In this document: piece by piece, positions 1-64,000 of the stretch | Numbering within the stretch: position 1 is the stretch's first letter | How the letters are laid out: each line of letters begins with the position of its first letter | Assembly (NCBI GenBank): GCA_021780535.1 | Contig: JAJXYN010000009.1 | Span: 303,923-367,922 of the forward strand | Reading direction: 5' to 3' | Length of the DNA: 64,000 nucleotides | Origin: a bacterium | Lineage (GTDB): Bacteria; Patescibacteriota; Patescibacteriia; JAGPKW01 | Program-made: the position numbers and the translations under genes | Notes under the pieces: generated by a model | The model's database searches: none | The model's input: the letters and a program-made list of their open reading frames with translations, nothing else | What the model was told of the DNA's origin: nothing

Positions 1-264
1 GTTGAACAGCTTCACCACAAAGAAGAAGCTTCCTATGACAAGAAAGAGATTGAGGGTTTGGGATATTTCAATATTGACAGTGTGTACGACCTGCGTGATT
101 TCGGTATAGAGATCTATCCTGCACAAAAGATCATTATTTCTGCCTGGATTCTGATAGCTCTCGGGGTATTCACTACTCCCATTGATGATTACCAAAGCAA
201 TCCAGATAAAAAAGAATTGCTCGCTTGGATGGAAGAAAAACCAGAAAACACTGGTTGCTCGTAA
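1..264 (+). CDS. 3' end of a CDS that begins upstream of the window (frame continues from nt 1); hypothetical protein; GC content (~42%) is higher than the window average
   Basis: Open frame from position 1 (VEQLHHKEEASYDKK...) running into the 58..264 ORF; no recognisable domain. Confidence 0.3.
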   Translation, partial: VEQLHHKEEASYDKKEIEGLGYFNIDSVYDLRDFGIEIYPAQKIIISAWILIALGVFTTPIDDYQSNPDKKELLAWMEEKPENTGCS

Positions 265-322
265 AGCTTTTTTGCTTTACAATGAGATATTGAAAGATAT
301 CTCATTTTTATTTTTATTAAAT

Positions 323-1021
323 ATGAAAGCTATAATACTTGCAGCTGGCAAAGGAACTAGATTTTTGCCTATAACAAACAAGATGCCAAAATGCCTTATT
401 GAAATAAATAATAAGCCAATATTAGAATATATACTTGAACAATTACCAGATGAAATAGATGAAATAATATTAGTTACCGCACACTTAGAAGATAAAATTA
501 AAGAATATTTTGGAAATAGTTTTAAAAATACAAAAATTATTTATAAATCTATGAGTGATGAAACTAAATATGGTACGGCTATTGCTGTTTTTACCATTAA
601 AGACATTATAAAAAATGATGAAAAATTTTTGGTATTAAATAGTGATGACTTGGTGTTAAAATCTGATCTAGAAAATATTATTAACATTAAAAATAATTTT
701 GTTTTTGCAATACACAAAGACATCCCAAAAAATACAAAATTTTTGGACATTAAAACTGAAAATGATAGAATTATTGGATTTGAAAAAATAGAAGAATTGA
801 AACCTATAAATATAGCTACTGGCGTTTATAAATTGGATTCTAATATTTTTAATTACGAGCCATACCTATTAAAAAATGGAGAATATAGTCTTCCTCATAC
901 TATATTAAATCTATCAAAAAATTATTTTATTAATTCTTATGAAATGAAAAATTGGTTACCAATAAATGATTTAAATGAACTTGATATTGCTAATAAAAAA
1001 ATAATTAATTTTTTTAATTAA
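323..1021 (+). CDS. Sugar-phosphate nucleotidyltransferase (glucose-1-P thymidylyl/uridylyl-transferase-like)
   Basis: N-terminal MKAIILAAGKGTRFLPIT...PKCLIEINNKPILEY is the classic G-x-G-T-R nucleotidyltransferase signature; start moved to ATG 323 (the ORF track's 182 start includes upstream leader). Confidence 0.75.
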   Translation: MKAIILAAGKGTRFLPITNKMPKCLIEINNKPILEYILEQLPDEIDEIILVTAHLEDKIKEYFGNSFKNTKIIYKSMSDETKYGTAIAVFTIKDIIKNDEKFLVLNSDDLVLKSDLENIINIKNNFVFAIHKDIPKNTKFLDIKTENDRIIGFEKIEELKPINIATGVYKLDSNIFNYEPYLLKNGEYSLPHTILNLSKNYFINSYEMKNWLPINDLNELDIANKKIINFFN

Positions 1022-1024
1022 AAA

Positions 1025-1045
1025 AGAGGGCTTAAAAAACCCTCT
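1025..1045. terminator. Bidirectional hairpin terminator between convergent genes
   Basis: agaggg-cttaaaaaa-ccctct inverted repeat flanked by A/T runs, between 182..1021(+) and 1063..1317(-). Confidence 0.5.
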
Positions 1046-1062
1046 GTGTTGAAATGGTAGTG

Positions 1063-1317
1063 TTATATATTGAATTCCTTGGGAACCAAGGAATCATTTA
1101 CATAACACCCTGGACACCTACCATCTTTCAAAGTGGTACCGCTACCAATCCAACCACAATTCCGACACACAAACATGTCGCGAGTCGTGACACCCATTGG
1201 TGAGAAAATACCACATGGGTCAAGATACTCTGGCAACCGCCTTCTTGGGAACGGTATAAACCGTTTCCTAAAAAAGAAAGATAAACTTTTTTTGTGATAT
1301 GCATTAGACATACTCAT
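1063..1317 (-). CDS. Small zinc-ribbon protein (CxxC...CxxC), compositionally atypical (~45% GC), preceded by a G-run SD-like sequence
   Basis: CRNCG and CPGC motifs; GGGGGGG 10-16 nt upstream of ATG, unlike host genes; local GC clearly above background. Confidence 0.4.
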   Translation of the reverse strand: MSMSNAYHKKSLSFFFRKRFIPFPRRRLPEYLDPCGIFSPMGVTTRDMFVCRNCGWIGSGTTLKDGRCPGCYVNDSLVPKEFNI

Positions 1318-1482
1318 AACTTAATTCCCCCCCTTAACAATATATGAGTACTTAGTATATTACCATTTTTTCATAAATTAGTCAATGTTTTGTATCTTAA
1401 AAATATACTTATCTTAATAAAAATTGGTTTTATATGAATTTCATATTATAATTAATATTAACTTTAAATAATTAATTATAAT

Positions 1483-2616
1483 ATGAAAAATAGATTCATT
1501 TTTGTTGTTTTGGTATTTATATTACTTTTTTCTAAAAATGTTTTTGCTGAAACAATTAATAAAGTAACTCCTGTACCTCAAAAAAAAGTATTTGTTCCAA
1601 AACAAAATTATCAAGCTAGTATTATATCTCAAAAAATTATTTACAAAGATGAATTTGATAGTTTTTATAAAGTTGGTTATGAAATAAATATAAAAAATAT
1701 TGGGAAAAATGATTGGGATAAAGAAGGTTTAAATCAAGTTGCCCTAGAATCTAAATATAGTTCTGATAATACTTATCCTATTTTTTTAAACAATATTGTG
1801 AGATCTGGGGATTCTATTACTTTTAAAATAATACTTGTTATAAATAAACCAAAAAATATATATAAAGATTATTTGTATTTATCAAAAAATAAAAAAGAAT
1901 TATTTGGATCTGGTATTAATATTGATATTAATTTAACAAATATTAAAAACACTCTACCATCAGATAAGCTATTAGATATAGCTCCTGTAGAACAAAAATA
2001 TTCTTTAAATTGTGAATCTGCTAGCTTACAAATGGGCTTATCTTATTATGGGATAACTAAAACTCAGGACGAAATATTAAATGAAGTTGGTTTTTCTACT
2101 AAATTACCTGCTCAAAAAATTGGTAATAGAATAATTTGGGGGGATCCAGATGATGGATTTGTTGGTGATTATAATGGTTTATATAGCTCATATTGTCCAA
2201 ATCAAACTGGCGATCAAAGCGTGAGAACTTTAAAATGCGCCACTGGTTGGGGTGTTAATAATGGACCTATAACAAAAGTTGCTAAAAAATATATCAAAAA
2301 TAGTTATGAATTAGACAATGCTTCTATTGTTGATCTAAAAAATGAATTAGCAAATGGTAATCCTATAATTTTTTGGGAAGTGCAGGATTCAAAAATGCCA
2401 GAGGAAAATATAGATATATATACAAAAGATACTTGGAAAAAAATAAATTATACAAGAACACATGTTGTATTACTTATTGGATATACAAATATTGGTGATG
2501 AAACTATTTACACTTTTAATGACCCTGCAACTGGTAATAGAATTAACCTTGCCGAACCTGATATGCGAAGAATATGGGATAGATATAATGATAACATAAC
2601 TGTTCTCAAGAAATAA
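1483..2616 (+). CDS. Secreted protein with C39-like (papain-fold) peptidase domain
   Basis: Signal peptide MKNRFIFVVLVFILLFSKNVFA; LNCESASLQMGLSYYG matches the Peptidase_C39_2 catalytic Cys region. Confidence 0.55.
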   Translation: MKNRFIFVVLVFILLFSKNVFAETINKVTPVPQKKVFVPKQNYQASIISQKIIYKDEFDSFYKVGYEINIKNIGKNDWDKEGLNQVALESKYSSDNTYPIFLNNIVRSGDSITFKIILVINKPKNIYKDYLYLSKNKKELFGSGINIDINLTNIKNTLPSDKLLDIAPVEQKYSLNCESASLQMGLSYYGITKTQDEILNEVGFSTKLPAQKIGNRIIWGDPDDGFVGDYNGLYSSYCPNQTGDQSVRTLKCATGWGVNNGPITKVAKKYIKNSYELDNASIVDLKNELANGNPIIFWEVQDSKMPEENIDIYTKDTWKKINYTRTHVVLLIGYTNIGDETIYTFNDPATGNRINLAEPDMRRIWDRYNDNITVLKK

Positions 2617-2660
2617 AAAAATCTGGCATATATTTTATTATATGTCAGATTTTTTAAATA

Positions 2661-3257
2661 TTAATATTTCATTCCCAAATAATCCATTACTTTTTTTATA
2701 TCTTCCCAAACAACTTTTTTGAGTGGAGAATTTTCTCCTCCGTTTCTTAATATATACGATGGATGATATATAGGCATAACTTTTATATTTTTATAATCAT
2801 ATAAATTACCATGTGTTTTTGTAATTCCATCTTTTGTGTTCAATAAAAATCTTGCTGATGTATTACCTACTGCTAATATTATTTTTGGCTTTATAATGTT
2901 AATTTGTTCTTCAATTATCCATCTTGCTGATTCTATTTCTTCTTTTTCTGGTGGCCTATCTTGCTCGCCTAAATTACCTTTAGTTGGTCTGCATTTAACA
3001 ATATTTGATATATAAATATCAAATCTTTTAATTTTCATTCCATTTTCAATAATTCTCGTCAATAATTGTCCACTTCTACCAACAAAAGGCCTTCCTTGTT
3101 CGTCTTCATCTTTGCCAGGAGCTTCTCCTATTATCATTATTTCTGCTTCTGCATTTCCTTCTCCAAAAACAAAATGTTTTCTATGTTTACATAGCTTACA
3201 TTCGTGTAATAAAATTGCTTTCTTTTCTAAATTATCCAATTCTTCTTTTTTTGACAT
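2661..3257 (-). CDS. Uracil-DNA glycosylase, family 4 (4Fe-4S type)
   Basis: GEGNAEAEIMIIGEAPG and FVGRSGQLL motifs plus N-terminal Cys cluster (CKLCKHRKHF) and HPSYIL C-terminal motif. Confidence 0.9.
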   Translation of the reverse strand: MSKKEELDNLEKKAILLHECKLCKHRKHFVFGEGNAEAEIMIIGEAPGKDEDEQGRPFVGRSGQLLTRIIENGMKIKRFDIYISNIVKCRPTKGNLGEQDRPPEKEEIESARWIIEEQINIIKPKIILAVGNTSARFLLNTKDGITKTHGNLYDYKNIKVMPIYHPSYILRNGGENSPLKKVVWEDIKKVMDYLGMKY

Positions 3258-3372
3258 TTATATTTTTTAAATATATTGCTTATAATTTATTACAAATAAA
3301 CAATTGTGTAAATATCATTTATATATTTTATTGAACATATTTATAACTAATTTTTTAATTTAAAATAAAAAA

Positions 3373-3400
3373 TACGGATCTGGAAAGATCCGCTTTTAAA
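3373..3400 (-). terminator. Rho-independent terminator for 3402..3704
   Basis: gcggatc-tttcca-gatccg hairpin followed by T-run when read on minus strand. Confidence 0.5.
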
Positions 3401-3401
3401 A

Positions 3402-3704
3402 TTATAGCCCAATACCTAATATACCACTTCCTTTATTTTCTTTGCAAAACTCAACTATCTTTTTAATTTCATCTATATAATAAATACTTTCTATTATTTC
3501 ACCATTTTTTTTATTTTTAAGTTTTGTCATTAGATTTCTGTATGTTTGAAGCTTTTTTGCTGCATTAAGATATTCTTTTCCCATATTCTCTTTTTCCAAA
3601 AGTTCGGCTAGCAATTCTTCTGCCGATTCTACTGGACTTGCTATAGCCCAATCTTGCTCTGAAATTTTTTTACCTTTTGTAACCTTAGGTTTATCTTGGA
3701 ACAT
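3402..3704 (-). CDS. Hypothetical protein
   Basis: 100-aa ORF, no recognisable motif. Confidence 0.35.
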   Translation of the reverse strand: MFQDKPKVTKGKKISEQDWAIASPVESAEELLAELLEKENMGKEYLNAAKKLQTYRNLMTKLKNKKNGEIIESIYYIDEIKKIVEFCKENKGSGILGIGL

Positions 3705-3857
3705 GATTTAAGCCTCCTTGTATTAAGCTAGTTTTCATCTTAATTTTTAACATAAAATAAATTATTTGTAAAATAAAACTTCAAACTAAAATAGCTTAAA
3801 GTTTTATCTAGTACCACAAATGGTATAATATAATTTATATTCGCTTATATTTATTAA

Positions 3858-5360
3858 CTATCTGAATCTTTTCTGAGCATTACTTGTTCCTCTTTTGCCA
3901 TGGAATTTACTTTTTCCAATATCTTTTCCTCCTTTTGCGCTTCTTCCCTCATATCTGTCTTTTTTGCCTTCAAATTTATTTTCAAATTGTTTATTGTCTT
4001 TCTTTTTTGGGCTAGTAAAAGTTTTTTTGATACTATATGGTTTTCTATTACTGAATTGTTTTTTAGTATTTGAATCAAATTTTCCAAAATTTCTTGAAGT
4101 TTCTATATAATCATTTTCTACTTGTGAAAAATTTCTATCATTTCTATCATTTCTATAATCTCTATTGCTTCTATCATTATTTTTACCATAAAATCTTGAT
4201 TCTACTGGAGTTGTTGATTTTCTTCTTTCTGGTAAAATACCTGCTTCCAATATTTTTATTTCTTTTTTTATCATTCTTTCTATTCTTCTAATATCAAACT
4301 TTTCTTGGTTTGTAACAAAAGATATTGCCCTACCAGTACTTCCATTTCTACCAGTTCTACCTATTCTATGAACATAATCATTTAAATCATCTGGCAAATC
4401 ATAATTTATCACAATAGATATTTCTTTTACATCAATTCCACGAGCTGCTATGTCTGTTGCTATTAAAACCCTATATTTACCAGATTTGAATCCTGATAAA
4501 GCTTCCTTTCTTTGAAATAATGATCTATCTGAATGTATTTCAGCGGCTTTATGCCCCATTGCATTTACATCACTTGCTAATCTTTTTGCTCCATATCTTG
4601 TTCTAACAAAAACAAGAACTGAACCCTTATTTTCATCTAATACCTTATCAAGCAATTGAACCTTTGCCTCTTTGCTCACTATATACATTTCTTGTTCAAC
4701 AAACTCTGCCGTTGTTCCTGCTGGAGCAATCTCTATTCTAAGAGGAGCTTCCATGTAGGTATTTGCTATCTCAATTATTTCTTGAGGCATTGTGGCTGAA
4801 AATAATAATGTTTGTCTTTCTTCTGGTACCTGCTTCATTATTGCTTTAATTTGTGGAGCAAAACCAACATCAAACATTCTATCTGCTTCATCAAGCACAA
4901 CCATAGAAATATTTTTTAATGTTGTTGTTTTGTGTTCTAAATGGTCTGCCAATCTTCCTGGTGTTGCTATTATTATATTTGGGTTTCTTTTTAACGCTAC
5001 TATTTGATTATTTATAGAGGCTCCACCAATCAAAACAGCTGTTTTTATTTTAAAATTACTTCCTATTTTAGAAATCATTTCATCTACCTGAATAGCAAGT
5101 TCTCTTGTTGGTAATAAAATTAACCCTTGACCACCTACTGTAATCAATTTTTGTAACATTGGTATCCCGAATGCTAATGTTTTACCAGTTCCAGTTTGAG
5201 CAATACCAACAACATCTTTTCCGCTTAAAGCTATTGGAATAACTTGATGTTGTATTGGTGTTGGTTTTACAAATTTATTTTTATTCAAAACAAAAAGTAA
5301 CTCTTTTGAGATATTTAACTCATCGAAACTTAATTCGATTTCTTTCTTTTCAATTTTCAT
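3858..5360 (-). CDS. DEAD-box ATP-dependent RNA helicase with long basic low-complexity C-terminal tail
   Basis: AQTGTGKT (Walker A), PTRELA, DEAD, SAT, HRIGRTGR motifs; ~120-aa R/K/N/D-rich tail. Confidence 0.9.
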   Translation of the reverse strand: MKIEKKEIELSFDELNISKELLFVLNKNKFVKPTPIQHQVIPIALSGKDVVGIAQTGTGKTLAFGIPMLQKLITVGGQGLILLPTRELAIQVDEMISKIGSNFKIKTAVLIGGASINNQIVALKRNPNIIIATPGRLADHLEHKTTTLKNISMVVLDEADRMFDVGFAPQIKAIMKQVPEERQTLLFSATMPQEIIEIANTYMEAPLRIEIAPAGTTAEFVEQEMYIVSKEAKVQLLDKVLDENKGSVLVFVRTRYGAKRLASDVNAMGHKAAEIHSDRSLFQRKEALSGFKSGKYRVLIATDIAARGIDVKEISIVINYDLPDDLNDYVHRIGRTGRNGSTGRAISFVTNQEKFDIRRIERMIKKEIKILEAGILPERRKSTTPVESRFYGKNNDRSNRDYRNDRNDRNFSQVENDYIETSRNFGKFDSNTKKQFSNRKPYSIKKTFTSPKKKDNKQFENKFEGKKDRYEGRSAKGGKDIGKSKFHGKRGTSNAQKRFR

Positions 5361-5671
5361 TTTTATTATTAAAAAAATTAGTGACCCGATTTCCTAATCA
5401 CGCCACTAATTTAGAGTATATGACACAATTTATAAAGAGACCAAGTCGAATATTTCTTATATGAAATATTTAATAATGTAAGGATAGCATGAAAAATTGC
5501 TAAAGTCAAATGAAATTTAATTATATTTATTACCTATAAAATAAATATAACAATTTTTTCTCGGTATTTCACACCAATTAAGATATTAAAGGAGCTTCAT
5601 AACGTTCAAAAATTGTTGTATTTATTTTATTGTTTTATATATAACTTACCAAATGTAAATTCAGAGTGTTT

Positions 5672-5986
5672 TTATTTCAATATTTCTAATACTTTATTCA
5701 CTAACATTCTCAACTCTTCTTTATCTTCTATTATATTTTCTGGCACTGTATAATATTTCATTTTATATGTTTTAAATGGTGAAAATGCTTTTGATTCAAA
5801 CTCTATATAATCATTTATTGTTTTATCATCTACTTTAAAATATAATTCATCGCCTGATATTAATGCGATGGCTTTGTTATTGTAGAAAATACAAACTCCA
5901 CCAAACATATTTTTGCTTGTGCATTCTAAACCTACTAACTCTAATTGCTCTAATATATATTCCTTATAGCTTTGCGTAAAAGACAT
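5672..5986 (-). CDS. TfoX N-terminal-domain-like protein
   Basis: KNMFGGVCIFYNNKAIALISGDELYFKVDD resembles TfoX_N fold consensus; weak. Confidence 0.4.
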   Translation of the reverse strand: MSFTQSYKEYILEQLELVGLECTSKNMFGGVCIFYNNKAIALISGDELYFKVDDKTINDYIEFESKAFSPFKTYKMKYYTVPENIIEDKEELRMLVNKVLEILK

Positions 5987-6013
5987 AATTTTGAATGTAT
6001 ATTATTTTTTAAT

Positions 6014-6733
6014 TTAATTACTAAATACTGTTACAAAATATGTTTTATCTCCATTTGTTTTACATATTCCGCTCCCAATATATTTGAATGCTGTTTTTAA
6101 AATATTTGCTTTATGATATTTTGGTTCATCCATCCACCAATTTATAGCATCATTATAAGACGAAGACGAACTGCCCCAATATAATATTTCAGTTGCTAAT
6201 GTCGCATTCCCGCTATTTGATTTTATACTAGACATAATCTTACTACTACTTCTATCAGCAGTGCTATTACTATTTATCATATCAACACATCTATCTTCTG
6301 CGGTCTTTGTTAAAACGCTACTTACAATTAAATTATTAACATTATTTTTATTTCTTTGTTCATTTAATAAATCATTCATTTTACTTGCATCTAATAATTT
6401 GTTATTACTACTTAAAGCTGATTGTTTTGATGTTTGTATTTCATCTGAAAATGGAGCAACATCAATTATTGTCGTGGTTGCTTCACTATTTGTTGTTATG
6501 TTTGTACTATTTGTTGACTGTGTTTGAGTACTATCTGTCAAAAGTTTTCTTAAATCATCAATTGTATTTATGGCGTGTTTATCAAGATTTTCTGGATTTA
6601 TATATATAATAGTTCCGTTTTTATCAATAAACATTATATCTTTTATTGCATCTGCCTTAACAATATTAGAAAAGGAAAATGTTGATATTATAAGTAAAAA
6701 TGAAATTAATAATAGATTTTTTTTATTATTCAT
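6014..6733 (-). CDS. Secreted CAP/SCP (PR-1-like) domain protein
   Basis: Signal peptide; LLNEQRNKNN...; AINWWMDEPKYH...AFKYIGSGICKTNGDKTYFVTVFS matches CAP domain C-terminal motifs. Confidence 0.6.
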   Translation of the reverse strand: MNNKKNLLLISFLLIISTFSFSNIVKADAIKDIMFIDKNGTIIYINPENLDKHAINTIDDLRKLLTDSTQTQSTNSTNITTNSEATTTIIDVAPFSDEIQTSKQSALSSNNKLLDASKMNDLLNEQRNKNNVNNLIVSSVLTKTAEDRCVDMINSNSTADRSSSKIMSSIKSNSGNATLATEILYWGSSSSSYNDAINWWMDEPKYHKANILKTAFKYIGSGICKTNGDKTYFVTVFSN

Positions 6734-6747
6734 ATATTTTGAATTAT

Positions 6748-7551
6748 TTATTTTAATATAGAATCTTTTTTATTCATGGTATCTTGATAACCTCTTTCTA
6801 CTAATTTTTTATAATTCTTTTTTCTAAAATCTAGAAAATGGGTTTCTTCGTTTGCTAATCTTAATACAATAGTTTTTTTATTTTTTATACTTTTAAGATT
6901 AAGTATATTTTCTATGGTATTATTTTTTTGCGCTACCATTACTAAAGCTCTTAATACATCTATGCTTTTTGTTTCTTTATCTACTATTATTTCTGATGAT
7001 ATATCTGAAATTATTATTTTATCACAATATTCTTCTACATATTTTACTGGAACATTATTTAAAACCCCCCCATCAACTAAATACATATTATTGTATTTAA
7101 GTGGTGGAAATATCCCTGGTATAGACATTGATGAAAATATTTCTGGAAATATTCTTCCCTTACTAAAAGAAACTTCTTTTGCATTATTTATATCAACCGC
7201 ATTAAAAGTTAGCGGAATAATAAAATCTTTAAAATCTCTTGCAGTTATATATTGTTTTAACATATCTTCTAATTTTGATTTTGGTGTTTTGTCTAAATGA
7301 GAAATTACCATTTGTGCTATCTTAAAAAAATCTAATTTTTCAACTAGCTTATCAAAATCTATATCTGGATCAGAAGCATACATTGCTCCTATTATCGCAC
7401 CTATTGACGTTCCTGATATTCTATCAATTTTTACATTTAATTCTTGTAATGCTTTTATGACCCCTATATGATAAAAACCTTTTGAACCTCCGCCTCCTAA
7501 AACTAATCCTATTTTGTTATTTCTTTTTTTGAATAAATTAAATAAAAACAT
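6748..7551 (-). CDS. Patatin-like phospholipase
   Basis: GLVLGGGGSKG (oxyanion G-G-G-x-K/R-G), GTSIG (G-x-S-x-G nucleophile), DGG (catalytic Asp motif). Confidence 0.85.
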   Translation of the reverse strand: MFLFNLFKKRNNKIGLVLGGGGSKGFYHIGVIKALQELNVKIDRISGTSIGAIIGAMYASDPDIDFDKLVEKLDFFKIAQMVISHLDKTPKSKLEDMLKQYITARDFKDFIIPLTFNAVDINNAKEVSFSKGRIFPEIFSSMSIPGIFPPLKYNNMYLVDGGVLNNVPVKYVEEYCDKIIISDISSEIIVDKETKSIDVLRALVMVAQKNNTIENILNLKSIKNKKTIVLRLANEETHFLDFRKKNYKKLVERGYQDTMNKKDSILK

Positions 7552-7656
7552 ATAATTTTATATTTATAAAATATTTTTATATTATTATTCTAGTCTATGC
7601 AAGAATTAAAGACAAATTAAAAAAGCGCCAAATCGTCTGGCGCTCACTAATTGTTT

Positions 7657-8460
7657 TTATATATCAGGAAAAAGTCTTGATGTTGATTCGCATATTTCTT
7701 TTAATTCTTTTGGCGAATATAGCTTTGATCGCCTTATTAATTCCCATGTATTTCTTGATTTTGTTGTATCCCATGGGCATACAGATCTCATCCATTCTAA
7801 CTTATCGCACTCTACTTTTGTAGATGGATCTTCTCTTGTGTAATGAATAACTTGGCAATTATGCATTCTATCTAATTTATCTTTTGACTGATCTAAGACT
7901 TTATATTCTATTGGATTTATTCTCTCAAGTAAAATTCTCAAAGCCCACATAAATTCACCATGGCAAACCATAATTACATTTTCTTTAGAATGTTGTCTAT
8001 TAAGAGTATCTATAATTATTCTTGATCTATTGCAAGTATCTGCCATCCTCTCTCCGCCTTGCGGTCTCCAATAAAAAGGATTTTCTTCTTTTTGTTTTTT
8101 CCACCCTGGAAATTCTTCCTCTCTTTCGTCTGGAGAAATGGTTCCAAGATACCCCCAATCTCTTTCTGTAATATCTGATCTAATCTGCCAATTAATATCT
8201 ATGTATGACGCTGTTTCTAGTGCTCTTTTATAACTAGAAACGAAGCCTACATCAAAAAAACCTTGTCCAAATCTTTCGTTTATATATGACCCTGTGATTT
8301 TTGCTTGTTCTATGCCTTTTAGACTTAGCCTATAATCAGAGTCATGTCTTTCTTTAAATTCTTTTGTATAAAGAGTTTTGTCTCCTCTTTTTAGTGCTTC
8401 CATTACAACATTACCTTCTGATTGGCCGTGTCTTATCAGGACCAAATTCTTTGGCATCAT
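7657..8460 (-). CDS. Histidine phosphatase superfamily (phosphoglycerate-mutase-like) protein
   Basis: LVLIRHGQSEGN (RHG catalytic motif) and downstream CHGEF His. Confidence 0.8.
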   Translation of the reverse strand: MMPKNLVLIRHGQSEGNVVMEALKRGDKTLYTKEFKERHDSDYRLSLKGIEQAKITGSYINERFGQGFFDVGFVSSYKRALETASYIDINWQIRSDITERDWGYLGTISPDEREEEFPGWKKQKEENPFYWRPQGGERMADTCNRSRIIIDTLNRQHSKENVIMVCHGEFMWALRILLERINPIEYKVLDQSKDKLDRMHNCQVIHYTREDPSTKVECDKLEWMRSVCPWDTTKSRNTWELIRRSKLYSPKELKEICESTSRLFPDI

Positions 8461-8587
8461 ATCATTAATCCCCCTCTTATTGTTTGTCTTTTATTTTATA
8501 TCATTTCATATTAATTATTGCAATTGTTTTTACTAGTCATGCAAAGTCTTGTTTTTTTTATATTTTTAAATTATAATGACTTGCATT

Positions 8588-8677
8588 GGAGAGGTGGCTG
8601 AGCGGTTGAAAGCACCACACTGCTAACGTGGCAGGGCCTAAAAACCCTCGCAGGTTCAAATCCTGTCCTCTCCGCCA
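8588..8677 (+). tRNA. tRNA-Ser (anticodon GCU)
   Basis: GGAGAGG acceptor stem pairing CCTCTCC, anticodon loop CUGCUAA, long variable arm, T-loop TTCAAAT, 3' GCCA encoded. Confidence 0.85.
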
Positions 8678-9062
8678 TACAGGGCTACCGAGATGCCTAG
8701 TTTTACTATGATGGCATTGATGAAACCCCATTAAATCACCAGAGTTTGGTGATTTTTTGTTTTTTTATTTCTCTAAGATTGGTCAATAAATTTTTGATAA
8801 ATTTCTCAATTTTCGAATATCTTGAAATGCAGACTAGAAATTAACTAAAAACTCCCATTAAAAAATAATTAAACTTGGTTCGAAACCTGTTTGCTCTGTT
8901 GGTAACTAGAGCTTCGCAAGGTTTTTGGTTATGTTAATATACTAATACCAACGCGATATTTGGTCTTATTTGGTAAATTAACAAAAATAAAATAGATACT
9001 TCTCTATAATCGAAAGGTATCTAAATTTATAAAATCTTAATTTTTAATAATAGAGATTAAGA
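8672..9062 (+). repeat. Flank repeat copy A: last 6 nt of tRNA-Ser plus ~385 bp of downstream sequence, repeated at 31021..31412 (and partially at 36283..36410)
   Basis: Direct comparison: ccgccatacagggctaccgagatgcctagttttactatgatggcatt...ttggttcgaaacct...taatagagattaag present in both places with ~90% identity. Confidence 0.8.
8733..8768 (+). terminator. Rho-independent terminator downstream of tRNA-Ser
   Basis: atcacca-gagtt-tggtgat hairpin followed by ttttttgttttttt; same element recurs in the two other flank copies. Confidence 0.6.
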
Positions 9063-9769
9063 ATATATTTAACTAAGAACTGGAGGTAATAAACTCCAGT
9101 TAAAATAAAGATAGAAGCTGTTACATATCTTAATATTTTTTCTACTTTAGATACTATATTTAAAGCTTTACTTAACTTATTAAAACTATAAGCTATTATA
9201 AAAGAAAATAATATTACAGGTAGACCGGTTCCTATCCCAAAGAAAGGAGCTAATAAAAATCCAAAATTAGTTTTAAGTATTAAAGGAATTAATATTCCAA
9301 AAAATAAAGCACCACTATAGGGACAAAAAGCTAAAGAAAATAAAATACCCATAAAAAATGAACCAATATAACCCTTAGTAGATAAATGATTTTTTAGTTG
9401 TTCTATCCTCTTATTTCTTATATTAATGTTTATTTTAATAACACCAAACATTAATAACCCTAATAGTATTAGAACTGGCCCTAAAACTTTATCGCCCCAT
9501 CCTTGAAATAGGCTGGATATTTTGAAAGATGATAAACCAAAATAAATTAGAAGAGCTATTAAAGTATAACTTAAAGATCTTCCTAAAGTATAAAATAAGC
9601 CACTTAAAATAGTTTTCTTTTGAGATTTTAAATCTTTTGAAATATATGCAACTGCAGTTATGTTTGTAGCAAGAGGACAAGGGCTAATTGATACTATAAC
9701 ACCCAAAAGAAAAGCTGTTATCAGTGGAATATTTGATGATTCTATTATTGTATTTATAAAATTTAACAT
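9044..9769 (-). CDS. CcdA/DsbD-family transmembrane thiol-disulfide electron transfer protein
   Basis: VSISPCPLATN first-Cys motif in TM1 as in CcdA (SPCVLP), multiple TM helices. Confidence 0.6.
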   Translation of the reverse strand: MLNFINTIIESSNIPLITAFLLGVIVSISPCPLATNITAVAYISKDLKSQKKTILSGLFYTLGRSLSYTLIALLIYFGLSSFKISSLFQGWGDKVLGPVLILLGLLMFGVIKININIRNKRIEQLKNHLSTKGYIGSFFMGILFSLAFCPYSGALFFGILIPLILKTNFGFLLAPFFGIGTGLPVILFSFIIAYSFNKLSKALNIVSKVEKILRYVTASIFILTGVYYLQFLVKYILNLYY

Positions 9770-9773
9770 ATTT

Positions 9774-10238
9774 CTATAATAAAGACCTTATTCTTGTTTC
9801 TAAATAATCCATAAACTTTTGCTTATCAGTAACAAGCATCCATAATTTACTCTCGTAACTAATATTATCTTTATTATCTTTAATCCCATTTATATATAAA
9901 GAAGATCCACTAGCTTGGAATTTTTCACCCAATGCTTTATTTTCTGGTAAATCTAAATTTATTTCTTTAAATATTATTTTTCCATTATTAAATTCAGTTA
10001 GAAATTTTGTTTCTATGGTTTCTTTTGCATACTTACCTAAATTAATACAAGAGATACATCTTTGTGTGTTATGAAATACAAAAACTTCTATTTTATCAGA
10101 TTGTATATTAGATATATGAACTTCTTGGTTTTTGGCTATATTATTTGAATTATTTCTATCTTTAGAGAAAGTTAATACTGAAATAAATATTGAAACTATA
10201 ATTAAACTAGCAGATAAAATTATTATCTTTTTATTCAT
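9774..10238 (-). CDS. Thioredoxin-like CxxC (CISC) membrane-anchored protein, likely CcdA partner
   Basis: N-terminal TM/signal, single RCISC motif; genomic context between permease and CcdA. Confidence 0.35.
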   Translation of the reverse strand: MNKKIIILSASLIIVSIFISVLTFSKDRNNSNNIAKNQEVHISNIQSDKIEVFVFHNTQRCISCINLGKYAKETIETKFLTEFNNGKIIFKEINLDLPENKALGEKFQASGSSLYINGIKDNKDNISYESKLWMLVTDKQKFMDYLETRIRSLL

Positions 10239-10246
10239 AATTGTTA

Positions 10247-11221
10247 TTATAAGATTATATTAAATAAATATCCTAAAATTATTATAAACAAACTAATTAA
10301 ACCAAAGAATATTAATAACAATTTCATCTTCATAACTTTCTTAAGAAGAATAGCTTCTGGTAACGATAAGCCAACTATAGCCATCATAAAAGCTAATGCT
10401 GTACCAATTGGAACTCCTTTTTGTATTAAAGCTTGAATTATAGGAAGAACCCCAGCTGCATTTGAATACATTGGTACACCTATTAGAACAGCAACGGGAA
10501 CGGCAAATGGATTATCTTTGCTTATATAATGCTCAAAAAATCCAGTAGGAACAAATCCATGTATTGCAGCTCCTATAGAAATACCTATTAAAATATATAA
10601 CAAAACCTTTTTTACAATAGATAGGGATTCTCTCAATATACTTGGTATATTTTTAAAAATAGTTCCTTTTTTTATTATTACTTGAGCTGCATTATTTTCT
10701 CTAATATTTTTTACAAAATCAGTAAGCTCATTTTCTAATTTTAATTTCCCAAGTACAAATCCACCAATAATTCCTAATAATATTGCAGATATTACATAAA
10801 TAGAGGTTATCCTTAATCCAAACATTCCAATGAACATTGCGACTGCGACTTCGTTTACTAGCGGAGATGTAATAAGGAATGAAAAAGTAACACCAAGAGG
10901 AATTCCGCCCTTAACAAACCCTATGAATAAAGGAATGGATGAGCAAGAACAAAACGGAGTTACTGCTCCAAATAGTGAAGCAATAATATATTCTAATCCA
11001 TATAACTTATTTTTAGATAAAAAATTCCTTACTTTTTCTACTGGAAAATAGAAATTAATAATACCCATTATAAAACTAATTATAAATAGAAGTATTATGA
11101 TTTTTATTGAATCATAAATAAAAAAATTTACAGAATTAGCTAGATTAGAATTCTTTATTAAATGAAATAGATTGTATGTTACTAAATCTGAAAAACTTTG
11201 TATTGGTTGAAATATATCCAT
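10247..11221 (-). CDS. ArsP-like permease (DUF318/YraQ family)
   Basis: VTPFCSCSSIP matches the conserved TPFCSCS motif of ArsP organoarsenical efflux permeases; 8+ TM helices. Confidence 0.7.
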   Translation of the reverse strand: MDIFQPIQSFSDLVTYNLFHLIKNSNLANSVNFFIYDSIKIIILLFIISFIMGIINFYFPVEKVRNFLSKNKLYGLEYIIASLFGAVTPFCSCSSIPLFIGFVKGGIPLGVTFSFLITSPLVNEVAVAMFIGMFGLRITSIYVISAILLGIIGGFVLGKLKLENELTDFVKNIRENNAAQVIIKKGTIFKNIPSILRESLSIVKKVLLYILIGISIGAAIHGFVPTGFFEHYISKDNPFAVPVAVLIGVPMYSNAAGVLPIIQALIQKGVPIGTALAFMMAIVGLSLPEAILLKKVMKMKLLLIFFGLISLFIIILGYLFNIIL

Positions 11222-11238
11222 AATATACTAATTATTTA

Positions 11239-11610
11239 TTAAGCAGCACCACCAGTGCCAGAGCATTTTCCTCCACAATCACATTGAGCAGTTTTATTAC
11301 AATCACAATCCTCACCACAATCAGATTTATCATCACAGCCACAACCCTTAAACTCAAAGTTATCTTTTACCGATTTTTCAACCATTTCTTTTAATTCTTC
11401 TTTTGATGGCAATACACCTACTAAAATTGGTTTATTATTTATGGCAAGCACTGGACTACTCATAACACCCATAGCTATTATTTCTGAAATATCTGTAACA
11501 TATTCAACATTTAACTCAAATCCTAATTCTTTTACCACTTCTTGTGTTAATTCATGTAATTTTTTACATTTTGCACAACCTGAACCTAAAACTTTTATTT
11601 TGATTTCCAT
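11239..11610 (-). CDS. Redox-active disulfide protein 2 (thioredoxin-fold, GCxKC) with Cys/Asp-rich C-terminal tail
   Basis: IKIKVLGSGCAKCKKL...VTDISEIIAMGVMSSPVLAINNK matches the small Trx-fold family found beside DUF318 permeases; C-terminal 40 aa carries nine Cys, eight of them in Cys-Asp/Asp-Cys pairs. Confidence 0.8.
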   Translation of the reverse strand: MEIKIKVLGSGCAKCKKLHELTQEVVKELGFELNVEYVTDISEIIAMGVMSSPVLAINNKPILVGVLPSKEELKEMVEKSVKDNFEFKGCGCDDKSDCGEDCDCNKTAQCDCGGKCSGTGGAA

Positions 11611-11617
11611 ATTTATT

Positions 11618-11929
11618 TTATTTAATACTTAAAAAACTATTTAATAATGATGAATACTTTTTAATAATATCTTTATTTAAAGAATAAAAAACTTTTAAAC
11701 CAACTTTATTTGATTTTAATAAATTAAAATATTTCATCACTCTTAAATGATGAGATATAAGGTTTTGGGGAATATCTAAAAACTCTTGTATTTCACATAC
11801 ACATCTTTCTTTGTTTTTAAGAAAGCATACTGTTTTTAATCTATTTTCTTCTGATATTATTTTTAGAAAATCTATCATTTCCGACATCTCTAAACTAATG
11901 TCTTTACAATTGAAACATTCTTTTTGCAT
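11618..11929 (-). CDS. arsR: ArsR/SmtB-family metalloregulator
   Basis: ERCVCEIQEFL (ELCVCD-type metal site) followed by HTH ...QNLISHHLRVMK. Confidence 0.85.
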   Translation of the reverse strand: MQKECFNCKDISLEMSEMIDFLKIISEENRLKTVCFLKNKERCVCEIQEFLDIPQNLISHHLRVMKYFNLLKSNKVGLKVFYSLNKDIIKKYSSLLNSFLSIK

Positions 11930-11943
11930 ATTATTAAGATAAG

Positions 11944-11965
11944 TATATCAATTTATATTGATATA
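11944..11965. promoter_or_regulatory. Putative ArsR operator (8-bp arms inverted repeat tatatcaa-N6-ttgatata) immediately upstream of arsR
   Basis: Perfect inverted repeat; identical element upstream of the second arsR paralog at 39038..39059. Confidence 0.55.
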
Positions 11966-12002
11966 GTATAACTTATTTTATAAATGGTCAAATGTTTATA
12001 AA

Positions 12003-13304
12003 TTAATTTTTAATTAAATTAATTTTCTTGTTTTTCATTATAAATTTATTCTTAAACATACCCATAAACTGTCTTTTTTCTTCTATAGAACCGTGGTTTA
12101 GTATAAACTTGGCATAATCTACTAAGTCTACCTTTCTATCGTTCATACCTCGTTCTACGTTGTTTATTTTAAGTACTTGTTTTTGTAGATGAGCAAATCT
12201 TTCCACTTCTATTCTTAACTTTTCTTTAATGTCTTCTTCTGGAATATCAATATCTTTTAGAAGTTTTATTATTTGCTCTATAAATTGTTCTTCTCTAATA
12301 TATCTATTACTACACTTAAGATCTTTTGTTCTATTACATCCATAGTAAATATATTTATTTACTCCACCATTTTTTAATTTCTTGTGTTTTTCCACCGCAC
12401 ATAAATTAGAGCTGCAATGACCACAAATCATAGAACCTAGAAAAGCAAACTCTTTTTCTCCATATTTGTAACTAGCTTTTCCTAATTTTATTTTTCTTTG
12501 AACGATTTCAAATAATTCTTTTGTAATTATTGGTTGATGATTTCCTTGGCACCAATTACCACTTCCTGCTGGATATTCAAACCATCCATAGTAAAATGGT
12601 CTACCAAGTAATATGTAGATATTTGCTAAAGACAGATTCTTACCACTTTTTGTTGTGAAATTTTGTTTTACAAACCAACTATGCAAAGCCCTACCAGAAT
12701 AGTTTTCATAAGCTACTTTCTCAAACGCTTGTTTGATTATTGGAGCTCTTTCAGGATCTGGAATTACTACTCCTGTTTTATTTTTTCTTTCATCATTAAG
12801 ATAGCCGATAGGAGCAACTCCTATCCAAAATCCTTTTGATGTTTTAATTTTCAAACCTCTTTTTACATTGATACTTTTATTATCATTCTCAAGTTTAGCC
12901 TGACCACCAAGTACTGCTAATAGAAATTTATCATTTGGTGTATTTTTAAAGTTTTGATTATACGTTCTTATTTCTTTAAGATAACTACCGTCTATTAAAT
13001 CTATAATACTTCCTAAATCTCCAGCATTTCTTGAAAGTCTATCAGTATTCCATGTTAGAATACCTTCGAATTTACCTTGTCTTAATTCTTTTATCATTTC
13101 ATTAAATATCGGCCTCTGACTTGAAGCTTTTGCAGAATGAGCCTCTTTTTTTATGCAAACCACATTAAGATTATCTCTTTCTGCTATTAAACTCATTTCA
13201 TTTTCTTGAGCTTCTATTGAAAGAGCCTGTTTTTCATCTTCTTCACTAGATTTTCTAGCATAAAGACAGTATCTAATTTCTGACGAAAACCCTTTGTTTT
13301 CCAT
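12003..13304 (-). CDS. Large serine recombinase (resolvase N-domain + recombinase domain + zinc ribbon)
   Basis: YARKSS (catalytic Ser region), RLSRN, recombinase-domain body and C-terminal CGHCSS...YYGC zinc ribbon. Confidence 0.85.
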   Translation of the reverse strand: MENKGFSSEIRYCLYARKSSEEDEKQALSIEAQENEMSLIAERDNLNVVCIKKEAHSAKASSQRPIFNEMIKELRQGKFEGILTWNTDRLSRNAGDLGSIIDLIDGSYLKEIRTYNQNFKNTPNDKFLLAVLGGQAKLENDNKSINVKRGLKIKTSKGFWIGVAPIGYLNDERKNKTGVVIPDPERAPIIKQAFEKVAYENYSGRALHSWFVKQNFTTKSGKNLSLANIYILLGRPFYYGWFEYPAGSGNWCQGNHQPIITKELFEIVQRKIKLGKASYKYGEKEFAFLGSMICGHCSSNLCAVEKHKKLKNGGVNKYIYYGCNRTKDLKCSNRYIREEQFIEQIIKLLKDIDIPEEDIKEKLRIEVERFAHLQKQVLKINNVERGMNDRKVDLVDYAKFILNHGSIEEKRQFMGMFKNKFIMKNKKINLIKN

Positions 13305-13398
13305 ATATTTATCATTAATTTGTTATCTATACACATTAATGACGCAACCCATCTAGTGCGTCTAGGATGAGCTGTTGGTAAGTAGTTGGTAAATAAAA
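13305..13398. repeat. Conserved right-end sequence of recombinase modules (near-identical to 34199..34291), containing candidate recombination site gttatctatacacattaatgacgcaa with internal inverted repeat gacgca-N10-tgcgtc
   Basis: Only 3 mismatches to the module-B copy across the ~94-bp block, three over ~25 bp near its 3' end, then identity ends abruptly; a variant of the core (tttgttatctatatacattaatgacgcaa) at 30770..30800. Confidence 0.6.
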
Positions 13399-13424
13399 AA
13401 AGATACAATTAATGTACCTTCTTT

Positions 13425-15797
13425 TTATTTATAAAGTTTTACTTTTGGATTATTTCTATACTTATTATAATCAAACCATTTTCTCATTATTATATATTGT
13501 ATTAGTCCAAAAAACATTATTATACCTATCGTTTCAATTGCTTTTATTGGTTCTAATGGTTTTATGTCGAAGAAATGTGATAATGGAGCATTATACATTA
13601 CAAATAATAAAAATATTATAATTATAAATGCAAATAAATATAATGCTTTCTTTTCTTTTTTATCACTTGAGGCGCCATAAGCTTTTGGCGCTAACATAAA
13701 AAACCAATATCCCAAAGCTATAATCACAATAACTACATAACTATTTGAACCATCTAGTTTATAATTAACAGGGCTTAATGCAAATGTAATTATTGATGCA
13801 ATTGCTATTATTACACTGTTTATTGCACAGAATGGTAATATTTTTTTAAAAAATAATTGTTGTGGATTTGCTCCTTCTTTATGTGCTGGAAATAACCCCC
13901 AATAAAGAAATGGGATAAATACAGTACAAACATTTATAATTGTTATATTTCTTGGAGACATTGGGTATGTAAAACCTAAAAGAGATACCCCGACAAACAA
14001 TAAAAACCCTATCATTACTTTATTTAGAAAAATACTTGTAACTAGTTCTATGTTTGTAATAATTGTTTCAGCCATATTAACCCCAATAGGCAATGCGGCA
14101 AAGCTATTGTTCATTAATACTATCTGCGCTATTTGTCTTGTAGCCCCAGCGCCATTAAACATTGCTATACCTAAGTCTGATTTTTTTATAGCTAGGGCGT
14201 CGTTTGCTCCATCTCCAACCATTGCTGTGAATCCTTTTGTTTTTAATATTTCTACTATTTTTTCTTTTTGATCTGGAGTTATTCTTGCAAATATATTACA
14301 GTTTTCTATTTTTTTCTCTAATTTTTCATTACTCCATTTTTTTATTTCCGGCCCAGTTATTATTAATTCTGTATTTTTAATTCCAGCTTCACAAGCTATT
14401 GCTCTTACTGTTTCTGGATTATCACCAGATATTACTCTTATATTAACACCTCTTTTTTGAAAGAAATTTATGATATTTTTTGTCCCGTGTCTTAATGGAT
14501 TATCTAAAACAAACAATCCTAATGGTTCTATTGATTCTTTAGAAAGTTTTTTAGAATGCAAGATTGGCTTTTGTGTTCTTGCTATAAGAACTAAACGCTT
14601 TGCTTTTGGTGTATAAAAATTAATTTTATCTTGAAGCCAATCACGTTTTTCTTTTGTATTTATGTAAGATAATAAAATATCTGGAGCACCAACCACTAAC
14701 GATACATTGCTTTTATTTATTTTTATTGTTGCGTGACCATATTTATATTGTGAAGAAAATGGTAAAAGACTAATTAACTCTGCTGTTACTTTTTTTGTTA
14801 TAACTTTTTTTACTATAGCCCTCATAGTTTCGGTGCCATCTTCTGTTAATCTTACATATTCTTTTATAAGTGTTGATATATAAGATATTTTTTCTTTTCC
14901 GAATACCTCTATCTTTTCTAAGTGTGGTGTATTTTCTGTTAATGTACCTGTTTTATCAACGCAAAGATTTTTTATTCTTCCCAACTTTTCTGTTGCGTTA
15001 ATCTCTTGTAATAATACTTGCTCTTTAAACATTTTAAGTGCTCCATATGCAAAGAATATAGTTATAGAAAGAATAAGGCCTTGTGGTACTAATGTACTTG
15101 TTAGTGTTGCTATATCTTTAACTATAGAAACAAAAAGATCATTTATTGAAAGTCCATATATTACTATATACGCAACTGTTACAAGTAATAAATATGTCAT
15201 GTACTTAATAAAAGTACTAAGAGTTTTTTGTATTGGACTTAAGTTTAAAGAATACTTTTTAATTTCTTCTGTCATTCCTGAGATATAACTTTCTTTTGGT
15301 GTTGCTATAACTTTTATAATACCAAATCCAGCAGTGACTATACTTCCTGCTAATATTTCATTGTTTTTGTGTTTTAATATACTTCTAGATTCTCCGGTGA
15401 TTAAAGCTTCATTGGTTGCTAAACCATAATTTTCTATTAATACACCATCTGCTGGTACTTGATCACCAAGCTTAATTTTTAATTTATCCCCGTTACAAAT
15501 TTTACTTATTGGAATTAAAATTTCATTTCCTTTTTTATCTATTAATGTAGCTTGTGGGGTCATTAGTAATTGTAGTTTTTCAAGTGCTATTTTAGCTCTT
15601 AATTCTTGAAAAATACCTATAACTATATTAAGTATAAAAACTATAGATAAAAACAATGCGTCACGATATTCTTTAAAATAAAACAATAATGAGATTACAA
15701 TAGAGAATAAAAGATTAACCAGAGTAATAAAATTTCTGAATATTACGGGCTTAATATTTTTTATAATCAAATTATATATAGAAGAATCGTTTGACAT
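13425..15797 (-). CDS. Cation-transporting P-type ATPase (P2-type, Ca2+/Mg2+-ATPase-like)
   Basis: TGES, DKTGTLTEN, VGAPD, MVGDGANDALAIKKSDLGIAM; no N-terminal metal-binding domain or CPC. Confidence 0.8.
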   Translation of the reverse strand: MSNDSSIYNLIIKNIKPVIFRNFITLVNLLFSIVISLLFYFKEYRDALFLSIVFILNIVIGIFQELRAKIALEKLQLLMTPQATLIDKKGNEILIPISKICNGDKLKIKLGDQVPADGVLIENYGLATNEALITGESRSILKHKNNEILAGSIVTAGFGIIKVIATPKESYISGMTEEIKKYSLNLSPIQKTLSTFIKYMTYLLLVTVAYIVIYGLSINDLFVSIVKDIATLTSTLVPQGLILSITIFFAYGALKMFKEQVLLQEINATEKLGRIKNLCVDKTGTLTENTPHLEKIEVFGKEKISYISTLIKEYVRLTEDGTETMRAIVKKVITKKVTAELISLLPFSSQYKYGHATIKINKSNVSLVVGAPDILLSYINTKEKRDWLQDKINFYTPKAKRLVLIARTQKPILHSKKLSKESIEPLGLFVLDNPLRHGTKNIINFFQKRGVNIRVISGDNPETVRAIACEAGIKNTELIITGPEIKKWSNEKLEKKIENCNIFARITPDQKEKIVEILKTKGFTAMVGDGANDALAIKKSDLGIAMFNGAGATRQIAQIVLMNNSFAALPIGVNMAETIITNIELVTSIFLNKVMIGFLLFVGVSLLGFTYPMSPRNITIINVCTVFIPFLYWGLFPAHKEGANPQQLFFKKILPFCAINSVIIAIASIITFALSPVNYKLDGSNSYVVIVIIALGYWFFMLAPKAYGASSDKKEKKALYLFAFIIIIFLLFVMYNAPLSHFFDIKPLEPIKAIETIGIIMFFGLIQYIIMRKWFDYNKYRNNPKVKLYK

Positions 15798-15923
15798 TAT
15801 TTATTTAAAACCTTTTATTTTATAGATATATTCTATAAGTAAAAAGACTTACTGTCTATTTGTTATTGGAATATTTTATATCTATGATATTATATAAAAA
15901 TTATTTTAATATATTATTATATT

Positions 15924-16664
15924 ATGAAAAAATTAAATTTACTTTTTAAAACATTAATAATTGTAAGCATCGTAGTTATTATAAAACTAGTTTTTCATTA
16001 TTTTAAAATAGAATTAATTTCTATAAACCCTTTATTTTCAGGGATAATAACAGCTAATGTATTTCTTTTAGGATTTCTTTTAACTGGTGTTCTTAGTGAT
16101 TATAAAGAATCTGAAAAATTACCAGGAGAGCTAGCTTCTTCTATTGAAGCAATTAAGGATGAAGTATCTATAATTTATAAAGCAAAAAATTCTGAAAATG
16201 CTAAAAAATGTTTAGAAGATTTAAAAATATTAACTATTTCTATAAAAGACTGGTTTCATAAAAAAGAGAAGATTTCTGAAATTCAAATAGAGTTATCAAA
16301 TTTTAATAATTATTTTCTTGAGTTTGAAAAAGAAACTCAAGCAAATTTTATAACTAGAATGAAGCAAGAACAAAATAATATTAGAAAATCTCTTACCAGA
16401 ATACACACCATAAGAGATACTAATTTTATATCATCTGGTTATTTAATAGCTAAAACAACAACATTTGCTTTGGTGTTTGGTTTAATTTTATCAAAAATAG
16501 AACCATTTTATGAATCATTGTTTTTTATGGGTGTTATAGTTTTTATGCTTGTATTTATGTTAAATTTAATAAAAGACTTGGATAATCCTTTTTCTTATTA
16601 TGAGAAAGATGCTGTAGAAGAAGTATCTCTTTATCCATTAAACAATTTAATAGATAGATGGTAG
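15924..16664 (+). CDS. Hypothetical membrane protein
   Basis: Several predicted TM helices; no motif. Confidence 0.35.
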   Translation: MKKLNLLFKTLIIVSIVVIIKLVFHYFKIELISINPLFSGIITANVFLLGFLLTGVLSDYKESEKLPGELASSIEAIKDEVSIIYKAKNSENAKKCLEDLKILTISIKDWFHKKEKISEIQIELSNFNNYFLEFEKETQANFITRMKQEQNNIRKSLTRIHTIRDTNFISSGYLIAKTTTFALVFGLILSKIEPFYESLFFMGVIVFMLVFMLNLIKDLDNPFSYYEKDAVEEVSLYPLNNLIDRW

Positions 16665-16721
16665 ATTAAAACACATAATTAACCACAAACAAAAACAGAC
16701 CAAATAAGGTCTGTTTTTAAA

Positions 16722-17009
16722 TTAAATTTTATCCCCACATCCTGGACAAAATTTAGACCCAGAAGTGATCTCTATGCCACAATTTTGGCAAAGCACTTTT
16801 TGATTTAATTGATTTCCGCAATTTTGACAAAATTTTGCATTAGAATTATTTATATATTCATTACATTTATTACAATTAAATCCATTATTATGATTATTAT
16901 TTTCATAATAGTCATCATCTTCGTCTTCTTCATTATGATTTCCTCTGTTGTTGCCGTTTCTATTATTTTTTCCTTCAAAAGCATCAAAAATATTTTCTAA
17001 AAAATCCAT
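16722..17009 (-). CDS. Double zinc-ribbon protein
   Basis: CNKCNEY..CQNCG and CQNCG..CPGCG paired CxxC motifs. Confidence 0.5.
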   Translation of the reverse strand: MDFLENIFDAFEGKNNRNGNNRGNHNEEDEDDDYYENNNHNNGFNCNKCNEYINNSNAKFCQNCGNQLNQKVLCQNCGIEITSGSKFCPGCGDKI

Positions 17010-17051
17010 GTTTATAAATTAATGATTAAAGATAGTTTGTTCTAATAATTG

Positions 17052-18155
17052 CTAATCATTATTAGATTCTGCATTATTTTTATCTAATTCTGTATTAACA
17101 GGTTTTTCTTCCTGTTTTTGTTCTTCTTTTTTATTATCTTCAATTTTTATTTCTGGTGGTTGTATATCTGGTTTATCTTGCTCTTTTGTTGGAATTATAT
17201 CCTGATTATTTGTGTTAATGGTATTACTATCTATATTCTGATTTTCATTTATTTTTTCGTTATTATTTTCTTTGATGTCTATTTTTTCCTGTTCTGCATT
17301 GTCTATAGTATCTGCATGATTATTTTCTTTTTCGTTTTTAGAATTATCGGATTTTTTTACATCTTCTACTTTATTATCTTCTGAATTTATATCTTTTGCT
17401 TCTTTATTATTATCATCATTATTTTCAATATTTAATTTGTTTGTATCATCTTTTTGGCTTTCTTCATTCATATCTTCTTGTTCTATTGTTGGAGTTATTT
17501 CATCTATAGCTTTTATTGTTTCTTGCAATATCTCTTTGTCTATTTTTGGATTACTTTCTAATTTTTCTCTATCCTGTTTAATTTCATTAAAGATTTTATT
17601 TTGTTTTATTTTCTTTTCTATAAATATCTTTACTGCCACTTTTTTTTGTTTTTCATCTTTTATATTTGATATTTCTGTATTTATTTTGTTATTTAGTTTT
17701 GATATTTCAAGTATTGTGTTTGCTATTGCTGAATTATATGAATTGTTATCTTCTGCATAAGCTATGTTAATTAAAGAAATTTGTTTGTTTAATTTGTTAA
17801 AATTTTTATTTTTTAAATATTCAACTTCAGCAACTCTTTTATCTATCAATACTGAATAATATTTTACTTTTGATAAACCTGTTTTTGTTTGAGATATTAC
17901 ATTTTCAATTCCTGTTTTTACGCCATAAAAAGGAGTGCCAAATGTTATAGAATTTGAATTGTATGAATAAATTGTAGATGTTGTTAAAACGATCAATAAT
18001 AGACCAACTATTGCTGGTTTTAATACGTAATTAAATTTAAATATATTTAAGTGCTTAAAATATAATTTAAAAAACATTCTAAAGTCTCTTAATGGACTTA
18101 AGTTTCTCTTAGAAATTTTATTCAATTTTTCAATTAACTCAATTTCTTTTTTCAT
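17052..18155 (-). CDS. Membrane protein co-transcribed with ECF sigma (putative anti-sigma factor) with acidic low-complexity C-terminus
   Basis: 4-nt overlap with upstream sigma gene; single TM (IVGLLLIVLTTSTIY); long D/E/N/K-rich tail. Confidence 0.4.
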   Translation of the reverse strand: MKKEIELIEKLNKISKRNLSPLRDFRMFFKLYFKHLNIFKFNYVLKPAIVGLLLIVLTTSTIYSYNSNSITFGTPFYGVKTGIENVISQTKTGLSKVKYYSVLIDKRVAEVEYLKNKNFNKLNKQISLINIAYAEDNNSYNSAIANTILEISKLNNKINTEISNIKDEKQKKVAVKIFIEKKIKQNKIFNEIKQDREKLESNPKIDKEILQETIKAIDEITPTIEQEDMNEESQKDDTNKLNIENNDDNNKEAKDINSEDNKVEDVKKSDNSKNEKENNHADTIDNAEQEKIDIKENNNEKINENQNIDSNTINTNNQDIIPTKEQDKPDIQPPEIKIEDNKKEEQKQEEKPVNTELDKNNAESNND

Positions 18156-18670
18156 GTCTTTTGGTTTATTATATCTTTCAAGTTTTTAAGAGCTCTTGAA
18201 ACTCCTGTTCTTATTGCAATTTTATTCTTCTTTAATACTTGCTCCATTTCTTCATATTCTAAATCATCAAAAAACTTGAGAGCTATTAAATATTGATCTG
18301 TTTTGTTTAATTGTTTTATTGCTTCTTTTAAACTTTCTATTGATGTTTTTGTGTCTATTAAATTATTTAAAAAATCTTTATCATCTACATGCACTTTACT
18401 ATCAATATTTTCATCAATATCATCAATTATTAACAATTCTTTACTTTTTCTAAAATAATCTACTAGATGATTGTGTGCCACCTTATATATCCAAACTTTA
18501 ATATTGTTTTCATTTTGTATTGAATCTATTTTGTCTATTACTTTTTCAAATACATCTTCTGTTAAATCTTCTGATAATTCTTTATCAAAATTTGTTCTAA
18601 ATAAAAAATAATTAAAGATATTACCTTTGAATTCGTTGTATATTGATGTGAATTTTATAAAATCAGACAT
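18152..18670 (-). CDS. ECF-type sigma-70 family sigma factor
   Basis: Region 2 (DLTEDVFEKV...WIYKVAHNHLVDYFRK) and region 4 HTH (EMEQVLKKNKIAIRTGVSRALKNLK). Confidence 0.7.
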   Translation of the reverse strand: MSDFIKFTSIYNEFKGNIFNYFLFRTNFDKELSEDLTEDVFEKVIDKIDSIQNENNIKVWIYKVAHNHLVDYFRKSKELLIIDDIDENIDSKVHVDDKDFLNNLIDTKTSIESLKEAIKQLNKTDQYLIALKFFDDLEYEEMEQVLKKNKIAIRTGVSRALKNLKDIINQKT

Positions 18671-18738
18671 ATTTTATTTATTCTCAAATTAAGAGACGTA
18701 TTACTTAATAATTTATTACATTTTTTAATAAAAAGCTA

Positions 18739-18781
18739 TATGTAATATTTTTTTATGATATTCGTATCTTTATACGTAAGA
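18739..18781 (+). promoter_or_regulatory. 42-bp promoter-like repeat, copy 1 (atgtaatattttt...attCGTAtc)
   Basis: Direct repeat of copy at 18858..18899; contains GTAAT...N16...CGTA resembling ECF (SigW-type) -35/-10. Confidence 0.35.
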
Positions 18782-18857
18782 CAAAAAATTTGTTAGCTTA
18801 ATAATAGACTAGCATAATGGCCCGTAATGGGCTTATTTATTATATAAATAATAAATA

Positions 18858-18899
18858 TGTAATGTTTTTAAAAGATATTCGTCTCTTTATGTGTAAGAA
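18858..18899 (+). promoter_or_regulatory. 42-bp promoter-like repeat, copy 2
   Basis: ~80% identical to copy 1, ~57 nt upstream of 18956 start. Confidence 0.35.
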
Positions 18900-18955
18900 T
18901 TTTAAATAACTAAAGGTCGGAAATAAATTTTAAATAATAATTAACTAAAATCAAT

Positions 18956-19759
18956 ATGAAAACAAACAAAATATTAGTTCCAGCTTTAATGCTTTCACTT
19001 TTTGTAACTCCTTATGTTTTTGCTGAAGATAATAACAATATTCAAAATAACGATAATCAAAATAATATTGGAGTAAGTGAAAATCAAGACAAACAAGATA
19101 ATAATGAATCATTAAAACAACAACGAGAAAGAAATAGAGAACAAAATAAACAAGAGCAGGAAAGAATCAGAGAACAAAATAAACAAGATTTAGAACAACA
19201 AGATGAGCAAGATGATAATGAGCAAGATCAAGAAGATAACGAAGATCAAAACATTGTAAAACAATTAGATAATTCAAATGATTTTAATTATGTTGATTCT
19301 TTAAAAATTGATAAAAATAATATAAATAAATATAGTGATGTAGTTTTGATGCTTAATAATTTTAAAGATGTGTTAGTAAAAATAAAGGATGCTACAAACA
19401 TTCAATCATCTATAGACTCTAGCTTAACAGATGCTGAAAAGGCATTATTAGGTCAATTGGTTTCTCAAAATAAGAATATATTTAGCGAGACAACAAAAAA
19501 CATTGATGAATTAAACTCATATATAGATCAATATGTTAAATTACTAACTCCACTTGGTGATGCCAATATTTCTAAGTATATAAAAGGATATTTACTATCA
19601 GAATTAAATAATATGAAAGATTTGATAAGTAACGAGCAAGACTTAGCAAAAGAAGCTATTAATTCTGTAATGTACGCTCCAGTGCCTGTAAGTACAACAA
19701 CATCTACTATACCAGCAACATCTAGCTCATCAACTTCTACAACTACAACAACTAACTAA
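18956..19759 (+). CDS. Secreted low-complexity protein (Q/N/E-rich repeats, S/T-rich C-terminus)
   Basis: Signal peptide MKTNKILVPALMLSLFVTPYVFA; REQNKQEQERIREQNKQ repeats. Confidence 0.5.
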   Translation: MKTNKILVPALMLSLFVTPYVFAEDNNNIQNNDNQNNIGVSENQDKQDNNESLKQQRERNREQNKQEQERIREQNKQDLEQQDEQDDNEQDQEDNEDQNIVKQLDNSNDFNYVDSLKIDKNNINKYSDVVLMLNNFKDVLVKIKDATNIQSSIDSSLTDAEKALLGQLVSQNKNIFSETTKNIDELNSYIDQYVKLLTPLGDANISKYIKGYLLSELNNMKDLISNEQDLAKEAINSVMYAPVPVSTTTSTIPATSSSSTSTTTTTN

Positions 19760-19773
19760 TAAATTATAAATAT

Positions 19774-20115
19774 ATGAAAAAATTATTATCAATATTAGTT
19801 ATTCCAGCATTTTTACTTTCATCATCTGCATTTGCTCTTGATGCTACAACTCCAATTAGTACTACTCCATCAACTACTGTAACATCAACACAAACAACCC
19901 CTGCTATAAATGAAAAAACTTTAAAAACAGATTTGCTAAAGCTAAAGAAAGCTGGAGTATTAATTAAAAAGGATGTTAAAAAGGATTTGTCTAAAACAAA
20001 GAAACAAAACATAAAAAGCAAGCAAAAGAAAGAAACCGTAGCTAAACAAAAAGCATTAGCTGCAAAAAAAACTTCAAAAAAGATAAATACGCCCACTATA
20101 AAAATAACTAAATAA
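19774..20115 (+). CDS. Secreted T-rich/K-rich small protein
   Basis: Signal peptide; TTPISTTPSTTVTSTQTTP then lysine-rich tail. Confidence 0.45.
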   Translation: MKKLLSILVIPAFLLSSSAFALDATTPISTTPSTTVTSTQTTPAINEKTLKTDLLKLKKAGVLIKKDVKKDLSKTKKQNIKSKQKKETVAKQKALAAKKTSKKINTPTIKITK

Positions 20116-20122
20116 TATAAAA

Positions 20123-20146
20123 ACACCGAAATGGTGTTTTTATATT
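20123..20146 (+). terminator. Rho-independent terminator
   Basis: acacc-gaaat-ggtgt hairpin + ttttta. Confidence 0.55.
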
Positions 20147-20249
20147 ACCTTACTAATTTACAAGAAGTAGACAAACAGTAGATAAATATGCTTTACTTTT
20201 GCCTTTTTTCAAGTTAATATAATAATACAATTTAATTTGCCTAAACTAA

Positions 20250-20400
20250 TACCAACAGGTGTTGGCATGGCATAAAATCCATAACGAACAAGCTAGGTCT
20301 TCTGACTAGTATTTTTCGTTATGGTCTACATTCGAAAGGATGTAGGGCTAAACCTCGAAAGAGGCATGCCAAAATACTTTGTCGGGAGGCCTTTTTGTTT
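20250..20400 (+). ncRNA. Candidate structured RNA (unclassified): closing helix ggcatg/catgcc enclosing a 10-bp helix with nested hairpin, a ctacat/atgtag hairpin with tcGAAAgg loop and a cctc-GAAA-gagg hairpin
   Basis: Multi-helix arrangement with two GAAA tetraloops, local GC ~42% in a 25% background, no ORF, ~40 nt upstream of a small gene. Confidence 0.35.
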
Positions 20401-20438
20401 CCTGATATTGAAAATCCATAACTAACTAATACAATAAA

Positions 20439-20672
20439 ATGTCTCTAAAATATTGTGCTTTATGCAAAAGAAATGTAGAGCCAAAAAGAGCAATAGGAAT
20501 TGGTACTTTGTTACTTGTTCTATGTACTTTTGGTTTCTGGTTGTTACTTATACCACTTTATCGCAAAAAGTGTCCTATATGTAAAACAACTTTGTTAAGT
20601 GGTATTGAAAATAGTATTGAAGATAAAAAAGTCGATGAAATTCAGATAGTTGAAACTTCTATTGATAAATAA
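20439..20672 (+). CDS. Small membrane protein with split zinc ribbon
   Basis: CALCK...TM hairpin...CPICK. Confidence 0.4.
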   Translation: MSLKYCALCKRNVEPKRAIGIGTLLLVLCTFGFWLLLIPLYRKKCPICKTTLLSGIENSIEDKKVDEIQIVETSIDK

Positions 20673-20691
20673 TTTTTAATACTAAATAAAA

Positions 20692-21783
20692 ATGGAAAAG
20701 AAAATATTACAAACAAATCAATGCCCGTTTTGCTTTAATAAAATAGATATTAGAGCAATTAAATGTGATAAATGTCGCTCTGATTTAACTACAAATGAAG
20801 CACAAAATAAGATTAGAAAAATATTAGATGAACAAACAGACAAAAAGAATAAAGAGACTGATAAAAATAATCAACAAAAAAGTCATACAATAAAAATATT
20901 TTTTTATGTAGCATCTTTCTTGTTATTTTTAGCACTAGTTTCGTTACACGCTTTAGGGTATTCTATATTTTTTGCATTAGCTATAGCTTTTGTTGTTTAT
21001 CAAGACAAAGTATTTAATATTATTGATAAGAATTATAAGATTGAAGAAAAAAATAAATTTCAAAAAACCATTAGAAAAGTTATTATAGGTTTTCTTGCTT
21101 TAATATTTTTAGGATGTTTTATAGCTTTCATGCAACAAGCAACAGAAAGCCCAGAACATAAATTAGCAAGGCAAAAAGTTGAACAAGAACAAATTCAAAA
21201 AACAAATGAAGCTAAGCAAAAGGCTGACGCAGAAGCAAAAAGAATAGCAGATGAAAAAATCAAACAAGAAAAAGCACAAAGAGAGCAAGAGGCTCCAGCT
21301 AAAATAACTAGCTTTATACAACAAGTTAAAGATATAAAAACTGATAAGAAATATGAAGATGTAAAAAGTATAGAACTTGAAGCAATATCAATTAATGCTT
21401 TTGGACAAATAATAAAAGAATATAGAGCCGATTTCCCAGATAATAAAGAAATACAAAATCTTACAAATCAATTGGAAACGTCTGTTAAAAATAAACAATT
21501 ATCTTTATTCCCAAATTTAAGAAAAAATTATGGAACTATTTCTAAAAATCTTCTTTGGGAAAATGATGTAGAAGCTAGTGTTTTTGGGACTGGAAATAGC
21601 ACAATAGAATTTGTTGGTGGAGTATTTGCATCAAATAAAAACATAAAAGAATTCTATTCTAAAATAGCAGATATGTTAAAAGAATTAAGATTTGATAGAG
21701 CTAATTTCAAATGGTATTCATATGATAATGGGTCTTATTATGAAATAGAAAGCTTAAAGGATGGAGAATTCTTGATTAAATAG
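20692..21783 (+). CDS. Membrane protein with N-terminal zinc ribbon and coiled-coil region
   Basis: CPFC...CDKC, 3 TM helices, KQEKAQREQE coiled coil. Confidence 0.4.
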   Translation: MEKKILQTNQCPFCFNKIDIRAIKCDKCRSDLTTNEAQNKIRKILDEQTDKKNKETDKNNQQKSHTIKIFFYVASFLLFLALVSLHALGYSIFFALAIAFVVYQDKVFNIIDKNYKIEEKNKFQKTIRKVIIGFLALIFLGCFIAFMQQATESPEHKLARQKVEQEQIQKTNEAKQKADAEAKRIADEKIKQEKAQREQEAPAKITSFIQQVKDIKTDKKYEDVKSIELEAISINAFGQIIKEYRADFPDNKEIQNLTNQLETSVKNKQLSLFPNLRKNYGTISKNLLWENDVEASVFGTGNSTIEFVGGVFASNKNIKEFYSKIADMLKELRFDRANFKWYSYDNGSYYEIESLKDGEFLIK

Positions 21784-21816
21784 AAAAAAATCTAGAGATT
21801 AATTTCTCTAGATTTT

Positions 21817-23247
21817 TTAGTCTATTATGTAAATACGAGGCGGTCCTTTGTATTCAGTAATAAAGTATATACAAGCTATTGTTAAAGCATCGACTAAATC
21901 ATCATGTTTAGTGCTTCCAAAATCTAATATTTGATTTATTAATTCTTTATTACAACCCTTAGGAAATCTTATAATACCTTCTTTTATATGATTAGAAATC
22001 ATATTCAATCTAGTTCTTTTATCCTTACCACCAAGACTATAAGATACAACACCATCTACACCATCCTTTTTCAATTGTTGTTCTATTGCTTGTTGATAGC
22101 CATTATTTTCTATAATTATTTTAGTTCTTCTTTCGTTATTTTCTTTAATATCTTTTAGTGTTTGTATTGTCTCAGGAAACTTCATTTTCTTATTTATAAT
22201 CTCAGGCATTACATAAATAATATTTTTATGACCATATTCTCCAACATCTTCTTGATAACATTTTATTGTAACTATTCCAGTATAATCAGCTGTATCTCTT
22301 TGAGATATAGCAGGATCTACTCCTGTTATATAAGTTAGGAATTGTCCGTCTCTATGAGTTATTTCATCATAATAATGTATCCATTCAGGCTCTATAATTG
22401 CATCATCATCAGGAACTATTTTTAACATATACTCTCTTTCAAATATTCTGTCATTAAAAACTTTCCTTCTCTCAAATTCTATTGCATCAGTATTAGGATA
22501 TTTTGATAACCAGTTTATAGTTCCATCATCTTCCATTAATTTTATTTCTTTATAAATGCCATCAATTTCATTAAGTTCTAATTTATCTTTCATTCTCATT
22601 AAAAGTGAATCTCTGTGGAGTAAATTACCAACAAAAATCATTCTAGTATTAATATCTCCAGTTGGAATAATTTCACCAGTAATCCAATCAAACATCTTAT
22701 TTCTACTTTCCATAGTTCTAACAGATTCTGTATCTTCAATATCATCACAAATAATAATTTGAGGCCTATTACTTTTATGTCTAATACCACGAATAGATTG
22801 TTCCATGGAAACTGCCATTATTTTTGCATCATATTCTGGAATTAAAATACATCTATTATTCCATTCTTTGTCTGAAATTGAATAACTATAATCTTCTTTT
22901 AACAACCTATTTTCTTCAAGTTCACGACGAATATTTATTAAATGTTGTCGCGCTTGTTTTTCTGTTTTTCCAAGAACAAGAATAAATTTAATATTATTAT
23001 TCAATATAGACCATATAGGGAATGAGGTAGTGATAATAGTTGATTTAGCAGAACCACGAAAAGCTACTATTACTAAATTTCTTATACTATCATCCTTAAT
23101 TAAACCAAATAATTCTTTATGAAAAGGTGCTGATTTTAACTTTAGATAATGTCTAAAATAAATTCCAAAAAATACCCTATTATCAAGTTTAGAGGCATAA
23201 ATTCTGGAAACTTTATTTTTAATTATATTGTCAAAATCAACACTCAT
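21817..23247 (-). CDS. Phage terminase large subunit
   Basis: VIVAFRGSAKST Walker-A-like ATPase motif; C-terminal RNaseH-like nuclease motif DDLVDALTIA. Confidence 0.8.
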   Translation of the reverse strand: MSVDFDNIIKNKVSRIYASKLDNRVFFGIYFRHYLKLKSAPFHKELFGLIKDDSIRNLVIVAFRGSAKSTIITTSFPIWSILNNNIKFILVLGKTEKQARQHLINIRRELEENRLLKEDYSYSISDKEWNNRCILIPEYDAKIMAVSMEQSIRGIRHKSNRPQIIICDDIEDTESVRTMESRNKMFDWITGEIIPTGDINTRMIFVGNLLHRDSLLMRMKDKLELNEIDGIYKEIKLMEDDGTINWLSKYPNTDAIEFERRKVFNDRIFEREYMLKIVPDDDAIIEPEWIHYYDEITHRDGQFLTYITGVDPAISQRDTADYTGIVTIKCYQEDVGEYGHKNIIYVMPEIINKKMKFPETIQTLKDIKENNERRTKIIIENNGYQQAIEQQLKKDGVDGVVSYSLGGKDKRTRLNMISNHIKEGIIRFPKGCNKELINQILDFGSTKHDDLVDALTIACIYFITEYKGPPRIYIID

Positions 23248-23249
23248 TT

Positions 23250-23618
23250 TTATAAATTATTTAATGATTCTTTTAATTCTTCTTTTTCTTCATCAGATAG
23301 TTCAATTTCATTCTTAATCTTTCCTGATAACTGAACTTTAGTTCTGAATTTCTCATGTCTATTCTTTAACCAGAATATTACAGCTGTAAGTTCATTATCT
23401 TTAATGTTTTGTATTAAAGTACTTTCTGCCATATCATTTATCAATTCAGAACCTCTTTGGATTGCATCATCAACTTTAGATTTCAATTCAAAATCTTTCT
23501 CTATCCAACGATAAAAAGTTTGTCTTGTTATTCCTATCTTCTTACAAGCAATTTCTATAATAGGAGCTTTCTCTAATTCTGAAATTAATCTATCTGTGAT
23601 AGCCTTAGTTTTTTTCAT
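23250..23618 (-). CDS. Phage terminase small subunit-like HTH protein
   Basis: IGITRQTFYRWIEKD HTH and AVIFWLKNRHEKFR motif typical of TerS; immediately upstream of TerL. Confidence 0.55.
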   Translation of the reverse strand: MKKTKAITDRLISELEKAPIIEIACKKIGITRQTFYRWIEKDFELKSKVDDAIQRGSELINDMAESTLIQNIKDNELTAVIFWLKNRHEKFRTKVQLSGKIKNEIELSDEEKEELKESLNNL

Positions 23619-24388
23619 AATTTTTCAGCTTTTAAATTAGTTAACTTTTCCCAACGTTTAATAATAACTTCACAATAATGTGGGTCTTTTTCTATTGATA
23701 TACACCTTCTTTTTGTATGCTCTGAGGCAATAATAGTAGAACCGCTGCCACCAAAACAATCATAAACAATGTCATTTATCCTTGTGCTGTTTAAAATAAT
23801 CTTCCTAAGTAATCCTATCGGTTTCATTGTTGGATGAAGACTACTACTATTTGGTTTTGGATAATATAAAACTGTTTTATCTTTTGAACCTATAAATTCA
23901 TGTTTTCCAAACCATCCATAAAGTATTAATTCATGCATGGGAAGCCAATCATTTCTTGTTATGGTGCTGTGATTCTTAACCCAAATTAATAATTGAGCTG
24001 TTTTAATTTTTAACTCATCAAATGCTTGTTTTAAGGCAAACAACATTTTGTCTGAATTAAAAACATAAATTAAGTTTTTATCTTCTAATTTTGATAAAAC
24101 TGGTTCAATATATTTCTTTGTAAATTCTACATATTCTTTATCTGTAGATATGTTATCGTTCTCAATAATTCTATCTACTTTTACATCAGCAAATCCTTTC
24201 TTATTTTCTACATAAGAAATACCATATGGAGGATCTGTAATTATTGCTTTTATCTTATTTTCTCCAATGACTTTATTTACAAAGTCATTATCTAAACTAC
24301 TTCCACATCCTAGAATATGAGAACCTAATCTAAAGATTTCTCCATTTTTAATTAAGTTTTTTTGCTTTTTGTCCTGTATATTTTTCAT
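23615..24388 (-). CDS. DNA methyltransferase (N6-adenine/N4-cytosine, beta class)
   Basis: IITDPPYGI (motif IV) followed by C-terminal DCFGGSGST (motif I). Confidence 0.85.
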   Translation of the reverse strand: MKNIQDKKQKNLIKNGEIFRLGSHILGCGSSLDNDFVNKVIGENKIKAIITDPPYGISYVENKKGFADVKVDRIIENDNISTDKEYVEFTKKYIEPVLSKLEDKNLIYVFNSDKMLFALKQAFDELKIKTAQLLIWVKNHSTITRNDWLPMHELILYGWFGKHEFIGSKDKTVLYYPKPNSSSLHPTMKPIGLLRKIILNSTRINDIVYDCFGGSGSTIIASEHTKRRCISIEKDPHYCEVIIKRWEKLTNLKAEKL

Positions 24389-25634
24389 ATCTTTTTATTA
24401 TTAATTTTATAAATTTAGGTTGTTTTTCAACTAGAAAACACCTTCTTTTTAATTGAATAGCACTTAGTAAAGATGAGCCCGATCCTCCGAATAAATCCAA
24501 TATTATGTCATTAACTTTTGTGCATCTTCTAAATGGTTTTTCATTTAAATCTAGTGGCTTGCTAGTTGGATGTTCATAATCACTAGCTGGTAATCTTTTT
24601 GAAAGCCAAATATTAAATAGATCTAATATGTCATCAGTTAATCCATTTCCAGTTCCTATTTCTTTATTTAATATTTCATTAAAATTTTTTATATCTTTAT
24701 TTATAAATGGTCTACCTCTAGTTCCGTATACACAAGATTCCATAACCTTGTTAAAAGCACATGAGACAACGGGATTTGCATTGTTTTTAATCCATAAACA
24801 AACTCTTTTATTTTCAATTCCATTTTGTTTAAAAGTGTCTTGCATTAATCCTATATATTTTTCATCACACCAATAAAAAACGTGGCAATCTTTCTCGCAA
24901 ACAGATAATCCATTTTTTATTGTTTTATCTATAAATTCAGAATATTCTTTATCACTTAAATTATCATCTATTTTGTCTCCATATTTTTTCTTTCCCCCTA
25001 CGCCTTTTTCATAATCAAGATTAATATTATATGGGGGATCACAGTATAAAATTCCAACCTTATTTTCACCAAGAAGTTTTTTCACAATATTTATATCAGT
25101 AGAGTCTCCATATATGAGACGATTATTACCAAGCTCAAAAATGTCACCGTATTCTATATCCAATAACTCCATTTCTTCATCTATATTTTCTAGTTCTTTT
25201 TCTTCATCAAAATTATCATCCTCTATTTCAAGAACATCGTCCCATATAGAGCTTAAATCTTTATCATCAAAACCAGATTCAATAAGCAAATCCATATCTA
25301 AGTCTTTTAATAAATCCCAATCCCATGATCCTGTATTTCTATTAAGTCTTAAGCAAAGTTCTTTTTCCTTACTTAAATCTTGGATATTCAAATACACAAC
25401 AGGAATTGTTTTATATCCAAGACTTTTAGCAATACTCCATCTAAAATGACCACCTAGAATTATATTTTTTCTATCTTTATACCCATTACAAATTACTGGA
25501 TCTATAAGACCGAACTTTTTTATACTATCTGTTAAATCAGAAGTTTCTTTTTTCGACCATTTACGAGGGTTAACCTCAATTGATTTTAAATCATTGACAT
25601 TAACCTCAACGATTTTTATGTTTTCTTTATCCAT
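24348..25634 (-). CDS. ParB-like nuclease domain fused to DNA methyltransferase
   Basis: N-terminal ParB-N motif (IEVNPRKWSKKE...GLIDPV), LYCDPPYNI, DLFGGSGSS. Confidence 0.85.
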   Translation of the reverse strand: MDKENIKIVEVNVNDLKSIEVNPRKWSKKETSDLTDSIKKFGLIDPVICNGYKDRKNIILGGHFRWSIAKSLGYKTIPVVYLNIQDLSKEKELCLRLNRNTGSWDWDLLKDLDMDLLIESGFDDKDLSSIWDDVLEIEDDNFDEEKELENIDEEMELLDIEYGDIFELGNNRLIYGDSTDINIVKKLLGENKVGILYCDPPYNINLDYEKGVGGKKKYGDKIDDNLSDKEYSEFIDKTIKNGLSVCEKDCHVFYWCDEKYIGLMQDTFKQNGIENKRVCLWIKNNANPVVSCAFNKVMESCVYGTRGRPFINKDIKNFNEILNKEIGTGNGLTDDILDLFNIWLSKRLPASDYEHPTSKPLDLNEKPFRRCTKVNDIILDLFGGSGSSLLSAIQLKRRCFLVEKQPKFIKLIIKRYEKYTGQKAKKLN

Positions 25635-25839
25635 ATTTTCGGATTAGATTAATTAGTTAAAATAGTGTTTTTAAAAACAAAAATGGACTATTTTGTAAGA
25701 ACTACAAAAGAGGGTTACTCTTTCATAATTTTTACAAAATAGTCCATGTTGAGGCGCAATGCCTCTCTAGTGTTTTAACACCTTCTATCAAACATTTCTG
25801 TTTGAAATATACAATTACTATTTAAGTAAAGTTTATATT

Positions 25840-26400
25840 TTATTTTGTTGTATCCTTATAATCAAAAACTATTCTCATATTCATCTTTTTGAAAACATCT
25901 TCATCTATAACTATTGGTAGCTTATCAGAAGACACAAACGTTCTTTTTTTGTTACTAGGCTTATCCATACTGCTAAACATAGCCTTGCCATCATTAAATA
26001 TAACTAGCTCATCTTTTTTCATAAAGAATCTTCCTTGTTTACCGTTTTTCTTACTTTTACTAATACCTCTTATTAAGTCATTTGTATTAGAATGAGTAAA
26101 ATTATGAGCCCCTATATCTGTTAAGCAAACACCTTCTACTTTATTAACTACCATTTTAATATCAAATCCGGGTTTATACATCTGTTTAATATTATCAGCT
26201 TGTTCGCTAATAATACTAGAAGTTCTTTTTATTATTTCCTCATCACTAGAAGCATTATCTAAACCAAGTTTATCAATGGCGAATAAATCAAATATAAAAT
26301 TCATTTGAATACCATCTACAAGATATTGTATCTTTAAAGAATCCATATTTGAATTTCTGTAATCTGTTATAGTTTTTGAGAAGGTAATGTTTTCATCCAT
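25840..26400 (-). CDS. Hypothetical protein (prophage region)
   Basis: ORF only. Confidence 0.3.
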   Translation of the reverse strand: MDENITFSKTITDYRNSNMDSLKIQYLVDGIQMNFIFDLFAIDKLGLDNASSDEEIIKRTSSIISEQADNIKQMYKPGFDIKMVVNKVEGVCLTDIGAHNFTHSNTNDLIRGISKSKKNGKQGRFFMKKDELVIFNDGKAMFSSMDKPSNKKRTFVSSDKLPIVIDEDVFKKMNMRIVFDYKDTTK

Positions 26401-26409
26401 TTTGTTTTA

Positions 26410-26652
26410 TTAAAATTTAGTATCTATTATCTTAGACTCATTACCATAAGAATCAGAATCTCTGAATTTATTATTTCTACCTTGTATTTTCAGTTCTGAT
26501 TTTTGATGTATTGCTATAGACCTTGCTTTTTCTATTGCTTCTTTTTGAGTATTGAATAAAAATGTCATTTTGCTATTATTTTCTCCCTTTACACCCCAAT
26601 CTTTTTTGCTTTTATTGTTTTTTAGTTTTACAACATATTGATTTTTTCCCAT
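26410..26652 (-). CDS. DUF2188-family small protein
   Basis: WGVKGENNSKMTFLFNTQKEAIEKARSIA...RDSDSYGNE fits the DUF2188 pattern. Confidence 0.5.
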   Translation of the reverse strand: MGKNQYVVKLKNNKSKKDWGVKGENNSKMTFLFNTQKEAIEKARSIAIHQKSELKIQGRNNKFRDSDSYGNESKIIDTKF

Positions 26653-26822
26653 TTTATTTTTTGTTAATATTTAGATTATTATTTGAACTTAAGCCTTTAT
26701 TGTCTGTATACCCACAATCTGGACAAGTTCCTTGTGGTTTTGGTTTTTCTTGGTTACAATTTGGACAAGGATTTACGTCCTTTTGATTTATTTCTTTATC
26801 AAACATAAATTTAGATTAATGG

Positions 26823-27134
26823 TTAGTACTTATTTTGAATATTATATTTTGGCTTGAACTTGAAAATTTCACTCTTTTCTAAATCCTCAGCTTCTTTTAT
26901 TGTTGAGCAGGTGCAATAATTAAAATGTGTAATTCCATACCACTCATTAGCTTGAATATGTTGTAAAAGCCTTCCTCTTACACCTTGCTCGCTTGTAGCT
27001 TTTCCTACATAGTCTACATTTATTGTACCCTGTTGATTTGCTTGTCCTAGGTAATAAATTCCTATAACATTTGAATTCCAATTAGAGATAGTATTCTTAT
27101 CATAACTAAATGGTCCTTTGTAAAATTGAATCAT
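26823..27134 (-). CDS. Small stand-alone GIY-YIG nuclease-domain protein
   Basis: GIYYLG...(10 aa)...DYVGKA, then R (VRGRLLQH) and downstream E/N residues. Confidence 0.55.
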   Translation of the reverse strand: MIQFYKGPFSYDKNTISNWNSNVIGIYYLGQANQQGTINVDYVGKATSEQGVRGRLLQHIQANEWYGITHFNYCTCSTIKEAEDLEKSEIFKFKPKYNIQNKY

Positions 27135-27338
27135 ATTTCTAAAATTACTTAATTAATTTATAAATTCTGACCTTTGAAGGAGAGATTTTTAACGCTTATA
27201 GGTAGTATACAATAAAAAAATATTTTTGTAAACAAGTGAAAGTGTTTTTTAAAAATATTAACTTATTTAAATTAAAACTTTACATATGTAAACTTTTAGT
27301 ATAAAATACTAGTAGATAACAAAGAAATCACACAAAAT

Positions 27339-27986
27339 ATGACAAAAAATGAGGAATTTTTACTTAAGAAAATAAAGGATAACAAATTAGACGGATTATC
27401 TCTTAGAGAAATATCTGATTTAATACCAAATAGTGCTGGAAATGCAGGAACAGCACAATATTATTTAGAAAAACTTCAAAAAAATGGTTATATAATTTGG
27501 AATAGAACAAGAAAGAAAATTGTTTTACTTGGTGAAGTTGTTAAACAAAACATAAAATCAAATGTTCTTAGGCTCCCTTTTTATGGATATGCTAATTGTG
27601 GAGAAGCTTTATCTTTTGCAGATAATACCATTGAAAGATTTATAGAAGTATCATCTCCAATTTTAAAAAACAAAACTCAAGATGATCTTTTTATAGTTCA
27701 AGCAGATGGAGATTCTATGAATTTGCAGGAAATTAATGGTAAAAAAATAGAAAGTGGTGACTTTATTATTATTGATAAAAGTGAAATCAATGATTTGAAA
27801 AATGGTGATTGTGTTCTATCAATAATAAATGGAATGGCTAATATAAAAATATATAATAAAAGTGTTAAAGATGATTATATAAAATTGGAACCAAATTCCT
27901 CAAACAAGAATCATTTTCCGATATTTATTCATGAAGATGGAAATTTCACTATAGCAGGAAAGATTTTAGAAATAATAAAAAAATAA
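27339..27986 (+). CDS. LexA/CI-like repressor (HTH + S24 peptidase domain)
   Basis: N-terminal winged HTH (LSLREISDLIP...YYLEKLQKNGYI); GDSM serine motif and downstream Lys in C-terminal S24 domain. Confidence 0.75.
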   Translation: MTKNEEFLLKKIKDNKLDGLSLREISDLIPNSAGNAGTAQYYLEKLQKNGYIIWNRTRKKIVLLGEVVKQNIKSNVLRLPFYGYANCGEALSFADNTIERFIEVSSPILKNKTQDDLFIVQADGDSMNLQEINGKKIESGDFIIIDKSEINDLKNGDCVLSIINGMANIKIYNKSVKDDYIKLEPNSSNKNHFPIFIHEDGNFTIAGKILEIIKK

Positions 27987-28035
27987 AGGGTTAAAACCCT
28001 TTATTTTTGTTAGAGTTCATTATTAATTCATTAAA

Positions 28036-29217
28036 ATGTCTAAAAATCTAAAAGAAAAACAATATTATGAAGACCTATATGATTCTGAAACAATAGAAGA
28101 TTGTAAGAGAATGTTTTGTAATTCTACTGATAGAAAGTTTTTAGACAAAGAAATTAATAAATATAAAGACAAGAAATCGGCATCAGAAATGTTAAATAAA
28201 TGGGCTGATACAGTTGATAAAATAGGTCTATATTTCTTTAAAGGAGATAGATATAGAAAAAGAGAAGAAACAATAAGAGAATGGATGGCAAAAGATAGAA
28301 ATAGAGACCAAAAACTGGAAAATACAAATTTGGAAAATATTAAATGTAAATATTGTAATACCCTAATGGATTTAATAGATAAAGATTATTTTCCAAAGAA
28401 TATTGAACCATTAGAAGAATCTATATTATTTATCTACAGTTGTCCTAAGTGTAAAAAATCTAGAGCAATATTTGAAAATAATGAGGAATATATTCCAAAA
28501 AAAGTATTATGTCCTAAATGTAATAATGAACTAGATGTAAAAGGAAATGCAACCGAAGACAAGCTTATAACAACTTATAAATGCAATAATTGTGATTATA
28601 TAAATATTGATGAGATAGAAAGATTTAAACCAGAAAATAAAGAAATAGATTATGAACAATTTCTAAAAAATAAAAAAGAATATTGTTTAGATGATAAAGA
28701 AGGAATGGAATATGTTTCTCAATCTATAAGACTAGAAAGTCTCACAAAAGAATTCGAGAAAGATAAAGAAAAAGAAAAACAGAAAGCAACATACGATAAA
28801 ATAAAAGAACTTAATAAACCCAAAATATTTGACTTACAAGAACTTTTATCAAAAGGATTAGAAAAATATAAGTTTGTTAAATTAAATTTTAAAGAACCAC
28901 AAATTGAGAAGTTTATCACTATAGAATTTACAATTTATGACTCAGAAAGCTCTAGAAGTGAATATGATGCTAAAAATATATTACAAAAGCAAATAGAAGC
29001 AATATTAAAAGAAACTAATTGGATTTTGATGAGTGATGGAATTAGCTATAGATTAGGAATGTTGTCTGGAAGATTAAAAGCTTATGAAAGAGAAGAAGAT
29101 TTAGTTGAATTAGTTAATAAAAGATTTAAAGATCTAAAACCTAAAGAAGAAAAAATAGACTCAAACAGAAAAGACTGGGTTGTGAAAGGTGCAAACGGAG
29201 AGGATATAACTTTATGA
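28036..29217 (+). CDS. Multi-zinc-ribbon protein, unknown function
   Basis: CKYCN..CPKCK and CPKCN..CNNCD; its 3' ~95 bp is duplicated at 36112..36207. Confidence 0.4.
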   Translation: MSKNLKEKQYYEDLYDSETIEDCKRMFCNSTDRKFLDKEINKYKDKKSASEMLNKWADTVDKIGLYFFKGDRYRKREETIREWMAKDRNRDQKLENTNLENIKCKYCNTLMDLIDKDYFPKNIEPLEESILFIYSCPKCKKSRAIFENNEEYIPKKVLCPKCNNELDVKGNATEDKLITTYKCNNCDYINIDEIERFKPENKEIDYEQFLKNKKEYCLDDKEGMEYVSQSIRLESLTKEFEKDKEKEKQKATYDKIKELNKPKIFDLQELLSKGLEKYKFVKLNFKEPQIEKFITIEFTIYDSESSRSEYDAKNILQKQIEAILKETNWILMSDGISYRLGMLSGRLKAYEREEDLVELVNKRFKDLKPKEEKIDSNRKDWVVKGANGEDITL

Positions 29218-29498
29218 TAGAAGAAGATTATATAACAACGGTTGGAAAAATAATCCCGCCTAAAGGCAAAAATAGAATGCCAATAAGATATTTAGTTTCA
29301 TACCCCAAGGAATTTAATGAAAGATTATATGAGGAATCAATGGAGGCTATTTATAAAATAATTTTTTATTATGATAAAACAAAAACTACCACCAATGAAA
29401 GTTGTGATTCCGCCCCAAGGAAAAAGAAGATTCTCAATAATAATGGAGGCATGCTTTCCAGAAAATCCAGGCCAAAGAGAACAAGAGGAATTATTTAA
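29214..29498 (+). CDS. Small protein carrying repeat unit 1 (IIPPKGKNRMPIRYL...); possibly the 5' part of a frameshifted gene
   Basis: Paralogous ~45-aa unit recurs in the overlapping +1-frame ORF 29371..29595. Confidence 0.35.
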   Translation: MIEEDYITTVGKIIPPKGKNRMPIRYLVSYPKEFNERLYEESMEAIYKIIFYYDKTKTTTNESCDSAPRKKKILNNNGGMLSRKSRPKRTRGII

Positions 29499-29595
29499 AG
29501 CAGTTGATAAAATAATAATCTCTGAAATTATGAAGGATATGAATAAAAATGACCCATATTATAAAGAATATGAAAAAATACTTAACATATTATAA
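29371..29595 (+). CDS. Small protein carrying repeat unit 2 (VIPPQGKRRFSIIME...)
   Basis: See previous; alternative start ATG at 29395. Confidence 0.35.
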   Translation: MIKQKLPPMKVVIPPQGKRRFSIIMEACFPENPGQREQEELFKAVDKIIISEIMKDMNKNDPYYKEYEKILNIL

Positions 29596-29637
29596 GTTAA
29601 GTTGTAGGATAAAAATAAGATTTTTAAAAAAACCAAA

Positions 29638-30102
29638 ATGAATGACGAAAATAAAAGAAAACACTTAGAAATGATACAAAATATAGTTACTAGAATGGGA
29701 AATAATTTATTTTTCCTAAAAGGTTGGTCTATTACAATAATAGCAGCTATATATGCTATTCTTGCAAAAGATATAAGTTTAAAATACATGATTTTCGCAG
29801 CAATTCTTCTTATAATACTATGGATTCTTGACGGTTATTTCTTACATCAAGAAAGATGTTTTAGAGATTTATATGATGCTGTAAGAATTAAAAAAGAAGA
29901 AGATATAGACTATTCTATGAATATAAAAGAATATATAAAAGGAAAAAATACTTGGTTAAAATCAATGTTTTCAAAAACATTAAATATATTTTATGGATCA
30001 ATGTTATTTTTAATAATTATTATGATTGTGTTATCAAATATTAAAATAAATATATCTATTACTTGGAACAATCAAAACAATAATCAAATAATACAAAAAT
30101 AG
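29638..30102 (+). CDS. Small 3-TM membrane protein, translationally coupled to downstream TIR-like gene
   Basis: Predicted TM helices WSITIIAAIYAIL, MIFAAILLIILWIL, SMLFLIIIMIVL; stop at 30102, next start at 30104. Confidence 0.45.
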   Translation: MNDENKRKHLEMIQNIVTRMGNNLFFLKGWSITIIAAIYAILAKDISLKYMIFAAILLIILWILDGYFLHQERCFRDLYDAVRIKKEEDIDYSMNIKEYIKGKNTWLKSMFSKTLNIFYGSMLFLIIIMIVLSNIKINISITWNNQNNNQIIQK

Positions 30103-30103
30103 A

Positions 30104-30763
30104 ATGGGCAGAAAAATATTTGTTAGCTATAAATATGCTGATTCATCTGTTCCGGATTTAAATCTTGGTGAACAGACAACTGTTAGGCATTATGTTGATA
30201 TAATACAAGGACTTTTATCAGAAGAAGATCATATAAACAAGGGTGAAAACGATGGAGAAGATTTAAGTTCTTTTAAAGAAAGTACGATAGAATCAAAATT
30301 AAGAGATAAAATATTTGATAGCACTATAACAATAGTTTTAATATCAAAAAACATGAAAGATCCTAGCAAGAATGAATCAGACCAGTGGATACCTTGGGAG
30401 GTTTCATATTCATTAAAAGAGATTACAAGAGGAGATAAAACAAGTGGCACAAATGCCATGTTAGCAGTTGTTTTACCAGATGAAAAAAATGATTATTCCT
30501 ATTTCGTAAATCACTTTGCTTGTACTACAAGTTGGAATACAGATATACTTTTTAAAATTCTTGGAAATAATATGTTTAATAGGAATAATAAAAATTTAAT
30601 CTCATGCCAAACTTGTGGAGGAACGCATCATATAGACGATGATCACTCATATATTCACCCAGTAAAATGGTGCGATTTCATAAAAGATATAAATAAATAT
30701 ATAGATATAGCTTTAAAAATGAATAATAATCTCAATGAATATAAAATTCAAAAGGAATTATAA
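30104..30763 (+). CDS. TIR-like domain protein (ThsB/DUF1863-like) with Cys/His-rich C-terminus
   Basis: KIFVSYKYADS N-terminal strand motif and SDQWIPWEVSYSL (W-x-x-E) motif as in ThsB (RVFFSFHYQD ... RRWVRYEIMKS); recalled alignment, not computed. Confidence 0.6.
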   Translation: MGRKIFVSYKYADSSVPDLNLGEQTTVRHYVDIIQGLLSEEDHINKGENDGEDLSSFKESTIESKLRDKIFDSTITIVLISKNMKDPSKNESDQWIPWEVSYSLKEITRGDKTSGTNAMLAVVLPDEKNDYSYFVNHFACTTSWNTDILFKILGNNMFNRNNKNLISCQTCGGTHHIDDDHSYIHPVKWCDFIKDINKYIDIALKMNNNLNEYKIQKEL

Positions 30764-30906
30764 TTTTGTTTTTGTTATCTATATACATTAATGACGCAAT
30801 AAAAATCACATATCTAGCAGTTGATAACTTATAATATTTTAGGCTAATATTAGCTATATTATGCTGATATTTATCTATAAAGTCAAGTTAAAAACCTTCT
30901 ATTTTT

Positions 30907-31020
30907 TATGTGTAACATTTGTAACATTTTTTTGCGACCGAGATGCCTCATTTTTCTCCAAAATCCTACCCCCAAAACCCCTTATGGTGCTTGTATGTGT
31001 GGGTACCAGACCGAGGCTTC
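30907..31020 (+). repeat. ~115-bp repeat unit (tgtgtaacatttgtaacattt...gcgACCGAGATGCCtcatttttctcc...cttcccgcc), second copy at 35475..35629
   Basis: ~85% identity between copies; contains a second instance of the accgagatgcc motif also present just downstream of tRNA-Ser. Confidence 0.7.
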
Positions 31021-31412
31021 CCGCCATACAGGGCTACCGAGATGCCTAGTTTTACTATGATGGCATTGAGTTATCCCAGAAAAATCATCAGAAATGGTGA
31101 TTTTTTGTTTTTTTATTTCTCTAAGGTTGGTCAATAAATTTTTTATAAATTTCTCAATTTTCGAATACCTTGAAATGCAGATTATAAATTAATGAAAATC
31201 CCTCATTAATAAACAATTAAATTTGGTTCGAAACCTAGATGCTCTGTTGGTAACTAGAGCTTCGCAAGGTTTTTGGTTATGTTAACATACTAATACCAAC
31301 GCGACATTTCGGTCTTATTTGGTAAATTAACAAAAATAAAAAAAGATACTTCTCTATAATCGAAAGGCGTCTAAATTATAAAATCTTAATTTTTAATAAT
31401 AGAGATTAAGAA
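31021..31412 (+). repeat. Flank repeat copy B (partial tRNA-Ser 3' end ccgcca + downstream flank)
   Basis: See copy A; terminator hairpin variant atcatca-gaaa-tggtgat. Confidence 0.8.
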
Positions 31413-31541
31413 AAATATTTAATAAATTAACTAATAATATATGATTTAAAATCTTCATCATTTCTTCATTTTGATTTGATATGATTTGTAGTTATTGGTT
31501 TATGGAGTTAGAATTATTTAATAAATATATAATTATAATTT

Positions 31542-32882
31542 ATGTCAGATAACATAAAACAAGAAGAAGCTAATCAACAAAATGACAATAAAATATTAAG
31601 TAAAGAAAAGGAAAAAGAACTAGATTTTTTCATTACAACTCCATTAAGATCAGCTAACAATTTAATGAACAAATTATATAGCGATGATAGTTTTTATGAA
31701 ACAACTACTTATGCATTTGTTTCACCAGGAGATGCTAAAAAACTTTTTTTCTATGGAGCGTGTAAGGAGGTATTAAAAACCTGTATATATTTAATGAACA
31801 ATAAAGAATTTCTAGGAGGATCTATAAATGATAAAGATTTTGGTATTGTAGAAAAAGTAATAATGGGGTCAACAATAGATACTCAAACATATCATAGAAG
31901 AAAGATGGTGGAGCTATTAAGTATTGTTATATTATTTGATAGAAACACTAAACATGATGAAGAATACAGAATATATAAATCAGCTGAGAATTTAGATTTA
32001 TTCCTAAGCAGACAATCTGATTTTAAAGAACTTTTTAATGGAAAAATAATATTAAATACTCAACATTCAATAGATGATTTTATAGGAAGGATTGATAGTG
32101 ATAAAAAAGCCATCGAACTTACAGATGTTTGGTTTTTAAATGAAAAAAAACTAAAAAATCAAACTCCAGGTATATTTAAGAGCAAAAAAGGAATATATGA
32201 TTCAGCAATGCTTGTTGCTACTCCTGATGAAAAAATAGCTCTTGGTATATCCTATGGCCGTGGCTATTCTCGTGCTAGTCAATCAATTCATCCAATGTTA
32301 GGAAGTAGTAATTATGGTAAAGAAGATAATGATATCGAACATGTACTTATGAATTCAATTTATATGTCAATTATATGTATGCAAATAATGCATATAGCCT
32401 ATAAGTTAACTGGTTTTGAGGATGAATTTGGATTATCAAAAATCATGGGAACTAATTTTGAAAAATCAGAAGCATCTAAATCAATTGGAGTTTTACAGAA
32501 AGATTTTGATAAAGGAGATCTTATACTTACTTCATGGACAGATATTGCAGAAATAATTGATGAAGAAACAAGTAAATACGGATATAAGGCTTATAAAATA
32601 AAATATCTTTTAACACCACCGCTACCAGAATATCCAGAAGATTGGATAGAAGCACAAAACATATTAGCGCGTATATTATCAAAAAAAACTGTAAGAAAAA
32701 TGTTTAACAATATGGTTATAGAAAAAATGTCTAAAGATGTTATTGAATTATGGCCCGATGTATTAAAACAACCAGATGAAGAACTTATGAAATCAGCAAA
32801 ACATGTGTTTATTGATTTACATAAAGCCAATGTCTTGATACCAATGTTACTAAAAAGTGGTTTCTTAAAGAAAACTAGTTAA
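31542..32882 (+). CDS. Hypothetical 446-aa protein (sole cargo of module B)
   Basis: Intact ORF, host-like composition, no recognisable motif. Confidence 0.45.
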   Translation: MSDNIKQEEANQQNDNKILSKEKEKELDFFITTPLRSANNLMNKLYSDDSFYETTTYAFVSPGDAKKLFFYGACKEVLKTCIYLMNNKEFLGGSINDKDFGIVEKVIMGSTIDTQTYHRRKMVELLSIVILFDRNTKHDEEYRIYKSAENLDLFLSRQSDFKELFNGKIILNTQHSIDDFIGRIDSDKKAIELTDVWFLNEKKLKNQTPGIFKSKKGIYDSAMLVATPDEKIALGISYGRGYSRASQSIHPMLGSSNYGKEDNDIEHVLMNSIYMSIICMQIMHIAYKLTGFEDEFGLSKIMGTNFEKSEASKSIGVLQKDFDKGDLILTSWTDIAEIIDEETSKYGYKAYKIKYLLTPPLPEYPEDWIEAQNILARILSKKTVRKMFNNMVIEKMSKDVIELWPDVLKQPDEELMKSAKHVFIDLHKANVLIPMLLKSGFLKKTS

Positions 32883-32896
32883 TATTAGTAAGAATA

Positions 32897-34198
32897 TTAA
32901 TTTTTTATTAAACTAATCTTCTTATTTTTCATTACAAACTTATTCTTAAACATACCCATAAACTGTCTTTTTTCTTCTATAGAACCGTGATTTAATATAA
33001 ACTTGGCATAATCTACCAAGTCTACTTTTCTATCGTTCATACCTCTTTCTACATTGTTTATTTTTAGTACTTGTTTTTGTAGATGAGCAAATCTTTCTAC
33101 TTCTATTCTTAACTTTTCTTTAATGTCTTCTTCGGGAATATCAATATCTTTTAGAAGCTTTACTATTTGCTCTATAAATTGTTCTTCTCTAATATATCTA
33201 TTACTACATTTAAGATCTTTTGTTCTATTACATCCATAGTAAATATATTTATTTACTCCACCATTTTTTAATTTCTTATGTTTTTCTACTGCACATAAAT
33301 TAGAACTACAATGGCCACAAATCATAGACCCTAAGAATGCAAATTCTTTTTCTCCATATCTATAACTAGCTTTTCCTAATTTTATTTTTCTTTGAACTAT
33401 TTCAAAGAGTTCTTTTGTAATTATTGGTTGATGATTTCCTTGGCACCAATTACCACTTCCTGCTGGATATTCAAACCATCCATAATAAAAAGGCCTTCCA
33501 AGTAGTATATAGATATTTGCTAAGGATAAATTCTTACCACTTTTTGTCGTGAAATTTTGCTTTACAAACCAACTATGTAAAGCTCTACCAGAATAGTTTT
33601 CATAAGCCACCTTCTCAAATGCTTGTTTAATTATTGGGGCTCTTTCAGTATCTGGAATTACTACTCCTGTTTTATTTTTTCTTTCATCATTAAGATATCC
33701 AATAGGCGCAACTCCTATCCAAAATCCTTTTGATGTTTTAATTTTAAGACCTCTTTTTACATTGATACTTTTATTATCATTCTCAAGTTTAGCCTGACCG
33801 CCAAGTACAGCTAATAGAAATTTATCATTCGGAGTATTTTTAAAGTTTTGATTATATGTTCTTATTTCTTTCAGGTAACTACTATCTATCAGGTCTATTA
33901 TACTTCCTAAATCCCCGGCATTTCTTGAAAGTCTATCAGTATTCCATGTTAGAATACCTTCAAATTTTCCTTGTCTTAATTCTTTTATCATTTCATTAAA
34001 TACTGGTCTTTGACTTGAAGCTTTTGCAGAATGGGCTTCTTTTTTTATACAAACTACATTTAAACTATCTCTTTCTGCTATTAAACTCATTTCATTCTCT
34101 TGAGCTTCTATCGAAAGAGCTTGTTTTTCGTCTTCTTCACTAGATTTTCTAGCATAAAGACAATATCTAATTTCTGATGAAAACCCTTTGTTTTCCAT
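32897..34198 (-). CDS. Large serine recombinase (second copy)
   Basis: 8 aa differences from 12003..13304 over 433 aa. Confidence 0.85.
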   Translation of the reverse strand: MENKGFSSEIRYCLYARKSSEEDEKQALSIEAQENEMSLIAERDSLNVVCIKKEAHSAKASSQRPVFNEMIKELRQGKFEGILTWNTDRLSRNAGDLGSIIDLIDSSYLKEIRTYNQNFKNTPNDKFLLAVLGGQAKLENDNKSINVKRGLKIKTSKGFWIGVAPIGYLNDERKNKTGVVIPDTERAPIIKQAFEKVAYENYSGRALHSWFVKQNFTTKSGKNLSLANIYILLGRPFYYGWFEYPAGSGNWCQGNHQPIITKELFEIVQRKIKLGKASYRYGEKEFAFLGSMICGHCSSNLCAVEKHKKLKNGGVNKYIYYGCNRTKDLKCSNRYIREEQFIEQIVKLLKDIDIPEEDIKEKLRIEVERFAHLQKQVLKINNVERGMNDRKVDLVDYAKFILNHGSIEEKRQFMGMFKNKFVMKNKKISLIKN

Positions 34199-34339
34199 AT
34201 ATTTATCATTAATTTGTTATCTATACACATTAATGACGCAACCCATCTAGTGCGTCTAGGATGAGTTGTTGGTAAGTTGTAGGTAAATAAAAAAGAGCCC
34301 TGTTGTCAGGGCTCTACTCAAGAAAGATTGACTTGTGTG

Positions 34340-34864
34340 TTACTTGTCTTTCTTCACTATGAGTTTTGGCGCATCGATGTTGAGAGGCGCCCCGGAGTAA
34401 ATGTAGGTAGCGTTGGCACCTGCAAATTCAACCGGATTTCCGTCGGGAAGGAAGAAGTGGATACCTGGGTTGTTTTTACCATAGGTACCGTCCAGATCAG
34501 GAGCATCAACAATTTGGTACGAATAATTACCACTAAAGTTGAATTTCTGCATCATTTGTTCAGGGTAAATGTACGACTGAGTTGAGGCAGGCTTTCCTTC
34601 GGTTACGAAATAGCCAATGCAGTAGTTACCCACAAAGATGTAGGTATATGCCGGTACGCTTGGCTTGTTCCAATACTCGTACCAACGCTTCTGCGTCATG
34701 GCTTCCTGGAAGTAGTCGAGCTTAGGCGGACCACCAATTGCCTCAATGACCGCTTTAGCATTTTCTTCCTGGGACTTTTCCAGTTGTTGCCTGGCGGTTG
34801 GTTCCCAACTACAACCCGAGAGAACGGCTCCAACAAGGAGCAACAAAAAAACGAGTTTTCTCAT
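34340..34864 (-). CDS. Lipoprotein, compositionally foreign (~48% GC)
   Basis: LSGC lipobox after signal peptide; 4-nt overlap with upstream gene. Confidence 0.5.
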   Translation of the reverse strand: MRKLVFLLLLVGAVLSGCSWEPTARQQLEKSQEENAKAVIEAIGGPPKLDYFQEAMTQKRWYEYWNKPSVPAYTYIFVGNYCIGYFVTEGKPASTQSYIYPEQMMQKFNFSGNYSYQIVDAPDLDGTYGKNNPGIHFFLPDGNPVEFAGANATYIYSGAPLNIDAPKLIVKKDK

Positions 34865-35307
34865 TTTTCACCTCCGATAGTATCGTTGACCATTTGGATC
34901 TCATAAGGCAGATCCTCAGCCTTCCACAAATTTCTGGTCTTCTGCTTTGACCGACTGTTGTACTGCTGGATCTGATTGTTGAGAATCATTTTCAGACCAG
35001 TGTAATCAGTCAGGCGAAGACTGTTGGTATCAGTGCCCCTGGAAAGCTCGAAAGCTTCCTTGGCGGCGGCCAGGTTTGCTTTTGATGCATCAATCTGAGC
35101 CTTCTGGTCGTAAAACCATTGGTAATCAGAGATGATCTTGTGCGGATCAGTGACCTCGGAAACGATACCGGTTGCGATGCTGAACGGCCAAATGTGAGCG
35201 ATGGCGCTCACACCAAGATAGATACCAACAACAATAATGATGCCGATAATCCACTTGACAGTTTTCTTCGAGGTAGCTTCTTCAAGCTCGTCCCTCAGAT
35301 ATCCCAT
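34861..35307 (-). CDS. N-terminally TM-anchored protein, compositionally foreign, canonical GGAGG SD
   Basis: GGAGG 7 nt upstream of ATG (absent from host genes); single N-terminal TM. Confidence 0.5.
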   Translation of the reverse strand: MGYLRDELEEATSKKTVKWIIGIIIVVGIYLGVSAIAHIWPFSIATGIVSEVTDPHKIISDYQWFYDQKAQIDASKANLAAAKEAFELSRGTDTNSLRLTDYTGLKMILNNQIQQYNSRSKQKTRNLWKAEDLPYEIQMVNDTIGGEK

Positions 35308-35703
35308 ACGTACCTCCTTGTCCTATTTTGGACTCTATTACTATAACATAAATAGTACATTTTGTCAATTATTTTTGCCATCTTTACTTATTATTTTTAT
35401 TTAATACTATTCAATAAAATATAAACATTTTTGAATATGTAGTGTCGCATATGTCGCATTAAATTTGTCTTTTTTTGTGTAACATTTGTAACATTTTACA
35501 TCCTATGTACTGTCTAATTTGTCCAATTTTTACCTCTGCGACCGAGATGCATCATTTTTCTCCAAAACCCTACTCTTAAAACCCCTTATGGTACTTGTAT
35601 GTATGAGTACCAAACCGAGACTTCCCGCCTTCGCTCGCTATAGCGAGCTTCAGCGGATAAATCCGCAAGGATATTATTCAAAGAAAATACTCCATTAAAA
35701 AAT

Positions 35704-35726
35704 CTCGCGAAAGCGGGCTTTTTTAA
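35704..35726 (+). terminator. Hairpin + T-run (ctcgc-GAAA-gcggg-ctttttt), preceded by two short perfect palindromes
   Basis: gctcgctatagcgagc and gcggataaatccgc palindromes at 35631..35668 then terminator-like hairpin. Confidence 0.35.
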
Positions 35727-35755
35727 TATTTGAATTAATTTTTAATTAACTTTTT

Positions 35756-35992
35756 ATGTATTTTGTTTATATATTAAGATGTTCAAATAAATCTACATAT
35801 ACTGGCTGTACAAATAATATAAAAGAAAGGATTAAAAGACATAAAAATGGAAAAGTTTTTTCTACCAAAAACAAATTGCCAATAAGATTAATATATTTAT
35901 CTGTTTTTAGAAACAAATATCTTGCTTATAATTTTGAAAAGTATTTAAAATCTGGTTCTGGTAGAGTTTTTATTAGAAAACATTTAATATAA
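35756..35992 (+). CDS. GIY-YIG nuclease superfamily protein (UPF0213/YhbQ-like)
   Basis: YFVYILRCSNKSTYTGCTNNIKERIKRHKNG is a near-textbook GIY-YIG signature. Confidence 0.85.
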   Translation: MYFVYILRCSNKSTYTGCTNNIKERIKRHKNGKVFSTKNKLPIRLIYLSVFRNKYLAYNFEKYLKSGSGRVFIRKHLI

Positions 35993-36111
35993 ATTAATCT
36001 ATAAATTCATTATAAATATACTACTTGTGTGATTTAATCTTATTAACATTTTAGTAACTTTAAAAAAATTTAATAGCTATGTAGAATGATTATAAATATT
36101 GATAAATCAAA

Positions 36112-36207
36112 CAATATTAAAAGAAACTAATTGGATTTTAATGAGTGATGGGATTAGTTATAGATTAGGAATGTTGTCTAGGAGATTAAAAGCTTATGAA
36201 AGAGAGG
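36112..36207 (+). pseudogene. Orphan duplicated fragment of the 3' end of gene 28036..29217
   Basis: ~90% nucleotide identity to 29000..29095, no upstream reading frame. Confidence 0.6.
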
Positions 36208-36282
36208 AATAGGATGCCTAATTTAGACAATAAATGAGCGATAGCGAATATTATTGTCTTATCCTCGTAGTGGGTTTACTAT

Positions 36283-36410
36283 GATGGCATTAATGAAACC
36301 CATTAAATCACCAGAGTTTGGTGATTTTTTAGTTAATAAAAGAACGAAGTGAATATTATTAACTTATCCCAGAATGAGATTGTTTTTTTATTTCTCTAAG
36401 GTTATTGGAA
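36283..36410 (+). repeat. Flank repeat copy C (partial), carrying both terminator-hairpin variants
   Basis: ttactatgatggcattaatgaaacccattaaatcaccagagtttggtgatttttt ... gtttttttatttctctaagg. Confidence 0.65.
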
Positions 36411-36419
36411 ATTTTAAAA

Positions 36420-36560
36420 CTGAAAAACTGAAAAATTCAAAACAATTTTAAAACATATAAATTTTAAATTTAAAAACAAAATACAAATATTTCTTGTTTT
36501 TAATTTTAGATTTTAAAATTTTGACTTTAAAATTGTTTTGAAATTTGTCCATATATAAAT
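36420..36560. repeat. AT-rich region with ~17-bp inverted repeats (ttcaaaacaattttaaa / tttaaaattgttttgaa) ~70 bp apart and tandem ctgaaaaa units
   Basis: Read directly from sequence. Confidence 0.5.
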
Positions 36561-36676
36561 TCAGATACATTTAAGAAACATTTTTAATAATCTAAATGAA
36601 TTAAACTGATACATATTATTTACTTTGTTTAGTATTAATAATAAAATATTATTTATAATCAATCAATCTAAATTAT

Positions 36677-37270
36677 ATGGAAAAATTTAAAACAAATCAT
36701 AAGGTTGATCTATTTTTAAGTAAGACAAAAATATGGAAGGAAGAATTCAAAGAATCTAGAAGAATTATTTTAGAATGTGGACTAACAGAAGAACTAAAAT
36801 GGGGGCAACCTTGTTATACTTTCAATGGAGCAAATATAATTATACTTGGCGGATTTAAGGCTTATTTCGGTATTTTGTTTGTTAAGGGGGCTTTATTAAA
36901 AGATCCTAAAAAAATATTAATCCAACAAACAGAAAATGTGCAATCTGGTCGCCAAATCAGATTTACAAATGTTGACGAAATAATAAACCAAGAATTAATA
37001 TTAAAATCATATATCAAAGAAGCTATTGAAGTTGAAAAAATGGGATTAAAAGTTGAGATGAAAAAAGTAACAGATTTTAAAATCCCCGAAGAATTGGAAA
37101 AAGAATTTAATAAAAATTCTAAATTAAAAACAGCATTCACTTCCCTAACTCCAGGGCGCCAAAGAGCTTATATACTTTATTTTACTGGAGCCAAACAATC
37201 CAAAACTAGAGAAGTAAGAATTGATAAATATATTCCACAAATTTTAAATGGAAAAGGTTTAAACGATTAA
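36677..37270 (+). CDS. YdeI/OmpD-associated (DUF1801) family protein
   Basis: C-terminal TPGRQRAYILYFTGAKQSKTREVRIDK motif. Confidence 0.6.
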   Translation: MEKFKTNHKVDLFLSKTKIWKEEFKESRRIILECGLTEELKWGQPCYTFNGANIIILGGFKAYFGILFVKGALLKDPKKILIQQTENVQSGRQIRFTNVDEIINQELILKSYIKEAIEVEKMGLKVEMKKVTDFKIPEELEKEFNKNSKLKTAFTSLTPGRQRAYILYFTGAKQSKTREVRIDKYIPQILNGKGLND

Positions 37271-37274
37271 TAAT

Positions 37275-37844
37275 ATGAAAACCAAACAAAGATGTGCATG
37301 GGCCGGCAATGACCCTATATATATAAAATACCACGACGAAGAATGGGGCGTACCAGTTCATGATGATAAAATTCATTTTGAATTTTTAATTTTAGAAGGA
37401 GCACAAGCTGGTTTAAGTTGGAAAACTATATTAAATAGAAGAATTGGTTATAAAAAAGCTTTTAAAAATTTTGATGTAATAAAAGTCGCAAAGATGACTG
37501 ACCAAGAATTAGAATCGCTTATGTTTGATCCTGGCATTATCCGTAATCGTTTAAAAATTTTTGCTGCAAGAAAAAATGCTAAAGTTTTTTTGGATATTCA
37601 AAAAGAATTTGGTAGTTTTGACTCATACATTTGGGGCTTTGTAGAAAATAAAACTATATTTGGAAATAGAAAAACAACAAAAGACCTCCCCGCAACTTCA
37701 AAAGAAAGTGATGAATTATCTAAAGATTTGAAAAAAAGAGGAATGTCTTTTGTTGGTTCAACAATTATGTATGCACACATGCAAGCAACCGGGCTTGTAA
37801 ATGATCATACTATTGATTGTTGCTGTTTTAAATTAAAATCTTAA
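37275..37844 (+). CDS. tag: DNA-3-methyladenine glycosylase I
   Basis: QRCAWAGNDPIYIKYHDEEWGVPVHDDKIHFEFLILEGAQAGLSW closely matches Tag. Confidence 0.9.
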   Translation: MKTKQRCAWAGNDPIYIKYHDEEWGVPVHDDKIHFEFLILEGAQAGLSWKTILNRRIGYKKAFKNFDVIKVAKMTDQELESLMFDPGIIRNRLKIFAARKNAKVFLDIQKEFGSFDSYIWGFVENKTIFGNRKTTKDLPATSKESDELSKDLKKRGMSFVGSTIMYAHMQATGLVNDHTIDCCCFKLKS

Positions 37845-37905
37845 TAAGTCACAAGATTATTTAATATCATGGAAAATTCTACATCATTATGATGATTTAT
37901 ATTTC

Positions 37906-38703
37906 TTAAATGACTGAACTAATTAATTTGAAAAATACAATAATTAAGATAATTCCAATTATTATTTGAAATATTTTTCTCCATTCGTTTTTAAAAAATT
38001 TTTCAGTTATTTTAAATACAATATGTATCCCAAACCATAAAGAAATTCCTAACAAAAAATCGTTTATAGTCATAGATATATTTTTGACTACATATAAGCT
38101 ATGGATAATTATTGCAAATAAAGAAGAATATAGTGCCGTGATAGTATTACCAATATACACTTGACTCATGTTCATGTGTCCAATTTTTATAGCAAATGGT
38201 AATTTTAATGGCTTTAAACTTGTACCTGAAAGTCCAGTAAAAAAGCCGCTAACAACTGGCCCAAATAAACCACATATTTTTTGATATGTTAATTTTGCTG
38301 AATCATGATTCAATTCTTCTGGTTTAAAATGAATAAAAATTAAACGTAATCCATACAATAAAGCTATAATACTAATTGTTATTAATAAAAATTTAGAAGA
38401 AATATTAAAGAACACAAACGATCCTAAAGATGCTCCAATTAAAGCTAGTAATGGAACTACTGTTAAAAATTTATTTTTATTTTTAGGTGGTATATTTTTT
38501 ATTTTTTCCCTATTTTGCCATAATACATATATCGCACCAAAGAATATAATCCAAAGAAAAATATTAATAGCTTGGAATACAGGAAAACTCATTAATGATA
38601 TTAGTAAAATAATTGCAAAAAATCTATCAAATTGAATTTTTAATCCCGCTGTAACAAAACCAACAATAATAATAATTATAAAAAATGAAACTAATGGAGT
38701 CAT
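37906..38703 (-). CDS. TauE/SafE-like membrane permease
   Basis: 8 TM helices, glycine-rich repeat LFGPVVSGFFTGLSGTS; downstream of ArsR paralog. Confidence 0.5.
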   Translation of the reverse strand: MTPLVSFFIIIIIVGFVTAGLKIQFDRFFAIILLISLMSFPVFQAINIFLWIIFFGAIYVLWQNREKIKNIPPKNKNKFLTVVPLLALIGASLGSFVFFNISSKFLLITISIIALLYGLRLIFIHFKPEELNHDSAKLTYQKICGLFGPVVSGFFTGLSGTSLKPLKLPFAIKIGHMNMSQVYIGNTITALYSSLFAIIIHSLYVVKNISMTINDFLLGISLWFGIHIVFKITEKFFKNEWRKIFQIIIGIILIIVFFKLISSVI

Positions 38704-38708
38704 ATTTT

Positions 38709-39026
38709 TTATTTTAATTTAATATTTAAAAAATTATTTAATAATGATGAATACTTTTTAATAATATTTTTATTTAAAGAATAAAAAACTTTTAAACCAA
38801 TTTTATTTGATTTTAATAAATTAAAATCTTTCATTACTTTTAAATGGTGTGATACTAAGTTTTGTGGAATATTTAAAAATTCTTTTATTTCACATACACA
38901 TTTTTCATCATCTATGAGAAAACATATTATTTTTAATCTACTTTCCTCTGATATTATTTTTAGAAAATCTATCATCTCTGACATTTCTAAACTTGTGTTT
39001 TTACAATTGAAATATTCTTTTTTCAT
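38709..39026 (-). CDS. arsR: ArsR/SmtB-family metalloregulator (paralog, ~80% identical to 11618..11929)
   Basis: EKCVCEIKEFL and HTH QNLVSHHLKVMK. Confidence 0.85.
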   Translation of the reverse strand: MKKEYFNCKNTSLEMSEMIDFLKIISEESRLKIICFLIDDEKCVCEIKEFLNIPQNLVSHHLKVMKDFNLLKSNKIGLKVFYSLNKNIIKKYSSLLNNFLNIKLK

Positions 39027-39037
39027 ATTATTAAAAC

Positions 39038-39059
39038 TATATCAATTTATATTGATATA
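39038..39059. promoter_or_regulatory. Putative ArsR operator (tatatcaa-N6-ttgatata), identical to 11944..11965
   Basis: Perfect inverted repeat immediately upstream of arsR start. Confidence 0.55.
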
Positions 39060-39174
39060 GTACTACTTATTTTTTTCTGAGTCAAATATTAATTAACTTA
39101 TAAGTAAATATAATACTTTTAAATAAATACTTTATGAGTTAATATATGAATATGACTTATAATATACTAATAAC

Positions 39175-39645
39175 ATGAATAACATAATGATTTTTATAGC
39201 AAAATACTTGTATTTATTTGAAATAATAGCATTTGCTATATATTTTATACTACAATCAAAAGAGATACGAAAACATATTTTGATTCTATCTTCTATTTAT
39301 CTACCAACAACTTATATTGTTGCAAAAATTTCTTCTTTTATTTATTTTGATCCAAGACCATTTATTATAAACCATTTTGTTCCACTTATTTCTCACACTA
39401 ATGACAATGGCTTTCCGTCAGATCATATGTTACTTACAAGCGCTATTGCCTCTATCTTATTTATATATAATAAAAAATTAGGAATAATATTTTGGATAGT
39501 GGCTATTATGATTGGCTTATCTAGAGTATTTGTTGGAGTACATCATTTTATTGATATAATTGGAAGCGCTATTATTTCTATAATAACAATAATTATAATT
39601 AGCAAGTATGTTACACCAAAAATTATGATAAAATATAAAAAATAA
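39175..39645 (+). CDS. PAP2-family membrane phosphatase
   Basis: KISSFIYFDPRP, PSDH, SRVFVGVHHFID motifs. Confidence 0.8.
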   Translation: MNNIMIFIAKYLYLFEIIAFAIYFILQSKEIRKHILILSSIYLPTTYIVAKISSFIYFDPRPFIINHFVPLISHTNDNGFPSDHMLLTSAIASILFIYNKKLGIIFWIVAIMIGLSRVFVGVHHFIDIIGSAIISIITIIIISKYVTPKIMIKYKK

Positions 39646-39649
39646 ACTT

Positions 39650-40315
39650 ATGAAAATACTTATTGTTGAAGACAATCAAAAATTAGCAGGATATATTAAA
39701 AAAGCTCTGGAACAAAAAAGCTATACAGTTGATTGTGTTTATGATGGTGAGAATGGAGAAAATCGTGCAGAGTTTAATGAATATGATTTAATAATTTTAG
39801 ATTGGATGTTACCAAAAAAAGATGGTATTACTGTATGTAATAATTTAAGAAATAAAAATATTAATGTCCCAATAATAATACTTACCGCTAAAGATGAGTT
39901 AGATGATAAAATTATGGGTCTTGATAATGGTGCTGATGATTATTTGGTTAAACCGTTTGAACTTGAAGAATTACTAGCTAGAATAAGAGCACTACTTCGA
40001 AGACCTAAAGAAAAAGTTGGAGAAATTTTAATGGTAAAAGATATTTTAGTTGATAATGCTAAACATATTATAACAAAAAATAATATTGAAATATCTTTGA
40101 CACTAAAGGAGTATGCTATACTTGAATATTTAATTCAAAACAAAGGTCAAGTTATAACAAGAGATCAAATATTAGAACATTGTTGGGATTTTTCTTTTGA
40201 TTCTTTTAGTAATATCGTTGATGGGTTTATTAAACAACTTCGTAAAAAATTAAATGATAAAGATGAAAAATATATTAAAACAATTAGAGGAATTGGCTAT
40301 AAATTTCAAGAATAA
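39650..40315 (+). CDS. OmpR-family response regulator
   Basis: Receiver domain (IVEDNQKL...DLIILDWMLPKKDG) and winged-helix output domain. Confidence 0.9.
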   Translation: MKILIVEDNQKLAGYIKKALEQKSYTVDCVYDGENGENRAEFNEYDLIILDWMLPKKDGITVCNNLRNKNINVPIIILTAKDELDDKIMGLDNGADDYLVKPFELEELLARIRALLRRPKEKVGEILMVKDILVDNAKHIITKNNIEISLTLKEYAILEYLIQNKGQVITRDQILEHCWDFSFDSFSNIVDGFIKQLRKKLNDKDEKYIKTIRGIGYKFQE

Positions 40316-41288
40316 TTATTTTTTTAATACAAAAATAAAACTCTCTATTTATTATGCTTTTATAATGCTTATTGTACTAACTATTTTTAGTATTGTTATT
40401 TATGGTATTTCTATAAAAAATTTATCTGATAGTTTTGATGATCAATCTAAAATGAATGACCCAAAAATAAAAAATGAAATAAATGCATTCCAAGATAGAT
40501 TACAAATTACGATAATAAGTACTGATTTATTTGTATTTATTCTAACTTTAATATTATCATATTATTTATCTAGCAAAACTTTAAAACCTATTAAAACAGC
40601 CTACTTAAAACAAAAAAAGTTTGTAGCTGATTCCGCACATGAATTTCGTACTCCCCTTGCAATTATGAAAACTGGATCAGAAATGATTTTAAATAGTAAT
40701 GCAAATAATGCAGAATATAAAAAATTAATACATGAACAAATAGAAGAAATAGATTATCTAACCGAAATGATAAATGAGCTTTTATTTTTAGCAAAAAACG
40801 ATGATATAAAAAATATAACTTTTGAAGAATTTAATCTTAGTAATTTAATAAAAAAACAAATTGAATCAATAATGCCTTATGCAAAAATAAAAAACATTAA
40901 TTTAGATTTTAAAATTACAGATGAAATATATTTTAACGGAAATAGTATTTATTTAAAAAAACTTATAAATAATTTAATTAAAAATGCTATTGATTATAAT
41001 AAATTAAATGGAAGTGTTATTGTTTCTTTAGAAAAAATAAAACAAAATATTGTGTTAAGTATTAAAGATACTGGAATAGGAATAAGTAAAGAAGATTTAA
41101 GATATATTTTTGATAGATTTTATAAAGTTGATAAATCAAGAGCTAGAGAATCTAACGGATCTGGATTGGGTCTTTCTATTGTTTCTGAAATTATTAAAAT
41201 ACACAATGGGAAAATATCTGTTGTGAGTAAAGAAGGTTTAGGCTCAGAATTTACTGTTTTATTTTCCTCATACAATTCTCATATTTAA
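40254..41288 (+). CDS. Sensor histidine kinase (start uncertain: 40254/40263 with 62-nt overlap, or 40365)
   Basis: H-box SAHEFRTPLAIMK, N-box, G-boxes GSGLGLSIV; two TM helices. Confidence 0.85.
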   Translation: MIKMKNILKQLEELAINFKNNYFFNTKIKLSIYYAFIMLIVLTIFSIVIYGISIKNLSDSFDDQSKMNDPKIKNEINAFQDRLQITIISTDLFVFILTLILSYYLSSKTLKPIKTAYLKQKKFVADSAHEFRTPLAIMKTGSEMILNSNANNAEYKKLIHEQIEEIDYLTEMINELLFLAKNDDIKNITFEEFNLSNLIKKQIESIMPYAKIKNINLDFKITDEIYFNGNSIYLKKLINNLIKNAIDYNKLNGSVIVSLEKIKQNIVLSIKDTGIGISKEDLRYIFDRFYKVDKSRARESNGSGLGLSIVSEIIKIHNGKISVVSKEGLGSEFTVLFSSYNSHI

Positions 41289-41428
41289 TATATATAATTA
41301 TACTAATTAATAAGAAAGTGTATTAGTATATTAAAAAAGAACATTTTAAAAAATTTAAATTACTCTTTAACCAACAAATAATAAAAACAAATTGGGGGTA
41401 TATTTTAATAATATTTTTTATATCTATT

Positions 41429-41992
41429 TTGGCAAATTTATTTGTGTTGCTTGCTTATTATAAAGAATTACCAAAAAAAGATGACATAAAAAATATATTT
41501 CATATTAAAAAAATAATACCTTTACCAACAGAGATTAATAAAAACTTTATAGATCAAATAAATAGATGTTTTATCCCAATAGCTTCTGTATATAAATACA
41601 CGCTACGAATAGTTTCTGGATTTCGTTCAGTAGAAGAACAAAATAATATATATAATCAAGGAAGAACTATAAATGGGCATTTAATTACAGAAGCCCCTGG
41701 TGGAAAAAGTTTACACAATTTTGGCTTTGCTGTAGATGTGGTTGATAAATATAGAGGTTATAATATTAATTGGAATAAACTTGGAAATATTGCAAAATTT
41801 TGTGGACTTGAAGAAGGTATAGAAGGAGATCAGGCGCATTTTCAATATCGTGACAATCTCACTAAAGAAGATTTTATAGCTGGCAAAAGACCAAAACTAC
41901 TTACATTGCCATGCGATATAATGAATAAAAAAATAGAACCAATAAAATTAACATGGAAAGAGTTAAAAAATTGTGGTGCCCCAAACTTTTAA
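41429..41992 (+). CDS. Peptidase M15 family (D-Ala-D-Ala carboxypeptidase/ L-Ala-D-Glu peptidase-like)
   Basis: VSGFRSVEEQNNIY and SLHNFGFAVDVV zinc-binding motifs. Confidence 0.7.
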   Translation: MANLFVLLAYYKELPKKDDIKNIFHIKKIIPLPTEINKNFIDQINRCFIPIASVYKYTLRIVSGFRSVEEQNNIYNQGRTINGHLITEAPGGKSLHNFGFAVDVVDKYRGYNINWNKLGNIAKFCGLEEGIEGDQAHFQYRDNLTKEDFIAGKRPKLLTLPCDIMNKKIEPIKLTWKELKNCGAPNF

Positions 41993-42068
41993 AAATTACT
42001 TTCTTCATATAATCCTCATAATAGAAGTATATAATTACAATAATTAATAATTTAACTATTTATTTTTT

Positions 42069-42800
42069 ATGAATAAAACTCAAAATATAATTTCAATAAG
42101 CAATTTAACTCACATCTATAAAAATAAAAAGGCCTTAGATGATTTAAATTTGGAAATATCTAAAAATGAAATATTTGGTTTTTTGGGTCATAATGGAGCT
42201 GGAAAAACAACCACTATAAGTATTTTAACAACATTATTAAAGCCAACTTCTGGTAATGCTAAAATTTGTGGCTTTGACGTTGTGAAAGATAGTATGGAAG
42301 TAAAAAAACTTATTGGATATTTACCAGAAAATGTAAAATTTTATGATAATTTAACAGCATATGAAAATTTAGAATATTTTGCAAAAATTTCTGGAATTAA
42401 AAATCCTAAGGAAAAAATATTTGATATTTTAAAATTTATAGATTTTGAAGGTATTGAGAATAAAAAAATTGGCGAATTTTCTAAAGGTATGCACCAAAGA
42501 ATAGGTATAGCCCAAGCCATTATCCACGAACCTCAAGTTCTTTTTCTTGATGAACCAACATCTGGACTTGATCCTATGGGGATAAAGAAACTAAGAGAAA
42601 TAATAATAAAACTTAATAAAGAAAAACAGATGACTATTTTTATGAATACTCATCTATTATCTGAAGTTGCAAAAGTTTGCACTACTATAGGAGTTTTAAA
42701 TAGTGGCAAACTTATTTATAAAAACTCTCTTAAAGAAACTCTTAAGCGTTTTAATAATGAGAACTCTCTTGAAGAAATATATTTTAACATAGAACAATAA
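42069..42800 (+). CDS. ABC transporter ATP-binding protein
   Basis: GHNGAGKTT Walker A, signature variant FSKGMHQR, LFLDEPTSGLD Walker B. Confidence 0.85.
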   Translation: MNKTQNIISISNLTHIYKNKKALDDLNLEISKNEIFGFLGHNGAGKTTTISILTTLLKPTSGNAKICGFDVVKDSMEVKKLIGYLPENVKFYDNLTAYENLEYFAKISGIKNPKEKIFDILKFIDFEGIENKKIGEFSKGMHQRIGIAQAIIHEPQVLFLDEPTSGLDPMGIKKLREIIIKLNKEKQMTIFMNTHLLSEVAKVCTTIGVLNSGKLIYKNSLKETLKRFNNENSLEEIYFNIEQ

Positions 42801-42801
42801 T

Positions 42802-43749
42802 ATGAATAAAATTTTTTATATAGCAAAAGAAGAAATTAAAATTCTTTTTAGAGAAAAAATATTTTTTACTCTTCTTGGTGTATTTGTTGTAATGTCTTTA
42901 ATATCTTCATTTCTTGGTTTTATGGCAACAAACACTACAACATCTATTTATAATTCATCTGTTAAATTTCTTATACAAAAAGGTATTAATAATATACCGC
43001 CAAACCCAATGTTGTCTTTTGGTGCTCTTACTGATTTTAGAAACATAATAATATATATGTTTTTAATTGGAGCATTACTTGCAGTTGTTATAGGTCATAG
43101 AAGTTTTATAAGAGAAAGAAAATCTGGGGTTTTACCTATTTTATTTTCTCGCCCAATATCTTCAAATACATTATTTTTTGGAAAAGCATTAGGAATTGGT
43201 ATAACTATTTTTTCTATTATACTTTCTGCATTTTTAATAGGTATTCTATCATCATTACTTTTACCATATAGACATCTTCTTTTTGATGACATTCTTAGAT
43301 TAATTATATTTTATATATTTTCTTTTTTCTATTTATTATTTTTTGGATTTGTTGGATTATTATTTGCAATAAAAACAAAAAGTGAATCTTTAGCTTTGTT
43401 TATTCCTATTTGTATTTGGGTTGGTATAAGTTTTGTTTTGCCAGAAATTATTTCCGGACAAAATCCAACAGCACTTCTTAATCCAATAGCAATGGGTCAA
43501 GTACAAGTTCAAAATAGTGTATTTTTTTCCTTAATGCAAACATATTTACAACCTTTTTCTATTGGCGGACAATACACATCTTTCGCATTGCAATTAATCA
43601 ATAACACATCACAAACATCATTAATTAATGTTATTTTAAATAATTTATCAAATATAACAACATTATTTATTTCTATTATTGGAACTTCTACTTTATGTAT
43701 TTATTCTATAAATAAAAATAATATTGGAAAGGATGAAATTTATGAATAA
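42802..43749 (+). CDS. ABC-2-type transporter permease
   Basis: 6 TM helices, genomic coupling to ATPase. Confidence 0.55.
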   Translation: MNKIFYIAKEEIKILFREKIFFTLLGVFVVMSLISSFLGFMATNTTTSIYNSSVKFLIQKGINNIPPNPMLSFGALTDFRNIIIYMFLIGALLAVVIGHRSFIRERKSGVLPILFSRPISSNTLFFGKALGIGITIFSIILSAFLIGILSSLLLPYRHLLFDDILRLIIFYIFSFFYLLFFGFVGLLFAIKTKSESLALFIPICIWVGISFVLPEIISGQNPTALLNPIAMGQVQVQNSVFFSLMQTYLQPFSIGGQYTSFALQLINNTSQTSLINVILNNLSNITTLFISIIGTSTLCIYSINKNNIGKDEIYE

Positions 43750-44722
43750 TGTTTATCAAGTTATCACTGTAGCCAAAAAAGAATATATAGATGCTTTAAA
43801 AAATAGAGTGTTTATTATATTTGTTTCATTTTTACTCATTCTTACTTTTGTATCTATAATTGTATCCTCTTTTGATTTTCAAGCTAAAGTAATTTCTTAT
43901 CAAACAGCATTAGCTGAATTACAAGCTAGCCACCAAATAATACAAAACTTAACAGCCCCAGAATTTTATCCATTACAATTATTAAGAGGAACTATAGAGT
44001 ATATTGAAATAATAGGAGCGATACTTGCAATAGTTTTAGGATATTTGTCCATAGCCAAAGAAAAAGGAAACAATACTTTACAATTATTATTTACTAGACC
44101 AATAAGTAAAATAAAATTATTTTTTGGTAAATTTCTTGGAAACGTATTACTACTTACCTCTGTTTCTGGATTTATGTTTTTTGGAATTTATTTAATTATA
44201 TCTTTAATTGGAAAAACAGTAATTACCAACATTGAAATAGAAAAAATATTTTTGTCATTTATTTTCTCTATAATATATTTATCAACATTTTTTTCTATTT
44301 CAGCATTACTTGCTTTAATTTTTAAATCATTATCAAATTCATTAATTTTATCTTTTGTGATCTGGATAGTTTTCGTATTGGTTATTCCCCAAATTGGAGA
44401 TACATTAGATCCAGACAATCAAGTTCCTGGTGGATTATTTAATAAAATCGGAATAACACAAAAATCGGATCAATTAACGATTTTAAAAGATTTTTCAAGT
44501 TATGAGAAAGCTAGAGATAGCCTAGAACAATCTTCATTTACAAAACACTATGAAAGATTAATATTTGCTTTATTAGGTATTAAAGATATGTATAATGGTA
44601 AAACTATTAATTTTATTATAAACGATAAAAATAGTGATATATTATGGCTTGTTTCTGCAATGATTTTATCTAGTACATTAACCTCAATAATTTTTACAAA
44701 AAAGAAATTAATTAATAAATAA
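43724..44722 (+). CDS. ABC-2-type transporter permease (second)
   Basis: 6 TM helices; overlaps previous gene. Confidence 0.55.
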   Translation: MERMKFMNNVYQVITVAKKEYIDALKNRVFIIFVSFLLILTFVSIIVSSFDFQAKVISYQTALAELQASHQIIQNLTAPEFYPLQLLRGTIEYIEIIGAILAIVLGYLSIAKEKGNNTLQLLFTRPISKIKLFFGKFLGNVLLLTSVSGFMFFGIYLIISLIGKTVITNIEIEKIFLSFIFSIIYLSTFFSISALLALIFKSLSNSLILSFVIWIVFVLVIPQIGDTLDPDNQVPGGLFNKIGITQKSDQLTILKDFSSYEKARDSLEQSSFTKHYERLIFALLGIKDMYNGKTINFIINDKNSDILWLVSAMILSSTLTSIIFTKKKLINK

Positions 44723-44728
44723 TACAAT

Positions 44729-45382
44729 ATGACTAAAAAGAATATAACTATAATAATTGGTGTTGGTATTTTAATGATAGGACTTACTATTTTTAATTCT
44801 AATAACAACAAAAAAAATCAAACAAATACAATAACAAACAATATAAATCAAAATAAAAACAATATAAATCAAAATAAAAACAATAATACAAACATTAATA
44901 ATAATATAGATAATTCTATAAAAATACCAACTAACCCTACTGATATAGTTCCTGGCTTATACCAAAATCCTATAATAAATACTGCTACTATTGATGGTTT
45001 TAAAATAATTAATAGTAAAGTAGAAAACAATGAAGATATTAATAAAAAAATAGTTGATGATCATTTAGAATTAACATTGAAAAATATTTCTGGAAAAGAT
45101 ATTTCTGATTTTGAGGTTTATTATACAATTACAGATACCGTAACAAATCAAAAAGAAGGATACTATAAAAAACTAGATGGTTTTGTATTAAAAAATAATG
45201 AAATTAAATCTATACATTTTGATAATAAAACTGGAGATGGTCATTTTACATCTAACATTAATAGTCTTTATTACAAATCATCAAATAAAATGATTTTTGA
45301 TGTTATGGTAAGTACTCCTGGATATAAAATAGAGACAGTAAGCATTAATAAAGATGCTGGTGGAGCAGAATTAAAAGATTAA
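44729..45382 (+). CDS. Secreted/anchored Asn-rich protein with tandem NINQNKN repeats
   Basis: N-terminal TM/signal; coding tandem repeat at 44840..44890. Confidence 0.4.
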   Translation: MTKKNITIIIGVGILMIGLTIFNSNNNKKNQTNTITNNINQNKNNINQNKNNNTNINNNIDNSIKIPTNPTDIVPGLYQNPIINTATIDGFKIINSKVENNEDINKKIVDDHLELTLKNISGKDISDFEVYYTITDTVTNQKEGYYKKLDGFVLKNNEIKSIHFDNKTGDGHFTSNINSLYYKSSNKMIFDVMVSTPGYKIETVSINKDAGGAELKD

Positions 45383-45565
45383 TTATAATTAAAAAACCAC
45401 TCACATTATTGAGTGGTTGTGTTTTTCTTACCTTTCATACACCAAAGGTACTCCCCTATGCGCTCTTCTGTTTCCCTGTGTTAAATTTTATAAAAAATAT
45501 TATATTTTTAACGTAATACTTAGGGTAGTATATTTATAATTTATTTAAAAATTAATAATAATTAT

Positions 45566-45808
45566 ATGATGTGGGGGTTTGGTAATAATTTAATGGGTTG
45601 GGGTTTTGGGTTTTATGGCTGGATTTTTATGGTTCTTATTTGGGCCATGATTATTATTGGTATTGTTTTTTTTATTAAATGGTTTATGACAAAATCTAGT
45701 GATTTACATAATCAAGACAAGTCTCCTATTGAAATTTTAAAAGAGCGCTATGCAAAAGGCGAAATTGATAAAAAAGAATTTGAAAATATAAAAAAAGACT
45801 TAAATTAA
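45566..45808 (+). CDS. Small membrane protein with SHOCT domain
   Basis: C-terminal ILKERYAKGEIDKKEFENIKKDL. Confidence 0.55.
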   Translation: MMWGFGNNLMGWGFGFYGWIFMVLIWAMIIIGIVFFIKWFMTKSSDLHNQDKSPIEILKERYAKGEIDKKEFENIKKDLN

Positions 45809-45900
45809 TAATTTGTTAGGTAAGTTTTATAAACCTTACCTATTTTAAATAATTATTTTATGAGTTAAAATGTAACTATATAATAAAATAAAAATAAAAT

Positions 45901-46104
45901 ATGCAAAAAAACATGGGAACGTTAGATAAAATAATTAGATTAATTCTAGCTATAATATTTATAGTACTTTATTTTACTAATATAGCTACTGGAGTACTAG
46001 GAATTATATTATTAGTATTAGCAGCTGTGTTTGTATTAACAAGTATTGTTGGATTTTGCCCACTATATATAATATTTAAAATAAATACTAACTCAAAAAA
46101 ATAA
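45901..46104 (+). CDS. DUF2892 (YgaP-like) small membrane protein
   Basis: LDKIIRLILAI...GFCPLY. Confidence 0.55.
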   Translation: MQKNMGTLDKIIRLILAIIFIVLYFTNIATGVLGIILLVLAAVFVLTSIVGFCPLYIIFKINTNSKK

Positions 46105-46148
46105 GCATAAACTAAAAATCTCATGGAATTAACCATGAGATTTTTAGT

Positions 46149-47438
46149 TTATTTTTTTTGACTTATATATTTTTTCGCTGAAGTTGCAGATACCGCGCCC
46201 ATAGCTTCTGCTACTACTATTTGTTTTAAATCTGAAAATCCGGTCGTAATATCTCCTGCCGCATAAACACCTTCTAGATTTGTTTTACAATTTTGATCTA
46301 TTTTAATAAATCCAGAATCATTTTTTTCTATTCCTAATTTTTCAAGTAAAGCATCATTTGGGATCGTTCCTATTTCTATAAATAAACCATCTATTTTTAA
46401 TTTATTGCTTCCATTATATTCTTTGTCTAATATTATTTCTTCTACGATATTGCTTCCTTGTATTTCCAAAACATTAGATGAAGATATTAGATGGATATTG
46501 TGTCTCTTTTTTACTTCTTCTTTTAAAGCTTCATCTTTTGCTGAAAATTCTTCTTTTCTATAAATTAAATAAACATCAGTGGAAACATCACTCAAATGCA
46601 AAGCTCCTGTTAACGCTGCATCACCAGCACCAAGAACTGCTACTACTTTATCTTGATAAAACATCCCATCACATATAGTGCAATATGATATCCCTTTTCC
46701 TGAAAATTCTGATTCGCCTTTAATCCCAGCTTTTCTTTTTTCTGTGCCCAAAGCTATTATTAAACTTTTACCTTTATAATGCCTATTGCCGTCTGTTATT
46801 ATTTTAAAAATACCATTATCATCTTTTTCTATTTGTTTAACCACATCCATAACGTGCTCACATTGATCATATTTTTTGAAATGCTGTAATAATTTTTGAG
46901 ATAATTCCGACCCTTCTATATTTGGCAAGGCTGGATAATTATCTACTAAATGCGTCTTTGCAACCATTCCTCCTATTTCTCCACCTATAACAACATTGCT
47001 CATATTATATCTACTTGCATATATAGATGCTGTTGCACCTGCCGGACCAGATCCTATTATAATTGTATCAAATATTTTTTCATTACTAACTATGTCTTCT
47101 TTAATTTCTACACCCATTAAAGCTATATTTTTCAATATATCCTCTTTATTTATATAGCCTAATAATCTTTGACCAATTTCAACTCCATTTTTATAGAATA
47201 ATAAAGTTGGTGAACTCATTACATTTAGACTCATTGCTAGATCTTTATTTTCTTGTCTAAATATTTTTGTAAATAATATTTTACTTCCATAACGCTTTGA
47301 TAATTCTATATATTTTTCAGCCAATGCCTCACAAGGTGGGCATTCTGTTGAATAAAAATCAATTATTACGTTTTCATTATTTTTAATAATATCGTAAAAT
47401 TCATCTTTATTTATATGTATTATTTCTTCTTTATTCAT
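46149..47438 (-). CDS. Thioredoxin–thioredoxin reductase fusion protein
   Basis: N-terminal Trx (STECPPCE), then TrxB FAD site IIIGSGPAGATAS and redox-active CTICDG, NADPH site AVLGAGDAA. Confidence 0.85.
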   Translation of the reverse strand: MNKEEIIHINKDEFYDIIKNNENVIIDFYSTECPPCEALAEKYIELSKRYGSKILFTKIFRQENKDLAMSLNVMSSPTLLFYKNGVEIGQRLLGYINKEDILKNIALMGVEIKEDIVSNEKIFDTIIIGSGPAGATASIYASRYNMSNVVIGGEIGGMVAKTHLVDNYPALPNIEGSELSQKLLQHFKKYDQCEHVMDVVKQIEKDDNGIFKIITDGNRHYKGKSLIIALGTEKRKAGIKGESEFSGKGISYCTICDGMFYQDKVVAVLGAGDAALTGALHLSDVSTDVYLIYRKEEFSAKDEALKEEVKKRHNIHLISSSNVLEIQGSNIVEEIILDKEYNGSNKLKIDGLFIEIGTIPNDALLEKLGIEKNDSGFIKIDQNCKTNLEGVYAAGDITTGFSDLKQIVVAEAMGAVSATSAKKYISQKK

Positions 47439-48540
47439 TTGTTTTATTAATACTTAATTTATTTGGTAACCAAAAAGATATTGGTATTTGAACTAGATAT
47501 GACAAGACTATTACTATTATTATTTGAGAATAAACCTGATTTTGATAAATTAATGATGTTGAGAAACCTAAGGCTAGCGTTATATATCTTAAATAATTTC
47601 CCCATATTAAAGCTTTTGTTTCTGCAGTTTTATTCTTTTTAAATATAAATAAATTTATTGATAAGATTGTTGCGTAAAATATAATTACTGGAATTATTGA
47701 TTTTAATAACAAATCTGGCTTTTCAAAAATTATTATATTTTGTTTCATCCCCATTAAAAAGAATAGTGTAAAAAACATACCTATATTACTTATTCCCGAA
47801 AAAATTATTTTTGATTTTTCAAATTTATTTTCTTGTAATATTTTCTTTAAAATTTTTTGAGTTGTAAAAGCTAGACCAAGTGGTATTAAAACTATTATTA
47901 ATATTGGGATAGCTATTTGCACAGCACGTATTGAATGACTATTACCAAAAGAGCAAGATAATGTATTGTTTGTAGCCTTAGATATTAAACAACCACCTGT
48001 ATGATTTGTTGCTTGTATCCCTTGATAAAAATTATCAAATTTTGGTTGTCCGATCTGAGTATTTATGTTTCCAACAAATGTATTTATAAAAAATGATAGG
48101 AATATTGGAACTAACACAACGGCAGTTAATAAATTTGCGACTATTATTCCAACAGTTACTACTAAATCTGACTTTGTTTTTTGTGCCCAAGAAACAACCA
48201 TTCCACCGCCTGGTAATATAGATAATAAGAATAATCCTAAAAATAATACTGGATAATCTCTTAAGAATAGATACCCAACTAAAAATCCTATTAATGGTAT
48301 CATTACGAAATTTAATAATATTGATATTATTATTATATTTTTATGTTTGTAAATATCTTTTAATTTACTAAAATCTAAAGACACGAGAGATGGATATATC
48401 ATTGTTAAAGCTGCAAAAATACACACTAAAACACTAAACTCAAAACCACCTAAAAATCTAGCAAATAATATCCCTGAAAAAATACTTAGCAAAATTAAAA
48501 AAAATAAATTTTTTTGTATAAATTTAAAAATCTTTTCCAT
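47431..48540 (-). CDS. BASS/ACR3-like (SBF family) transporter with Cys-rich central insert
   Basis: MIYPSLVSLDFSKLKD and LFLLSILPGGGMVVSW resemble ACR3/BASS motifs (no APCTAM Cys); 8-nt overlap with trx-trxB. Confidence 0.45.
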   Translation of the reverse strand: MEKIFKFIQKNLFFLILLSIFSGILFARFLGGFEFSVLVCIFAALTMIYPSLVSLDFSKLKDIYKHKNIIIISILLNFVMIPLIGFLVGYLFLRDYPVLFLGLFLLSILPGGGMVVSWAQKTKSDLVVTVGIIVANLLTAVVLVPIFLSFFINTFVGNINTQIGQPKFDNFYQGIQATNHTGGCLISKATNNTLSCSFGNSHSIRAVQIAIPILIIVLIPLGLAFTTQKILKKILQENKFEKSKIIFSGISNIGMFFTLFFLMGMKQNIIIFEKPDLLLKSIIPVIIFYATILSINLFIFKKNKTAETKALIWGNYLRYITLALGFSTSLIYQNQVYSQIIIVIVLSYLVQIPISFWLPNKLSINKTNE

Positions 48541-48585
48541 TTTTTGTATTATTTAACCTTACTAATTTAATAAAAATGTTTATAC

Positions 48586-48613
48586 ATTATATCACAGGGG
48601 TGGGGGGTGTCAA
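48586..48613 (-). promoter_or_regulatory. Consensus sigma-70 promoter (TTGACA-N16-TATAAT on minus strand) with poly-C spacer CCCCCCACCCCTGTGA
   Basis: Exact hexamers; same architecture at 53743..53770. Confidence 0.6.
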
Positions 48614-48648
48614 GAGTGTTATAAAAACTGCAAAAAATAATATTAAAA

Positions 48649-49869
48649 TTATTTTTTTACTATGTCTTTTATAAGAAAACCTATTAATGAAGATGCTATC
48701 GCTGCTAATATTAATATATATTTAAAATCGTAAGGAATAAATATTATAAATATAGTTGATAAAACTAAAATAAAACTCCTACCTAAAAAATTAGACATTA
48801 TTCTCATAACAACATACTCATCTATTAGATCTCCTTTGTTTCTTGCTCCCTCATAAAAACGAGAGTCTCTTGGTATTCTTAATATTGGCTCTACAATGTT
48901 TTGATATGTTGAAGCTACAAATAATTGTAAATTTGTTAGTGATAAAATTTTCCATATCCAACCTAATCCATAAAGAATTCCTCCAAGTTTTGCAATTTTT
49001 GATTTGCTTTTTATATCTGTTAACTTACCAACTAAAGAATTTACTATCAATGAAGCTAATAAAACCAATGATACTAATATACCAATAGAATTTATATCGT
49101 TTTTCATAAGAATGAATATAATTATTGGCCATATTGTTATTTTTATACCCATTTCTGCTCCTTCAGAAAATCCTATAAAAAAATTTCTTATATATCTTTT
49201 TGAAAATATGTTTTTGAATGTTTCTATAAAACCAAATGAATATTGTTGCTTTGTATCATTCATTTTTAATAATGGGAATATAGATATAATATAAATCAAA
49301 ACTGCTAATATAAAAAGAATATTAAATCCTATTTTATCTATAATCAATGATGCTATAAATGGTAATGCAACTCCTACTATTGATAATATATTTCTAATTC
49401 TACCAATTTGTGAACCTCTTTTGCTTTGATCTGTAAACAATGATATGTCCACATGATACCCTATCCAATAAAAAGATCTTGCTACTACCATTGTAATTAA
49501 ATACAAAACAATTGCTATGGTTGTATTAAAATCAAAAATTAAAAATGTGCCATAATTAAGCATAAAAAATATACTACCTATTATTATGGAATTTTTTATA
49601 CCTATTTTACCTAATGCTTTTGCCCCAAAAATAAGTCCAAATATAGATAATATGCTATCTATAGAAAAAAGTATAAAAATATATAATAATGATAGATCTA
49701 ATTTTTGATAAATAAATATTACAGAAAACATAACTAACATTGAATCTGCTATAGCTTGTATAGCTGTGGACAAGGACAATGATAGTAAATCTTTACTGAA
49801 TAAATTTATTTTATTTATATTTTTAACTTTTTCCATTTGTGTAGTTTTATTAGTTAATAAGTATATCAT
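48649..49869 (-). CDS. MFS-type transporter
   Basis: 12 predicted TM helices, 406 aa. Confidence 0.5.
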   Translation of the reverse strand: MIYLLTNKTTQMEKVKNINKINLFSKDLLSLSLSTAIQAIADSMLVMFSVIFIYQKLDLSLLYIFILFSIDSILSIFGLIFGAKALGKIGIKNSIIIGSIFFMLNYGTFLIFDFNTTIAIVLYLITMVVARSFYWIGYHVDISLFTDQSKRGSQIGRIRNILSIVGVALPFIASLIIDKIGFNILFILAVLIYIISIFPLLKMNDTKQQYSFGFIETFKNIFSKRYIRNFFIGFSEGAEMGIKITIWPIIIFILMKNDINSIGILVSLVLLASLIVNSLVGKLTDIKSKSKIAKLGGILYGLGWIWKILSLTNLQLFVASTYQNIVEPILRIPRDSRFYEGARNKGDLIDEYVVMRIMSNFLGRSFILVLSTIFIIFIPYDFKYILILAAIASSLIGFLIKDIVKK

Positions 49870-49936
49870 AAATTTATTTTATTTTTTATACTACAAAAAT
49901 AAAAAACACTTAGTTATATAAGTGTTTTTTTATTAT

Positions 49937-50356
49937 TTAGTAATTTACTTGATTATATCCTCTTCCGAAACCGCCACCCATTCCACATCCACCACCATTA
50001 CCTCTGCCCATAAAACTGTTTGTAGAAGTTCTAAGCCCTAATTCAGCTCTTATTTTATCTGCTTCTGCTGTTTTTCCTTCTAAGCCTAACTTATTAGCTT
50101 CTGCAAATTTTGCAAAATTATCTTTATTTATTACAGATAAAACTCTTCTTCCCATATTTGTTTTTTCCATTTCTGTTTTCCATGCTTCATAATTATTTGT
50201 AGCAAAAGCGTTTTGCATTATTGTATGTCTTTCTGTTGTATAGTTTGGTCCTTGTTTTGTGTAATTGCCTTGATAAGCAAATGCATTAGATGTTGCCATA
50301 AAAACAGAAACTAAACCAATGACTAAAGCTGGTAATACTAAATTTACTTTTTTCAT
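49937..50356 (-). CDS. Secreted protein with Gly-rich C-terminus
   Basis: Signal peptide; GRGNGGGCGMGGGFGRG tail. Confidence 0.4.
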   Translation of the reverse strand: MKKVNLVLPALVIGLVSVFMATSNAFAYQGNYTKQGPNYTTERHTIMQNAFATNNYEAWKTEMEKTNMGRRVLSVINKDNFAKFAEANKLGLEGKTAEADKIRAELGLRTSTNSFMGRGNGGGCGMGGGFGRGYNQVNY

Positions 50357-50532
50357 ATAATTTTATTATTAAATTAATTAAATAAGAAATAGCTATTTTC
50401 TTTCTCACTAGGTAATACATTTAAAAAAATAATTTCTTTCATTTTTAATTTTATAATTAAGATTATGAATATTGAAATAAATTATAATTTTAATTGTATT
50501 ACTTTGTATAATAATTATATTAATAATATAGC

Positions 50533-51252
50533 ATGAAAAAAAATTTTTTGTTTGTATTTTCTCTAGTTTTTATTTTACCTAATATATCCATGGCTGATGT
50601 TAGTTCTAACATAGCAACAAACACCGCTGAGCCAACTGCTATAAATTCTACTGATATTGTTGAATTAACTGGAAAAGAAATTAAAGGTAAGACCGTTGCT
50701 GAAGTTGCCGATTATTATAAAATAAACTCGGATGCTCTTGCTACAAAATTAAGTGATTATTTAAAAGTAAATATAAAACCTTCTGAAAGTTTTCAATTAT
50801 TACATGACAACTATGGTCTTGAGCCTAGTTTTGTTAGTGATTTAGCGAAAGAAATAAAAAATTCTAATAACATTACGACAACTTCTTCTGTTGAAAGTGT
50901 TATAGAAAAACAAAAAATATCAGACGAAATTGCTCCTGAAAAAAATTATTTTGTCTTACAAGTATCTAGTTCTTTAATATTGTTATATATAATTACTTTT
51001 GTATTAGCAAAGAAAAAAATAATTTCAGAAATACTACATAAAAAAATATGGAATAACATTCTTCTTTTTGTTTTTCTAGGAATGGGAATATTAGGATTAT
51101 TGCTAGCTGTCAGAATTCAATACGGGGTTAAAACAATACTACCTTTTAATATGTTATTTTGGCATGTTGAATTTGGAATTACTATGGCTATAATATCTAT
51201 ATTTCATGTATTGTGGCATATAAAATATTATATAAATATTAAAAATAAATAA
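50533..51252 (+). CDS. Secreted/membrane protein (signal peptide, C-terminal TM helices)
   Basis: ORF and hydrophobicity only. Confidence 0.4.
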   Translation: MKKNFLFVFSLVFILPNISMADVSSNIATNTAEPTAINSTDIVELTGKEIKGKTVAEVADYYKINSDALATKLSDYLKVNIKPSESFQLLHDNYGLEPSFVSDLAKEIKNSNNITTTSSVESVIEKQKISDEIAPEKNYFVLQVSSSLILLYIITFVLAKKKIISEILHKKIWNNILLFVFLGMGILGLLLAVRIQYGVKTILPFNMLFWHVEFGITMAIISIFHVLWHIKYYINIKNK

Positions 51253-51280
51253 AAAATTGTCATCAAAAGATGACAATTTT

Positions 51281-51472
51281 TTATTTTACAAATACTTTAG
51301 AAACCCACTCTCCATCACCTATTCTATACCAACCATTATTTTCCTCAAATACTACTACTTCTGCACCTTTTGATAATTTTTTTATGGCCTTATCTTTTAT
51401 TGATGGGTTATCACGAACATTAACATTGTTTGATGTTATCTTTCCTTTTAATAAAATTGTTTTAGCTCCCAT
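51281..51472 (-). CDS. Small SH3b-domain protein (start trimmed to internal Met to avoid overlap with upstream gene)
   Basis: GKITSNNVNVRDNPS...GAEVVVFEENNGWYRIGDGEWVSKVFV is a bacterial SH3 pattern. Confidence 0.4.
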   Translation of the reverse strand: MGAKTILLKGKITSNNVNVRDNPSIKDKAIKKLSKGAEVVVFEENNGWYRIGDGEWVSKVFVK

Positions 51473-51521
51473 TAACAAAGGAAGTGTGCGAACTGGCTCA
51501 ACAAAAAATTGTCCTGGTAGA

Positions 51522-52364
51522 TTATACCCACAAGATGCACTTCCACCACCATCTGCTTGTAATTGATGCTCTACTGGTATGCCGGCTATAATTAATGCAT
51601 GCATTACTTGCCTCTTTTTCCGTAGCTAATTGACTGCAATAAACTACTAATTCTTTCCCATCATTAGATACACCCAAAAATAAACGAGAAGTTGCTGTAC
51701 CATCATCATTTTTTGTTACATTTGGAGAAAATCCTTCTAGTGCCTGATCTCCTGTTTTATTATCTATAAATTCAGATGAATCAAAGTCTTTAACTAATGC
51801 AACACCATCTTTATTGTTAATAATAAGCATGCGTCTAGCCCTTGCCATGTCTGGAACAGAACGACTTCCACTTGTTATTGTTGTTTTTCCATTAATGGAG
51901 TATTTTACTGCCATACTTAAATCTGTAGAATTTGGCTTCATATTAAAAAATGCTGCATCCCAAATAAATTTTATTCCTGCGTCTATTGATTTTGATTGTT
52001 CTGACCCTATTCTTTTAAAAGACAGGTTATGATAATCATTTATATCTAATGACGTTGTATTAATTTTTTCATTAGAAAACGGTTTTGATTCTAATACATT
52101 TAAATCTTGTGGCTCACCTGCCCCAAATATAAAATTAATTTGATTTTGTGGCAGATAAATACGAGTCAAAAAATCAACCGCACCATTTTCTTTTGGTGCT
52201 TTAAAATATGAACTTATTCCAGGAGCATTAACCCATGTTATTATAGAAAAACCTTCCGGTGTGATTGGCGCATAAACTGGTTTTTCTTGAATTTTTGATG
52301 CTAAAACTGGCGTTGCTATTATTAATGTTAAAATTACTAAAAAATTTGTGAAAATTTTTTTCAT
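51522..52364 (-). CDS. Secreted hypothetical protein
   Basis: Signal peptide MKKIFTNFLVILTLIIATPVLA. Confidence 0.4.
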   Translation of the reverse strand: MKKIFTNFLVILTLIIATPVLASKIQEKPVYAPITPEGFSIITWVNAPGISSYFKAPKENGAVDFLTRIYLPQNQINFIFGAGEPQDLNVLESKPFSNEKINTTSLDINDYHNLSFKRIGSEQSKSIDAGIKFIWDAAFFNMKPNSTDLSMAVKYSINGKTTITSGSRSVPDMARARRMLIINNKDGVALVKDFDSSEFIDNKTGDQALEGFSPNVTKNDDGTATSRLFLGVSNDGKELVVYCSQLATEKEASNACINYSRHTSRASITSRWWWKCILWV

Positions 52365-52503
52365 TGAAGTAAATAAATGAACTTACTTATTATATTTTAT
52401 ATTATAGATAAAAAAACATATTAATACTAGATAATTTTTGTTACTATATTTACATTTTAGCGTTATAATATATGTAGAAATATATAAACTTTAATTAAAT
52501 GAT

Positions 52504-53076
52504 ATGAATCATAAAAAATTTATAGGAATTATACTGATTAGTTTTGTTAGTTTAATTATTATAATTACCATTCCTGTTGTTTATTTTTTATCAAGTAGGA
52601 ATAATAATTTAAAATTACCAAATAATACTCCTATTGAAAATAGTAAAAATCAAATAACTGAAACTAAAACATCTGTTGAATATAATAATAAAGAATATGG
52701 TTTTATTTTTTCTTTACCAAATGATTGGAATAATTATTCAATAGTGGAAGGAAAATGGACTGGAAATAGCATTAATTCTAGTGGTTCACAAAATATTGGC
52801 ACAGAAGAAGGCCCAATGATTTCTATCAGAAACCCTAAATGGACAACTAATGAACCAATGCAAGATATTCCAATTATGATTTTTACAAATAAACAATGGG
52901 ATTCACTTAAAAAAGATGAATTTCATATAGGAGCAGCCCCTATTAATCCAAGCGAACTTAATCACAATACAAACTATGTTTTTGCATTGCCGGCTAGATA
53001 TAATTTTGCTTTTCCAAAAGGATTTGAAGAAGTAGAGCAAATTTTGCAAAATAAACCGTTAGGCGTAATTAATTAA
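52504..53076 (+). CDS. Membrane-anchored hypothetical protein
   Basis: N-terminal TM; ORF only. Confidence 0.4.
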   Translation: MNHKKFIGIILISFVSLIIIITIPVVYFLSSRNNNLKLPNNTPIENSKNQITETKTSVEYNNKEYGFIFSLPNDWNNYSIVEGKWTGNSINSSGSQNIGTEEGPMISIRNPKWTTNEPMQDIPIMIFTNKQWDSLKKDEFHIGAAPINPSELNHNTNYVFALPARYNFAFPKGFEEVEQILQNKPLGVIN

Positions 53077-53128
53077 TTTAATCTAATTAAAAAATCACCA
53101 CAAAACAATGTGATGATTTTTTTGTAAA

Positions 53129-53452
53129 TTATAAAGATTTTTTTAATTCTTGACTAAACACGTTTGCTGGTCTAAATCCTATAAAATCTTCTACAACTTT
53201 TCCATTTTTAAACAATTTCATATTTGGGATACTCATAATGTTGTATTCCATTGCAAGCATTCCATTGTCTCCATTTTCAGTATCTATTTTACAAATTTTT
53301 AATTTACCTTCAAATTCTTTTGATAATTCCTCAAGAACTGGAGCCATCATTCTACAAGGACCACACCAAGGTGCCCAAAAATCTACTAAAACTGGCAAAT
53401 CTGATTTTAATACTTCTTGTTCAAAATCTGATTTATTTATATCTTTTGGCAT
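53129..53452 (-). CDS. trxA: Thioredoxin
   Basis: [13 protein letters not shown] active site. Confidence 0.9.
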
Positions 53453-53466
53453 ATTTTGTAATATTA

Positions 53467-53727
53467 TTAATTATTATTTAAATTTTTTAAAAGCTTTTTA
53501 AAAGCTCCTTTATCTAGGTTTTTATTAACAAAACAATTATCTAATTCTTCTTCTATTATTTTATTCATAATAGACAACATTGCTGATCTTACTGATTTCA
53601 TTTGAATCAACAAATCTTCGCAATTGTTTTTGTCATCTAGCATTTTTGAAATGCCGTTTAATTGCCCGATGACATTATTTATTCTTTGTTTGTATGATTT
53701 TTCTGGCATTTTATTTGTTTTTATCAA
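53467..53727 (-). CDS. CsoR/RcnR-family repressor with Cys-x29-Cys and Glu in place of His (CstR-like signature)
   Basis: NNCEDLL...EEELDNC; spacing matches CsoR C36/C65 but position -4 is Glu not His. Confidence 0.65.
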
Positions 53728-53742
53728 TAAAAATCTTTTTTT

Positions 53743-53770
53743 ATTATATCACGGGGGGGTGGGGTGTCAA
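53743..53770 (-). promoter_or_regulatory. Consensus sigma-70 promoter (TTGACA-N16-TATAAT) with poly-C spacer CCCCACCCCCCCGTGA, 15 nt upstream of the CstR-like gene
   Basis: 28-bp block conserved with 48586..48613. Confidence 0.6.
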
Positions 53771-53836
53771 GAGCTTTTAAGAAAATACTTCACTCTATTT
53801 GAAATATTTTCTTTTTCATGGTTGTATTAGTTATAT

Positions 53837-54412
53837 ATGGATATCAATTTGGAAGAAAAATCCGACATAGAACTTGTTAGGTTATCCATCTTAAATCAAG
53901 ATGATTATGTTTTTATTATTAATAAATATGAAAACAAAATAGAAAGATACTTAAAAAGATTGGGAGATCTAAGAAATGAGGATATAGAAGATCTATTGCA
54001 AGATATTTTTTTAAAAGTTTATAAAAATTTAAATAATTTTAACCCTGAATTAAAATTTTCATCTTGGATATATAGAATAGCTCACAATGAAGCTATAAAT
54101 AAATTTAAAAGAAATAGAAATGTTAATTTAAATTTTGATGATATTGATTATTTTATAAATAAAATATCTGATTGTGTTGATTGTAATAAAGAAAATATAA
54201 GTAACAATATAGATAATAGTTTTTTGAAAGATAAAATTCAAACAACTTTGAGTAAAATGAATATTAAATATAGAGAAGTATTGATGTTAAAATTTATTGA
54301 AGATAAAGATTATAACGAAATATCTGATATTATTAAAAAACCTATCGGGACTGTTGGAACATTAATAAATAGAGCAAAAAAACAATTTAAAGAATTATAT
54401 GAATATAAATAA
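53837..54412 (+). CDS. ECF-type sigma factor
   Basis: Region 2 (DIFLKVYKNLNNF...WIYRIAHNEAINKFKR) and region 4 HTH. Confidence 0.7.
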   Translation: MDINLEEKSDIELVRLSILNQDDYVFIINKYENKIERYLKRLGDLRNEDIEDLLQDIFLKVYKNLNNFNPELKFSSWIYRIAHNEAINKFKRNRNVNLNFDDIDYFINKISDCVDCNKENISNNIDNSFLKDKIQTTLSKMNIKYREVLMLKFIEDKDYNEISDIIKKPIGTVGTLINRAKKQFKELYEYK

Positions 54413-55127
54413 TTTTTTACAAAAAATTAAAAAAGAAAAACCTACTCCAAAATGGATATTTATATCTAAAAGTATTTTATTTTGGACAATGTTTGTTTTA
54501 TTTGTATTTATTGGCGTTGTATCTATTTCTCTCATTATATACTCTTTGTTTAATAGTGATTTTAATATAAATAATACTAACCTTGAATTACAAATAAAAT
54601 TTATATTTAATTCTTTACCTTATGTGTGGATTATTATAACTGCATTATTTTTTGTTGTTTCTTATTTAAATATTAGAAAAACTGAAAATGCTTATAAATT
54701 TTTAAGTATGAAAAATATACTATTAGCATTAGTCGTTACATTTGTTTTAGCTATTGTTTTTTATAATATTGGTTTTTCTAAATTTTTAGATAAAAATTTA
54801 CAAGAAAATATTCCTGTATATAAAAATTATATGAGCCAACATATGTTTGATGTTTGGAATAATCCTGACGAAGGATTATTAATTGGAAAAATAAAAGAAA
54901 TTACAACAAATAATCAAATAATATTAGATACTTACGACCAAAAAGAATGGATTATAAATACCAATGAAAACACTACAATCAGAGGAAGAGTTGAGATATC
55001 TATTGGAAGTGGAATAAAAATTATTGGGACAAAAACTGGAAATAACACTTTTGAGGCTCAAGAAATTAGACCAGAAATGGGAATGATGATGCAAAACAAT
55101 CAAATGATGAACATGATGAATAATTAA
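54399..55127 (+). CDS. Membrane protein overlapping ECF sigma gene (putative anti-sigma)
   Basis: 14-nt overlap; 3 TM helices. Confidence 0.4.
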   Translation: MNINNFLQKIKKEKPTPKWIFISKSILFWTMFVLFVFIGVVSISLIIYSLFNSDFNINNTNLELQIKFIFNSLPYVWIIITALFFVVSYLNIRKTENAYKFLSMKNILLALVVTFVLAIVFYNIGFSKFLDKNLQENIPVYKNYMSQHMFDVWNNPDEGLLIGKIKEITTNNQIILDTYDQKEWIINTNENTTIRGRVEISIGSGIKIIGTKTGNNTFEAQEIRPEMGMMMQNNQMMNMMNN

Positions 55128-55130
55128 TAA

Positions 55131-56504
55131 TTATTCTTTAGATTCAACATGTATTACAACTCTTTTTATTTCTGAAACTTTTTCTTTCAATAAATATTCA
55201 AATTTCATAGTTATATCATGAATTTTTTCTAAAGATATATTATGCTGAGCCAGACAATGAAACGATACAAATAATTTTTCTTCTATTCTTCTTATTAATA
55301 TATTATGGGGCTCACAAATTTCTTCAATAGTTTTGTCTATTTCACTTATAGCATCCTTAACCCTTTTTTGTTCTTCTTTTGTTATGTTAGAACTTAAAAT
55401 TGCATGTTTTTTTAATGGCTCAATGTGTGAATTTAATTCCGTATTGTCTTCAACTTCGTTTTTTATTGATTTTTCAAAATTAGTAGCAATATCATGAGCT
55501 TCTTTTATTGTTAAATCATCTGGCAATTCTAAATCGTAACTTATATATTGTTTATTATCTAAATTATCTACAATAACATCATGAACAGAAAAGCCATTTT
55601 TTAAAGCTAGCGCACGTATTGATTCTACTATTGTTTCATCATTTGACTTTACTGGTTTAATATTAATAACAATATCTGCTTCTTTGATTTCTTTTTTTAT
55701 TTCTACTTCTATGTTTTGAGAGATTTCATGAACTTTATCAATTGATAGTTTATGATTTACAACTATAATTAATTCTATAGACAAATTAGACCCAAGATGT
55801 CTCACTCTAATTCTTTCAATATCTATAATATAATCTATTTTTTTTACAATTTCTTTAATCTTTTCTAAAACTCCAGATGGAGTACCGTCAACTAAAACAT
55901 CTATTGTTTTTTTACCTAAACGATAAGCTGCTAAAAAAACAAATATAGAAACACCCATTGCGGCAATAGTATCCGCTCCTCTTATCCCAAATAATATAAA
56001 AACTAAACCAAGCAACACTACTCCTGAACTTAAAATATCAGAACTAAAATGCAATGCATCAGCTTCAAGCGCTTGGCTATTTGTTTCTTTTGCTATTTTT
56101 TTAAGAGCTCTTGATCTTGAAATATCTATAATCATAGACAACACAACAACCACAAAAGCATACCAAGTTGCTTTCACTTCAATATCACCAACTATTAATT
56201 TATGGACTGATTCGTAAATAATCCAAAAACCAGTAATAAACAACAATCCTGTTTCAATAAGTGCAGAAATACTTTCAATTTTACCATGCCCATAATTATG
56301 ATCTTCATCTGCTGGTTTATCTCCTACTTTAACAGCAAAAAATGTCATAACCGCCGCTGCTAAATCAAGTAATGAATGAACAGCTTCTGAAAGAATACCC
56401 ATACTTCCAGTTAATACTCCTACTATAAATTTGGTTGTTGTTAAAATAACACCGGCTACAACAGAACTTATAGCAACTAATTCTTTTTTATTTTTCATAA
56501 ACAA
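55131..56504 (-). CDS. Cation diffusion facilitator (CDF) family metal efflux protein with extended C-terminal domain
   Basis: HSLLDLAAAVMTFFAV...DEDHNYGHGKIESISALIE; six TM helices. Confidence 0.85.
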   Translation of the reverse strand: MFMKNKKELVAISSVVAGVILTTTKFIVGVLTGSMGILSEAVHSLLDLAAAVMTFFAVKVGDKPADEDHNYGHGKIESISALIETGLLFITGFWIIYESVHKLIVGDIEVKATWYAFVVVVLSMIIDISRSRALKKIAKETNSQALEADALHFSSDILSSGVVLLGLVFILFGIRGADTIAAMGVSIFVFLAAYRLGKKTIDVLVDGTPSGVLEKIKEIVKKIDYIIDIERIRVRHLGSNLSIELIIVVNHKLSIDKVHEISQNIEVEIKKEIKEADIVINIKPVKSNDETIVESIRALALKNGFSVHDVIVDNLDNKQYISYDLELPDDLTIKEAHDIATNFEKSIKNEVEDNTELNSHIEPLKKHAILSSNITKEEQKRVKDAISEIDKTIEEICEPHNILIRRIEEKLFVSFHCLAQHNISLEKIHDITMKFEYLLKEKVSEIKRVVIHVESKE

Positions 56505-56594
56505 ACTTTTTTGTTAAACAATAAATCTAATTAGTATAAAGTATAGCTATTTAATGTCAATAAAAACACCACTCATCTAAAGAGTGGCATTTTA

Positions 56595-59500
56595 TTATTT
56601 AATTATATTAACAATGTCAGATTTTATAAAATGTAAATTATCAAGAACTGTATTAGTTTTAGGTAATACTCCTTTTACTATCACATCTACTCCCAAAAAT
56701 TTAACAATATCACCAATATTATTAAATTCTTTTTCTTTTTTCATATTATTACCTTCCGTATAGCCATAATATATAGATTTATAAGTTTTACCATCTATAG
56801 AAATATCTGAAAAATCAATATTAGTTAATTTATTATTATATTCTTTTGGGATATTATTATTTACTAGATATGTCCATTCTCCACCATCATCTGTTTTAAA
56901 ATTTTTTATAATACTATCTGAACTTGTAGATAAATATTTATTAACTTCTTGAGTTATGTCTTGGTTCATAGAAACTTCTTTTTTATTCATTTCTAACGAA
57001 CTAAACTTAGCAAATGAAATAAATAAGAATGTGAATATTATTATCATTAAAAACACAGTCATGTTAGATAATATATTTTTCTTATTAGGTTTGAATGTTT
57101 TTAAAAGTAATGAACTAGATACAACAGAAACTGAACTTAGAGCCATAGATATCCCTGCAAGCTCTGGAGCTAATACCAAACCAAATCCAGCAAATACTCT
57201 AGCAGCAATTGGGATGCCTATTACATTATAAAACAATGCAAAAAACATATTTTGTTTTATCTTCCACATTGTTTGTTTTGAAAGATTAATAGCAGTTATA
57301 ACATCATTTAAATCATTTTTCATTATAACTATACTACCAGCCTCTATAGCTACATCAGTACCAGATCCCATAACTATTCCTAAATCTGATTGAGCAAGTG
57401 CTGGAGCATCATTAATACCATCTCCAACCATAGCGACTTTTTTACCTGTTGCTTGTAATTTTTTAACTTCGCTTGCTTTATCTTCTGGAAGAACTTCTGC
57501 TAAAACGTTTTTTATACCCAATTCTTTTGCTATAGCTATTGCCGTTCTTTGATTATCTCCAGTAATCATATAAACATCAATACCCATTTTATTTAGTTTT
57601 TTTATAGCATCTTTTGATGTTTCTTTTAACGTATCAGCAACAGCAATAACGCCTATAATATCAGTTTCTGAAGATAAAATCATAACAGTTTTACCTTCTT
57701 CTTCTAATTTATTTATTTTTCTATTCAAAGAAGTGGTTAAAAAACTTTCCGTGCCACAAACTTCTAATATTTTTCTATTACCAAAAAAATACTTTATATT
57801 TTGTATAACTCCAGATATTCCATGGCCAGGTATGGCTGTAAACTCTGAAACATTTTCCAAATCAATACCCTCATCTTTTGCATAACTATATATAGCTTCA
57901 GCAAGAGAGTGTTCGGAATTTTTTTCAAGAGAACTTGCTATAAATAATATTTCATCTTCACCAAAGTTTTTAAAATCTAATATATCTGTAACAACAGGTT
58001 TTCCGTTTGTTAATGTTCCTGTTTTGTCAAAAACTATAGCATTAATTTTCTCTGCCATCTCAAGTGGCTCACCACCTTTAATTAAAATACCATTTTCCGC
58101 ACCTTTACCAGTTCCAACCATTATTGCTGTTGGAGTAGCAAGACCAAGTGCACAAGGGCAAGCTATTACTATAACCGATGTAAGCGCCATCAAAGAGAAA
58201 GATAAACTAGCACCTAAAAAGAAAAACCAAACTATAAATGTTATAACAGCAAGACCAATAACAATAGGAACGAATACCGCTGATATTCTATCCGCAAAGG
58301 ATTGTATTTGAGATTTAGAACCTTGAGCATCTTCTATTAATTGTATAATTCTAAACAATACTGTGTCTGACCCAACTTTTGTGGCCTCTAATTCAAATGA
58401 ACCGTGTTTATTAATAGTGGATCCAATAACTTTGTCTCCAATATTTTTTTCAACAGGAATACTTTCTCCTGTTATCATAGATTCATCAACAGAAGAATTG
58501 CCATTAACCAAAACACCGTCAACTGGTATTTTTTCTCCAGGGCGAACTAATATAATATCCCCCACTTGAACTTCTTCTATTGGGACATCTCTAGTTGCTC
58601 CACTAACTCTATCAGTTATTAATCTTGCTGTTTTGGCCTGCAATCCTATTAATTTAGATATGGCGTCCGAAGTTTTATTTTTAGTTTTAGCTTCAAGCCA
58701 TTTACCAAGAATAACAAAAGTAATTAAAAATGAAGATGTTTCAAAATATAATTCTGGAATTTTTCCTCCATTTAAACCAATTATAGAGTTATTTGTCGTA
58801 ATGAAATATATGAAATTAACAATACTATAAATATATGCGACCGATGTTCCTATTGATACCAAGCTATCCATGTTAAAAGTTTTCATACGAAGACCAGAAA
58901 TAAATCCTTTATAGAAACCTCTCCCGATAATAAATTGTATTGGTGTTGCTAATATTAAAGAAATTATTCCAAAATATGGTGGCAAATTATTTGCTCCTGG
59001 TAAAAATTTAAAGAAATCTAAGAACATAAAATATAACATTGGCAAACTCAATATAAAAGCAAATAAAAATTTATTAAACATGCTTTTAATTTCTTTTTCT
59101 TTATTTTTCTTTTCTTCTTCTGAATTACTAGTAGTTAATAATGTTGCACCATAGCCAGCTTTTTTAATAGCACTCAAAACATCATTAACAGAGGTTACAT
59201 TTTCATCAAACATAACAGATGCTTTTTCACTAGCAAAACTAACATTAGATTGTTTAATTCCATTTAACTTTTTTACTGACCTATCTATAATATTAGCACA
59301 AGAAGCACAATGCATACCCTTAACAACAACATCTATTTTTTTATTATTATTTGATATTGCTTGCACCGATGAATGATTGTCGTTCCCTACTGTGTTAATT
59401 ATATTTTGTTTTTCATTATTATTAAAAATATTTTGAAAGTTCAATATTTGAGAAATGTCTTTAATAATATTAATGTTCTTACTATTTTCTGGACCATCAA

Positions 59501-59891
59501 GATTAATTGTTTTATTATTTTTTATCTTGCCATCAAAATATGGGTTACCATTTTTATCTCTCAATATTTTACCCTCACCTTCAATATTATTTTCTAATCT
59601 AAATTTTAAATTATTTTTTTCATTAGAAAATAATTTTGAATTTTCTTGTACTGGTGAGATTAATTGTTCTTTTTCAATAATACTATCAACAATGTAATTT
59701 TCTTTCTCTATCACACTTACTATATCATTTGATAAAATTAGATCATTAAATATTTTAATAGTGGCATCGCCGGTATTACTATTTATTTGTATTTCAGCTG
59801 TATTATCTAACTCTAAAATAACTTCCTTTATAATTTGCTCGCAAGCAGAACAATGCATACCTTTAATTTTTAAGACGAATTCTCTACTCAT
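56595..59891 (-). CDS. copA: Copper-translocating P1B-type ATPase with two N-terminal HMA domains and ~200-aa C-terminal extension
   Basis: MHCSACEQ and [11 protein letters not shown] motifs, [27 protein letters not shown]. Confidence 0.9.
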
Positions 59892-59902
59892 TATTTATTT
59901 AA

Positions 59903-60115
59903 TTAATTTTTAAAATCTAATACTTTATATTCTGTCCCTAATAAGGCTGATTCAATTTGATCTAATTTAATATCTTTATTAGAAATAATATTTCCTGTAC
60001 CGTCAACATTAATACTAATTCCAGAAACACCATCAATTGTAGATAATTTTCTAGAGATTATTTTTGTACAAGATTGACAATGAACATTTGAAAATTTAAT
60101 ATCAATTTTTTTCAT
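59903..60115 (-). CDS. copZ: Copper chaperone (HMA domain)
   Basis: VHCQSCTKII CxxC in a 70-aa ferredoxin-like HMA protein. Confidence 0.75.
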   Translation of the reverse strand: MKKIDIKFSNVHCQSCTKIISRKLSTIDGVSGISINVDGTGNIISNKDIKLDQIESALLGTEYKVLDFKN

Positions 60116-60116
60116 A

Positions 60117-61592
60117 TTAATTAAAGTTAATAGTAAAATTATACATTCCCATACTACATGTTCCTGAAAGTACAGAACCTACTGCTTGATTTCCTAAATC
60201 TGTAAAAATAGAAGAATTAGTTGGAACTCTGCCACTATATCCAATACTTGGGATGTTTACACCATGAGAACAATCATATCCACTACCTCCATCAAATTCT
60301 ATTTGTGTTGGAACGCCAGCTTTGGCATTTGTTGTAGATGGAGAATAACCACTATCAACTTTAATTTTTATAATTTGTTTACCATTTACCTCTGTAACAT
60401 TATCTGTAATATTACTAGAAGTATTATTATTGTTGTTATTGTTATTATTTAAAGTACAAGCAGGAGAAGTAGAATCCACAGAACATGCTGATTGATTATT
60501 TTGAACATTATTTATTTTAAAACCACCAACAAGCATTAAATTATATCCATTATTCAAATCAAACAAAGCAAATGCTACAACAGCTATACCCGCAACTTTA
60601 AAAAATATTCCGGAGAACTTACCTTTTATAAACGAAGTTAATCCACCCACACCTAACAATCCTGGAGCTGTTCCTAAAGCAAATAAAGCCATAATTATTC
60701 CACCAGAAAAAAATCCACCAGAAGAAACAGCATACAATTGCATTGCTTGAGTAAAGCCACAAGGCAAAAAGAACGTTAAAGCACCCAAAAGCATAGTGCC
60801 CCTATGAGAATATTGTTTTTCATCAGTTATGCCAAAAAATCTAGAAATACTTTTTGGTAAAGTAAATTTAAATTTAGAAATGAAAGGAAAAATATTTAAC
60901 AATTGAGCTCCTAGTAATAGCATAAAAATACCAACACCTATAGTTAAAATACCTGTTAATGAAATAGATATTTTAAAAGCAGACCCAACCAATCCCAACA
61001 CACCGCCTAACATAAAAAATCCTAAAATTCTTCCAAGGTTAAAAAATACATGAGGAATAAATTTTTGCTTAGCCGTTAAGTTTGGATGTTTTTCAGAAAA
61101 CTTAGTAGATACCCCCATAATTAATCCTCCGACTAATGCCATACAACTTGAAACTCCGGCAGTTAATCCTACTAATATAGCCGTTGACCAAGAAACTGAG
61201 CTAGATGATACATTAACAGCAAAAAGTTTATCTAACTTTAATAAGCCAAAAAGTATATATAAAGTTAAGAAAATAATTCCAGCGGTTAGTAACTCTGTAT
61301 AATCAGTTTTGTTTTTTGAAAATATTTTATTATCATCATTATCACTATTTTTATTTATTTTTTCAAATTCTTCTTCATTAATTTTTTCTAAAATATCATA
61401 TCCCATTACTTTTAAATCTTTTTTTATTTCCTGCTCATTTGGTTCTTTATCTTTATAGTAAATTTCTGCAATACCTGTTTTACAATTAACATTTATTTTT
61501 TCTACATGATGAGAATTTTTTAATTTATCCTCAATAAGAATCTCACAAGATTTGCAATGCATTCCTGAAATTTTATAAACTACTTTTTGCAT
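60117..61592 (-). CDS. HMA-domain + CcdA/cycZ-like membrane domain protein (copper-tolerance type) with extra C-terminal extracytoplasmic domain
   Basis: N-terminal MHCKSCE HMA; TM domain with SSCMAL and FFLPCGFTQA Cys motifs; Asn-run linker then ~110-aa domain. Confidence 0.6.
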   Translation of the reverse strand: MQKVVYKISGMHCKSCEILIEDKLKNSHHVEKINVNCKTGIAEIYYKDKEPNEQEIKKDLKVMGYDILEKINEEEFEKINKNSDNDDNKIFSKNKTDYTELLTAGIIFLTLYILFGLLKLDKLFAVNVSSSSVSWSTAILVGLTAGVSSCMALVGGLIMGVSTKFSEKHPNLTAKQKFIPHVFFNLGRILGFFMLGGVLGLVGSAFKISISLTGILTIGVGIFMLLLGAQLLNIFPFISKFKFTLPKSISRFFGITDEKQYSHRGTMLLGALTFFLPCGFTQAMQLYAVSSGGFFSGGIIMALFALGTAPGLLGVGGLTSFIKGKFSGIFFKVAGIAVVAFALFDLNNGYNLMLVGGFKINNVQNNQSACSVDSTSPACTLNNNNNNNNNTSSNITDNVTEVNGKQIIKIKVDSGYSPSTTNAKAGVPTQIEFDGGSGYDCSHGVNIPSIGYSGRVPTNSSIFTDLGNQAVGSVLSGTCSMGMYNFTINFN

Positions 61593-61648
61593 ATATGTTT
61601 TTTATTATATATTTTAATTATTAATTTTATTTATTTATTTTATAATAT

Positions 61649-61667
61649 TATACCTGGGGGGTAGGTA
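61649..61667. promoter_or_regulatory. CsoR-type operator candidate 1 (ATACCT-GGGGGGT-AGGTAT)
   Basis: 6-bp inverted arms around G-tract. Confidence 0.5.
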
Positions 61668-61751
61668 TGTAAATAATTATACTCCTATAAAAAAAGAAGT
61701 CAAACATATTGTGAATACTGATTTATAATATATTTTTTTATAGTTATACAC

Positions 61752-61770
61752 ATACCTCCCATATAGGTAT
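61752..61770. promoter_or_regulatory. CsoR-type operator candidate 2 (ATACCT-CCCATAT-AGGTAT)
   Basis: Same arms. Confidence 0.5.
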
Positions 61771-61825
61771 AAAATCATAAAATTTATTTTAAGCTATATT
61801 TTAATTTTTTTATTTTATGTTATAC

Positions 61826-61842
61826 TACCCCCTATATGGGTA
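61826..61842. promoter_or_regulatory. CsoR-type operator candidate 3 (TACCC-CCTATAT-GGGTA)
   Basis: Related inverted repeat 24 nt upstream of csoR. Confidence 0.5.
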
Positions 61843-61865
61843 AATAAAAAATAAAATCATAAAAC

Positions 61866-62144
61866 ATGAGCCAAGCATTAGAAAATAAAAAAAAATCATT
61901 AATAGCATTAAAAAAAGCTAATACAATGATTGGGAAAATTATAAAAATGGTGGATGATAATGAATACTGCATAGACATTATGCAACAAAATCTAGCAACA
62001 ATAGGACTTTTGAAATCTGTTCATGAAAAATTAATGGAAGGACATTTAAACTCTTGTGTTAAAAATGCATTAGCATCAAAAAACGAAAATTTAAAACAAA
62101 AAATGATTGATGAAATTATAAAAGTTAGTAAATATAATAAATAA
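61866..62144 (+). CDS. csoR: Copper-sensing CsoR repressor (canonical Tyr-Cys ... His-x3-Cys)
   Basis: EYCIDI ... MEGHLNSC: C-x24-H-x3-C spacing of Cu(I)-CsoR. Confidence 0.75.
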   Translation: MSQALENKKKSLIALKKANTMIGKIIKMVDDNEYCIDIMQQNLATIGLLKSVHEKLMEGHLNSCVKNALASKNENLKQKMIDEIIKVSKYNK

Positions 62145-62209
62145 TTCTTACAATAAAAACATTCTATATTAAGAATGTTTTTATTTTTTAAATAATAATA
62201 TGTATTTTA

Positions 62210-62953
62210 TTATTTATGTAGTCTTCCTTGACTAAGTTTTCCATCAGTAATCGTTGTTGCATTTATATTTGATCCATTAATTGTACCTTGTATTATTAGT
62301 GTATCTCCGATTTTTATATCTGATATTAATATAAGTGTTGGAGTTGGCTTTAATCCAGTATTTACTGGGGTAAATTTATTTAATATTGCCTTACTAGCAT
62401 CAACTGTATATGTTGTTAATGTAGAATTTGTTTTTACAAATCCATTATTTCTTGTAATTGTTATTGTAGCACCATCAATATTAGATACCGTTCCAATAAT
62501 CCTTGGAATTTTATTTTCTTTATTATGTTCTGATCGAATAATTTTACCGTCTATAATATTTTCTGCTGCGATAGATTCACCATTTACAACCCCTTGGACC
62601 ATTAAAGTATCTCCAACCTTTATATCAGAAACTAAAACTTCTGACGTTAAATTATTTGAACCATCTGTTTGTGTTATAATCTTTTTAATTTTTGCACTAC
62701 TAGCATCTATTGTATATTTAGTGGATTGAGATTTATTACTAATTGTAATAATACTCCCATTTATATCAAGGACTACCCCCATTATTCTTGGTACTTTATT
62801 TTCTGAAATATTGTGTTTATTATTGTTATTTCTAAACATTCTTCCACTGTTTCCTGTTGCAGCAAAAGCTGATGTACTTATTATTATACTTATTGTTATT
62901 ATTGTAACCCCAACAACAATAAAAATCTTTTTATTTTGTTTGTTTTGTTTCAT
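62210..62953 (-). CDS. Secreted protein with two ~100-aa internal tandem repeats
   Basis: Signal peptide; PRIMGVVLDINGS...SDIKVGDTLMVQG repeated as PRIIGTVSNIDGA...SDIKIGDTLIIQG. Confidence 0.45.
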   Translation of the reverse strand: MKQNKQNKKIFIVVGVTIITISIIISTSAFAATGNSGRMFRNNNNKHNISENKVPRIMGVVLDINGSIITISNKSQSTKYTIDASSAKIKKIITQTDGSNNLTSEVLVSDIKVGDTLMVQGVVNGESIAAENIIDGKIIRSEHNKENKIPRIIGTVSNIDGATITITRNNGFVKTNSTLTTYTVDASKAILNKFTPVNTGLKPTPTLILISDIKIGDTLIIQGTINGSNINATTITDGKLSQGRLHK

Positions 62954-63161
62954 GAATTTTTGTATTAATTATTAATAATTAACTCCTTATTTAATATTAC
63001 GAGCAAAAATGATAAAAAGTTGCAAAATAATATTATTATCCTATATTTAGAGCATCTATTGTAATTATTTTTGTTTTATATAAATCTAAAATTAGCTTTT
63101 TTCTGACATATATGGTATTCTTGTTTTATTATCTTATTATATAAAAATTAAATTAAATTAT

Positions 63162-63710
63162 ATGGGCGATTTTAATAGAGGTGGTTCACGAGGTGGATTT
63201 GGTAGAGGTGGGTTTAATAAAGGTGGTTCACGAGGTGGATTTGGTGGTGGATCTAGAGGTGGTTCACGAGGTGGATTTGGTGGTGGAGACAGAGAAATGT
63301 TTGATGCTGTTTGTGATGATTGTGGTAGAGATTGTCAAGTTCCATTTCGTCCAACAAGCGGAAAACCAATTTTTTGCAGTGAATGTTTTGAAAAAAATTC
63401 TGAAGCAAAAGGTGGAAATTCAAGAAGAGATTCTGGAAGAGATTCAAGAGATAGTGATTTTAAAAGAAATGATTTTTCTGATAACAAGAAAACAAACAAC
63501 AATCTTGATGAAAAAATAGGATTATTAAGTATTAAACTTGATAAGATAATAGAATTATTAGACAATACAAAAAAAGAAAAAATAGACGAAATGCCTGCTA
63601 TTATTAAAAAAGTTTTAAAAACAAAGGAAATAAAAGAAGAAAAAACTGAAGAAAAACCAGCTAAAAAAGTTGTAACAAAAAAGACCACTAAAAAAACTAC
63701 AAAAAAATAG
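63162..63710 (+). CDS. RGG-repeat (GGSRGGFG) N-terminus + CxxC...CxxC zinc ribbon + Lys-rich tail protein
   Basis: Five GGSRGGFG-like units, CDDCGRDC...CSECF, KKxxTKK tail. Confidence 0.45.
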   Translation: MGDFNRGGSRGGFGRGGFNKGGSRGGFGGGSRGGSRGGFGGGDREMFDAVCDDCGRDCQVPFRPTSGKPIFCSECFEKNSEAKGGNSRRDSGRDSRDSDFKRNDFSDNKKTNNNLDEKIGLLSIKLDKIIELLDNTKKEKIDEMPAIIKKVLKTKEIKEEKTEEKPAKKVVTKKTTKKTTKK

Positions 63711-63757
63711 ATTTTACAAAAAAATAAGCCAAGAACATTGGTTTATTTTTTTATATC

Positions 63758-64000
63758 TTAACTCTTTCTTTCTTTACTCATTAACATATTTACAGCTTCT
63801 TTCATGTTTCCGGCTAGTGTTATCCCAGAATTCACAAAAAATATTTGATCTGCATTTTCTATCGTGTTTAATCTATGAGCTATTATTACCTTTGTTGTTG
63901 TTTTTGGTAATTTATTTATTATATCTTCTAATAATTTTTCTGTTACTGTATCTATATTTGCTGTCGCCTCATCTAATATTAATATTTCTGGATTTCTCAA
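63758..64000 (-). CDS. C-terminal part of ABC exporter ATP-binding domain (gene continues beyond window end)
   Basis: ILILDEATANID (Walker B/D-loop) and IIAHRLNTI (H-loop). Confidence 0.7.
   Translation of the reverse strand: MRNPEILILDEATANIDTVTEKLLEDIINKLPKTTTKVIIAHRLNTIENADQIFFVNSGITLAGNMKEAVNMLMSKERKS

What the first reader, a model, noticed from the sequence alone, without database searches (positions are those of the whole stretch)
8588..34291. tRNA-Ser(GCU) integration hotspot: two near-identical serine-recombinase modules in direct orientation bracketing ~17.6 kb of prophage-remnant DNA
The only tRNA in the window is followed immediately by module A (8672..13398). Module A is flank repeat, ars-like thiol cargo and a large serine recombinase. 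A second module B (31021..34291) has the same left end and the same right end but different cargo.
- The shared left end is the last 6 nt of the tRNA (ccgcca) plus ~385 bp.
- The shared right end is a 98%-identical recombinase gene plus ~95 bp, after which identity ends abruptly.
- Two directly repeated mobile modules flanking a 17.6-kb block of phage-derived genes form a composite, transposon-like architecture.
- The whole block could be excised or amplified by the recombinases or by homologous recombination between the repeats.
- Serine-recombinase elements that carry a long copy of the tRNA downstream flank are not the usual tyrosine-integrase tRNA island.
Basis: seen in the sequence. Interest (0 to 1): 0.8.

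Follow-up and report, generated by a model that had tools for sequence, protein, structure and literature searches.

The report
Tandem serine-recombinase islands at tRNA-Ser
Two related mobile islands, each with its own serine recombinase, sit head-to-tail beside a serine tRNA gene in a Patescibacteria (candidate phyla radiation) genome, and the larger one belongs to a widespread family I could not find described: islands that carry a viral DNA-packaging enzyme and an orphan small RNA but no recognisable virus-shell genes.

Summary
The repeats are real. tRNA-Ser(GCU) lies at 8588-8677. A 405-bp flank copy (F) is repeated at 8672-9076 and 31021-31425 (90.7%). A 1.4-kb recombinase segment is repeated at 12002-13400 and 32896-34294 (93% DNA, 98% protein, dN/dS 0.025).

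The "two modules bracketing a prophage remnant" reading does not hold. Relatives with a single recombinase keep the order tRNA-Ser | F | cargo | recombinase | LOOT RNA | TerL-TerS-methylases | 115-nt unit | second F. A sister strain in the same metagenome lacks that whole 14.4-kb segment, with the tRNA joined directly to the second F.

The window therefore holds two elements in tandem:
- E1, 8672-31020, 22.3 kb, which includes the phage-like block.
- E2, 31021-35624, 4.6 kb, a reduced relative.
- More fragments lie distal to E2.

The inferred mechanism is recombination by the large serine recombinase between unit|F (attP) and tRNA|F (attB) at CCGCCA. The right arms are identical for 49 nt, so the left junction regenerates an attB-like site. 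New elements would then insert next to the tRNA and push older ones outward, as in SCCmec or tycheposons.

E1's core (LexA-like repressor, ParB-methylase, TerS, TerL, recombinase, LOOT RNA, no recognisable capsid genes) recurs across Patescibacteria. I found no description of it.

The parts
8588..8677 (+). tRNA-Ser(GCU), the integration target. Its last 6 nt, CCGCCA (8672-8677), begin the repeat.
   Evidence: ARAGORN; Rfam tRNA, 55 bits.
8672..31020 (.). Element E1 (22,349 bp): F1, cargo-1, recombinase A, SUE, cargo-2 with LOOT RNA, terminase/methylase core, LexA-like repressor, defence genes, orphan SUE, unit1.
   Evidence: Repeat spacing 22,349. Same order in the single-recombinase relative L006. 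The equivalent 14,356-bp segment is absent from L075/L076.
8672..9076 (+). F1, the element-borne copy of the tRNA-downstream flank. The first 49 nt (8672-8720) are identical to F2 and form the putative shared right arm of attB and attP. A tRNA terminator hairpin and further conserved blocks follow.
   Evidence: A window-type F1 follows a different host's tRNA in L077.
9044..11929 (-). Cargo-1 operon: ArsR (11618-11929), thioredoxin (11239-11610), ArsP permease (10247-11221), ArsF-like (9774-10238), DsbD_2 (9044-9769).
   Evidence: Pfam; NCBIfam ArsF. The same cargo lies beside the recombinase in L083.
12003..13304 (-). Large serine recombinase A (433 aa).
   Evidence: PF00239 + PF07508 + PF13408. 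Best NCBIfam hit CcrB, 5e-30, below cut-off. Best PDB hit SPbeta SprA/YokA, 8e-12. dN/dS against B = 0.025.
13305..13400 (-). Recombinase-upstream element (SUE_A). It contains the 28-nt motif at 13320-13347 and the inverted repeat TCATTAAT-N15-ATTAATGA at 13312-13342. It is 96.8% identical to SUE_B.
   Evidence: The boxes GTTAYCAAC/CTAG/GGTTGCGTCAT are conserved upstream of the recombinase in L083 and L087, and in part (TGCGTCAT) in L086; L086/L087 recombinases are ~53% identical to this one.
13401..21800 (.). Variable cargo-2 slot: P-type ATPase 13425-15797(-), 246 aa, zinc-ribbon 95 aa, 367 aa, ECF-sigma-like 18152-18670(-), 267 aa, 77 aa, membrane protein 20692-21783(+).
   Evidence: Pfam. 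The same slot holds a type I RM + RT in L001, methylases in L006 and L081, and high-GC genes in E2.
20238..20354 (+). LOOT RNA (Rfam RF03000), antisense to TerL and the recombinase.
   Evidence: 67 bits against a gathering score of 46. Present in 7 of 7 related loci scanned.
21817..25634 (-). Conserved core: TerL 21817-23247, TerS 23250-23618, N6/N4 methylase 23615-24388, ParB-methylase 24348-25634.
   Evidence: phrog_38 1.9e-84 and phrog_309 2.2e-13; Pfam. 76-83% DNA identity to L006/L081.
25840..27986 (.). Switch region: leftward small ORFs (186 aa, DUF2188 80 aa, 103 aa) diverging from a rightward LexA-like S24 repressor (27339-27986).
   Evidence: Pfam S24; NCBIfam lexA 2e-17, below cut-off. 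S24 sits in the same place in L081, L085 and L093.
28036..30763 (+). Repressor-side cargo: 393 aa of unknown function, 94 aa, PDC-M50A-like (29638-30102), ThsB TIR (30104-30763).
   Evidence: PADLOC ThsB 4e-80 and PDC-M50A 4e-48.
30771..30835 (-). Orphan second copy of SUE ('preB type'), with no recombinase beside it.
   Evidence: The same orphan copy occurs in L006. L008 has this type directly next to its recombinase.
30902..31025 (+). Unit1, the distal end of E1 and putative P arm. It runs from ATGTGTAACATTTGTAACATTTT through ACCGAGATGCC to ACCGAGGCTTCCCGCC.
   Evidence: It precedes F2 in L006/L071 and L008 as well.
31021..35624 (.). Element E2 (4,604 bp): F2, 446-aa cargo, recombinase B, SUE_B, two high-GC genes, unit2.
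   Evidence: Repeat spacing 4,604. Same build as the small single element in L008. Confirmed by assembly L004.
31021..31425 (+). F2. Together with unit1 it forms an attP-like junction (...GGCTTC|CCGCCA|TACAGGGCTACCGAGATGCC).
31542..32882 (+). E2 cargo ORF, 446 aa, no family match.
   Evidence: No hit in Pfam, PADLOC or NCBIfam.
32897..34198 (-). Large serine recombinase B (433 aa), 425/433 identical to A.
34199..34294 (-). SUE_B.
34340..35307 (-). Two ORFs (174 and 148 aa) at markedly higher G+C than the ~26% of the rest of the window (1-kb bin 34001-35000 = 41.8%), sitting in E2's cargo-2 slot.
   Evidence: Composition. Only 12 homologues; their context is phage-like. Present in three assemblies.
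35468..35629 (+). Unit2, the distal end of E2. It ends in CTTCCCGCC but is not followed by F.
35630..36410 (.). Scrambled distal junction: hairpins and a terminator, a GIY-YIG ORF (35756-35992), a 101-nt copy of the 393-aa gene (36109-36209), and an F fragment lacking its first ~30 nt (36268-36410).

Best explanation
The region is a tandem array of two related integrative islands at the 3' end of tRNA-Ser(GCU) in a Patescibacteria chromosome.

**Build of each island.** Each starts with CCGCCA plus a ~400-bp copy of the tRNA-downstream flank (F). Each carries cargo and a 433-aa large serine recombinase, and ends in a ~115-nt unit that terminates in CTTCCCGCC.
- E1 (8672-31020) is a full-length member of a family built on a LexA-like repressor, ParB-methylase, methylase, TerS, TerL, LOOT RNA and the recombinase. 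Variable defence or resistance cargo sits on both sides, and there are no recognisable capsid, portal or tail genes.
- E2 (31021-35624) is a reduced relative that keeps both ends, the recombinase and cargo.

**Mechanism (inferred).**
- The circular element joins unit to F, which gives attP.
- The recombinase exchanges attP with attB, which is the tRNA 3' end followed by F, somewhere within CCGCCA.
- The right arms of attP and attB are the same sequence. The left junction (tRNA|F1) is therefore again an attB-like site, and the right junction (unit|F2) is attP-like.
- A later element can then integrate next to the tRNA and push earlier ones outward, where they decay.
- The same enzyme could in principle excise E1, E2 or both together.

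**Likely lifestyle (inferred).** The terminase core without recognisable structural genes suggests spread as a phage satellite packaged into a helper phage's capsids.

**Shown:** the anatomy, the boundaries, the presence/absence polymorphism, purifying selection on both recombinases, and family-wide synteny.
**Inferred:** that the recombinase catalyses the event, the crossover position, reversibility, and the satellite lifestyle.
For: 1. **Boundaries.**
- In one metagenome, L072/L071/L006 carry tRNA|F1|cargo|recombinase|...TerL...|unit|F2.
- L075 (and L076) have the 100% identical tRNA and 116 nt upstream joined directly to the F2-type flank and its downstream rve fragment.
- Those two loci therefore lack exactly 14,356 bp.
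- L077 has the same tRNA followed by a third, window-like F1 and a recombinase about 89% identical at the DNA level over the 3' ~345 nt available in that contig.
2. **A single small element.** L008 has tRNA|F1|558-aa cargo|recombinase|unit|partial F2|chromosomal PAP2 gene. L073, a near relative, has no recombinase element there.
3. **Recombinase and terminase block belong together.**
- This holds in L001, L006 and L081.
- It also holds in 6 of 6 sampled loci whose recombinases are 51-54% identical: L083, L086, L087, L088, L093, L094.
4. **Selection.**
- The two recombinases differ by dS 0.43 and dN 0.011, so both are maintained and they are not a recent duplicate.
- The first 49 nt of F are 100% identical between E1 and E2.
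- They are also the best-conserved part of F across lineages.
- L001, with a diverged core (GTCAGGGGCGACCCCGAAGCG), sits at tRNA-Ser(UGA).
5. **Only one recombinase.** The serine recombinase is the only recombinase family detected among the E1/E2 ORFs scanned with Pfam, PHROGs, PADLOC and NCBIfam; a few small ORFs were not scanned. It is an LSR by domain content and is nearest to CcrB, XisF and SprA.
6. **Structural genes.** No structural-protein match in E1 by Pfam or PHROGs. No capsid, portal or tail family is listed among the precomputed Pfam hits within +/-10 kb in the relatives, though many of their ORFs have no hit at all.
Against: - No circular junction or excised form was observed for this genome.
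- Neither the crossover point nor the catalyst has been shown.
- Canonical phage LSRs have attP and attB with little shared sequence and hybrid attL/attR sites that stay inert without a directionality factor. A 49-400-bp shared arm is atypical and would also permit RecA-dependent integration.
- Dyad symmetry around CCGCCA is weak.
- Unit2 is not followed by F, so E2's distal junction is not the predicted attR.
- A duplicated ~75-nt recombinase-upstream element flanks the 17.4-kb cargo-2 and terminase block in E1 and L006. L008 looks like the exact deletion product. That block may therefore come and go on its own.
- No replication module was recognised in E1.
- The satellite idea has no helper phage behind it.
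Confidence: 0.65

Rival explanations
1. Two autonomous 3-5-kb recombinase modules (8672-13398 and 31021-34291) are the mobile units. They bracket an unrelated 17.6-kb prophage remnant, giving a composite-transposon-like structure.
For: Both modules share both ends, and identity stops sharply at 13400/34294. Small recombinase-plus-cargo elements without the terminase block do exist: L008 and E2 itself.
Against: - The 13400/34294 breakpoint recurs in L001, L006 and L072 next to different cargo. It is the edge of a variable slot.
- The small element in L008 does not end there. It continues to a unit|F junction.
- Relatives with one recombinase still have the terminase block between two F copies.
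- The polymorphic unit in L006 versus L075 includes the block.
- TerL and the recombinase are adjacent and co-directional in L083, L087 and L093.
Confidence: 0.08
2. E1 is itself two nested elements. A small recombinase element (F, cargo, recombinase, SUE, unit, as in L008) has received the 17.4-kb cargo-2 and terminase block by recombination at the ~75-nt recombinase-upstream element. The block would then be gained and lost separately, by homologous recombination or by the recombinase acting as a resolvase on directly repeated sites.
For: - Direct SUE copies flank the block in the window and in L006.
- L008 has recombinase + motif + preB-type sequence, the exact recombinant.
- The L081 contig starts and ends in these repeats.
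- SUE lies immediately upstream of the recombinase gene and contains an 8-bp inverted repeat, like a res site.
- It is 96.8% conserved where synonymous sites are 32% different.
Against: - In the wider family TerL is directly followed by SUE and the recombinase, with no second copy detected. Contiguity therefore looks ancestral, and L008 looks like a deletion derivative.
- The block encodes no recognisable recombinase of its own.
- This rival concerns E1's internal history and is compatible with the tandem-array model.
Confidence: 0.2
3. Integration and tandem formation occur by RecA-dependent homologous recombination through the 400-bp F (or the recombinase gene), not by site-specific recombination. 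The recombinase would have another role, such as resolution or excision only.
For: F copies are 80-91% identical over ~400 bp, far longer than any known LSR site. The marker pattern in F1/F2/L075 does not pin the crossover uniquely.
Against: - Homology begins exactly at CCGCC(A) of the tRNA in every lineage, including the tRNA-Ser(UGA) one.
- The first 49 nt are under much stronger constraint than the rest of F, and than synonymous sites.
- The unit's 3' end shares the pattern CC-N4-CT-N2-CCGCC with the tRNA end.
Confidence: 0.12
4. The repeats are an in-situ segmental duplication or an assembly artefact (chimeric or collapsed repeats).
For: The source is a metagenome-derived genome. A stretch of much higher G+C (about 34300-35330) lies beside recombinase B.
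Against: - The copies differ by 7-10% and have different cargo.
- dS is 0.43 under strong purifying selection.
- An independent assembly reproduces 22897-44198 at 99.995%.
- The high-GC protein is seen in three assemblies.
- The same architecture recurs in other samples.
Confidence: 0.03

Closest known systems
SCCmec / Enterococcus cassette chromosome elements (CcrAB/CcrC large serine recombinases)
   Same: - Cargo cassettes integrated by LSRs at the 3' end of one conserved gene.
- Every junction carries a direct repeat of the core, so composite or tandem cassettes with several attR-like sites accumulate (PMC6222049).
- The best NCBIfam hit of this recombinase is CcrB.
   Different: - The target is tRNA-Ser, not rlmH.
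- The shared arm is ~400 bp rather than ~50 bp.
- There is one recombinase rather than a CcrA/B pair. The CcrB score is 105 bits against a cut-off of 900, so it is not a Ccr orthologue.
- The full element has a terminase core and a repressor switch.
- The host is Patescibacteria.
Tycheposons of Prochlorococcus
   Same: - Cargo islands in a streamlined genome that integrate at a tRNA.
- New arrivals push older ones distally, leaving remnants.
- Some are PICI-like and carry terS; a minority use a large serine recombinase (bioRxiv 10.1101/2020.12.28.424599).
   Different: - Tycheposons mostly use tyrosine recombinases and are separated by partial tRNA copies. Here the repeat is the sequence downstream of the tRNA.
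- Tycheposons carry replication modules, and none was recognised here.
- TerL, ParB-methylase and LOOT RNA are not tycheposon hallmarks.
Phage satellites (PICI, cfPICI, PLE)
   Same: - 5-22-kb islands with an integrase, a repressor switch and packaging genes but an incomplete virion gene set.
- They carry defence cargo.
- From my own knowledge, PLEs use a large serine recombinase.
   Different: - No known satellite family combines TerS + TerL + ParB-methylase with no capsid genes.
- No replication module was found and no helper phage is known.
- Induction, packaging and transfer were not tested.
Temperate phages with LSR integrases (SPbeta SprA, phiC31, Bxb1, A118)
   Same: Same enzyme class, and SprA is the nearest solved structure. 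The recombinase gene lies near one end of the inserted DNA.
   Different: From my own knowledge, those phages have short attP and attB sites with minimal shared sequence, inert hybrid junctions and a directionality factor. They usually target protein-coding genes and carry full structural modules.
tRNA/tmRNA genomic islands with tyrosine integrases
   Same: Integration at a tRNA 3' end, an element-borne copy that restores the target, and tandem arrays.
   Different: No tyrosine recombinase is present. The duplicated segment starts at the last 6 nt of the tRNA and extends downstream, rather than covering the tRNA 3' half.

Membership tests
Large serine recombinase (LSR) integrase | N-terminal resolvase catalytic domain with the catalytic serine | tested here: met
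   PF00239 4.7e-21 and 3.5e-21 at residues 14-158. The motif YARKSSEEDEKQ is present in both copies.
Large serine recombinase (LSR) integrase | Recombinase domain plus zinc-ribbon domain C-terminal to the catalytic domain | tested here: met
   PF07508 (6e-14) and PF13408 (1.9e-8) in both copies. Aligns to SPbeta SprA over residues 49-351.
Large serine recombinase (LSR) integrase | Recombines short attP x attB sites at a central dinucleotide | not testable with these tools
   Comparative data only confine the exchange to CCGCCA(G) or its right-hand neighbourhood.
SCC-type cassette chromosome element | Ccr-family recombinase (NCBIfam equivalog) | tested here: not met
   CcrB 104.6 bits against a cut-off of 900.
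SCC-type cassette chromosome element | Integration at the 3' end of rlmH (orfX) | tested here: not met
   The target is the 3' end of tRNA-Ser.
SCC-type cassette chromosome element | Core repeat at every junction, allowing tandem or composite cassettes | tested here: met
   CCGCCA plus 43 identical nt at 8672 and 31021. Unit copies at 30902 and 35468.
Intact temperate prophage | Capsid, portal and tail genes alongside the terminase | tested here: not met
   No structural hit in Pfam or PHROGs for E1 ORFs. No capsid, portal or tail family among the precomputed Pfam hits in L081, L083, L085, L087, L088 and L093, where many ORFs have no hit.
Phage satellite (PICI/PLE-like) | Integrase, repressor switch and packaging-redirection gene(s) in an island lacking a full virion module | tested here: met
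   Recombinase, LexA-like S24 with divergent operons, TerS and TerL.
Phage satellite (PICI/PLE-like) | Own replication module (primase or rep plus ori) | tested here: not met
   No primase, helicase or Rep family hit in E1. Several ORFs remain unknown.
Phage satellite (PICI/PLE-like) | Induction by, and packaging into particles of, a helper phage | not testable with these tools
   No helper phage identified. TerL is at most 27% identical to any INPHARED phage.
Composite transposon | Two terminal copies of an autonomous element whose outer ends mobilise the intervening DNA | tested here: not met
   The recombinase 'modules' are not terminal units. The mobile unit defined by presence/absence runs from F to the unit.
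Tyrosine-integrase tRNA island | Tyrosine recombinase (PF00589) and a duplicated tRNA 3' half | tested here: not met
   No PF00589 hit. The repeat starts at the last 6 nt of the tRNA.

The most novel reading that the evidence does not exclude
Patescibacteria may host a widespread family of capsid-less, terminase-bearing, defence- and resistance-carrying integrative islands that I could not find described. Their hallmark would be LexA-like repressor, ParB-methylase, TerS, TerL, LOOT RNA and a ~440-aa serine recombinase, and they would act as satellites of still-unknown CPR phages. In the tRNA-Ser subfamily, attP would share its entire right arm with attB. Integration would then regenerate the target and be reversible without a directionality factor, which would drive tandem accretion next to the tRNA. 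The orphan Rfam motif LOOT would gain its first biological context.
Probability: 0.4. Interest if true: 0.75.

Novelty: new variant of a known kind. Interest (0 to 1): 0.6.

Why it matters
- CPR/Patescibacteria have tiny genomes. The literature searches run here turned up nothing on how they exchange genes or on any such integrative elements.
- This locus gives a concrete, testable mobile element with defined ends, natural empty and occupied alleles, and an enzyme small enough (433 aa) to interest genome engineers.
- It ties a large set of unexplained "phage terminase" and "recombinase family protein" annotations in CPR genomes to one element type that ferries defence systems and metal or arsenic resistance.
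- It places the orphan LOOT RNA inside that element.
- If attL really equals attB, this would be a serine-recombinase system with built-in target regeneration. That would explain island growth and may allow iterative insertion.

Tried and rejected
- **Unit and F as a known RNA.** An Rfam E-value scan of 30700-31500 found nothing. RNAalifold on nine F copies gave only the terminator and one short hairpin.
- **F as a decayed transposase gene.** The rve ORF in L075 reads out of F. Upstream of it the frame is full of stops, and the rve fragment starts after F. Rejected.
- **A third element with a lost recombinase at 39.1 kb.** The alignment shows only a paralogous ArsR and its operator. Similarity fades before the recombinase 3' end. 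Rejected.
- **A sigma-70 promoter in the conserved recombinase-upstream element.** None was found on the correct strand.
- **Flanking direct repeats in distant relatives** (L083, L085, L087, L088). None was informative.
- **A generic link between CPR LSRs and terminases.** In a more distant LSR clade (31-45% identity), 0 of 62 loci have TerL, TerS or ParB-methylase within 10 kb. The link is specific to the clade whose recombinases are about 50% or more identical to this one.
- **Close phage relatives.** TerL is at most 27% identical to any INPHARED record. IMG/VR holds only the L006 contig.
- **Literature.** Searches for CPR or Patescibacteria with terminase, serine recombinase, prophage or LOOT RNA found no description.
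- **Chance hit.** L074 is a chance match to the search pattern. L078 has an unexplained left context.

Full report
**1. Observation**

The window has one tRNA gene, tRNA-Ser(GCU), at 8588-8677. Self-comparison confirms two long direct repeats.
- 8672-9076 matches 31021-31425 at 90.7%. I call this segment F. It starts at the tRNA's last six bases, CCGCCA.
- 12002-13400 matches 32896-34294 at 93.2%.

The second repeat contains two 433-aa ORFs on the minus strand. Both have Resolvase, Recombinase and zinc-ribbon domains, so they are large serine recombinases.
- They are 425/433 identical as proteins.
- They differ at 92 nucleotides, with dS 0.43, dN 0.011 and dN/dS 0.025.
- They are therefore two long-separated copies that are both under selection, not a fresh duplication.

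Identity ends sharply at 13400/34294.

- A second copy of the 93/115-nt "unit" that precedes F2, at 35468-35629.
- A third copy of a 28-nt motif that lies just upstream of both recombinase genes, at 30772-30799.
- Short copies of E1 sequences at 36109-36209 and 36275-36334.
- A paralogous ArsR and operator at 38708-39114.

An independent assembly (L004) reproduces 22897-44198 at 99.995%.

**2. Gene content**

- Between the tRNA and recombinase A lies an ArsR-thioredoxin-ArsP-ArsF-DsbD operon.
- Beyond recombinase A come a P-type ATPase, a sigma-like gene with a neighbouring 367-aa gene, and LOOT RNA (RF03000, 20238-20354).
- On the minus strand follow TerL, TerS, a methylase and a ParB-methylase. 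TerL matches phrog_38 at 1.9e-84 and TerS matches phrog_309.
- Next come three small ORFs that diverge from a LexA-like S24 repressor.
- After the repressor come an unknown 393-aa gene, a PDC-M50A-like gene and a ThsB TIR gene.
- No capsid, portal or tail gene was recognised.
- Module B carries an unassignable 446-aa ORF.
- Upstream of recombinase B sit two ORFs at much higher G+C than the ~26% of the rest of the window (the 1-kb bin 34001-35000 is 41.8%).

**3. Host and relatives**

The recombinase has only three clusters at 84% identity or more. It has thousands at about 50-56%, and many of those are labelled Patescibacteria. The closest genome hit is a "Patescibacteria group bacterium" (L008). 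Three comparisons decide the structure.

(a) L006 = L003 = IMG/VR contig 3300010346_002174, together with L072 and L071. Only one recombinase is seen here. The order is tRNA-Ser(GCU) | F1 | 399-aa cargo | recombinase | methylases | LOOT | TerL TerS methylase ParB-methylase | ... | motif | unit | F2 | rve fragment. The phage-like block therefore lies between two F copies even without a second recombinase seen on these contigs, and the unit|F junction is conserved.

(b) L075 (same metagenome) and L076.
- Their tRNA and 116 nt upstream are 100% identical to L006.
- In them the tRNA is joined directly to the F2-type flank and the same rve fragment.
- They therefore lack a 14,356-bp segment that runs exactly from F1 to the unit.
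- L077 has the same tRNA followed by a third allele with a window-like F1.
- F1 therefore travels with the element, and the exchange lies at or just right of CCGCCA.

(c) L008 holds one small element: tRNA | F1 | 558-aa cargo | recombinase | motif | ~500 bp | unit | partial F2 | chromosomal gene. Its near relative L073 has no recombinase element there.

In addition, L001 has the same layout at tRNA-Ser(UGA), with a diverged core.

**4. Reinterpretation**

The window holds E1 (8672-31020, 22,349 bp) and E2 (31021-35624, 4,604 bp) in tandem. Each runs from CCGCCA+F to a unit that ends in CTTCCCGCC. E1 includes recombinase A and the terminase block. E2 has the same build as L008.

The breakpoint at 13400/34294 also occurs in L001, L006 and L072, next to unrelated genes in each case. 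It is the edge of a variable cargo slot, not an element end.

Distal to unit2 the array is scrambled: a GIY-YIG ORF, a 101-nt piece of the 393-aa gene, and an F fragment. This fits older, decayed layers.

**5. Mechanism**

Shown:
- The boundaries and the natural occupied and empty alleles.
- The serine recombinase as the only recombinase family detected in the scanned ORFs.
- 100% identity of the first 49 nt of F between E1 and E2, against 32% synonymous difference in the adjacent gene.
- A shared pattern, CC-N4-CT-N2-CCGCC, in the tRNA end and the unit end.

Inferred:
- The circular form joins unit to F, which is attP, and recombines with tRNA|F, which is attB, within CCGCCA.
- P' equals B', so attL is equivalent to attB and attR to attP over any plausible LSR site length.
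- Integration would then not consume the target. That explains tandem accretion with the most intact element next to the tRNA.
- It also predicts excision without a directionality factor.

This works like SCCmec/ECC (PMC6222049) and like the tRNA-proximal accretion described for tycheposons. It is not a member of either group.

A RecA-dependent route through the 400-bp F cannot be excluded.

**6. Family context**

I sampled six loci whose recombinases are 51-54% identical to this one: L083, L086, L087, L088, L093 and L094. In all six the recombinase lies co-directionally downstream of a ParB-methylase/methylase and TerS(-like) core, and five of the six also have a TerL-sized gene between TerS and the recombinase (L086 lacks one). 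A seventh locus, L085, was sampled through TerL and shows the same core.
- A LexA-like repressor is often present.
- Defence genes vary: CBASS and a DGR in L085, OLD in L081, type I RM with an RT in L001.
- ArsR-regulated cargo often lies beyond the recombinase. In L083 it is the same ars-like operon as in the window.
- No capsid, portal or tail family appears among the listed Pfam hits, though many ORFs there have no hit.

LOOT RNA is present in the window and in 7 of 7 related loci scanned.

A more distant LSR clade (31-45% identity) shows no such link, 0 of 62 loci. TerL is at most 27% identical to any deposited phage. I found no paper that describes this element type.

The most likely lifestyle is a satellite-like island whose induced leftward operon ends in the recombinase. 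This is inference.

**7. Unresolved**

The ~75-nt recombinase-upstream element (SUE) has these properties.
- Its boxes GTTAYCAAC / CTAG / GGTTGCGTCAT are conserved upstream of the recombinase in L083 and L087, and in part in L086.
- It contains the inverted repeat TCATTAAT-N15-ATTAATGA at 13312-13342.
- In E1 and L006 it is duplicated on both sides of the cargo-2 and terminase block.
- L008 is the exact recombinant between the two copies.

The block may therefore be gained and lost independently, by homologous recombination or by resolvase-like action.

The 23-mer at the unit's 5' edge is exact in two unrelated IMG/VR phage contigs. The roles of LOOT, of the conserved blocks of F beyond the core, and of the unit's internal ACCGAG repeats are unknown.

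**8. Verdict**

- The modules are wrongly delimited. This is a tandem array rather than a composite around a remnant.
- It is a new variant of known kinds, SCC-like or tycheposon-like accretion with satellite-like content.
- It sits in an understudied phylum and points to a large element family that I could not find described.

Noticed in passing
window 20238-20354; L001 2337-2456; L006 9153-9278; L081 10262-10396; L083 7704-7833; L085 13931-14048; L087 11368-11490; L088 12000-12126: LOOT RNA (Rfam RF03000, an orphan sRNA motif) is present in the window and in all 7 related terminase/recombinase loci scanned. It is usually antisense to TerL and the recombinase. It appears to be a hallmark of this element family.
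   Followed up: partly
window 34300-35330: Two ORFs (174 and 148 aa) at much higher G+C than the ~26% genome (1-kb bin 34001-35000 = 41.8%) sit in E2's cargo slot. Only 12 homologues exist in 5.8 billion proteins, and the homologues examined sit in phage-like contigs (T4 RNA ligase, SIR2). The arrangement is seen in three assemblies, so it is probably a real recent capture of foreign, phage-derived DNA.
   Followed up: partly
window 30908-30930 and 35476-35498; L091 12240-12262; L092 381-403: The 23-mer ATGTGTAACATTTGTAACATTTT at the 5' edge of both units occurs exactly in two unrelated, higher-GC IMG/VR phage contigs, each time after a T- or A-run in an intergenic spot. By rough estimate chance cannot explain this. 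Its function is unknown.
   Followed up: partly
window 13305-13400, 30771-30835, 34199-34294; L008 2531-2600: A ~75-nt conserved recombinase-upstream element with an 8-bp inverted repeat is duplicated around the 17.4-kb block. L008 looks like the precise recombinant lacking the block. The element is 96.8% identical between E1 and E2, although synonymous sites differ by 32%.
   Followed up: partly
window 29638-30763: A strong ThsB (Thoeris TIR, PADLOC 4e-80) lies next to a PDC-M50A-like gene, with no recognisable ThsA. The upstream 393-aa and 94-aa genes have no family match.
   Followed up: no
window 35630-36410: A GIY-YIG ORF (35756-35992), a 101-nt copy (93%) of the middle of the 393-aa gene and an F fragment lacking its first ~30 nt lie just after unit2. 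This looks like a scrambled old junction, possibly disrupted by a homing-endonuclease-type insertion.
   Followed up: partly
window 11612-12023 and 38708-39114: A second ArsR gene, with the same palindromic operator (TATATCAATTTATATTGATATA), heads a TauE-family exporter. It is 86.5% identical to the E1 ArsR region. Alignment shows no recombinase remnant beside it.
   Followed up: yes
L085 14150-16260: A related island carries a diversity-generating retroelement (RT, bAvd and a 125-nt template/variable repeat pair) and a CBASS-like operon behind the S24 repressor.
   Followed up: no
window 8760-9040 and 31110-31390 (F beyond the core): Blocks such as TTTATTTCTCTAA, AAATGCAGATTA and GGTTCGAAACCTGTTTGCTCTGTTGGTAA...CTTCGCAAGGTTTTTGGTTATG are conserved in all F copies, including the tRNA-Ser(UGA) lineage. 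No consensus RNA fold or ORF explains them.
   Followed up: partly
window 63171-63287: Short tandem or direct repeats (about 40-nt period) appeared in the self-comparison near the end of the window.
   Followed up: no

What the first reader, a model, noticed from the sequence alone, without database searches (positions are those of the whole stretch)
9044..11929. Cargo of module A: ArsR / Trx-fold protein with poly-Cys tail / ArsP-like permease / Trx-like / CcdA, a five-gene thiol-redox resistance cassette
The ArsP-type TPFCSCS permease and the redox-active disulfide protein 2 are a known pair.
- Here the Trx-fold protein carries an unusual 40-aa C-terminal tail with 9 Cys, 8 of them in Cys-Asp/Asp-Cys pairs (GCGCDDKSDCGEDCDCNKTAQCDCGGKCSG).
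- The cassette also includes a CcdA + Trx-like membrane electron relay.
- The combination suggests reduction or sequestration of a thiophilic (metalloid or soft metal) substrate on the extracytoplasmic side.
- It is mobile cargo.
Basis: partly seen in the sequence, partly recalled or inferred. Interest (0 to 1): 0.5.

Follow-up and report, generated by a model that had tools for sequence, protein, structure and literature searches.

The report
Conserved arsR-arsE-arsP-arsF-arsG arsenical resistance operon
The five genes are a real, tightly packed operon of an already named and widespread kind (ArsR, ArsE, ArsP, ArsF, ArsG: thiol-based resistance to arsenic compounds), here sitting inside a small recombinase-borne module; its only unusual feature is an extra-long version of a cysteine-rich tail that most relatives of ArsE carry in short form.

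Summary
Observation confirmed. Five minus-strand genes, 4-17 nt apart, fill 9044-11929. They are ArsR/SmtB; a Trx-like protein of the MTH895/ArsE family; an ArsP_1 permease with TPFCSCS; a membrane-anchored Trx-fold protein above the NCBIfam ArsF cutoff; and a DsbD/CcdA-like protein above the ArsG cutoff.

The combination is not special. Among 80 loci fetched with ArsF, the order R-E-P-F-G occurs in 50 and R-E-F-G-P in 15, nearly all Patescibacteria MAGs. In Prevotella and Flavobacterium the same genes sit beside ArsC, ACR3-type or methyltransferase genes.

The trio was noted in ars operons in 2010 and named ArsEFG in 2019.

The tail is not a frameshift. It has 8 Cys, not 9. 46 of 74 operon-linked ArsE proteins carry a Cys tail, usually CxCGGxC. 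The window has the long form: an in-frame ~20-codon expansion, modelled as disordered.

Most likely function: an ArsR-controlled resistance unit combining ArsP efflux with an ArsE-ArsG-ArsF dithiol relay across the membrane. The substrate is inferred from homologues' gene neighbourhoods and family names only.

Mobility is partly supported. A 98%-identical recombinase with the same ends and other cargo lies 21 kb away, but relatives carry the operon without it.

A new member of a known kind; modest interest.

The parts
11618..11929 (-). arsR: ArsR/SmtB metalloregulator, 103 aa. It has a C43-V-C45 motif in the helix before the recognition helix, plus conserved C5 and C35.
   Evidence: Pfam HTH_5 39 bits. 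NCBIfam NF033788 73.6 bits, cutoff 55. Conservation among 69 operon-linked orthologues: C43 68/69, C45 68/69, C35 64/69, C5 63/69.
11944..11965 (.). Putative ArsR operator: a perfect 9-nt inverted repeat TATATCAAT-N4-ATTGATATA. It overlaps the -10 of a promoter-like site (TTGACC-17-TACTAT, 11991..11963, minus strand).
   Evidence: the repeat finder I5. Promoter scan. The 22-mer occurs only twice in the window, upstream of each arsR copy (second at 39038-39059); 0.13 expected by chance.
11239..11610 (-). arsE: cytoplasmic MTH895/ArsE-family thioredoxin-like protein, 123 aa. Active site C12-A-K-C15. Trx domain residues 1-84.
   Evidence: Pfam Thioredoxin_3 79.3 bits. TIGR00412 88 bits, cutoff 62. 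PDB 1ILO (MTH895) E=7.9e-12. AF2 model confident for residues 1-84.
11263..11343 (-). Cys-rich tail of ArsE (residues 90-116, 8 Cys), ending in the family's conserved CxCGGxC motif (C110-D-C112-G-G-K-C116). Seven further residues, SGTGGAA, follow.
   Evidence: Translation. Tails aligned in A2. 46/74 orthologues have at least 3 Cys in the last 32 residues, and 34 have an exact CxCGGxC. Identical or near-identical tail in independent assemblies. pLDDT below 50 for residues 86-123.
10247..11221 (-). arsP: ArsP_1-family permease, 324 aa. The TPFCSCS motif (residues 88-94) is encoded at 10940-10960.
   Evidence: PF03773 228.5 bits. C91 and C93 are invariant in 71/71 operon-linked orthologues. SaoE and SO_0444 equivalog cutoffs are not met. 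63% identical to the permease of the Prevotella ars operon.
9774..10238 (-). arsF: membrane-anchored extracytoplasmic thioredoxin-fold protein, 154 aa. TM helix 3-22, linker 25-41, Trx fold 49-153. C61-I-S-C64 is encoded at 10047-10058.
   Evidence: NCBIfam NF040494 100.7 bits, cutoff 60. C61 and C64 invariant in 30/30. AF2 pLDDT 82.9. All top Foldseek PDB hits are thioredoxins or PDI domains. Some orthologues have lipoboxes (LSGC, LTAC, LSAC).
9044..9769 (-). arsG: DsbD/CcdA-type membrane protein, 241 aa. It keeps the two hallmark cysteines, C31 (SISPCP) and C149 (AFCPYS).
   Evidence: PF13386 66.3 bits and PF02683 48.4 bits. NF040495 ArsG equivalog 276.7 bits, cutoff 200. C31 and C149 present in 80/80. 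Full-length alignment to T. thermophilus CcdA 5VKV with both Cys aligned, E=0.008.
12003..13304 (-). Context: large serine recombinase, 433 aa, directly upstream of arsR. The recombinase-side end of the module lies at about 13388-13400.
   Evidence: Resolvase, Recombinase and Zn_ribbon_recom domains. 98% aa-identical copy at 34198..32897. DNA repeat 12002-13400 ~ 32896-34294. In L002 similarity ends at window 13388 and different genes follow.
8672..9076 (.). Context: conserved ~400-bp distal end of the module. It starts at the CCGCCA 3' end of tRNA-Ser(GCT) (8588-8677, + strand) and overlaps the last 11 codons of arsG.
   Evidence: 91% identical copy at 31021-31425. tRNA. Junction sequences. 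The segment travels with the operon in L090.

Best explanation
This is an ArsR-repressed operon of the known arsR-arsE-arsP-arsF-arsG type. It gives thiol-based resistance to trivalent arsenicals, most plausibly organoarsenicals such as methylarsenite or aromatic arsenicals.

Shown here:
- All five family memberships.
- Tight operon packing.
- A putative operator.
- Invariant cysteines at every station.
- The topology-relevant features of ArsF.

Inferred mechanism:
1. A thiophilic inducer binds the CVC site of ArsR and releases it from the inverted repeat at 11944-11965.
2. ArsP exports the trivalent arsenical using its membrane-embedded Cys-x-Cys pair.
3. ArsE, ArsG and ArsF form a three-station dithiol relay across the membrane. 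ArsE is cytoplasmic, with a CxxC and a Cys tail. ArsG is a DsbD/CcdA scaffold with one Cys in each half. ArsF is a CxxC thioredoxin fold tethered outside. The layout matches thioredoxin -> CcdA -> ResA/CcmG.
4. I consider it most likely that the relay passes reducing equivalents. It would keep exofacial thiols (including those attacked by the exported arsenical) reduced, or carry out the substrate modification reported for ArsEF.
5. It remains possible that the arsenical itself is handed from dithiol to dithiol.

The ArsE tail is a disordered, metallothionein-like thiolate cluster. Its conserved core CxCGGxC resembles the three-Cys As(III) site of ArsR. I infer that it captures or buffers the thiophile next to the ArsE active site or ArsP.

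The operon sits between tRNA-Ser and a large serine recombinase, in a module whose ends recur with other cargo.
For: - Family hits above curated cutoffs for ArsE, ArsF and ArsG, and for ArsR and ArsP_1.
- Gaps of 4-17 nt between the genes.
- The operator inverted repeat is found only upstream of the two arsR copies.
- Same five genes in 65 of 80 loci, and F always directly before G.
- Invariant Cys: ArsF C61/C64 in 30/30, ArsG C31/C149 in 80/80, ArsP C91/C93 in 71/71, ArsR CVC in 68/69.
- ArsF is a TM anchor plus a Trx fold with CxxC at the helix N-terminus, and some orthologues have lipoboxes.
- ArsG aligns over its full length to CcdA 5VKV with both Cys matched.
- Arsenic link by context: the Prevotella plasmid carries wHTH-ArsF-ArsG-Trx-permease-ArsC-ACR3, and the permease is 63% identical. 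Flavobacterium carries HTH_5-DUF6428-methyltransferase-...-Trx_3-ArsP-...-DsbD_2-SBF. Flavihumibacter stibioxidans carries Trx_3-ArsP near an SBF gene.
[quoted passage not shown] ArsP exports MAs(III) and trivalent roxarsone (PMC6205960). ArsE/F/G are listed as organoarsenical resistance and efflux determinants (PMC9144182).
- Tail: conserved motif in 46/74 orthologues. It is commoner when arsE directly precedes arsP (41/57) than when it precedes arsF (5/17); Fisher p=0.003, not corrected for phylogeny.
Against: - No substrate was tested, and nothing in the sequence names arsenic.
- None of the 80 mostly Patescibacteria loci has an ArsC or ACR3 within 6 kb. The window's only ACR3-like gene fails the ACR3 cutoff (79.7 vs 282.8 bits).
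- The ArsR Cys pattern (N-terminal Cys plus CVC) also fits Cd/Pb/Zn sensors of the CadC type (recalled knowledge).
- The permease's best equivalog hits, though below cutoff, are a Cu/Zn exporter and SaoE.
- The family names state a different role for E/F (nitro reduction) and G (efflux permease). I could not read the primary paper.
- The final acceptor of a reductive relay is unknown.
- The tail-order association may be purely phylogenetic.
Confidence: 0.62

Rival explanations
1. The published ArsEFG model applies literally. ArsE and ArsF together reduce the nitro group of trivalent nitroaromatic arsenicals (roxarsone, nitarsone) inside the cell. ArsG is simply an efflux permease for the amino products. 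ArsP separately exports MAs(III)/Rox(III). No transmembrane redox relay is involved.
For: NCBIfam names and cutoffs are met: ArsF 'nitrophenyl compound nitroreductase subunit', ArsG 'aromatic aminobenzylarsenical efflux permease'. PGAP gives the same names in Prevotella. The ArsEFG paper is cited for roxarsone/nitarsone detoxification, and ArsG is listed among efflux transporters.
Against: - ArsF has an N-terminal TM anchor, and some orthologues have lipoprotein signals. It is therefore predicted to lie outside the cytoplasm, apart from ArsE.
- ArsG keeps both DsbD catalytic Cys-Pro motifs in 80/80 orthologues and aligns to CcdA.
- No flavin or metal cofactor domain is present for a six-electron nitro reduction.
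- The operon is conserved across many environmental uncultured lineages (MAGs), whereas nitroaromatic arsenicals are synthetic 20th-century compounds (inference).
- The assignment rests on one study of a distant homologue, which I could not read.
Confidence: 0.2
2. The cassette handles another thiophile, not arsenic. Candidates are a soft metal (Cd, Zn, Pb, Cu, Hg) or a reactive sulfur/selenium species. The Cys tail would act as a metallothionein-like buffer and the PF03773 permease as the exporter.
For: - Sub-threshold best permease matches are the SO_0444 Cu/Zn efflux and SaoE families. ArsR gives sub-threshold matches to TsoR, BigR and CmtR-type sensors.
- There are no arsC or acr3 genes near any of the 80 loci.
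- The paralogous arsR with the identical operator controls a TauE/SafE-type exporter.
- Rhodanese genes accompany the pair in some genomes.
- DUF2703 and Cys/Asp-rich tails are generic soft-metal ligands.
Against: ArsF and ArsG exceed curated cutoffs of arsenic-named families. In cultured Bacteroidota the same genes sit in clusters with ArsC, ACR3-type or methyltransferase genes. 7 of 8 earlier instances are with arsC. All equivalog cutoffs for the alternative families are missed by a wide margin (119 vs 325 bits; 103.5 vs 300 bits).
Confidence: 0.13
3. The tail is functionless low-complexity sequence or an assembly/frameshift artefact, and the cassette is ordinary chromosomal DNA rather than mobile cargo.
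For: The tail is modelled as disordered. Close relatives at 86-91% identity have only the short tail. Relatives carry the operon with no recombinase.
Against: - The expansion is in frame (60 nt relative to L089) and restores the conserved CxCGGKC at its end.
- The same tail is found in at least four independent assemblies. Variants differ only by conservative substitutions.
- Long tails with the same Cys spacing occur in Peribacteraceae, L040 and L051.
- The recombinase-arsR-arsE junction recurs at 99.6% identity in a different flank. A second module has the same ends and different cargo.
Confidence: 0.05

Closest known systems
ArsEFG of Shewanella putrefaciens 200 (Chen, Zhang & Rosen 2019, Environ Sci Technol 53:6182; NCBIfam TIGR00412 / NF040494 / NF040495)
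   Same: All three proteins pass the curated family cutoffs and are co-operonic with arsR. There is a Trx-like ArsE, a CxxC ArsF and a DsbD-type ArsG.
   Different: - ArsP is embedded between arsE and arsF.
- No arsC or acr3 is nearby.
- ArsE carries a 38-residue Cys-rich tail.
- The host is an uncultured low-GC (26%) bacterium.
- The operon lies in a serine-recombinase module.
- Activity on nitroaromatic arsenicals is untested, and the primary paper was not readable here.
ArsP, the methylarsenite/roxarsone(III) efflux permease of Campylobacter jejuni (Chen et al. 2015; reviewed in PMC6205960)
   Same: PF03773 family, about 300-aa short type, with a membrane Cys-x-Cys pair in a TPFCSCS motif (the motif's role is recalled from the 2015 paper).
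   Different: Phylogenetic placement relative to C. jejuni ArsP was not determined. Two distinct arsP clusters are reported in the literature. The nearest named relatives are Bacteroidota 'permeases' at 63-69% identity.
Thioredoxin -> CcdA -> ResA/CcmG extracytoplasmic reducing pathways (CcdA structure 5VKV)
   Same: Same three-station architecture and the same conserved cysteines. The CcdA-like gene is adjacent to its tethered Trx-fold partner in every locus.
   Different: A dedicated cytoplasmic donor (ArsE) is encoded in the operon. The system is under ArsR control and linked to a permease. No cytochrome c maturation context is present. ArsF matches no Pfam Trx family.
CcdA / thioredoxin / redox-active disulfide protein 2 trio in ars operons (Castillo & Saier 2010, PMC2963123)
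   Same: Same three gene families, described as ars-operon determinants and as a possible transmembrane electron path.
   Different: That work found them with arsC in 7 of 8 cases and suggested support of ArsC. Here, and in the 80 mostly Patescibacteria loci, no arsC is present.
Cysteine-based metalloid and metal binding modules: the R773 ArsR CVCDLC site, the ArsD metallochaperone, metallothioneins, and the MerP-MerT-NmerA Hg(II) hand-off
   Same: Clustered Cys in CxC / CxxxC spacing on a flexible segment next to a transporter. Dithiol stations lie on both sides of the membrane.
   Different: This is resemblance only (recalled). There is no sequence homology, and binding is untested. The tail is fused to a Trx-like protein, which none of these are.

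Membership tests
ArsEFG system | ArsE: MTH895/ArsE-family small thioredoxin-like protein with CxxC | tested here: met
   TIGR00412 88 bits, cutoff 62. 1ILO E=7.9e-12. G-x-G-C-x-x-C invariant.
ArsEFG system | ArsF-family protein | tested here: met
   NF040494 100.7 bits, cutoff 60. This is a subfamily-level model, not an equivalog.
ArsEFG system | ArsG-family DsbD-like membrane protein | tested here: met
   NF040495 equivalog 276.7 bits, cutoff 200.
ArsEFG system | The genes are co-operonic and under an ArsR-type regulator | tested here: met
   Gaps of 4-17 nt. arsR is first in the operon, with an operator-like repeat. The arrangement recurs in 65/80 loci.
ArsEFG system | Confers resistance to, and transforms or exports, trivalent roxarsone/nitarsone | not testable with these tools
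   Needs MIC, speciation (HPLC-ICP-MS) and transport assays.
ArsP (C. jejuni-type MAs(III) efflux permease) | PF03773 permease of the ~300-aa type | tested here: met
   228.5 bits over profile positions 2-293 of 294. 324 aa. Short and long types are described in PMC2963123.
ArsP (C. jejuni-type MAs(III) efflux permease) | Conserved vicinal Cys pair (TPFCSCS) | tested here: met
   Residues 88-94. C91 and C93 in 71/71 orthologues. The functional meaning of the motif is recalled, not verified in a held paper (one search found none).
ArsP (C. jejuni-type MAs(III) efflux permease) | Falls in the clade of the characterised C. jejuni ArsP on a phylogeny | not tested
   No reference sequence was reachable. 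Proxy only: the closest named homologues sit in ars-type clusters. The SaoE and SO_0444 equivalogs are not met.
CcdA/DsbD transmembrane thiol-disulfide transporters | DsbD_2/DsbD_TM domain with one conserved Cys (Cys-Pro context) in each half | tested here: met
   PF13386 66.3 bits and PF02683 48.4 bits. C31 and C149 in 80/80. Both Cys align to CcdA 5VKV.
CcdA/DsbD transmembrane thiol-disulfide transporters | Extracytoplasmic thioredoxin-fold CxxC partner | tested here: met
   ArsF: TM anchor or lipobox, Trx fold, invariant CxxC, always adjacent to arsG. The outward orientation is predicted, not measured.
CcdA/DsbD transmembrane thiol-disulfide transporters | Actual transfer of reducing equivalents across the membrane | not testable with these tools
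   Needs in vivo thiol trapping of ArsF with and without ArsG and ArsE.
ArsR/SmtB metalloregulators, As(III)-sensing type | Winged-helix HTH_5 domain | tested here: met
   PF01022 39 bits. NF033788 73.6 bits, cutoff 55.
ArsR/SmtB metalloregulators, As(III)-sensing type | Three-Cys CVCxxC site as in R773 ArsR | tested here: inconclusive
   C43-V-C45 is conserved (68/69), but the third position is Gln. Conserved C35 and C5 could complete either an As(III) or a CadC-like site (comparison recalled).
Large-serine-recombinase mobile element carrying the operon | Recombinase with Resolvase + Recombinase + Zn-ribbon domains adjacent to the cargo, and recurring element ends | tested here: met
   The same ends surround different cargo at 31021-34294.
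Large-serine-recombinase mobile element carrying the operon | Same element in different genomic sites, or an empty site | tested here: inconclusive
   L002 shows a different flank on the recombinase side. It is a 3.4-kb contig. No empty site or excised circle was seen. Relatives L089 and L090 have the operon plus the left end without the recombinase.

The most novel reading that the evidence does not exclude
ArsE-ArsG-ArsF is not an electron relay or a nitroreductase. It is a ligand-exchange export line, a 'reverse Mer' pathway. A trivalent arsenical is captured by the metallothionein-like CxCGGxC tail of ArsE and passed to the ArsE CxxC. It is then carried across the membrane bound between the two cysteines of the DsbD-fold ArsG in place of a disulfide, and released to the exofacial CxxC of ArsF. 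The reported nitro reduction would then be a side reaction of these dithiols. The widespread Cys tail would be a previously undescribed arsenic metallochaperone module.
Probability: 0.15. Interest if true: 0.65.

Novelty: new member of a known kind. Interest (0 to 1): 0.27.

Why it matters
As it stands, this is an ordinary instance of a named operon that standard annotation pipelines would label.

Two points reach a little further:
- The five-gene unit is conserved in dozens of Patescibacteria MAGs from many named lineages, without arsC or acr3. The anatomy of ArsF (outside) and ArsG (CcdA-like, both Cys kept) fits poorly with the names 'nitroreductase subunit' and 'efflux permease'. The family annotation may therefore describe a side activity.
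- About 60% of operon-linked ArsE proteins carry a C-terminal CxCGGxC cluster that I could not find described. The window holds its largest version. It is a cheap, testable candidate for a metalloid-binding chaperone tail.

Neither point depends on this window in particular.

Tried and rejected
- **Primary papers.** I tried to read the ArsEFG and ArsP papers by PubMed id, PMC id and DOI. None is held. Text searches for ArsEFG, ArsG and TPFCSCS returned only citing papers or nothing.
- **ArsP clade test.** It could not be done. tblastn against plasmids and the large protein search returned only proteins named 'permease' or YraQ-family. No C. jejuni reference was obtained.
- **Tandem-repeat origin of the tail.** TRF found no array. 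The expansion is in frame but is not a detectable tandem repeat.
- **Frameshift artefact.** Rejected.
- **Arsenic partners.** I looked for ArsC and ACR3 near the 80 loci and in the window. None was found, except a distant SBF protein that fails the ACR3 cutoff.
- **Source organism.** Cluster look-up returned no names. The Patescibacteria affiliation is only inferred from the nearest named homologues of ArsR, ArsE, ArsF and ArsG.
- **Tail detection.** A first attempt to define tails by a motif anchor failed. It was replaced by counting Cys in the last 32 residues.

Full report
**1. What is in the sequence**

The interval 9044-11929 holds five minus-strand ORFs separated by 7, 17, 8 and 4 nt. 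The GC content is about 25%, like the rest of the window.

Profile searches identify the five proteins as follows.
- An ArsR/SmtB regulator: HTH_5, and NF033788 at 73.6 bits against a cutoff of 55.
- A small thioredoxin-like protein of the MTH895/ArsE family: Thioredoxin_3 at 79 bits, TIGR00412 at 88 bits against 62. Its closest solved structure is MTH895, 1ILO, E=8e-12.
- A PF03773 (ArsP_1) permease at 228.5 bits. It carries TPFCSCS at residues 88-94.
- A 154-aa protein with no Pfam hit. It scores 100.7 bits against the NCBIfam ArsF model (cutoff 60).
- A DsbD_2/DsbD_TM protein. It scores 276.7 bits against the ArsG equivalog (cutoff 200).

Two small corrections apply. The tail has 8 cysteines, not 9. 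Six of them, not eight, adjoin an aspartate.

**2. Anatomy of the parts**

*ArsF.* The model has a mean pLDDT of 82.9.
- It shows an N-terminal transmembrane helix (3-22), a disordered linker (25-41) and a thioredoxin fold (49-153).
- C61-x-x-C64 sits at the N-terminus of the first long helix.
- All top Foldseek PDB matches are thioredoxins or PDI domains.
- In 30 homologues both cysteines and the flanking FH.T.RC..C motif are invariant. Several homologues replace the anchor with a lipoprotein signal (LSGC, LTAC, LSAC).
- The domain is therefore predicted to lie outside the cytoplasm.

*ArsG.* It keeps one cysteine in each half, in Cys-Pro contexts (SISPCP and AFCPYS), in 80 of 80 orthologues. 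It aligns end to end with Thermus CcdA (5VKV), with both cysteines matched, at a weak E of 0.008.

*ArsP.* It keeps C91 and C93 in 71 of 71 orthologues.

*ArsR.* It keeps C43-V-C45 in 68 of 69 orthologues, plus C35 and C5.

*Operator.* A perfect 9-nt inverted repeat (TATATCAAT-N4-ATTGATATA, 11944-11965) overlaps the -10 of a promoter-like site upstream of arsR. The 22-mer occurs only twice in 64 kb, against 0.13 expected. The second copy lies upstream of a paralogous arsR (39026..38709) that precedes a TauE/SafE-type exporter.

**3. The combination is a standard operon**

An alignment of ArsF homologues retrieved 80 loci from one-genome-per-species contigs.

Searching their ORFs with the window's proteins gave these gene orders:

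| Order | Loci |
|---|---|
| R-E-P-F-G | 50 |
| R-E-F-G-P | 15 |
| Contig-truncated or otherwise partial subsets | 15 |

- arsF directly precedes arsG wherever both were called.
- Almost all records are Patescibacteria-type MAGs.
- None of these loci has an ArsC or ACR3 within 6 kb.

Outside that group the same genes lie in recognisable arsenic clusters.
- A Prevotella nigrescens replicon has wHTH-ArsF-ArsG-thioredoxin family-permease-ArsC-ACR3. PGAP itself names ArsF and ArsG there, and the permease is 63% identical to the window's.
- Flavobacterium sp. N2270 has HTH_5-DUF6428-methyltransferase-x-Trx_3-ArsP-DinB-x-DsbD_2-SBF.
- Flavihumibacter stibioxidans and Rhodoflexus show related sets.
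- The bare permease/Trx pair is widespread on plasmids, sometimes next to arsC and ACR3.

**4. What was already known**

[quoted passage not shown] There were 8 instances, 7 of them with arsC. They discussed transmembrane electron flow (PMC2963123).
- Chen, Zhang & Rosen (2019) named the genes ArsEFG and linked them to roxarsone and nitarsone detoxification. A later paper lists ArsG among organoarsenical efflux transporters and ArsE/ArsF among organoarsenical resistance determinants (PMC9144182).
- ArsP of C. jejuni exports MAs(III) and trivalent roxarsone but not inorganic arsenite. Two distinct arsP clusters have been noted (PMC6205960).
- I could not obtain the primary ArsEFG or ArsP papers. 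What I say about their details beyond these citations and the NCBIfam names is recalled.

**5. The cysteine-rich tail**

The tail is not a frameshift artefact.
- The identical 123-aa protein is encoded on several independent assemblies.
- Cluster mates differ by conservative substitutions within the tail (D->E, A->T, G->S).
- Relative to a close relative (L089, 88% nt identity) the window carries a 60-nt in-frame insertion. After it, the conserved CxCGGKC motif resumes.

The tail is common in the family.
- Among 74 operon-linked ArsE orthologues, 46 have at least three Cys in the last 32 residues. Of these, 34 have an exact CxCGGxC.
- A long class of about 28 residues recurs in Peribacteraceae proteins, L040 and L051. 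Its spacing (CC-x2-K-x2-C-x3-C ... CxCGxC) is alignable to the window's.
- Relatives at 86-91% identity have only FK(G/S)CxCGG(K/N)C.
- The window's tail is thus a recent expansion of a family trait. With 8 Cys it exceeds all 74 orthologues, whose maximum is 7.

Further properties:
- AlphaFold models residues 86-123 as disordered (pLDDT below 50), whereas residues 1-84 are modelled with mostly confident pLDDT (block means 82-89).
- The tail is commoner when arsE directly precedes arsP (41/57) than when it precedes arsF (5/17). Fisher p=0.003, uncorrected for shared ancestry.
- In the loci examined this kind of C-terminus is almost confined to ArsE.

**6. Mechanism**

The shown facts fit an ArsR-gated operon with two arms.

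*Arm one* is ArsP, an exporter whose membrane Cys-x-Cys pair is invariant.

*Arm two* is a three-station dithiol line: cytoplasmic ArsE, membrane ArsG and exofacial ArsF. Its architecture is that of thioredoxin -> CcdA -> ResA/CcmG.
- I consider transfer of reducing equivalents the most likely chemistry, because every catalytic residue of that pathway is retained.
- The acceptor is unknown.
- The published names (nitroreductase subunit, efflux permease) are hard to square with an exofacial ArsF and a CcdA-like ArsG. They rest on experiment, however, and I keep that model as a rival.
- A reconciling, more novel reading is that the arsenical itself is passed from dithiol to dithiol and crosses the membrane bound to ArsG's cysteine pair.

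The tail is best read as a flexible thiolate cluster that captures the thiophile. Its CxCGGxC core resembles the CVCxxC As(III) site of R773 ArsR (recalled).

The identity of the substrate is the weakest step. The arsenic link is by family names and by context in Bacteroidota. The CPR-type loci lack arsC and acr3. The ArsR cysteine pattern is also compatible with a CadC-like Cd/Pb/Zn site. The permease's sub-threshold best matches are Cu/Zn and SaoE exporters.

**7. Mobility**

The operon lies between tRNA-Ser(GCT) (8588-8677) and a large serine recombinase (13304..12003).

Evidence for a mobile module:
- A 98% identical recombinase lies at 34198..32897.
- Both copies share the recombinase-side DNA (12002-13400 ~ 32896-34294) and a ~400-bp distal end (8672-9076 ~ 31021-31425). 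They enclose different cargo.
- In another assembly (GCA_021833805.1, L002) the recombinase-arsR-arsE segment is 99.6% identical. Beyond window position 13388 the DNA is unrelated and encodes a D12 methyltransferase.

Evidence that limits the claim:
- Close relatives carry the operon and the distal end at 87-88% identity without any recombinase (L089, L090).
- One relative has a truncated operon (L088).

'Mobile cargo' is therefore plausible but not demonstrated.

**8. Mosaic history**

The window's ArsR, ArsE, ArsF and ArsG are closest to Patescibacteria-type operons (45-68% identity). They are 24-37% identical to the Prevotella proteins.

ArsP behaves differently. It is 63-69% identical to Bacteroidota permeases, but only about 50% (median) to ArsP of the Patescibacteria-type operons.

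**9. Verdict**

- The system is a new member of a known, named and widely distributed kind.
- The points of residual interest are general to the family rather than to this window. One is the mismatch between protein anatomy and the functional names of ArsF and ArsG. The other is the apparently undescribed CxCGGxC tail of ArsE, of which this is the longest example seen.

Noticed in passing
window 8672-13400 and 31021-34294: Two copies of a small serine-recombinase module. They share a ~1.4-kb recombinase end (93% nt identity) and a ~400-bp distal end (91%) but carry different cargo. Module B carries a 446-aa ORF (31542..32882) with no Pfam or NCBIfam hit. Both distal ends begin at CCGCCA, which in module A is the 3' end of tRNA-Ser. 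The distal-end sequence is multi-copy in a related contig (L090).
   Followed up: partly
window 37906-39059: A paralogous arsR (39026..38709, 86.5% nt identity including the promoter) precedes a TauE/SafE-family exporter (38703..37906). It has the identical 22-bp operator at 39038-39059, which suggests cross-regulation with the ars cassette.
   Followed up: partly
window 46149-49869: Minus-strand cluster of three genes. The first is a thioredoxin-thioredoxin reductase fusion (47438..46149). The second overlaps it and is an SBF-family transporter distantly like ACR3 (48540..47431; ACR3 model 79.7 bits, cutoff 282.8). The third is an MFS transporter (49869..48649). The fusion is a possible source of reducing power for ArsE.
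   Followed up: partly
window 20238-20354: Rfam LOOT RNA (RF03000) match at 67.4 bits, above the gathering score of 46.4, on the + strand.
   Followed up: no
window 30104-30763: ORF with a weak Thoeris ThsB TIR-like domain hit (PF08937, 23.6 bits), just left of module B.
   Followed up: no
L014 3861-4556, L040 824-1531, L071 4035-4664: In three operons ArsE carries an N-terminal fusion of a Cys-rich DUF2703 domain (PF10865, 98.7 bits). This is another hint that ArsE works with a thiophilic ligand.
   Followed up: partly
L080 5442-5837: A YlbF/YmcA-family protein (PF06133) is inserted between arsP and arsF. It ends in CGCDDDCECGEDCCG, an Asp/Cys tail much like the window's ArsE tail.
   Followed up: no
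window 10247-11221 versus loci L005-L084 and P0255-P0368: The window's ArsP is more similar to Bacteroidota permeases (63-69%) than to ArsP of most Patescibacteria-type operons (median about 50%). The other four proteins show the opposite pattern. The permease gene may have been exchanged.
   Followed up: partly
L006 4862-5974, L007, L064, L066: A few operons have a longer (~370 aa) PF03773 permease at the arsP position. It is only weakly similar to the window's ArsP (73-83 bits by phmmer), so the permease slot tolerates different subfamilies.
   Followed up: partly
L088 8326-8724: In a 549-kb contig of a close relative the operon is cut after the first 132 codons of arsP and followed by unrelated genes. 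This is a natural deletion variant lacking arsF and arsG.
   Followed up: no

What the first reader, a model, noticed from the sequence alone, without database searches (positions are those of the whole stretch)
13305..13400. Candidate serine-recombinase recombination site gttatctatacacattaatgacgcaa with three copies (13322, 34215, variant at 30773)
Immediately upstream of both recombinase start codons lies an identical block containing an inverted repeat gacgca-N10-tgcgtc.
- A third, half-site-like variant (tttgttatctatatacattaatgacgcaa, then diverging) lies at 30770..30800. This is just beyond the TIR gene and before the 115-bp repeat unit.
- This pattern (two full sites plus a hybrid or degenerate site) is what attL/attR/attB-type products of a serine recombinase would look like.
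- Alternatively it is the recombinase promoter/operator retained in three copies.
Basis: seen in the sequence. Interest (0 to 1): 0.55.

Follow-up and report, generated by a model that had tools for sequence, protein, structure and literature searches.

The report
Recombinase gene control region, not crossover site
The repeated 26-29-bp block is the best-conserved core of a roughly 90-bp control region that sits in front of a large serine recombinase gene found across Patescibacteria. It occurs three times here because two related mobile elements sit in tandem at a tRNA-Ser gene and one of them keeps an extra copy with no gene behind it. The recombination junctions themselves are most likely at the tRNA 3' end.

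Summary
The 26-mer occurs at 13322 and 34216 (exact) and at 30774 (one mismatch), with none expected by chance.

The att-site reading is not supported.
- Both recombinases (12003-13304 and 32897-34198, minus strand) are intact large serine recombinases.
- Their silent sites have diverged (dS 0.43), yet the 67 nt upstream are identical, so that region is strongly constrained.
- The same layout precedes homologous genes in about 65 of 80 Patescibacteria loci: GTTAYCWAC repeats, a TTGAC-like box, exactly 14 nt, then GCGTCAT. The strict composite motif occurs nowhere else in 1.28 Mb.
- No RNA structure is conserved.
- In 48 of 80 loci a tRNA gene lies just past the recombinase 3' end, so integration is at tRNA 3' ends and the motif is internal.

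The window holds two tandem elements at tRNA-Ser (8588-8677). Each ends in a pseudo-tRNA block (30933-31026, 35537-35629).

The third copy (30764-30828) is a gene-less paralogue that keeps the same boxes and spacing. It opens a conserved 263-bp terminal block.

The role of the third copy is unresolved.

The parts
13305..13400 (-). S1: 5' control region of recombinase gene rec1. Read on the minus strand it contains TTTACCAAC (13393-13385), CTTACCAAC (13382-13374), the TTGAC-like box TAGACG (13364-13359), a 14-nt spacer, GCGTCAT (13345-13339), TATAGATAAC, then the ATG at 13304.
   Evidence: A profile built from 65 family loci, with this lineage left out, hits it at E = 8e-5. It shows 3 differences in 96 nt against S2 while silent sites differ by 32%.
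34199..34294 (-). S2: the same control region in front of rec2. It is bounded distally by the terminator hairpin of a GC-rich cargo insert.
   Evidence: (E = 2e-4).
30764..30828 (-). S3: a gene-less paralogue of the control region. Read on the minus strand it contains GTTATCAAC (30828-30820), CTAGAT, a 14-nt spacer, GCGTCAT (30797-30791) and TATAGATAAC. It starts within 10 nt of the stop codon of the TIR-domain gene.
   Evidence: Its boxes are 42/45 invariant in three lineages against 129/181 for the rest of the block, Fisher p = 0.0016. The family profile does not detect it at E <= 1.
13319..13347 (.). X: the 29-bp core shared by all three copies (also at 34213-34241 and 30771-30799). It covers the GCGTCAT box and the 20 nt towards the gene.
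12003..13304 (-). rec1: large serine recombinase, 433 aa.
   Evidence: Pfam Resolvase, Recombinase and Zn_ribbon_recom domains. The R17/S19 catalytic motif is invariant in the family alignment. The nearest solved structure is the SPbeta-type YokA, E = 8e-12.
32897..34198 (-). rec2: second copy, 98% identical in protein and 93% in DNA.
   Evidence: dS 0.43, dN 0.011.
8588..8677 (+). tRNA-Ser(GCT): the inferred integration target. Its 3' end, CTCTCCGCCA, forms the left junction.
   Evidence: Related elements sit at tRNA-Ser(GCT) in L006 and tRNA-Ser(TGA) in L004.
8672..9072 (+). B1: element-borne tRNA trailer with terminator, the left end of element I. B2 at 31021-31422 is the left end of element II. 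A partial relic B3 lies at 36275-36403.
   Evidence: B-like sequence also follows the tRNA in L004 and L006.
30903..31026 (+). F1 (two TGTAACA direct repeats, 30903-30930) and E1 (pseudo-tRNA-length block ending CTTCCCGCCA, 30933-31026). Together they form the right end of element I.
35470..35629 (+). F2 and E2: the right end of the degenerate element II. A different trailer follows.

Best explanation
S1 and S2 are the 5' control region of the large serine recombinase (LSR) gene: a promoter with operator sites. The 29-bp block is its most constrained core, made of the invariant GCGTCAT box plus the region where transcription probably starts.

The region appears twice in full because two related, anciently diverged integrative elements sit in tandem at one tRNA-Ser gene. 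These are element I, about 8672-31026, and element II, about 31021-35629.

The third copy, S3, is a paralogue of the same control region with no gene behind it. It opens the conserved 263-bp right-terminal block of element I (S3, then the TGTAACA repeats, then the pseudo-tRNA block). It most likely still binds the same factor or polymerase, firing or acting leftward against the end of the convergent cargo operon.

None of the three is the recombinase crossover site. Integration and excision are inferred to occur at the tRNA 3' end, at the shared core CCGCCA.

Shown: positions, conservation, selection, spacing, synteny and the tRNA association. Inferred: promoter/operator activity, which protein binds, and that S3 is active.
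For: 1. Position and geometry are conserved in front of homologous genes that share only 50-55% protein identity. The layout is GTTAYCWAC (often two direct copies 11-12 nt apart), a T[GAT][GA][AG]C box, exactly 14 nt, GCGTCAT, then 10-45 nt to the ATG.
2. The strict composite motif is found 41 times upstream of the recombinase gene and 0 times elsewhere in 1.28 Mb on both strands.
3. A profile built without this lineage finds S1 (E = 8e-5) and S2 (E = 2e-4).
4. Between rec1 and rec2, dS = 0.43 and dN = 0.011, yet the proximal 67 nt upstream are identical and the 96 nt carry 3 changes.
5. RNAalifold finds no consensus structure in 67 sequences, so the element acts at the DNA level.
6. A terminator of the preceding cargo gene lies directly distal to S in W1, W2 and L004. 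The recombinase gene therefore needs its own promoter inside these 90 nt.
7. S is internal to the element. TerL/TerS, the methylases and the LOOT RNA lie beyond it in the window, L004 and L006, with only the cargo differing.
8. Element ends map elsewhere. The tRNA-to-B1 junction and the E1-to-B2 junction share CCGCCA. E-type ends are followed by three unrelated flanks.
9. 48 of 80 family loci (41 of the 56 with a full flank) have an opposite-strand tRNA 154-5700 bp past the recombinase 3' end. Only 1 of 80 has a tRNA upstream.
10. S and S3 show no similarity to the junction sequences: local alignment scores sit at the shuffle mean.
11. S3 keeps the boxes and the 14-nt spacing. Its boxes are more conserved than the rest of the terminal block in three lineages (42/45 against 129/181, p = 0.0016).
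Against: - No canonical sigma-70 promoter is found on the gene's strand. GCGTCAT and the bases after it are a poor -10 hexamer, so the sigma factor is unknown and the promoter call rests on geometry.
- S3 has no gene downstream. In three lineages a convergent gene ends within 10 nt of it, which is odd for a promoter.
- The family profile does not detect S3. No gene-less copies were seen within 10 kb of the gene in the 80 other loci, so the third copy may be peculiar to this lineage.
- The S3 conservation test was designed after seeing the boxes and rests on three lineages.
- No empty tRNA site or circle junction was recovered, so the tRNA crossover is inferred rather than observed.
- The motif's exclusive link with the recombinase gene would also fit a site bound by the recombinase itself.
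Confidence: 0.6

Rival explanations
1. The three copies are recombination sites of the serine recombinase. They could be attL/attR/attB-type products, or res-like sites that also act as operator. Recombination between direct copies would then excise the 17.4-kb phage-like segment (S1 x S3) or the 3.4-kb recombinase cassette (S3 x S2). The crossover would be at the AA at 13346-13347 and 30798-30799.
For: - All three copies are in direct orientation. Identity with the third copy stops abruptly at AA.
- S3 has outer GTTATC / GATAAC inverted motifs, and the X-type half has a shorter spacing than the other half. This is reminiscent of attB-type and attP-type half-sites (read from the sequence).
- The motif occurs only next to recombinase genes.
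- Known resolvase res sites lie upstream of the recombinase gene and double as operators (established knowledge of Tn3 and gamma-delta).
Against: - The sites are internal, and conserved synteny continues on both sides.
- Element ends and the family-wide tRNA association point to another crossover site.
- The motif is conserved across relatives that target different tRNAs.
- Beyond AA the third copy keeps homologous boxes with an indel, which means paralogy rather than exchange.
- Degenerate element II keeps a full S2 rather than the hybrid expected after S x S3 deletion.
- No recombinant context appeared among 4 metagenome hits and 1 viral hit.
- There is no similarity to the junction sequences.
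- The GACGCA-N10-TGCGTC repeat is not conserved.
Confidence: 0.1
2. S1 and S2 are the promoter/operator, but S3 is an inert relic. It would be the control region of a former tandem neighbour whose recombinase gene was deleted. That deletion fused the phage-like body to the neighbour's S, F and E end, and the fused element then spread.
For: - Degenerate element II has just the layout that would leave such a relic: recombinase gene, S2, short cargo, F2, E2.
- B1 and B2 carry a further, much more decayed S-like fragment, CTGTTGGTAACTAG, at 8893-8906 and 31241-31254. Relics of this region therefore do accumulate at this locus.
- The family profile does not detect S3.
- Nothing lies downstream of S3 on its strand.
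Against: - S3 boxes are significantly better conserved than the rest of the non-coding block across three lineages that differ by 11-22%.
- All boxes and the exact 14-nt spacing are kept, while the spacers have diverged.
Confidence: 0.2
3. The block works at the RNA level. One possibility is a structured 5' leader of the recombinase mRNA. Another is that X, carried in the 3' untranslated region of the convergent cargo or immunity operon that ends 8 nt before S3, pairs in trans with the recombinase leader (28/29 complementary) and holds recombinase expression down during lysogeny.
For: - In three lineages a different plus-strand gene ends within 10 nt of S3, so X is probably transcribed in the sense complementary to the recombinase leader.
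- X lies 15-43 nt from the ATG.
Against: - There is no conserved secondary structure in 67 leaders and no Rfam match.
- If the TTGAC-like box and GCGTCAT are promoter elements, transcription starts inside X and only about 13 nt could pair.
- In L007 the two copies match at only 25/29.
Confidence: 0.07

Closest known systems
Promoter/operator regions of site-specific recombinase genes, for example the Tn3 / gamma-delta res region upstream of tnpR
   Same: A conserved non-coding block lies immediately upstream of a serine recombinase gene. It is repeated in direct orientation on the same DNA and is under strong constraint. This is compatible with autoregulation.
   Different: The enzyme here is a 433-aa large serine recombinase, not a small resolvase. 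No dimer-type inverted repeat around a central dinucleotide is conserved. The copies are internal to elements whose ends lie at a tRNA. Binding by the recombinase has not been shown.
attP/attB/attL/attR sites of large serine integrases (phiC31, Bxb1, A118, SPbeta)
   Same: The site is short, lies next to the integrase gene, and one copy shares only part of its sequence with the others.
   Different: It is not at the element boundaries. It is conserved across relatives with different tRNA targets. The divergent half is a paralogue with an indel, not foreign DNA. No recombinant junctions were found.
tRNA-targeting integrative elements and prophages, classically with tyrosine integrases
   Same: There is an intact tRNA at one end and a short copy of the tRNA 3' end at the other. 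The integrase gene sits next to the tRNA end, and tandem arrays occur at one tRNA.
   Different: The only recombinase is a large serine recombinase. In mycobacterial prophages, tRNA attB sites are reported for tyrosine integrases, while serine integrases have short common cores (PMC10654092). The shared core here is only CCGCCA, and the element carries its own 400-bp tRNA trailer.
Convergent antisense promoters at operon ends in temperate phages, such as lambda oop (from general knowledge)
   Same: S3 is a promoter-like element that points into the 3' end of a convergent operon containing the S24-type repressor gene.
   Different: No transcript has been shown. S3 copies the recombinase control region rather than being a dedicated small-RNA promoter.

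Membership tests
Large serine recombinase attachment site (attP/attB/attL/attR) | Lies at the boundary between mobile element and host, so the flank on one side changes between occupied and empty sites. | tested here: not met
   TerL/TerS, the methylases and the LOOT RNA lie beyond the site in the window, L004 and L006, and only the cargo between them varies. The boundaries map to the tRNA-Ser 3' end and to the ends of the E blocks.
Large serine recombinase attachment site (attP/attB/attL/attR) | Imperfect inverted-repeat half-sites around a central dinucleotide, conserved among close relatives. | tested here: not met
   GACGCA-N10-TGCGTC is absent in L006, has N12 in L004, and sits in two other registers in the family. 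TCATTAAT-N15-ATTAATGA has an odd spacer, and its left arm is missing in S3.
Large serine recombinase attachment site (attP/attB/attL/attR) | Hybrid sites share one half with a partner and carry unrelated DNA on the other side of the crossover. | tested here: not met
   Beyond AA, S3 still carries TCTAG and GTTGATAAC, homologous to TCTAG and GTTGGTAAG of S1 with a 6-bp indel. Its left flank is not the recombinase gene.
Large serine recombinase attachment site (attP/attB/attL/attR) | Recombinant junctions (circle, empty site) exist in reads or in other assemblies. | tested here: inconclusive
   Only parental contexts appeared among the contigs found by pattern scans. Raw reads cannot be searched with these tools.
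Promoter/operator of the recombinase gene | Fixed position upstream of the start codon in homologous genes, with fixed spacing between sequence boxes. | tested here: met
   The TTGAC-like box, 14 nt and GCGTCAT lie 10-45 nt from the ATG. There are 41 strict matches upstream of the gene and 0 elsewhere in 1.28 Mb.
Promoter/operator of the recombinase gene | Non-coding sequence evolves much more slowly than silent sites of the adjacent gene. | tested here: met
   0 changes in the proximal 67 nt and 3 in 96 nt, against 32% difference at silent sites.
Promoter/operator of the recombinase gene | Recognisable -35 and -10 hexamers for a known sigma factor, and a mapped transcription start. | tested here: inconclusive
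   The upstream box resembles TTGACA (TTGACT in L042 and L096). GCGTCAT and what follows is not a sigma-70 -10, and the consensus scan finds nothing on the gene's strand. The transcription start cannot be tested here.
Structured cis-regulatory RNA (Rfam-type leader) | Conserved secondary structure with covariation, or a match to a curated family. | tested here: not met
   RNAalifold predicts 0 pairs in 67 sequences. There is no Rfam match at the site.
tRNA-targeting integrative element (context of the site) | Intact tRNA at one end, a copy of its 3' end at the other, and the integrase gene next to the tRNA end. | tested here: met
   tRNA-Ser lies at 8588-8677. E1 and E2 end in CTTCCCGCCA, against CTCTCCGCCA for the tRNA. 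48 of 80 family loci have an opposite-strand tRNA past the recombinase 3' end.
tRNA-targeting integrative element (context of the site) | An unoccupied target site exists in a related genome. | tested here: inconclusive
   Look-ups of flanking proteins returned only occupied or short contigs.

The most novel reading that the evidence does not exclude
S and S3 are binding sites for the recombinase itself, or for an unknown partner. In the excised circle they bracket the attP-plus-recombinase module, in the order S3, F, E, core, B, recombinase gene, S. They would couple recombinase expression and the direction of recombination to the integration state. This would be a res-like accessory and operator architecture in a large serine recombinase family that targets tRNA 3' ends across Patescibacteria.
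Probability: 0.15. Interest if true: 0.6.

Novelty: new member of a known kind. Interest (0 to 1): 0.35.

Why it matters
For the finding itself, the result removes a false att-site call and places the real junctions at the tRNA-Ser 3' end. Anyone delimiting these elements, or mining this recombinase for attP/attB pairs, needs that.

More broadly, three points could be useful.
- It defines a roughly 90-bp DNA element, absent from Rfam and found only next to this gene, that marks a very large Patescibacteria recombinase family.
- It suggests that this family of large serine recombinases uses tRNA 3' ends. That habit is usually tied to tyrosine integrases.
- It shows that variable, defence-like cargo is inserted right next to both copies of the element.

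If the element proves to be bound by the recombinase, it would be a simple handle on how these enzymes are regulated in organisms that cannot be cultured.

Tried and rejected
- An exact-pattern scan of genome contigs for the 26-mer found nothing.
- The metagenome scan gave 4 contigs and the viral scan 1, all in parental contexts.
- A viral scan for the TGTAACA repeat returned mostly unrelated contigs with similar iterated motifs. A scan for the start of the E block returned only L007.
- Rfam gave no match at the gathering threshold or at the permissive threshold.
- The sigma-70 and terminator scan found no promoter on the gene's strand.
- RNAalifold on 67 leaders predicted no structure.
- The family profile found no further gene-less copies in 80 loci and missed S3.
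- Local alignment of S1 and S3 against the reconstructed attP, attL and attR scored at the shuffle mean.
- Look-ups of flanking host proteins, meant to find an empty tRNA-Ser site, failed.
- I considered a minimal 1.4-kb mobile unit made of the recombinase gene plus site. I rejected it because the different right flanks are cargo inside one syntenic element.
- I considered that degenerate element II arose by S x S3 deletion. I rejected it because S2 is a full site.
- I considered an ECF-sigma type promoter (GAC, 15 nt, CGTC). It could not be tested.
- The literature search found no description of this family or element.

Full report
**Observation.** The 26-mer is present at 13322 and 34216 (exact) and at 30774 (one mismatch). 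None is expected in shuffled sequence. A self-comparison widens the three-way match to 29 bp, TTTGTTATCTATA[C/T]ACATTAATGACGCAA. The two recombinase genes are on the minus strand (12003-13304 and 32897-34198). The block therefore lies 15-43 nt upstream of each start codon. Both proteins have the Resolvase, Recombinase and Zn_ribbon_recom domains of large serine recombinases. Their nearest solved relative is the SPbeta-type enzyme.

**What is repeated.**
- The duplicated module is only the gene plus 96 nt upstream: 12002-13400 matches 32896-34294 at 93%.
- The two genes are old copies. Silent sites differ by 32% (dS 0.43) while dN is 0.011.
- The proximal 67 nt upstream are identical, and the 96 nt carry three changes. 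The upstream region is therefore as constrained as the protein.
- Distal to it, each copy (and L004) has the terminator of an unrelated cargo gene. The gene must therefore be driven from within these roughly 90 nt.

**Context.** The window is a metagenome contig. Close relatives (84% protein identity; L004/L005/L011 and L006-L009) share one gene order: tRNA-Ser, a 400-bp trailer block B, variable genes, the recombinase gene, S, variable cargo, LOOT RNA, a 363-aa ORF (20692-21783), TerL, TerS, methylases.

The far end in L007/L008, and in a third lineage L010, is a conserved non-coding block equal to window 30764-31026. It contains S3, about 75 nt, two TGTAACA repeats (F), and a block E that aligns in register with the tRNA and ends in CTTCCCGCCA (tRNA: CTCTCCGCCA). 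After CCGCC the flanks differ: B2 in the window, another trailer after E2, and a different host in L010.

The window therefore holds two elements in tandem at tRNA-Ser.
- Element I spans 8672-31026. It has phage-like packaging genes but no capsid genes.
- Element II spans 31021-35629. It is a degenerate 4.6-kb copy with a GC-rich insert.
- Older relics follow.

This accounts for two full copies of S without any recombination between them.

**Family level.** The recombinase belongs to a very large Patescibacteria family, with thousands of proteins at 50-55% identity.
- In 80 fetched loci, 48 have a tRNA on the opposite strand 154-5700 bp past the gene's 3' end. That is 41 of the 56 loci with a complete flank.
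- The tRNAs are Ser in 22 loci, Gln in 13, and eight other kinds in the rest.
- The nearest downstream tRNA is never on the same strand as the gene. Only one locus has a tRNA within 6 kb upstream.

Integration at tRNA 3' ends, with the gene's 3' end facing the junction, is the simplest reading. S is then inside the element.

**The upstream element.** About 65 of the 80 loci carry the same layout in front of the gene: GTTAYCWAC (often twice, 11-12 nt apart), a TTGAC-like box, exactly 14 nt, GCGTCAT, then 10-45 nt to the ATG.
- The strict composite occurs 41 times upstream of the gene and nowhere else in 1.28 Mb.
- A profile built without the window's lineage still finds S1 and S2.
- RNAalifold finds no shared fold, and Rfam has no match.

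In the window the GACGC sits where the family has GGACT, and L006 lacks the repeat. S and S3 are no more similar to the tRNA-junction sequences than shuffled sequence is.

**The third copy.** S3 is not a half-site.
- On the gene's strand it reads GTTATCAAC, CTAGAT, 14 nt, GCGTCAT, TATAGATAAC. These are the same boxes and the same spacing as S, with diverged spacers and a 6-bp indel.
- Its boxes are 42/45 invariant across three lineages, against 129/181 for the rest of the block (p = 0.0016).
- No gene follows it. In all three lineages a different convergent gene ends within 10 nt of it.
- The family profile misses it, and no such extra copies were seen near the gene in other loci.

Its origin is most simply the control region of a former tandem neighbour that lost its gene. 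Element II shows that layout. Whether it still works is open.

**Mechanism.**
- Most likely (0.6): S is the promoter/operator of the recombinase gene, and X is its core.
- S3 is a retained copy that binds the same factor and acts against the end of the convergent cargo operon.
- The recombinase acts at the tRNA 3' end.
- The sigma factor and any regulator are unknown. The -10 is not sigma-70-like.
- Autoregulation by the recombinase is possible, because the motif travels only with this gene.

**Rivals.** The rivals are true recombination sites (0.1), an inert relic for S3 (0.2) and an RNA-level role (0.07).

**Novelty.** The finding is an ordinary kind of feature, a recombinase control region, in a family not previously described in these terms. 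The tRNA targeting by a large serine recombinase is the more unusual by-product. In mycobacterial prophages, tRNA sites belong to tyrosine integrases (PMC10654092).

Noticed in passing
L022-L101 (80 loci); window 8588-8677 with 12003-13304: A Patescibacteria-wide family of roughly 440-aa large serine recombinases is consistently followed, past its 3' end, by an opposite-strand tRNA gene: 48 of 80 loci, with Ser in 22 and Gln in 13. This suggests serine-recombinase integration at tRNA 3' ends, a habit usually tied to tyrosine integrases.
   Followed up: partly
window 8687-8698, 30937-30948, 31010-31015, 31036-31047, 35541-35552, 35614-35619; L023, L040, L055, L058, L090, L093: A GACCGAG-type motif lies 10-30 nt after the tRNA 3' end in many family loci. 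In the window ACCGAG occurs six times on the plus strand, all in the B and E junction blocks. It is a candidate recombinase-binding motif of the true att arms, but the copies are direct repeats, not inverted.
   Followed up: partly
window 30933-31026 and 35537-35629: The E blocks have the same length as tRNA-Ser, align with it in register and end in CTTCCCGCCA. They look like pseudo-tRNA arms of the element's attP. ARAGORN does not call them as tRNAs.
   Followed up: partly
window 30903-30930 and 35470-35497; L018 371-403: Two TGTAACA direct repeats 9 nt apart are invariant in three lineages. A 33-bp near-identical stretch occurs in the unrelated viral contig L018. Other viral contigs carry arrays of TGTTACA/GTAACA motifs. 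This may be a shared DNA-binding site.
   Followed up: no
window 20238-20354; L004 2292-2532; L006 7172-7407: A LOOT RNA (Rfam RF03000, 67 bits) is conserved in all three related elements, between the variable cargo and the 363-aa ORF next to the terminase.
   Followed up: no
window 13425-19759, 30104-30763, 34340-35307; L004 2684-9873; L006 7623-9848: Variable cargo sits directly next to both S and S3.
- Window: a P-type ATPase and an ECF-like sigma factor, a ThsB-like TIR protein, and two GC-rich ORFs of unknown function.
- L004: a type I restriction system with a reverse transcriptase.
- L006 and L002: methyltransferases.
The two conserved blocks look like borders of cargo or defence hotspots.
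   Followed up: partly
window 21817-23618: Large and small terminase subunits are clear (PHROGs 1.9e-84 and 2.2e-13), but no capsid, portal or tail genes were recognised in the 22-kb element. It may be a satellite-like or cryptic element rather than a full prophage.
   Followed up: partly
window 34295-35330: This 1-kb stretch has 42% GC in a 26% GC contig. It holds two minus-strand ORFs (174 and 148 aa) with no Pfam hit and its own strong terminator, inserted between S2 and the right end of element II. The same arrangement is seen in an independent sample (L103).
   Followed up: no
window 27312-27324: TAGTAGATAACAAAG, about 15 nt upstream of the ATG of the S24-peptidase (CI/LexA-like) repressor gene, matches the tail of X (TATAGATAACAAAT) at 12 of 15 positions. 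It could be a shared operator or chance.
   Followed up: no
window 8893-8906 and 31241-31254: The trailer blocks B1 and B2 contain CTGTTGGTAACTAG, a decayed fragment of the distal part of S. This suggests repeated decay of recombinase modules at this tRNA.
   Followed up: no
window 11612-12023 vs 38708-39114; 28997-29097 vs 36109-36209; 36275-36403: There are further diverged duplications: the ArsR gene next to rec1 and a second ArsR at 38.7 kb (86%), a 101-bp piece of the 393-aa ORF (28036-29217) (93%), and a third partial trailer copy. They point to older element remnants to the right of element II.
   Followed up: no
window 36432-36546 and 46078-46175: Self-comparison shows long AT-rich palindromes of about 100-115 bp (75-79% self-complementary).
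   Followed up: no
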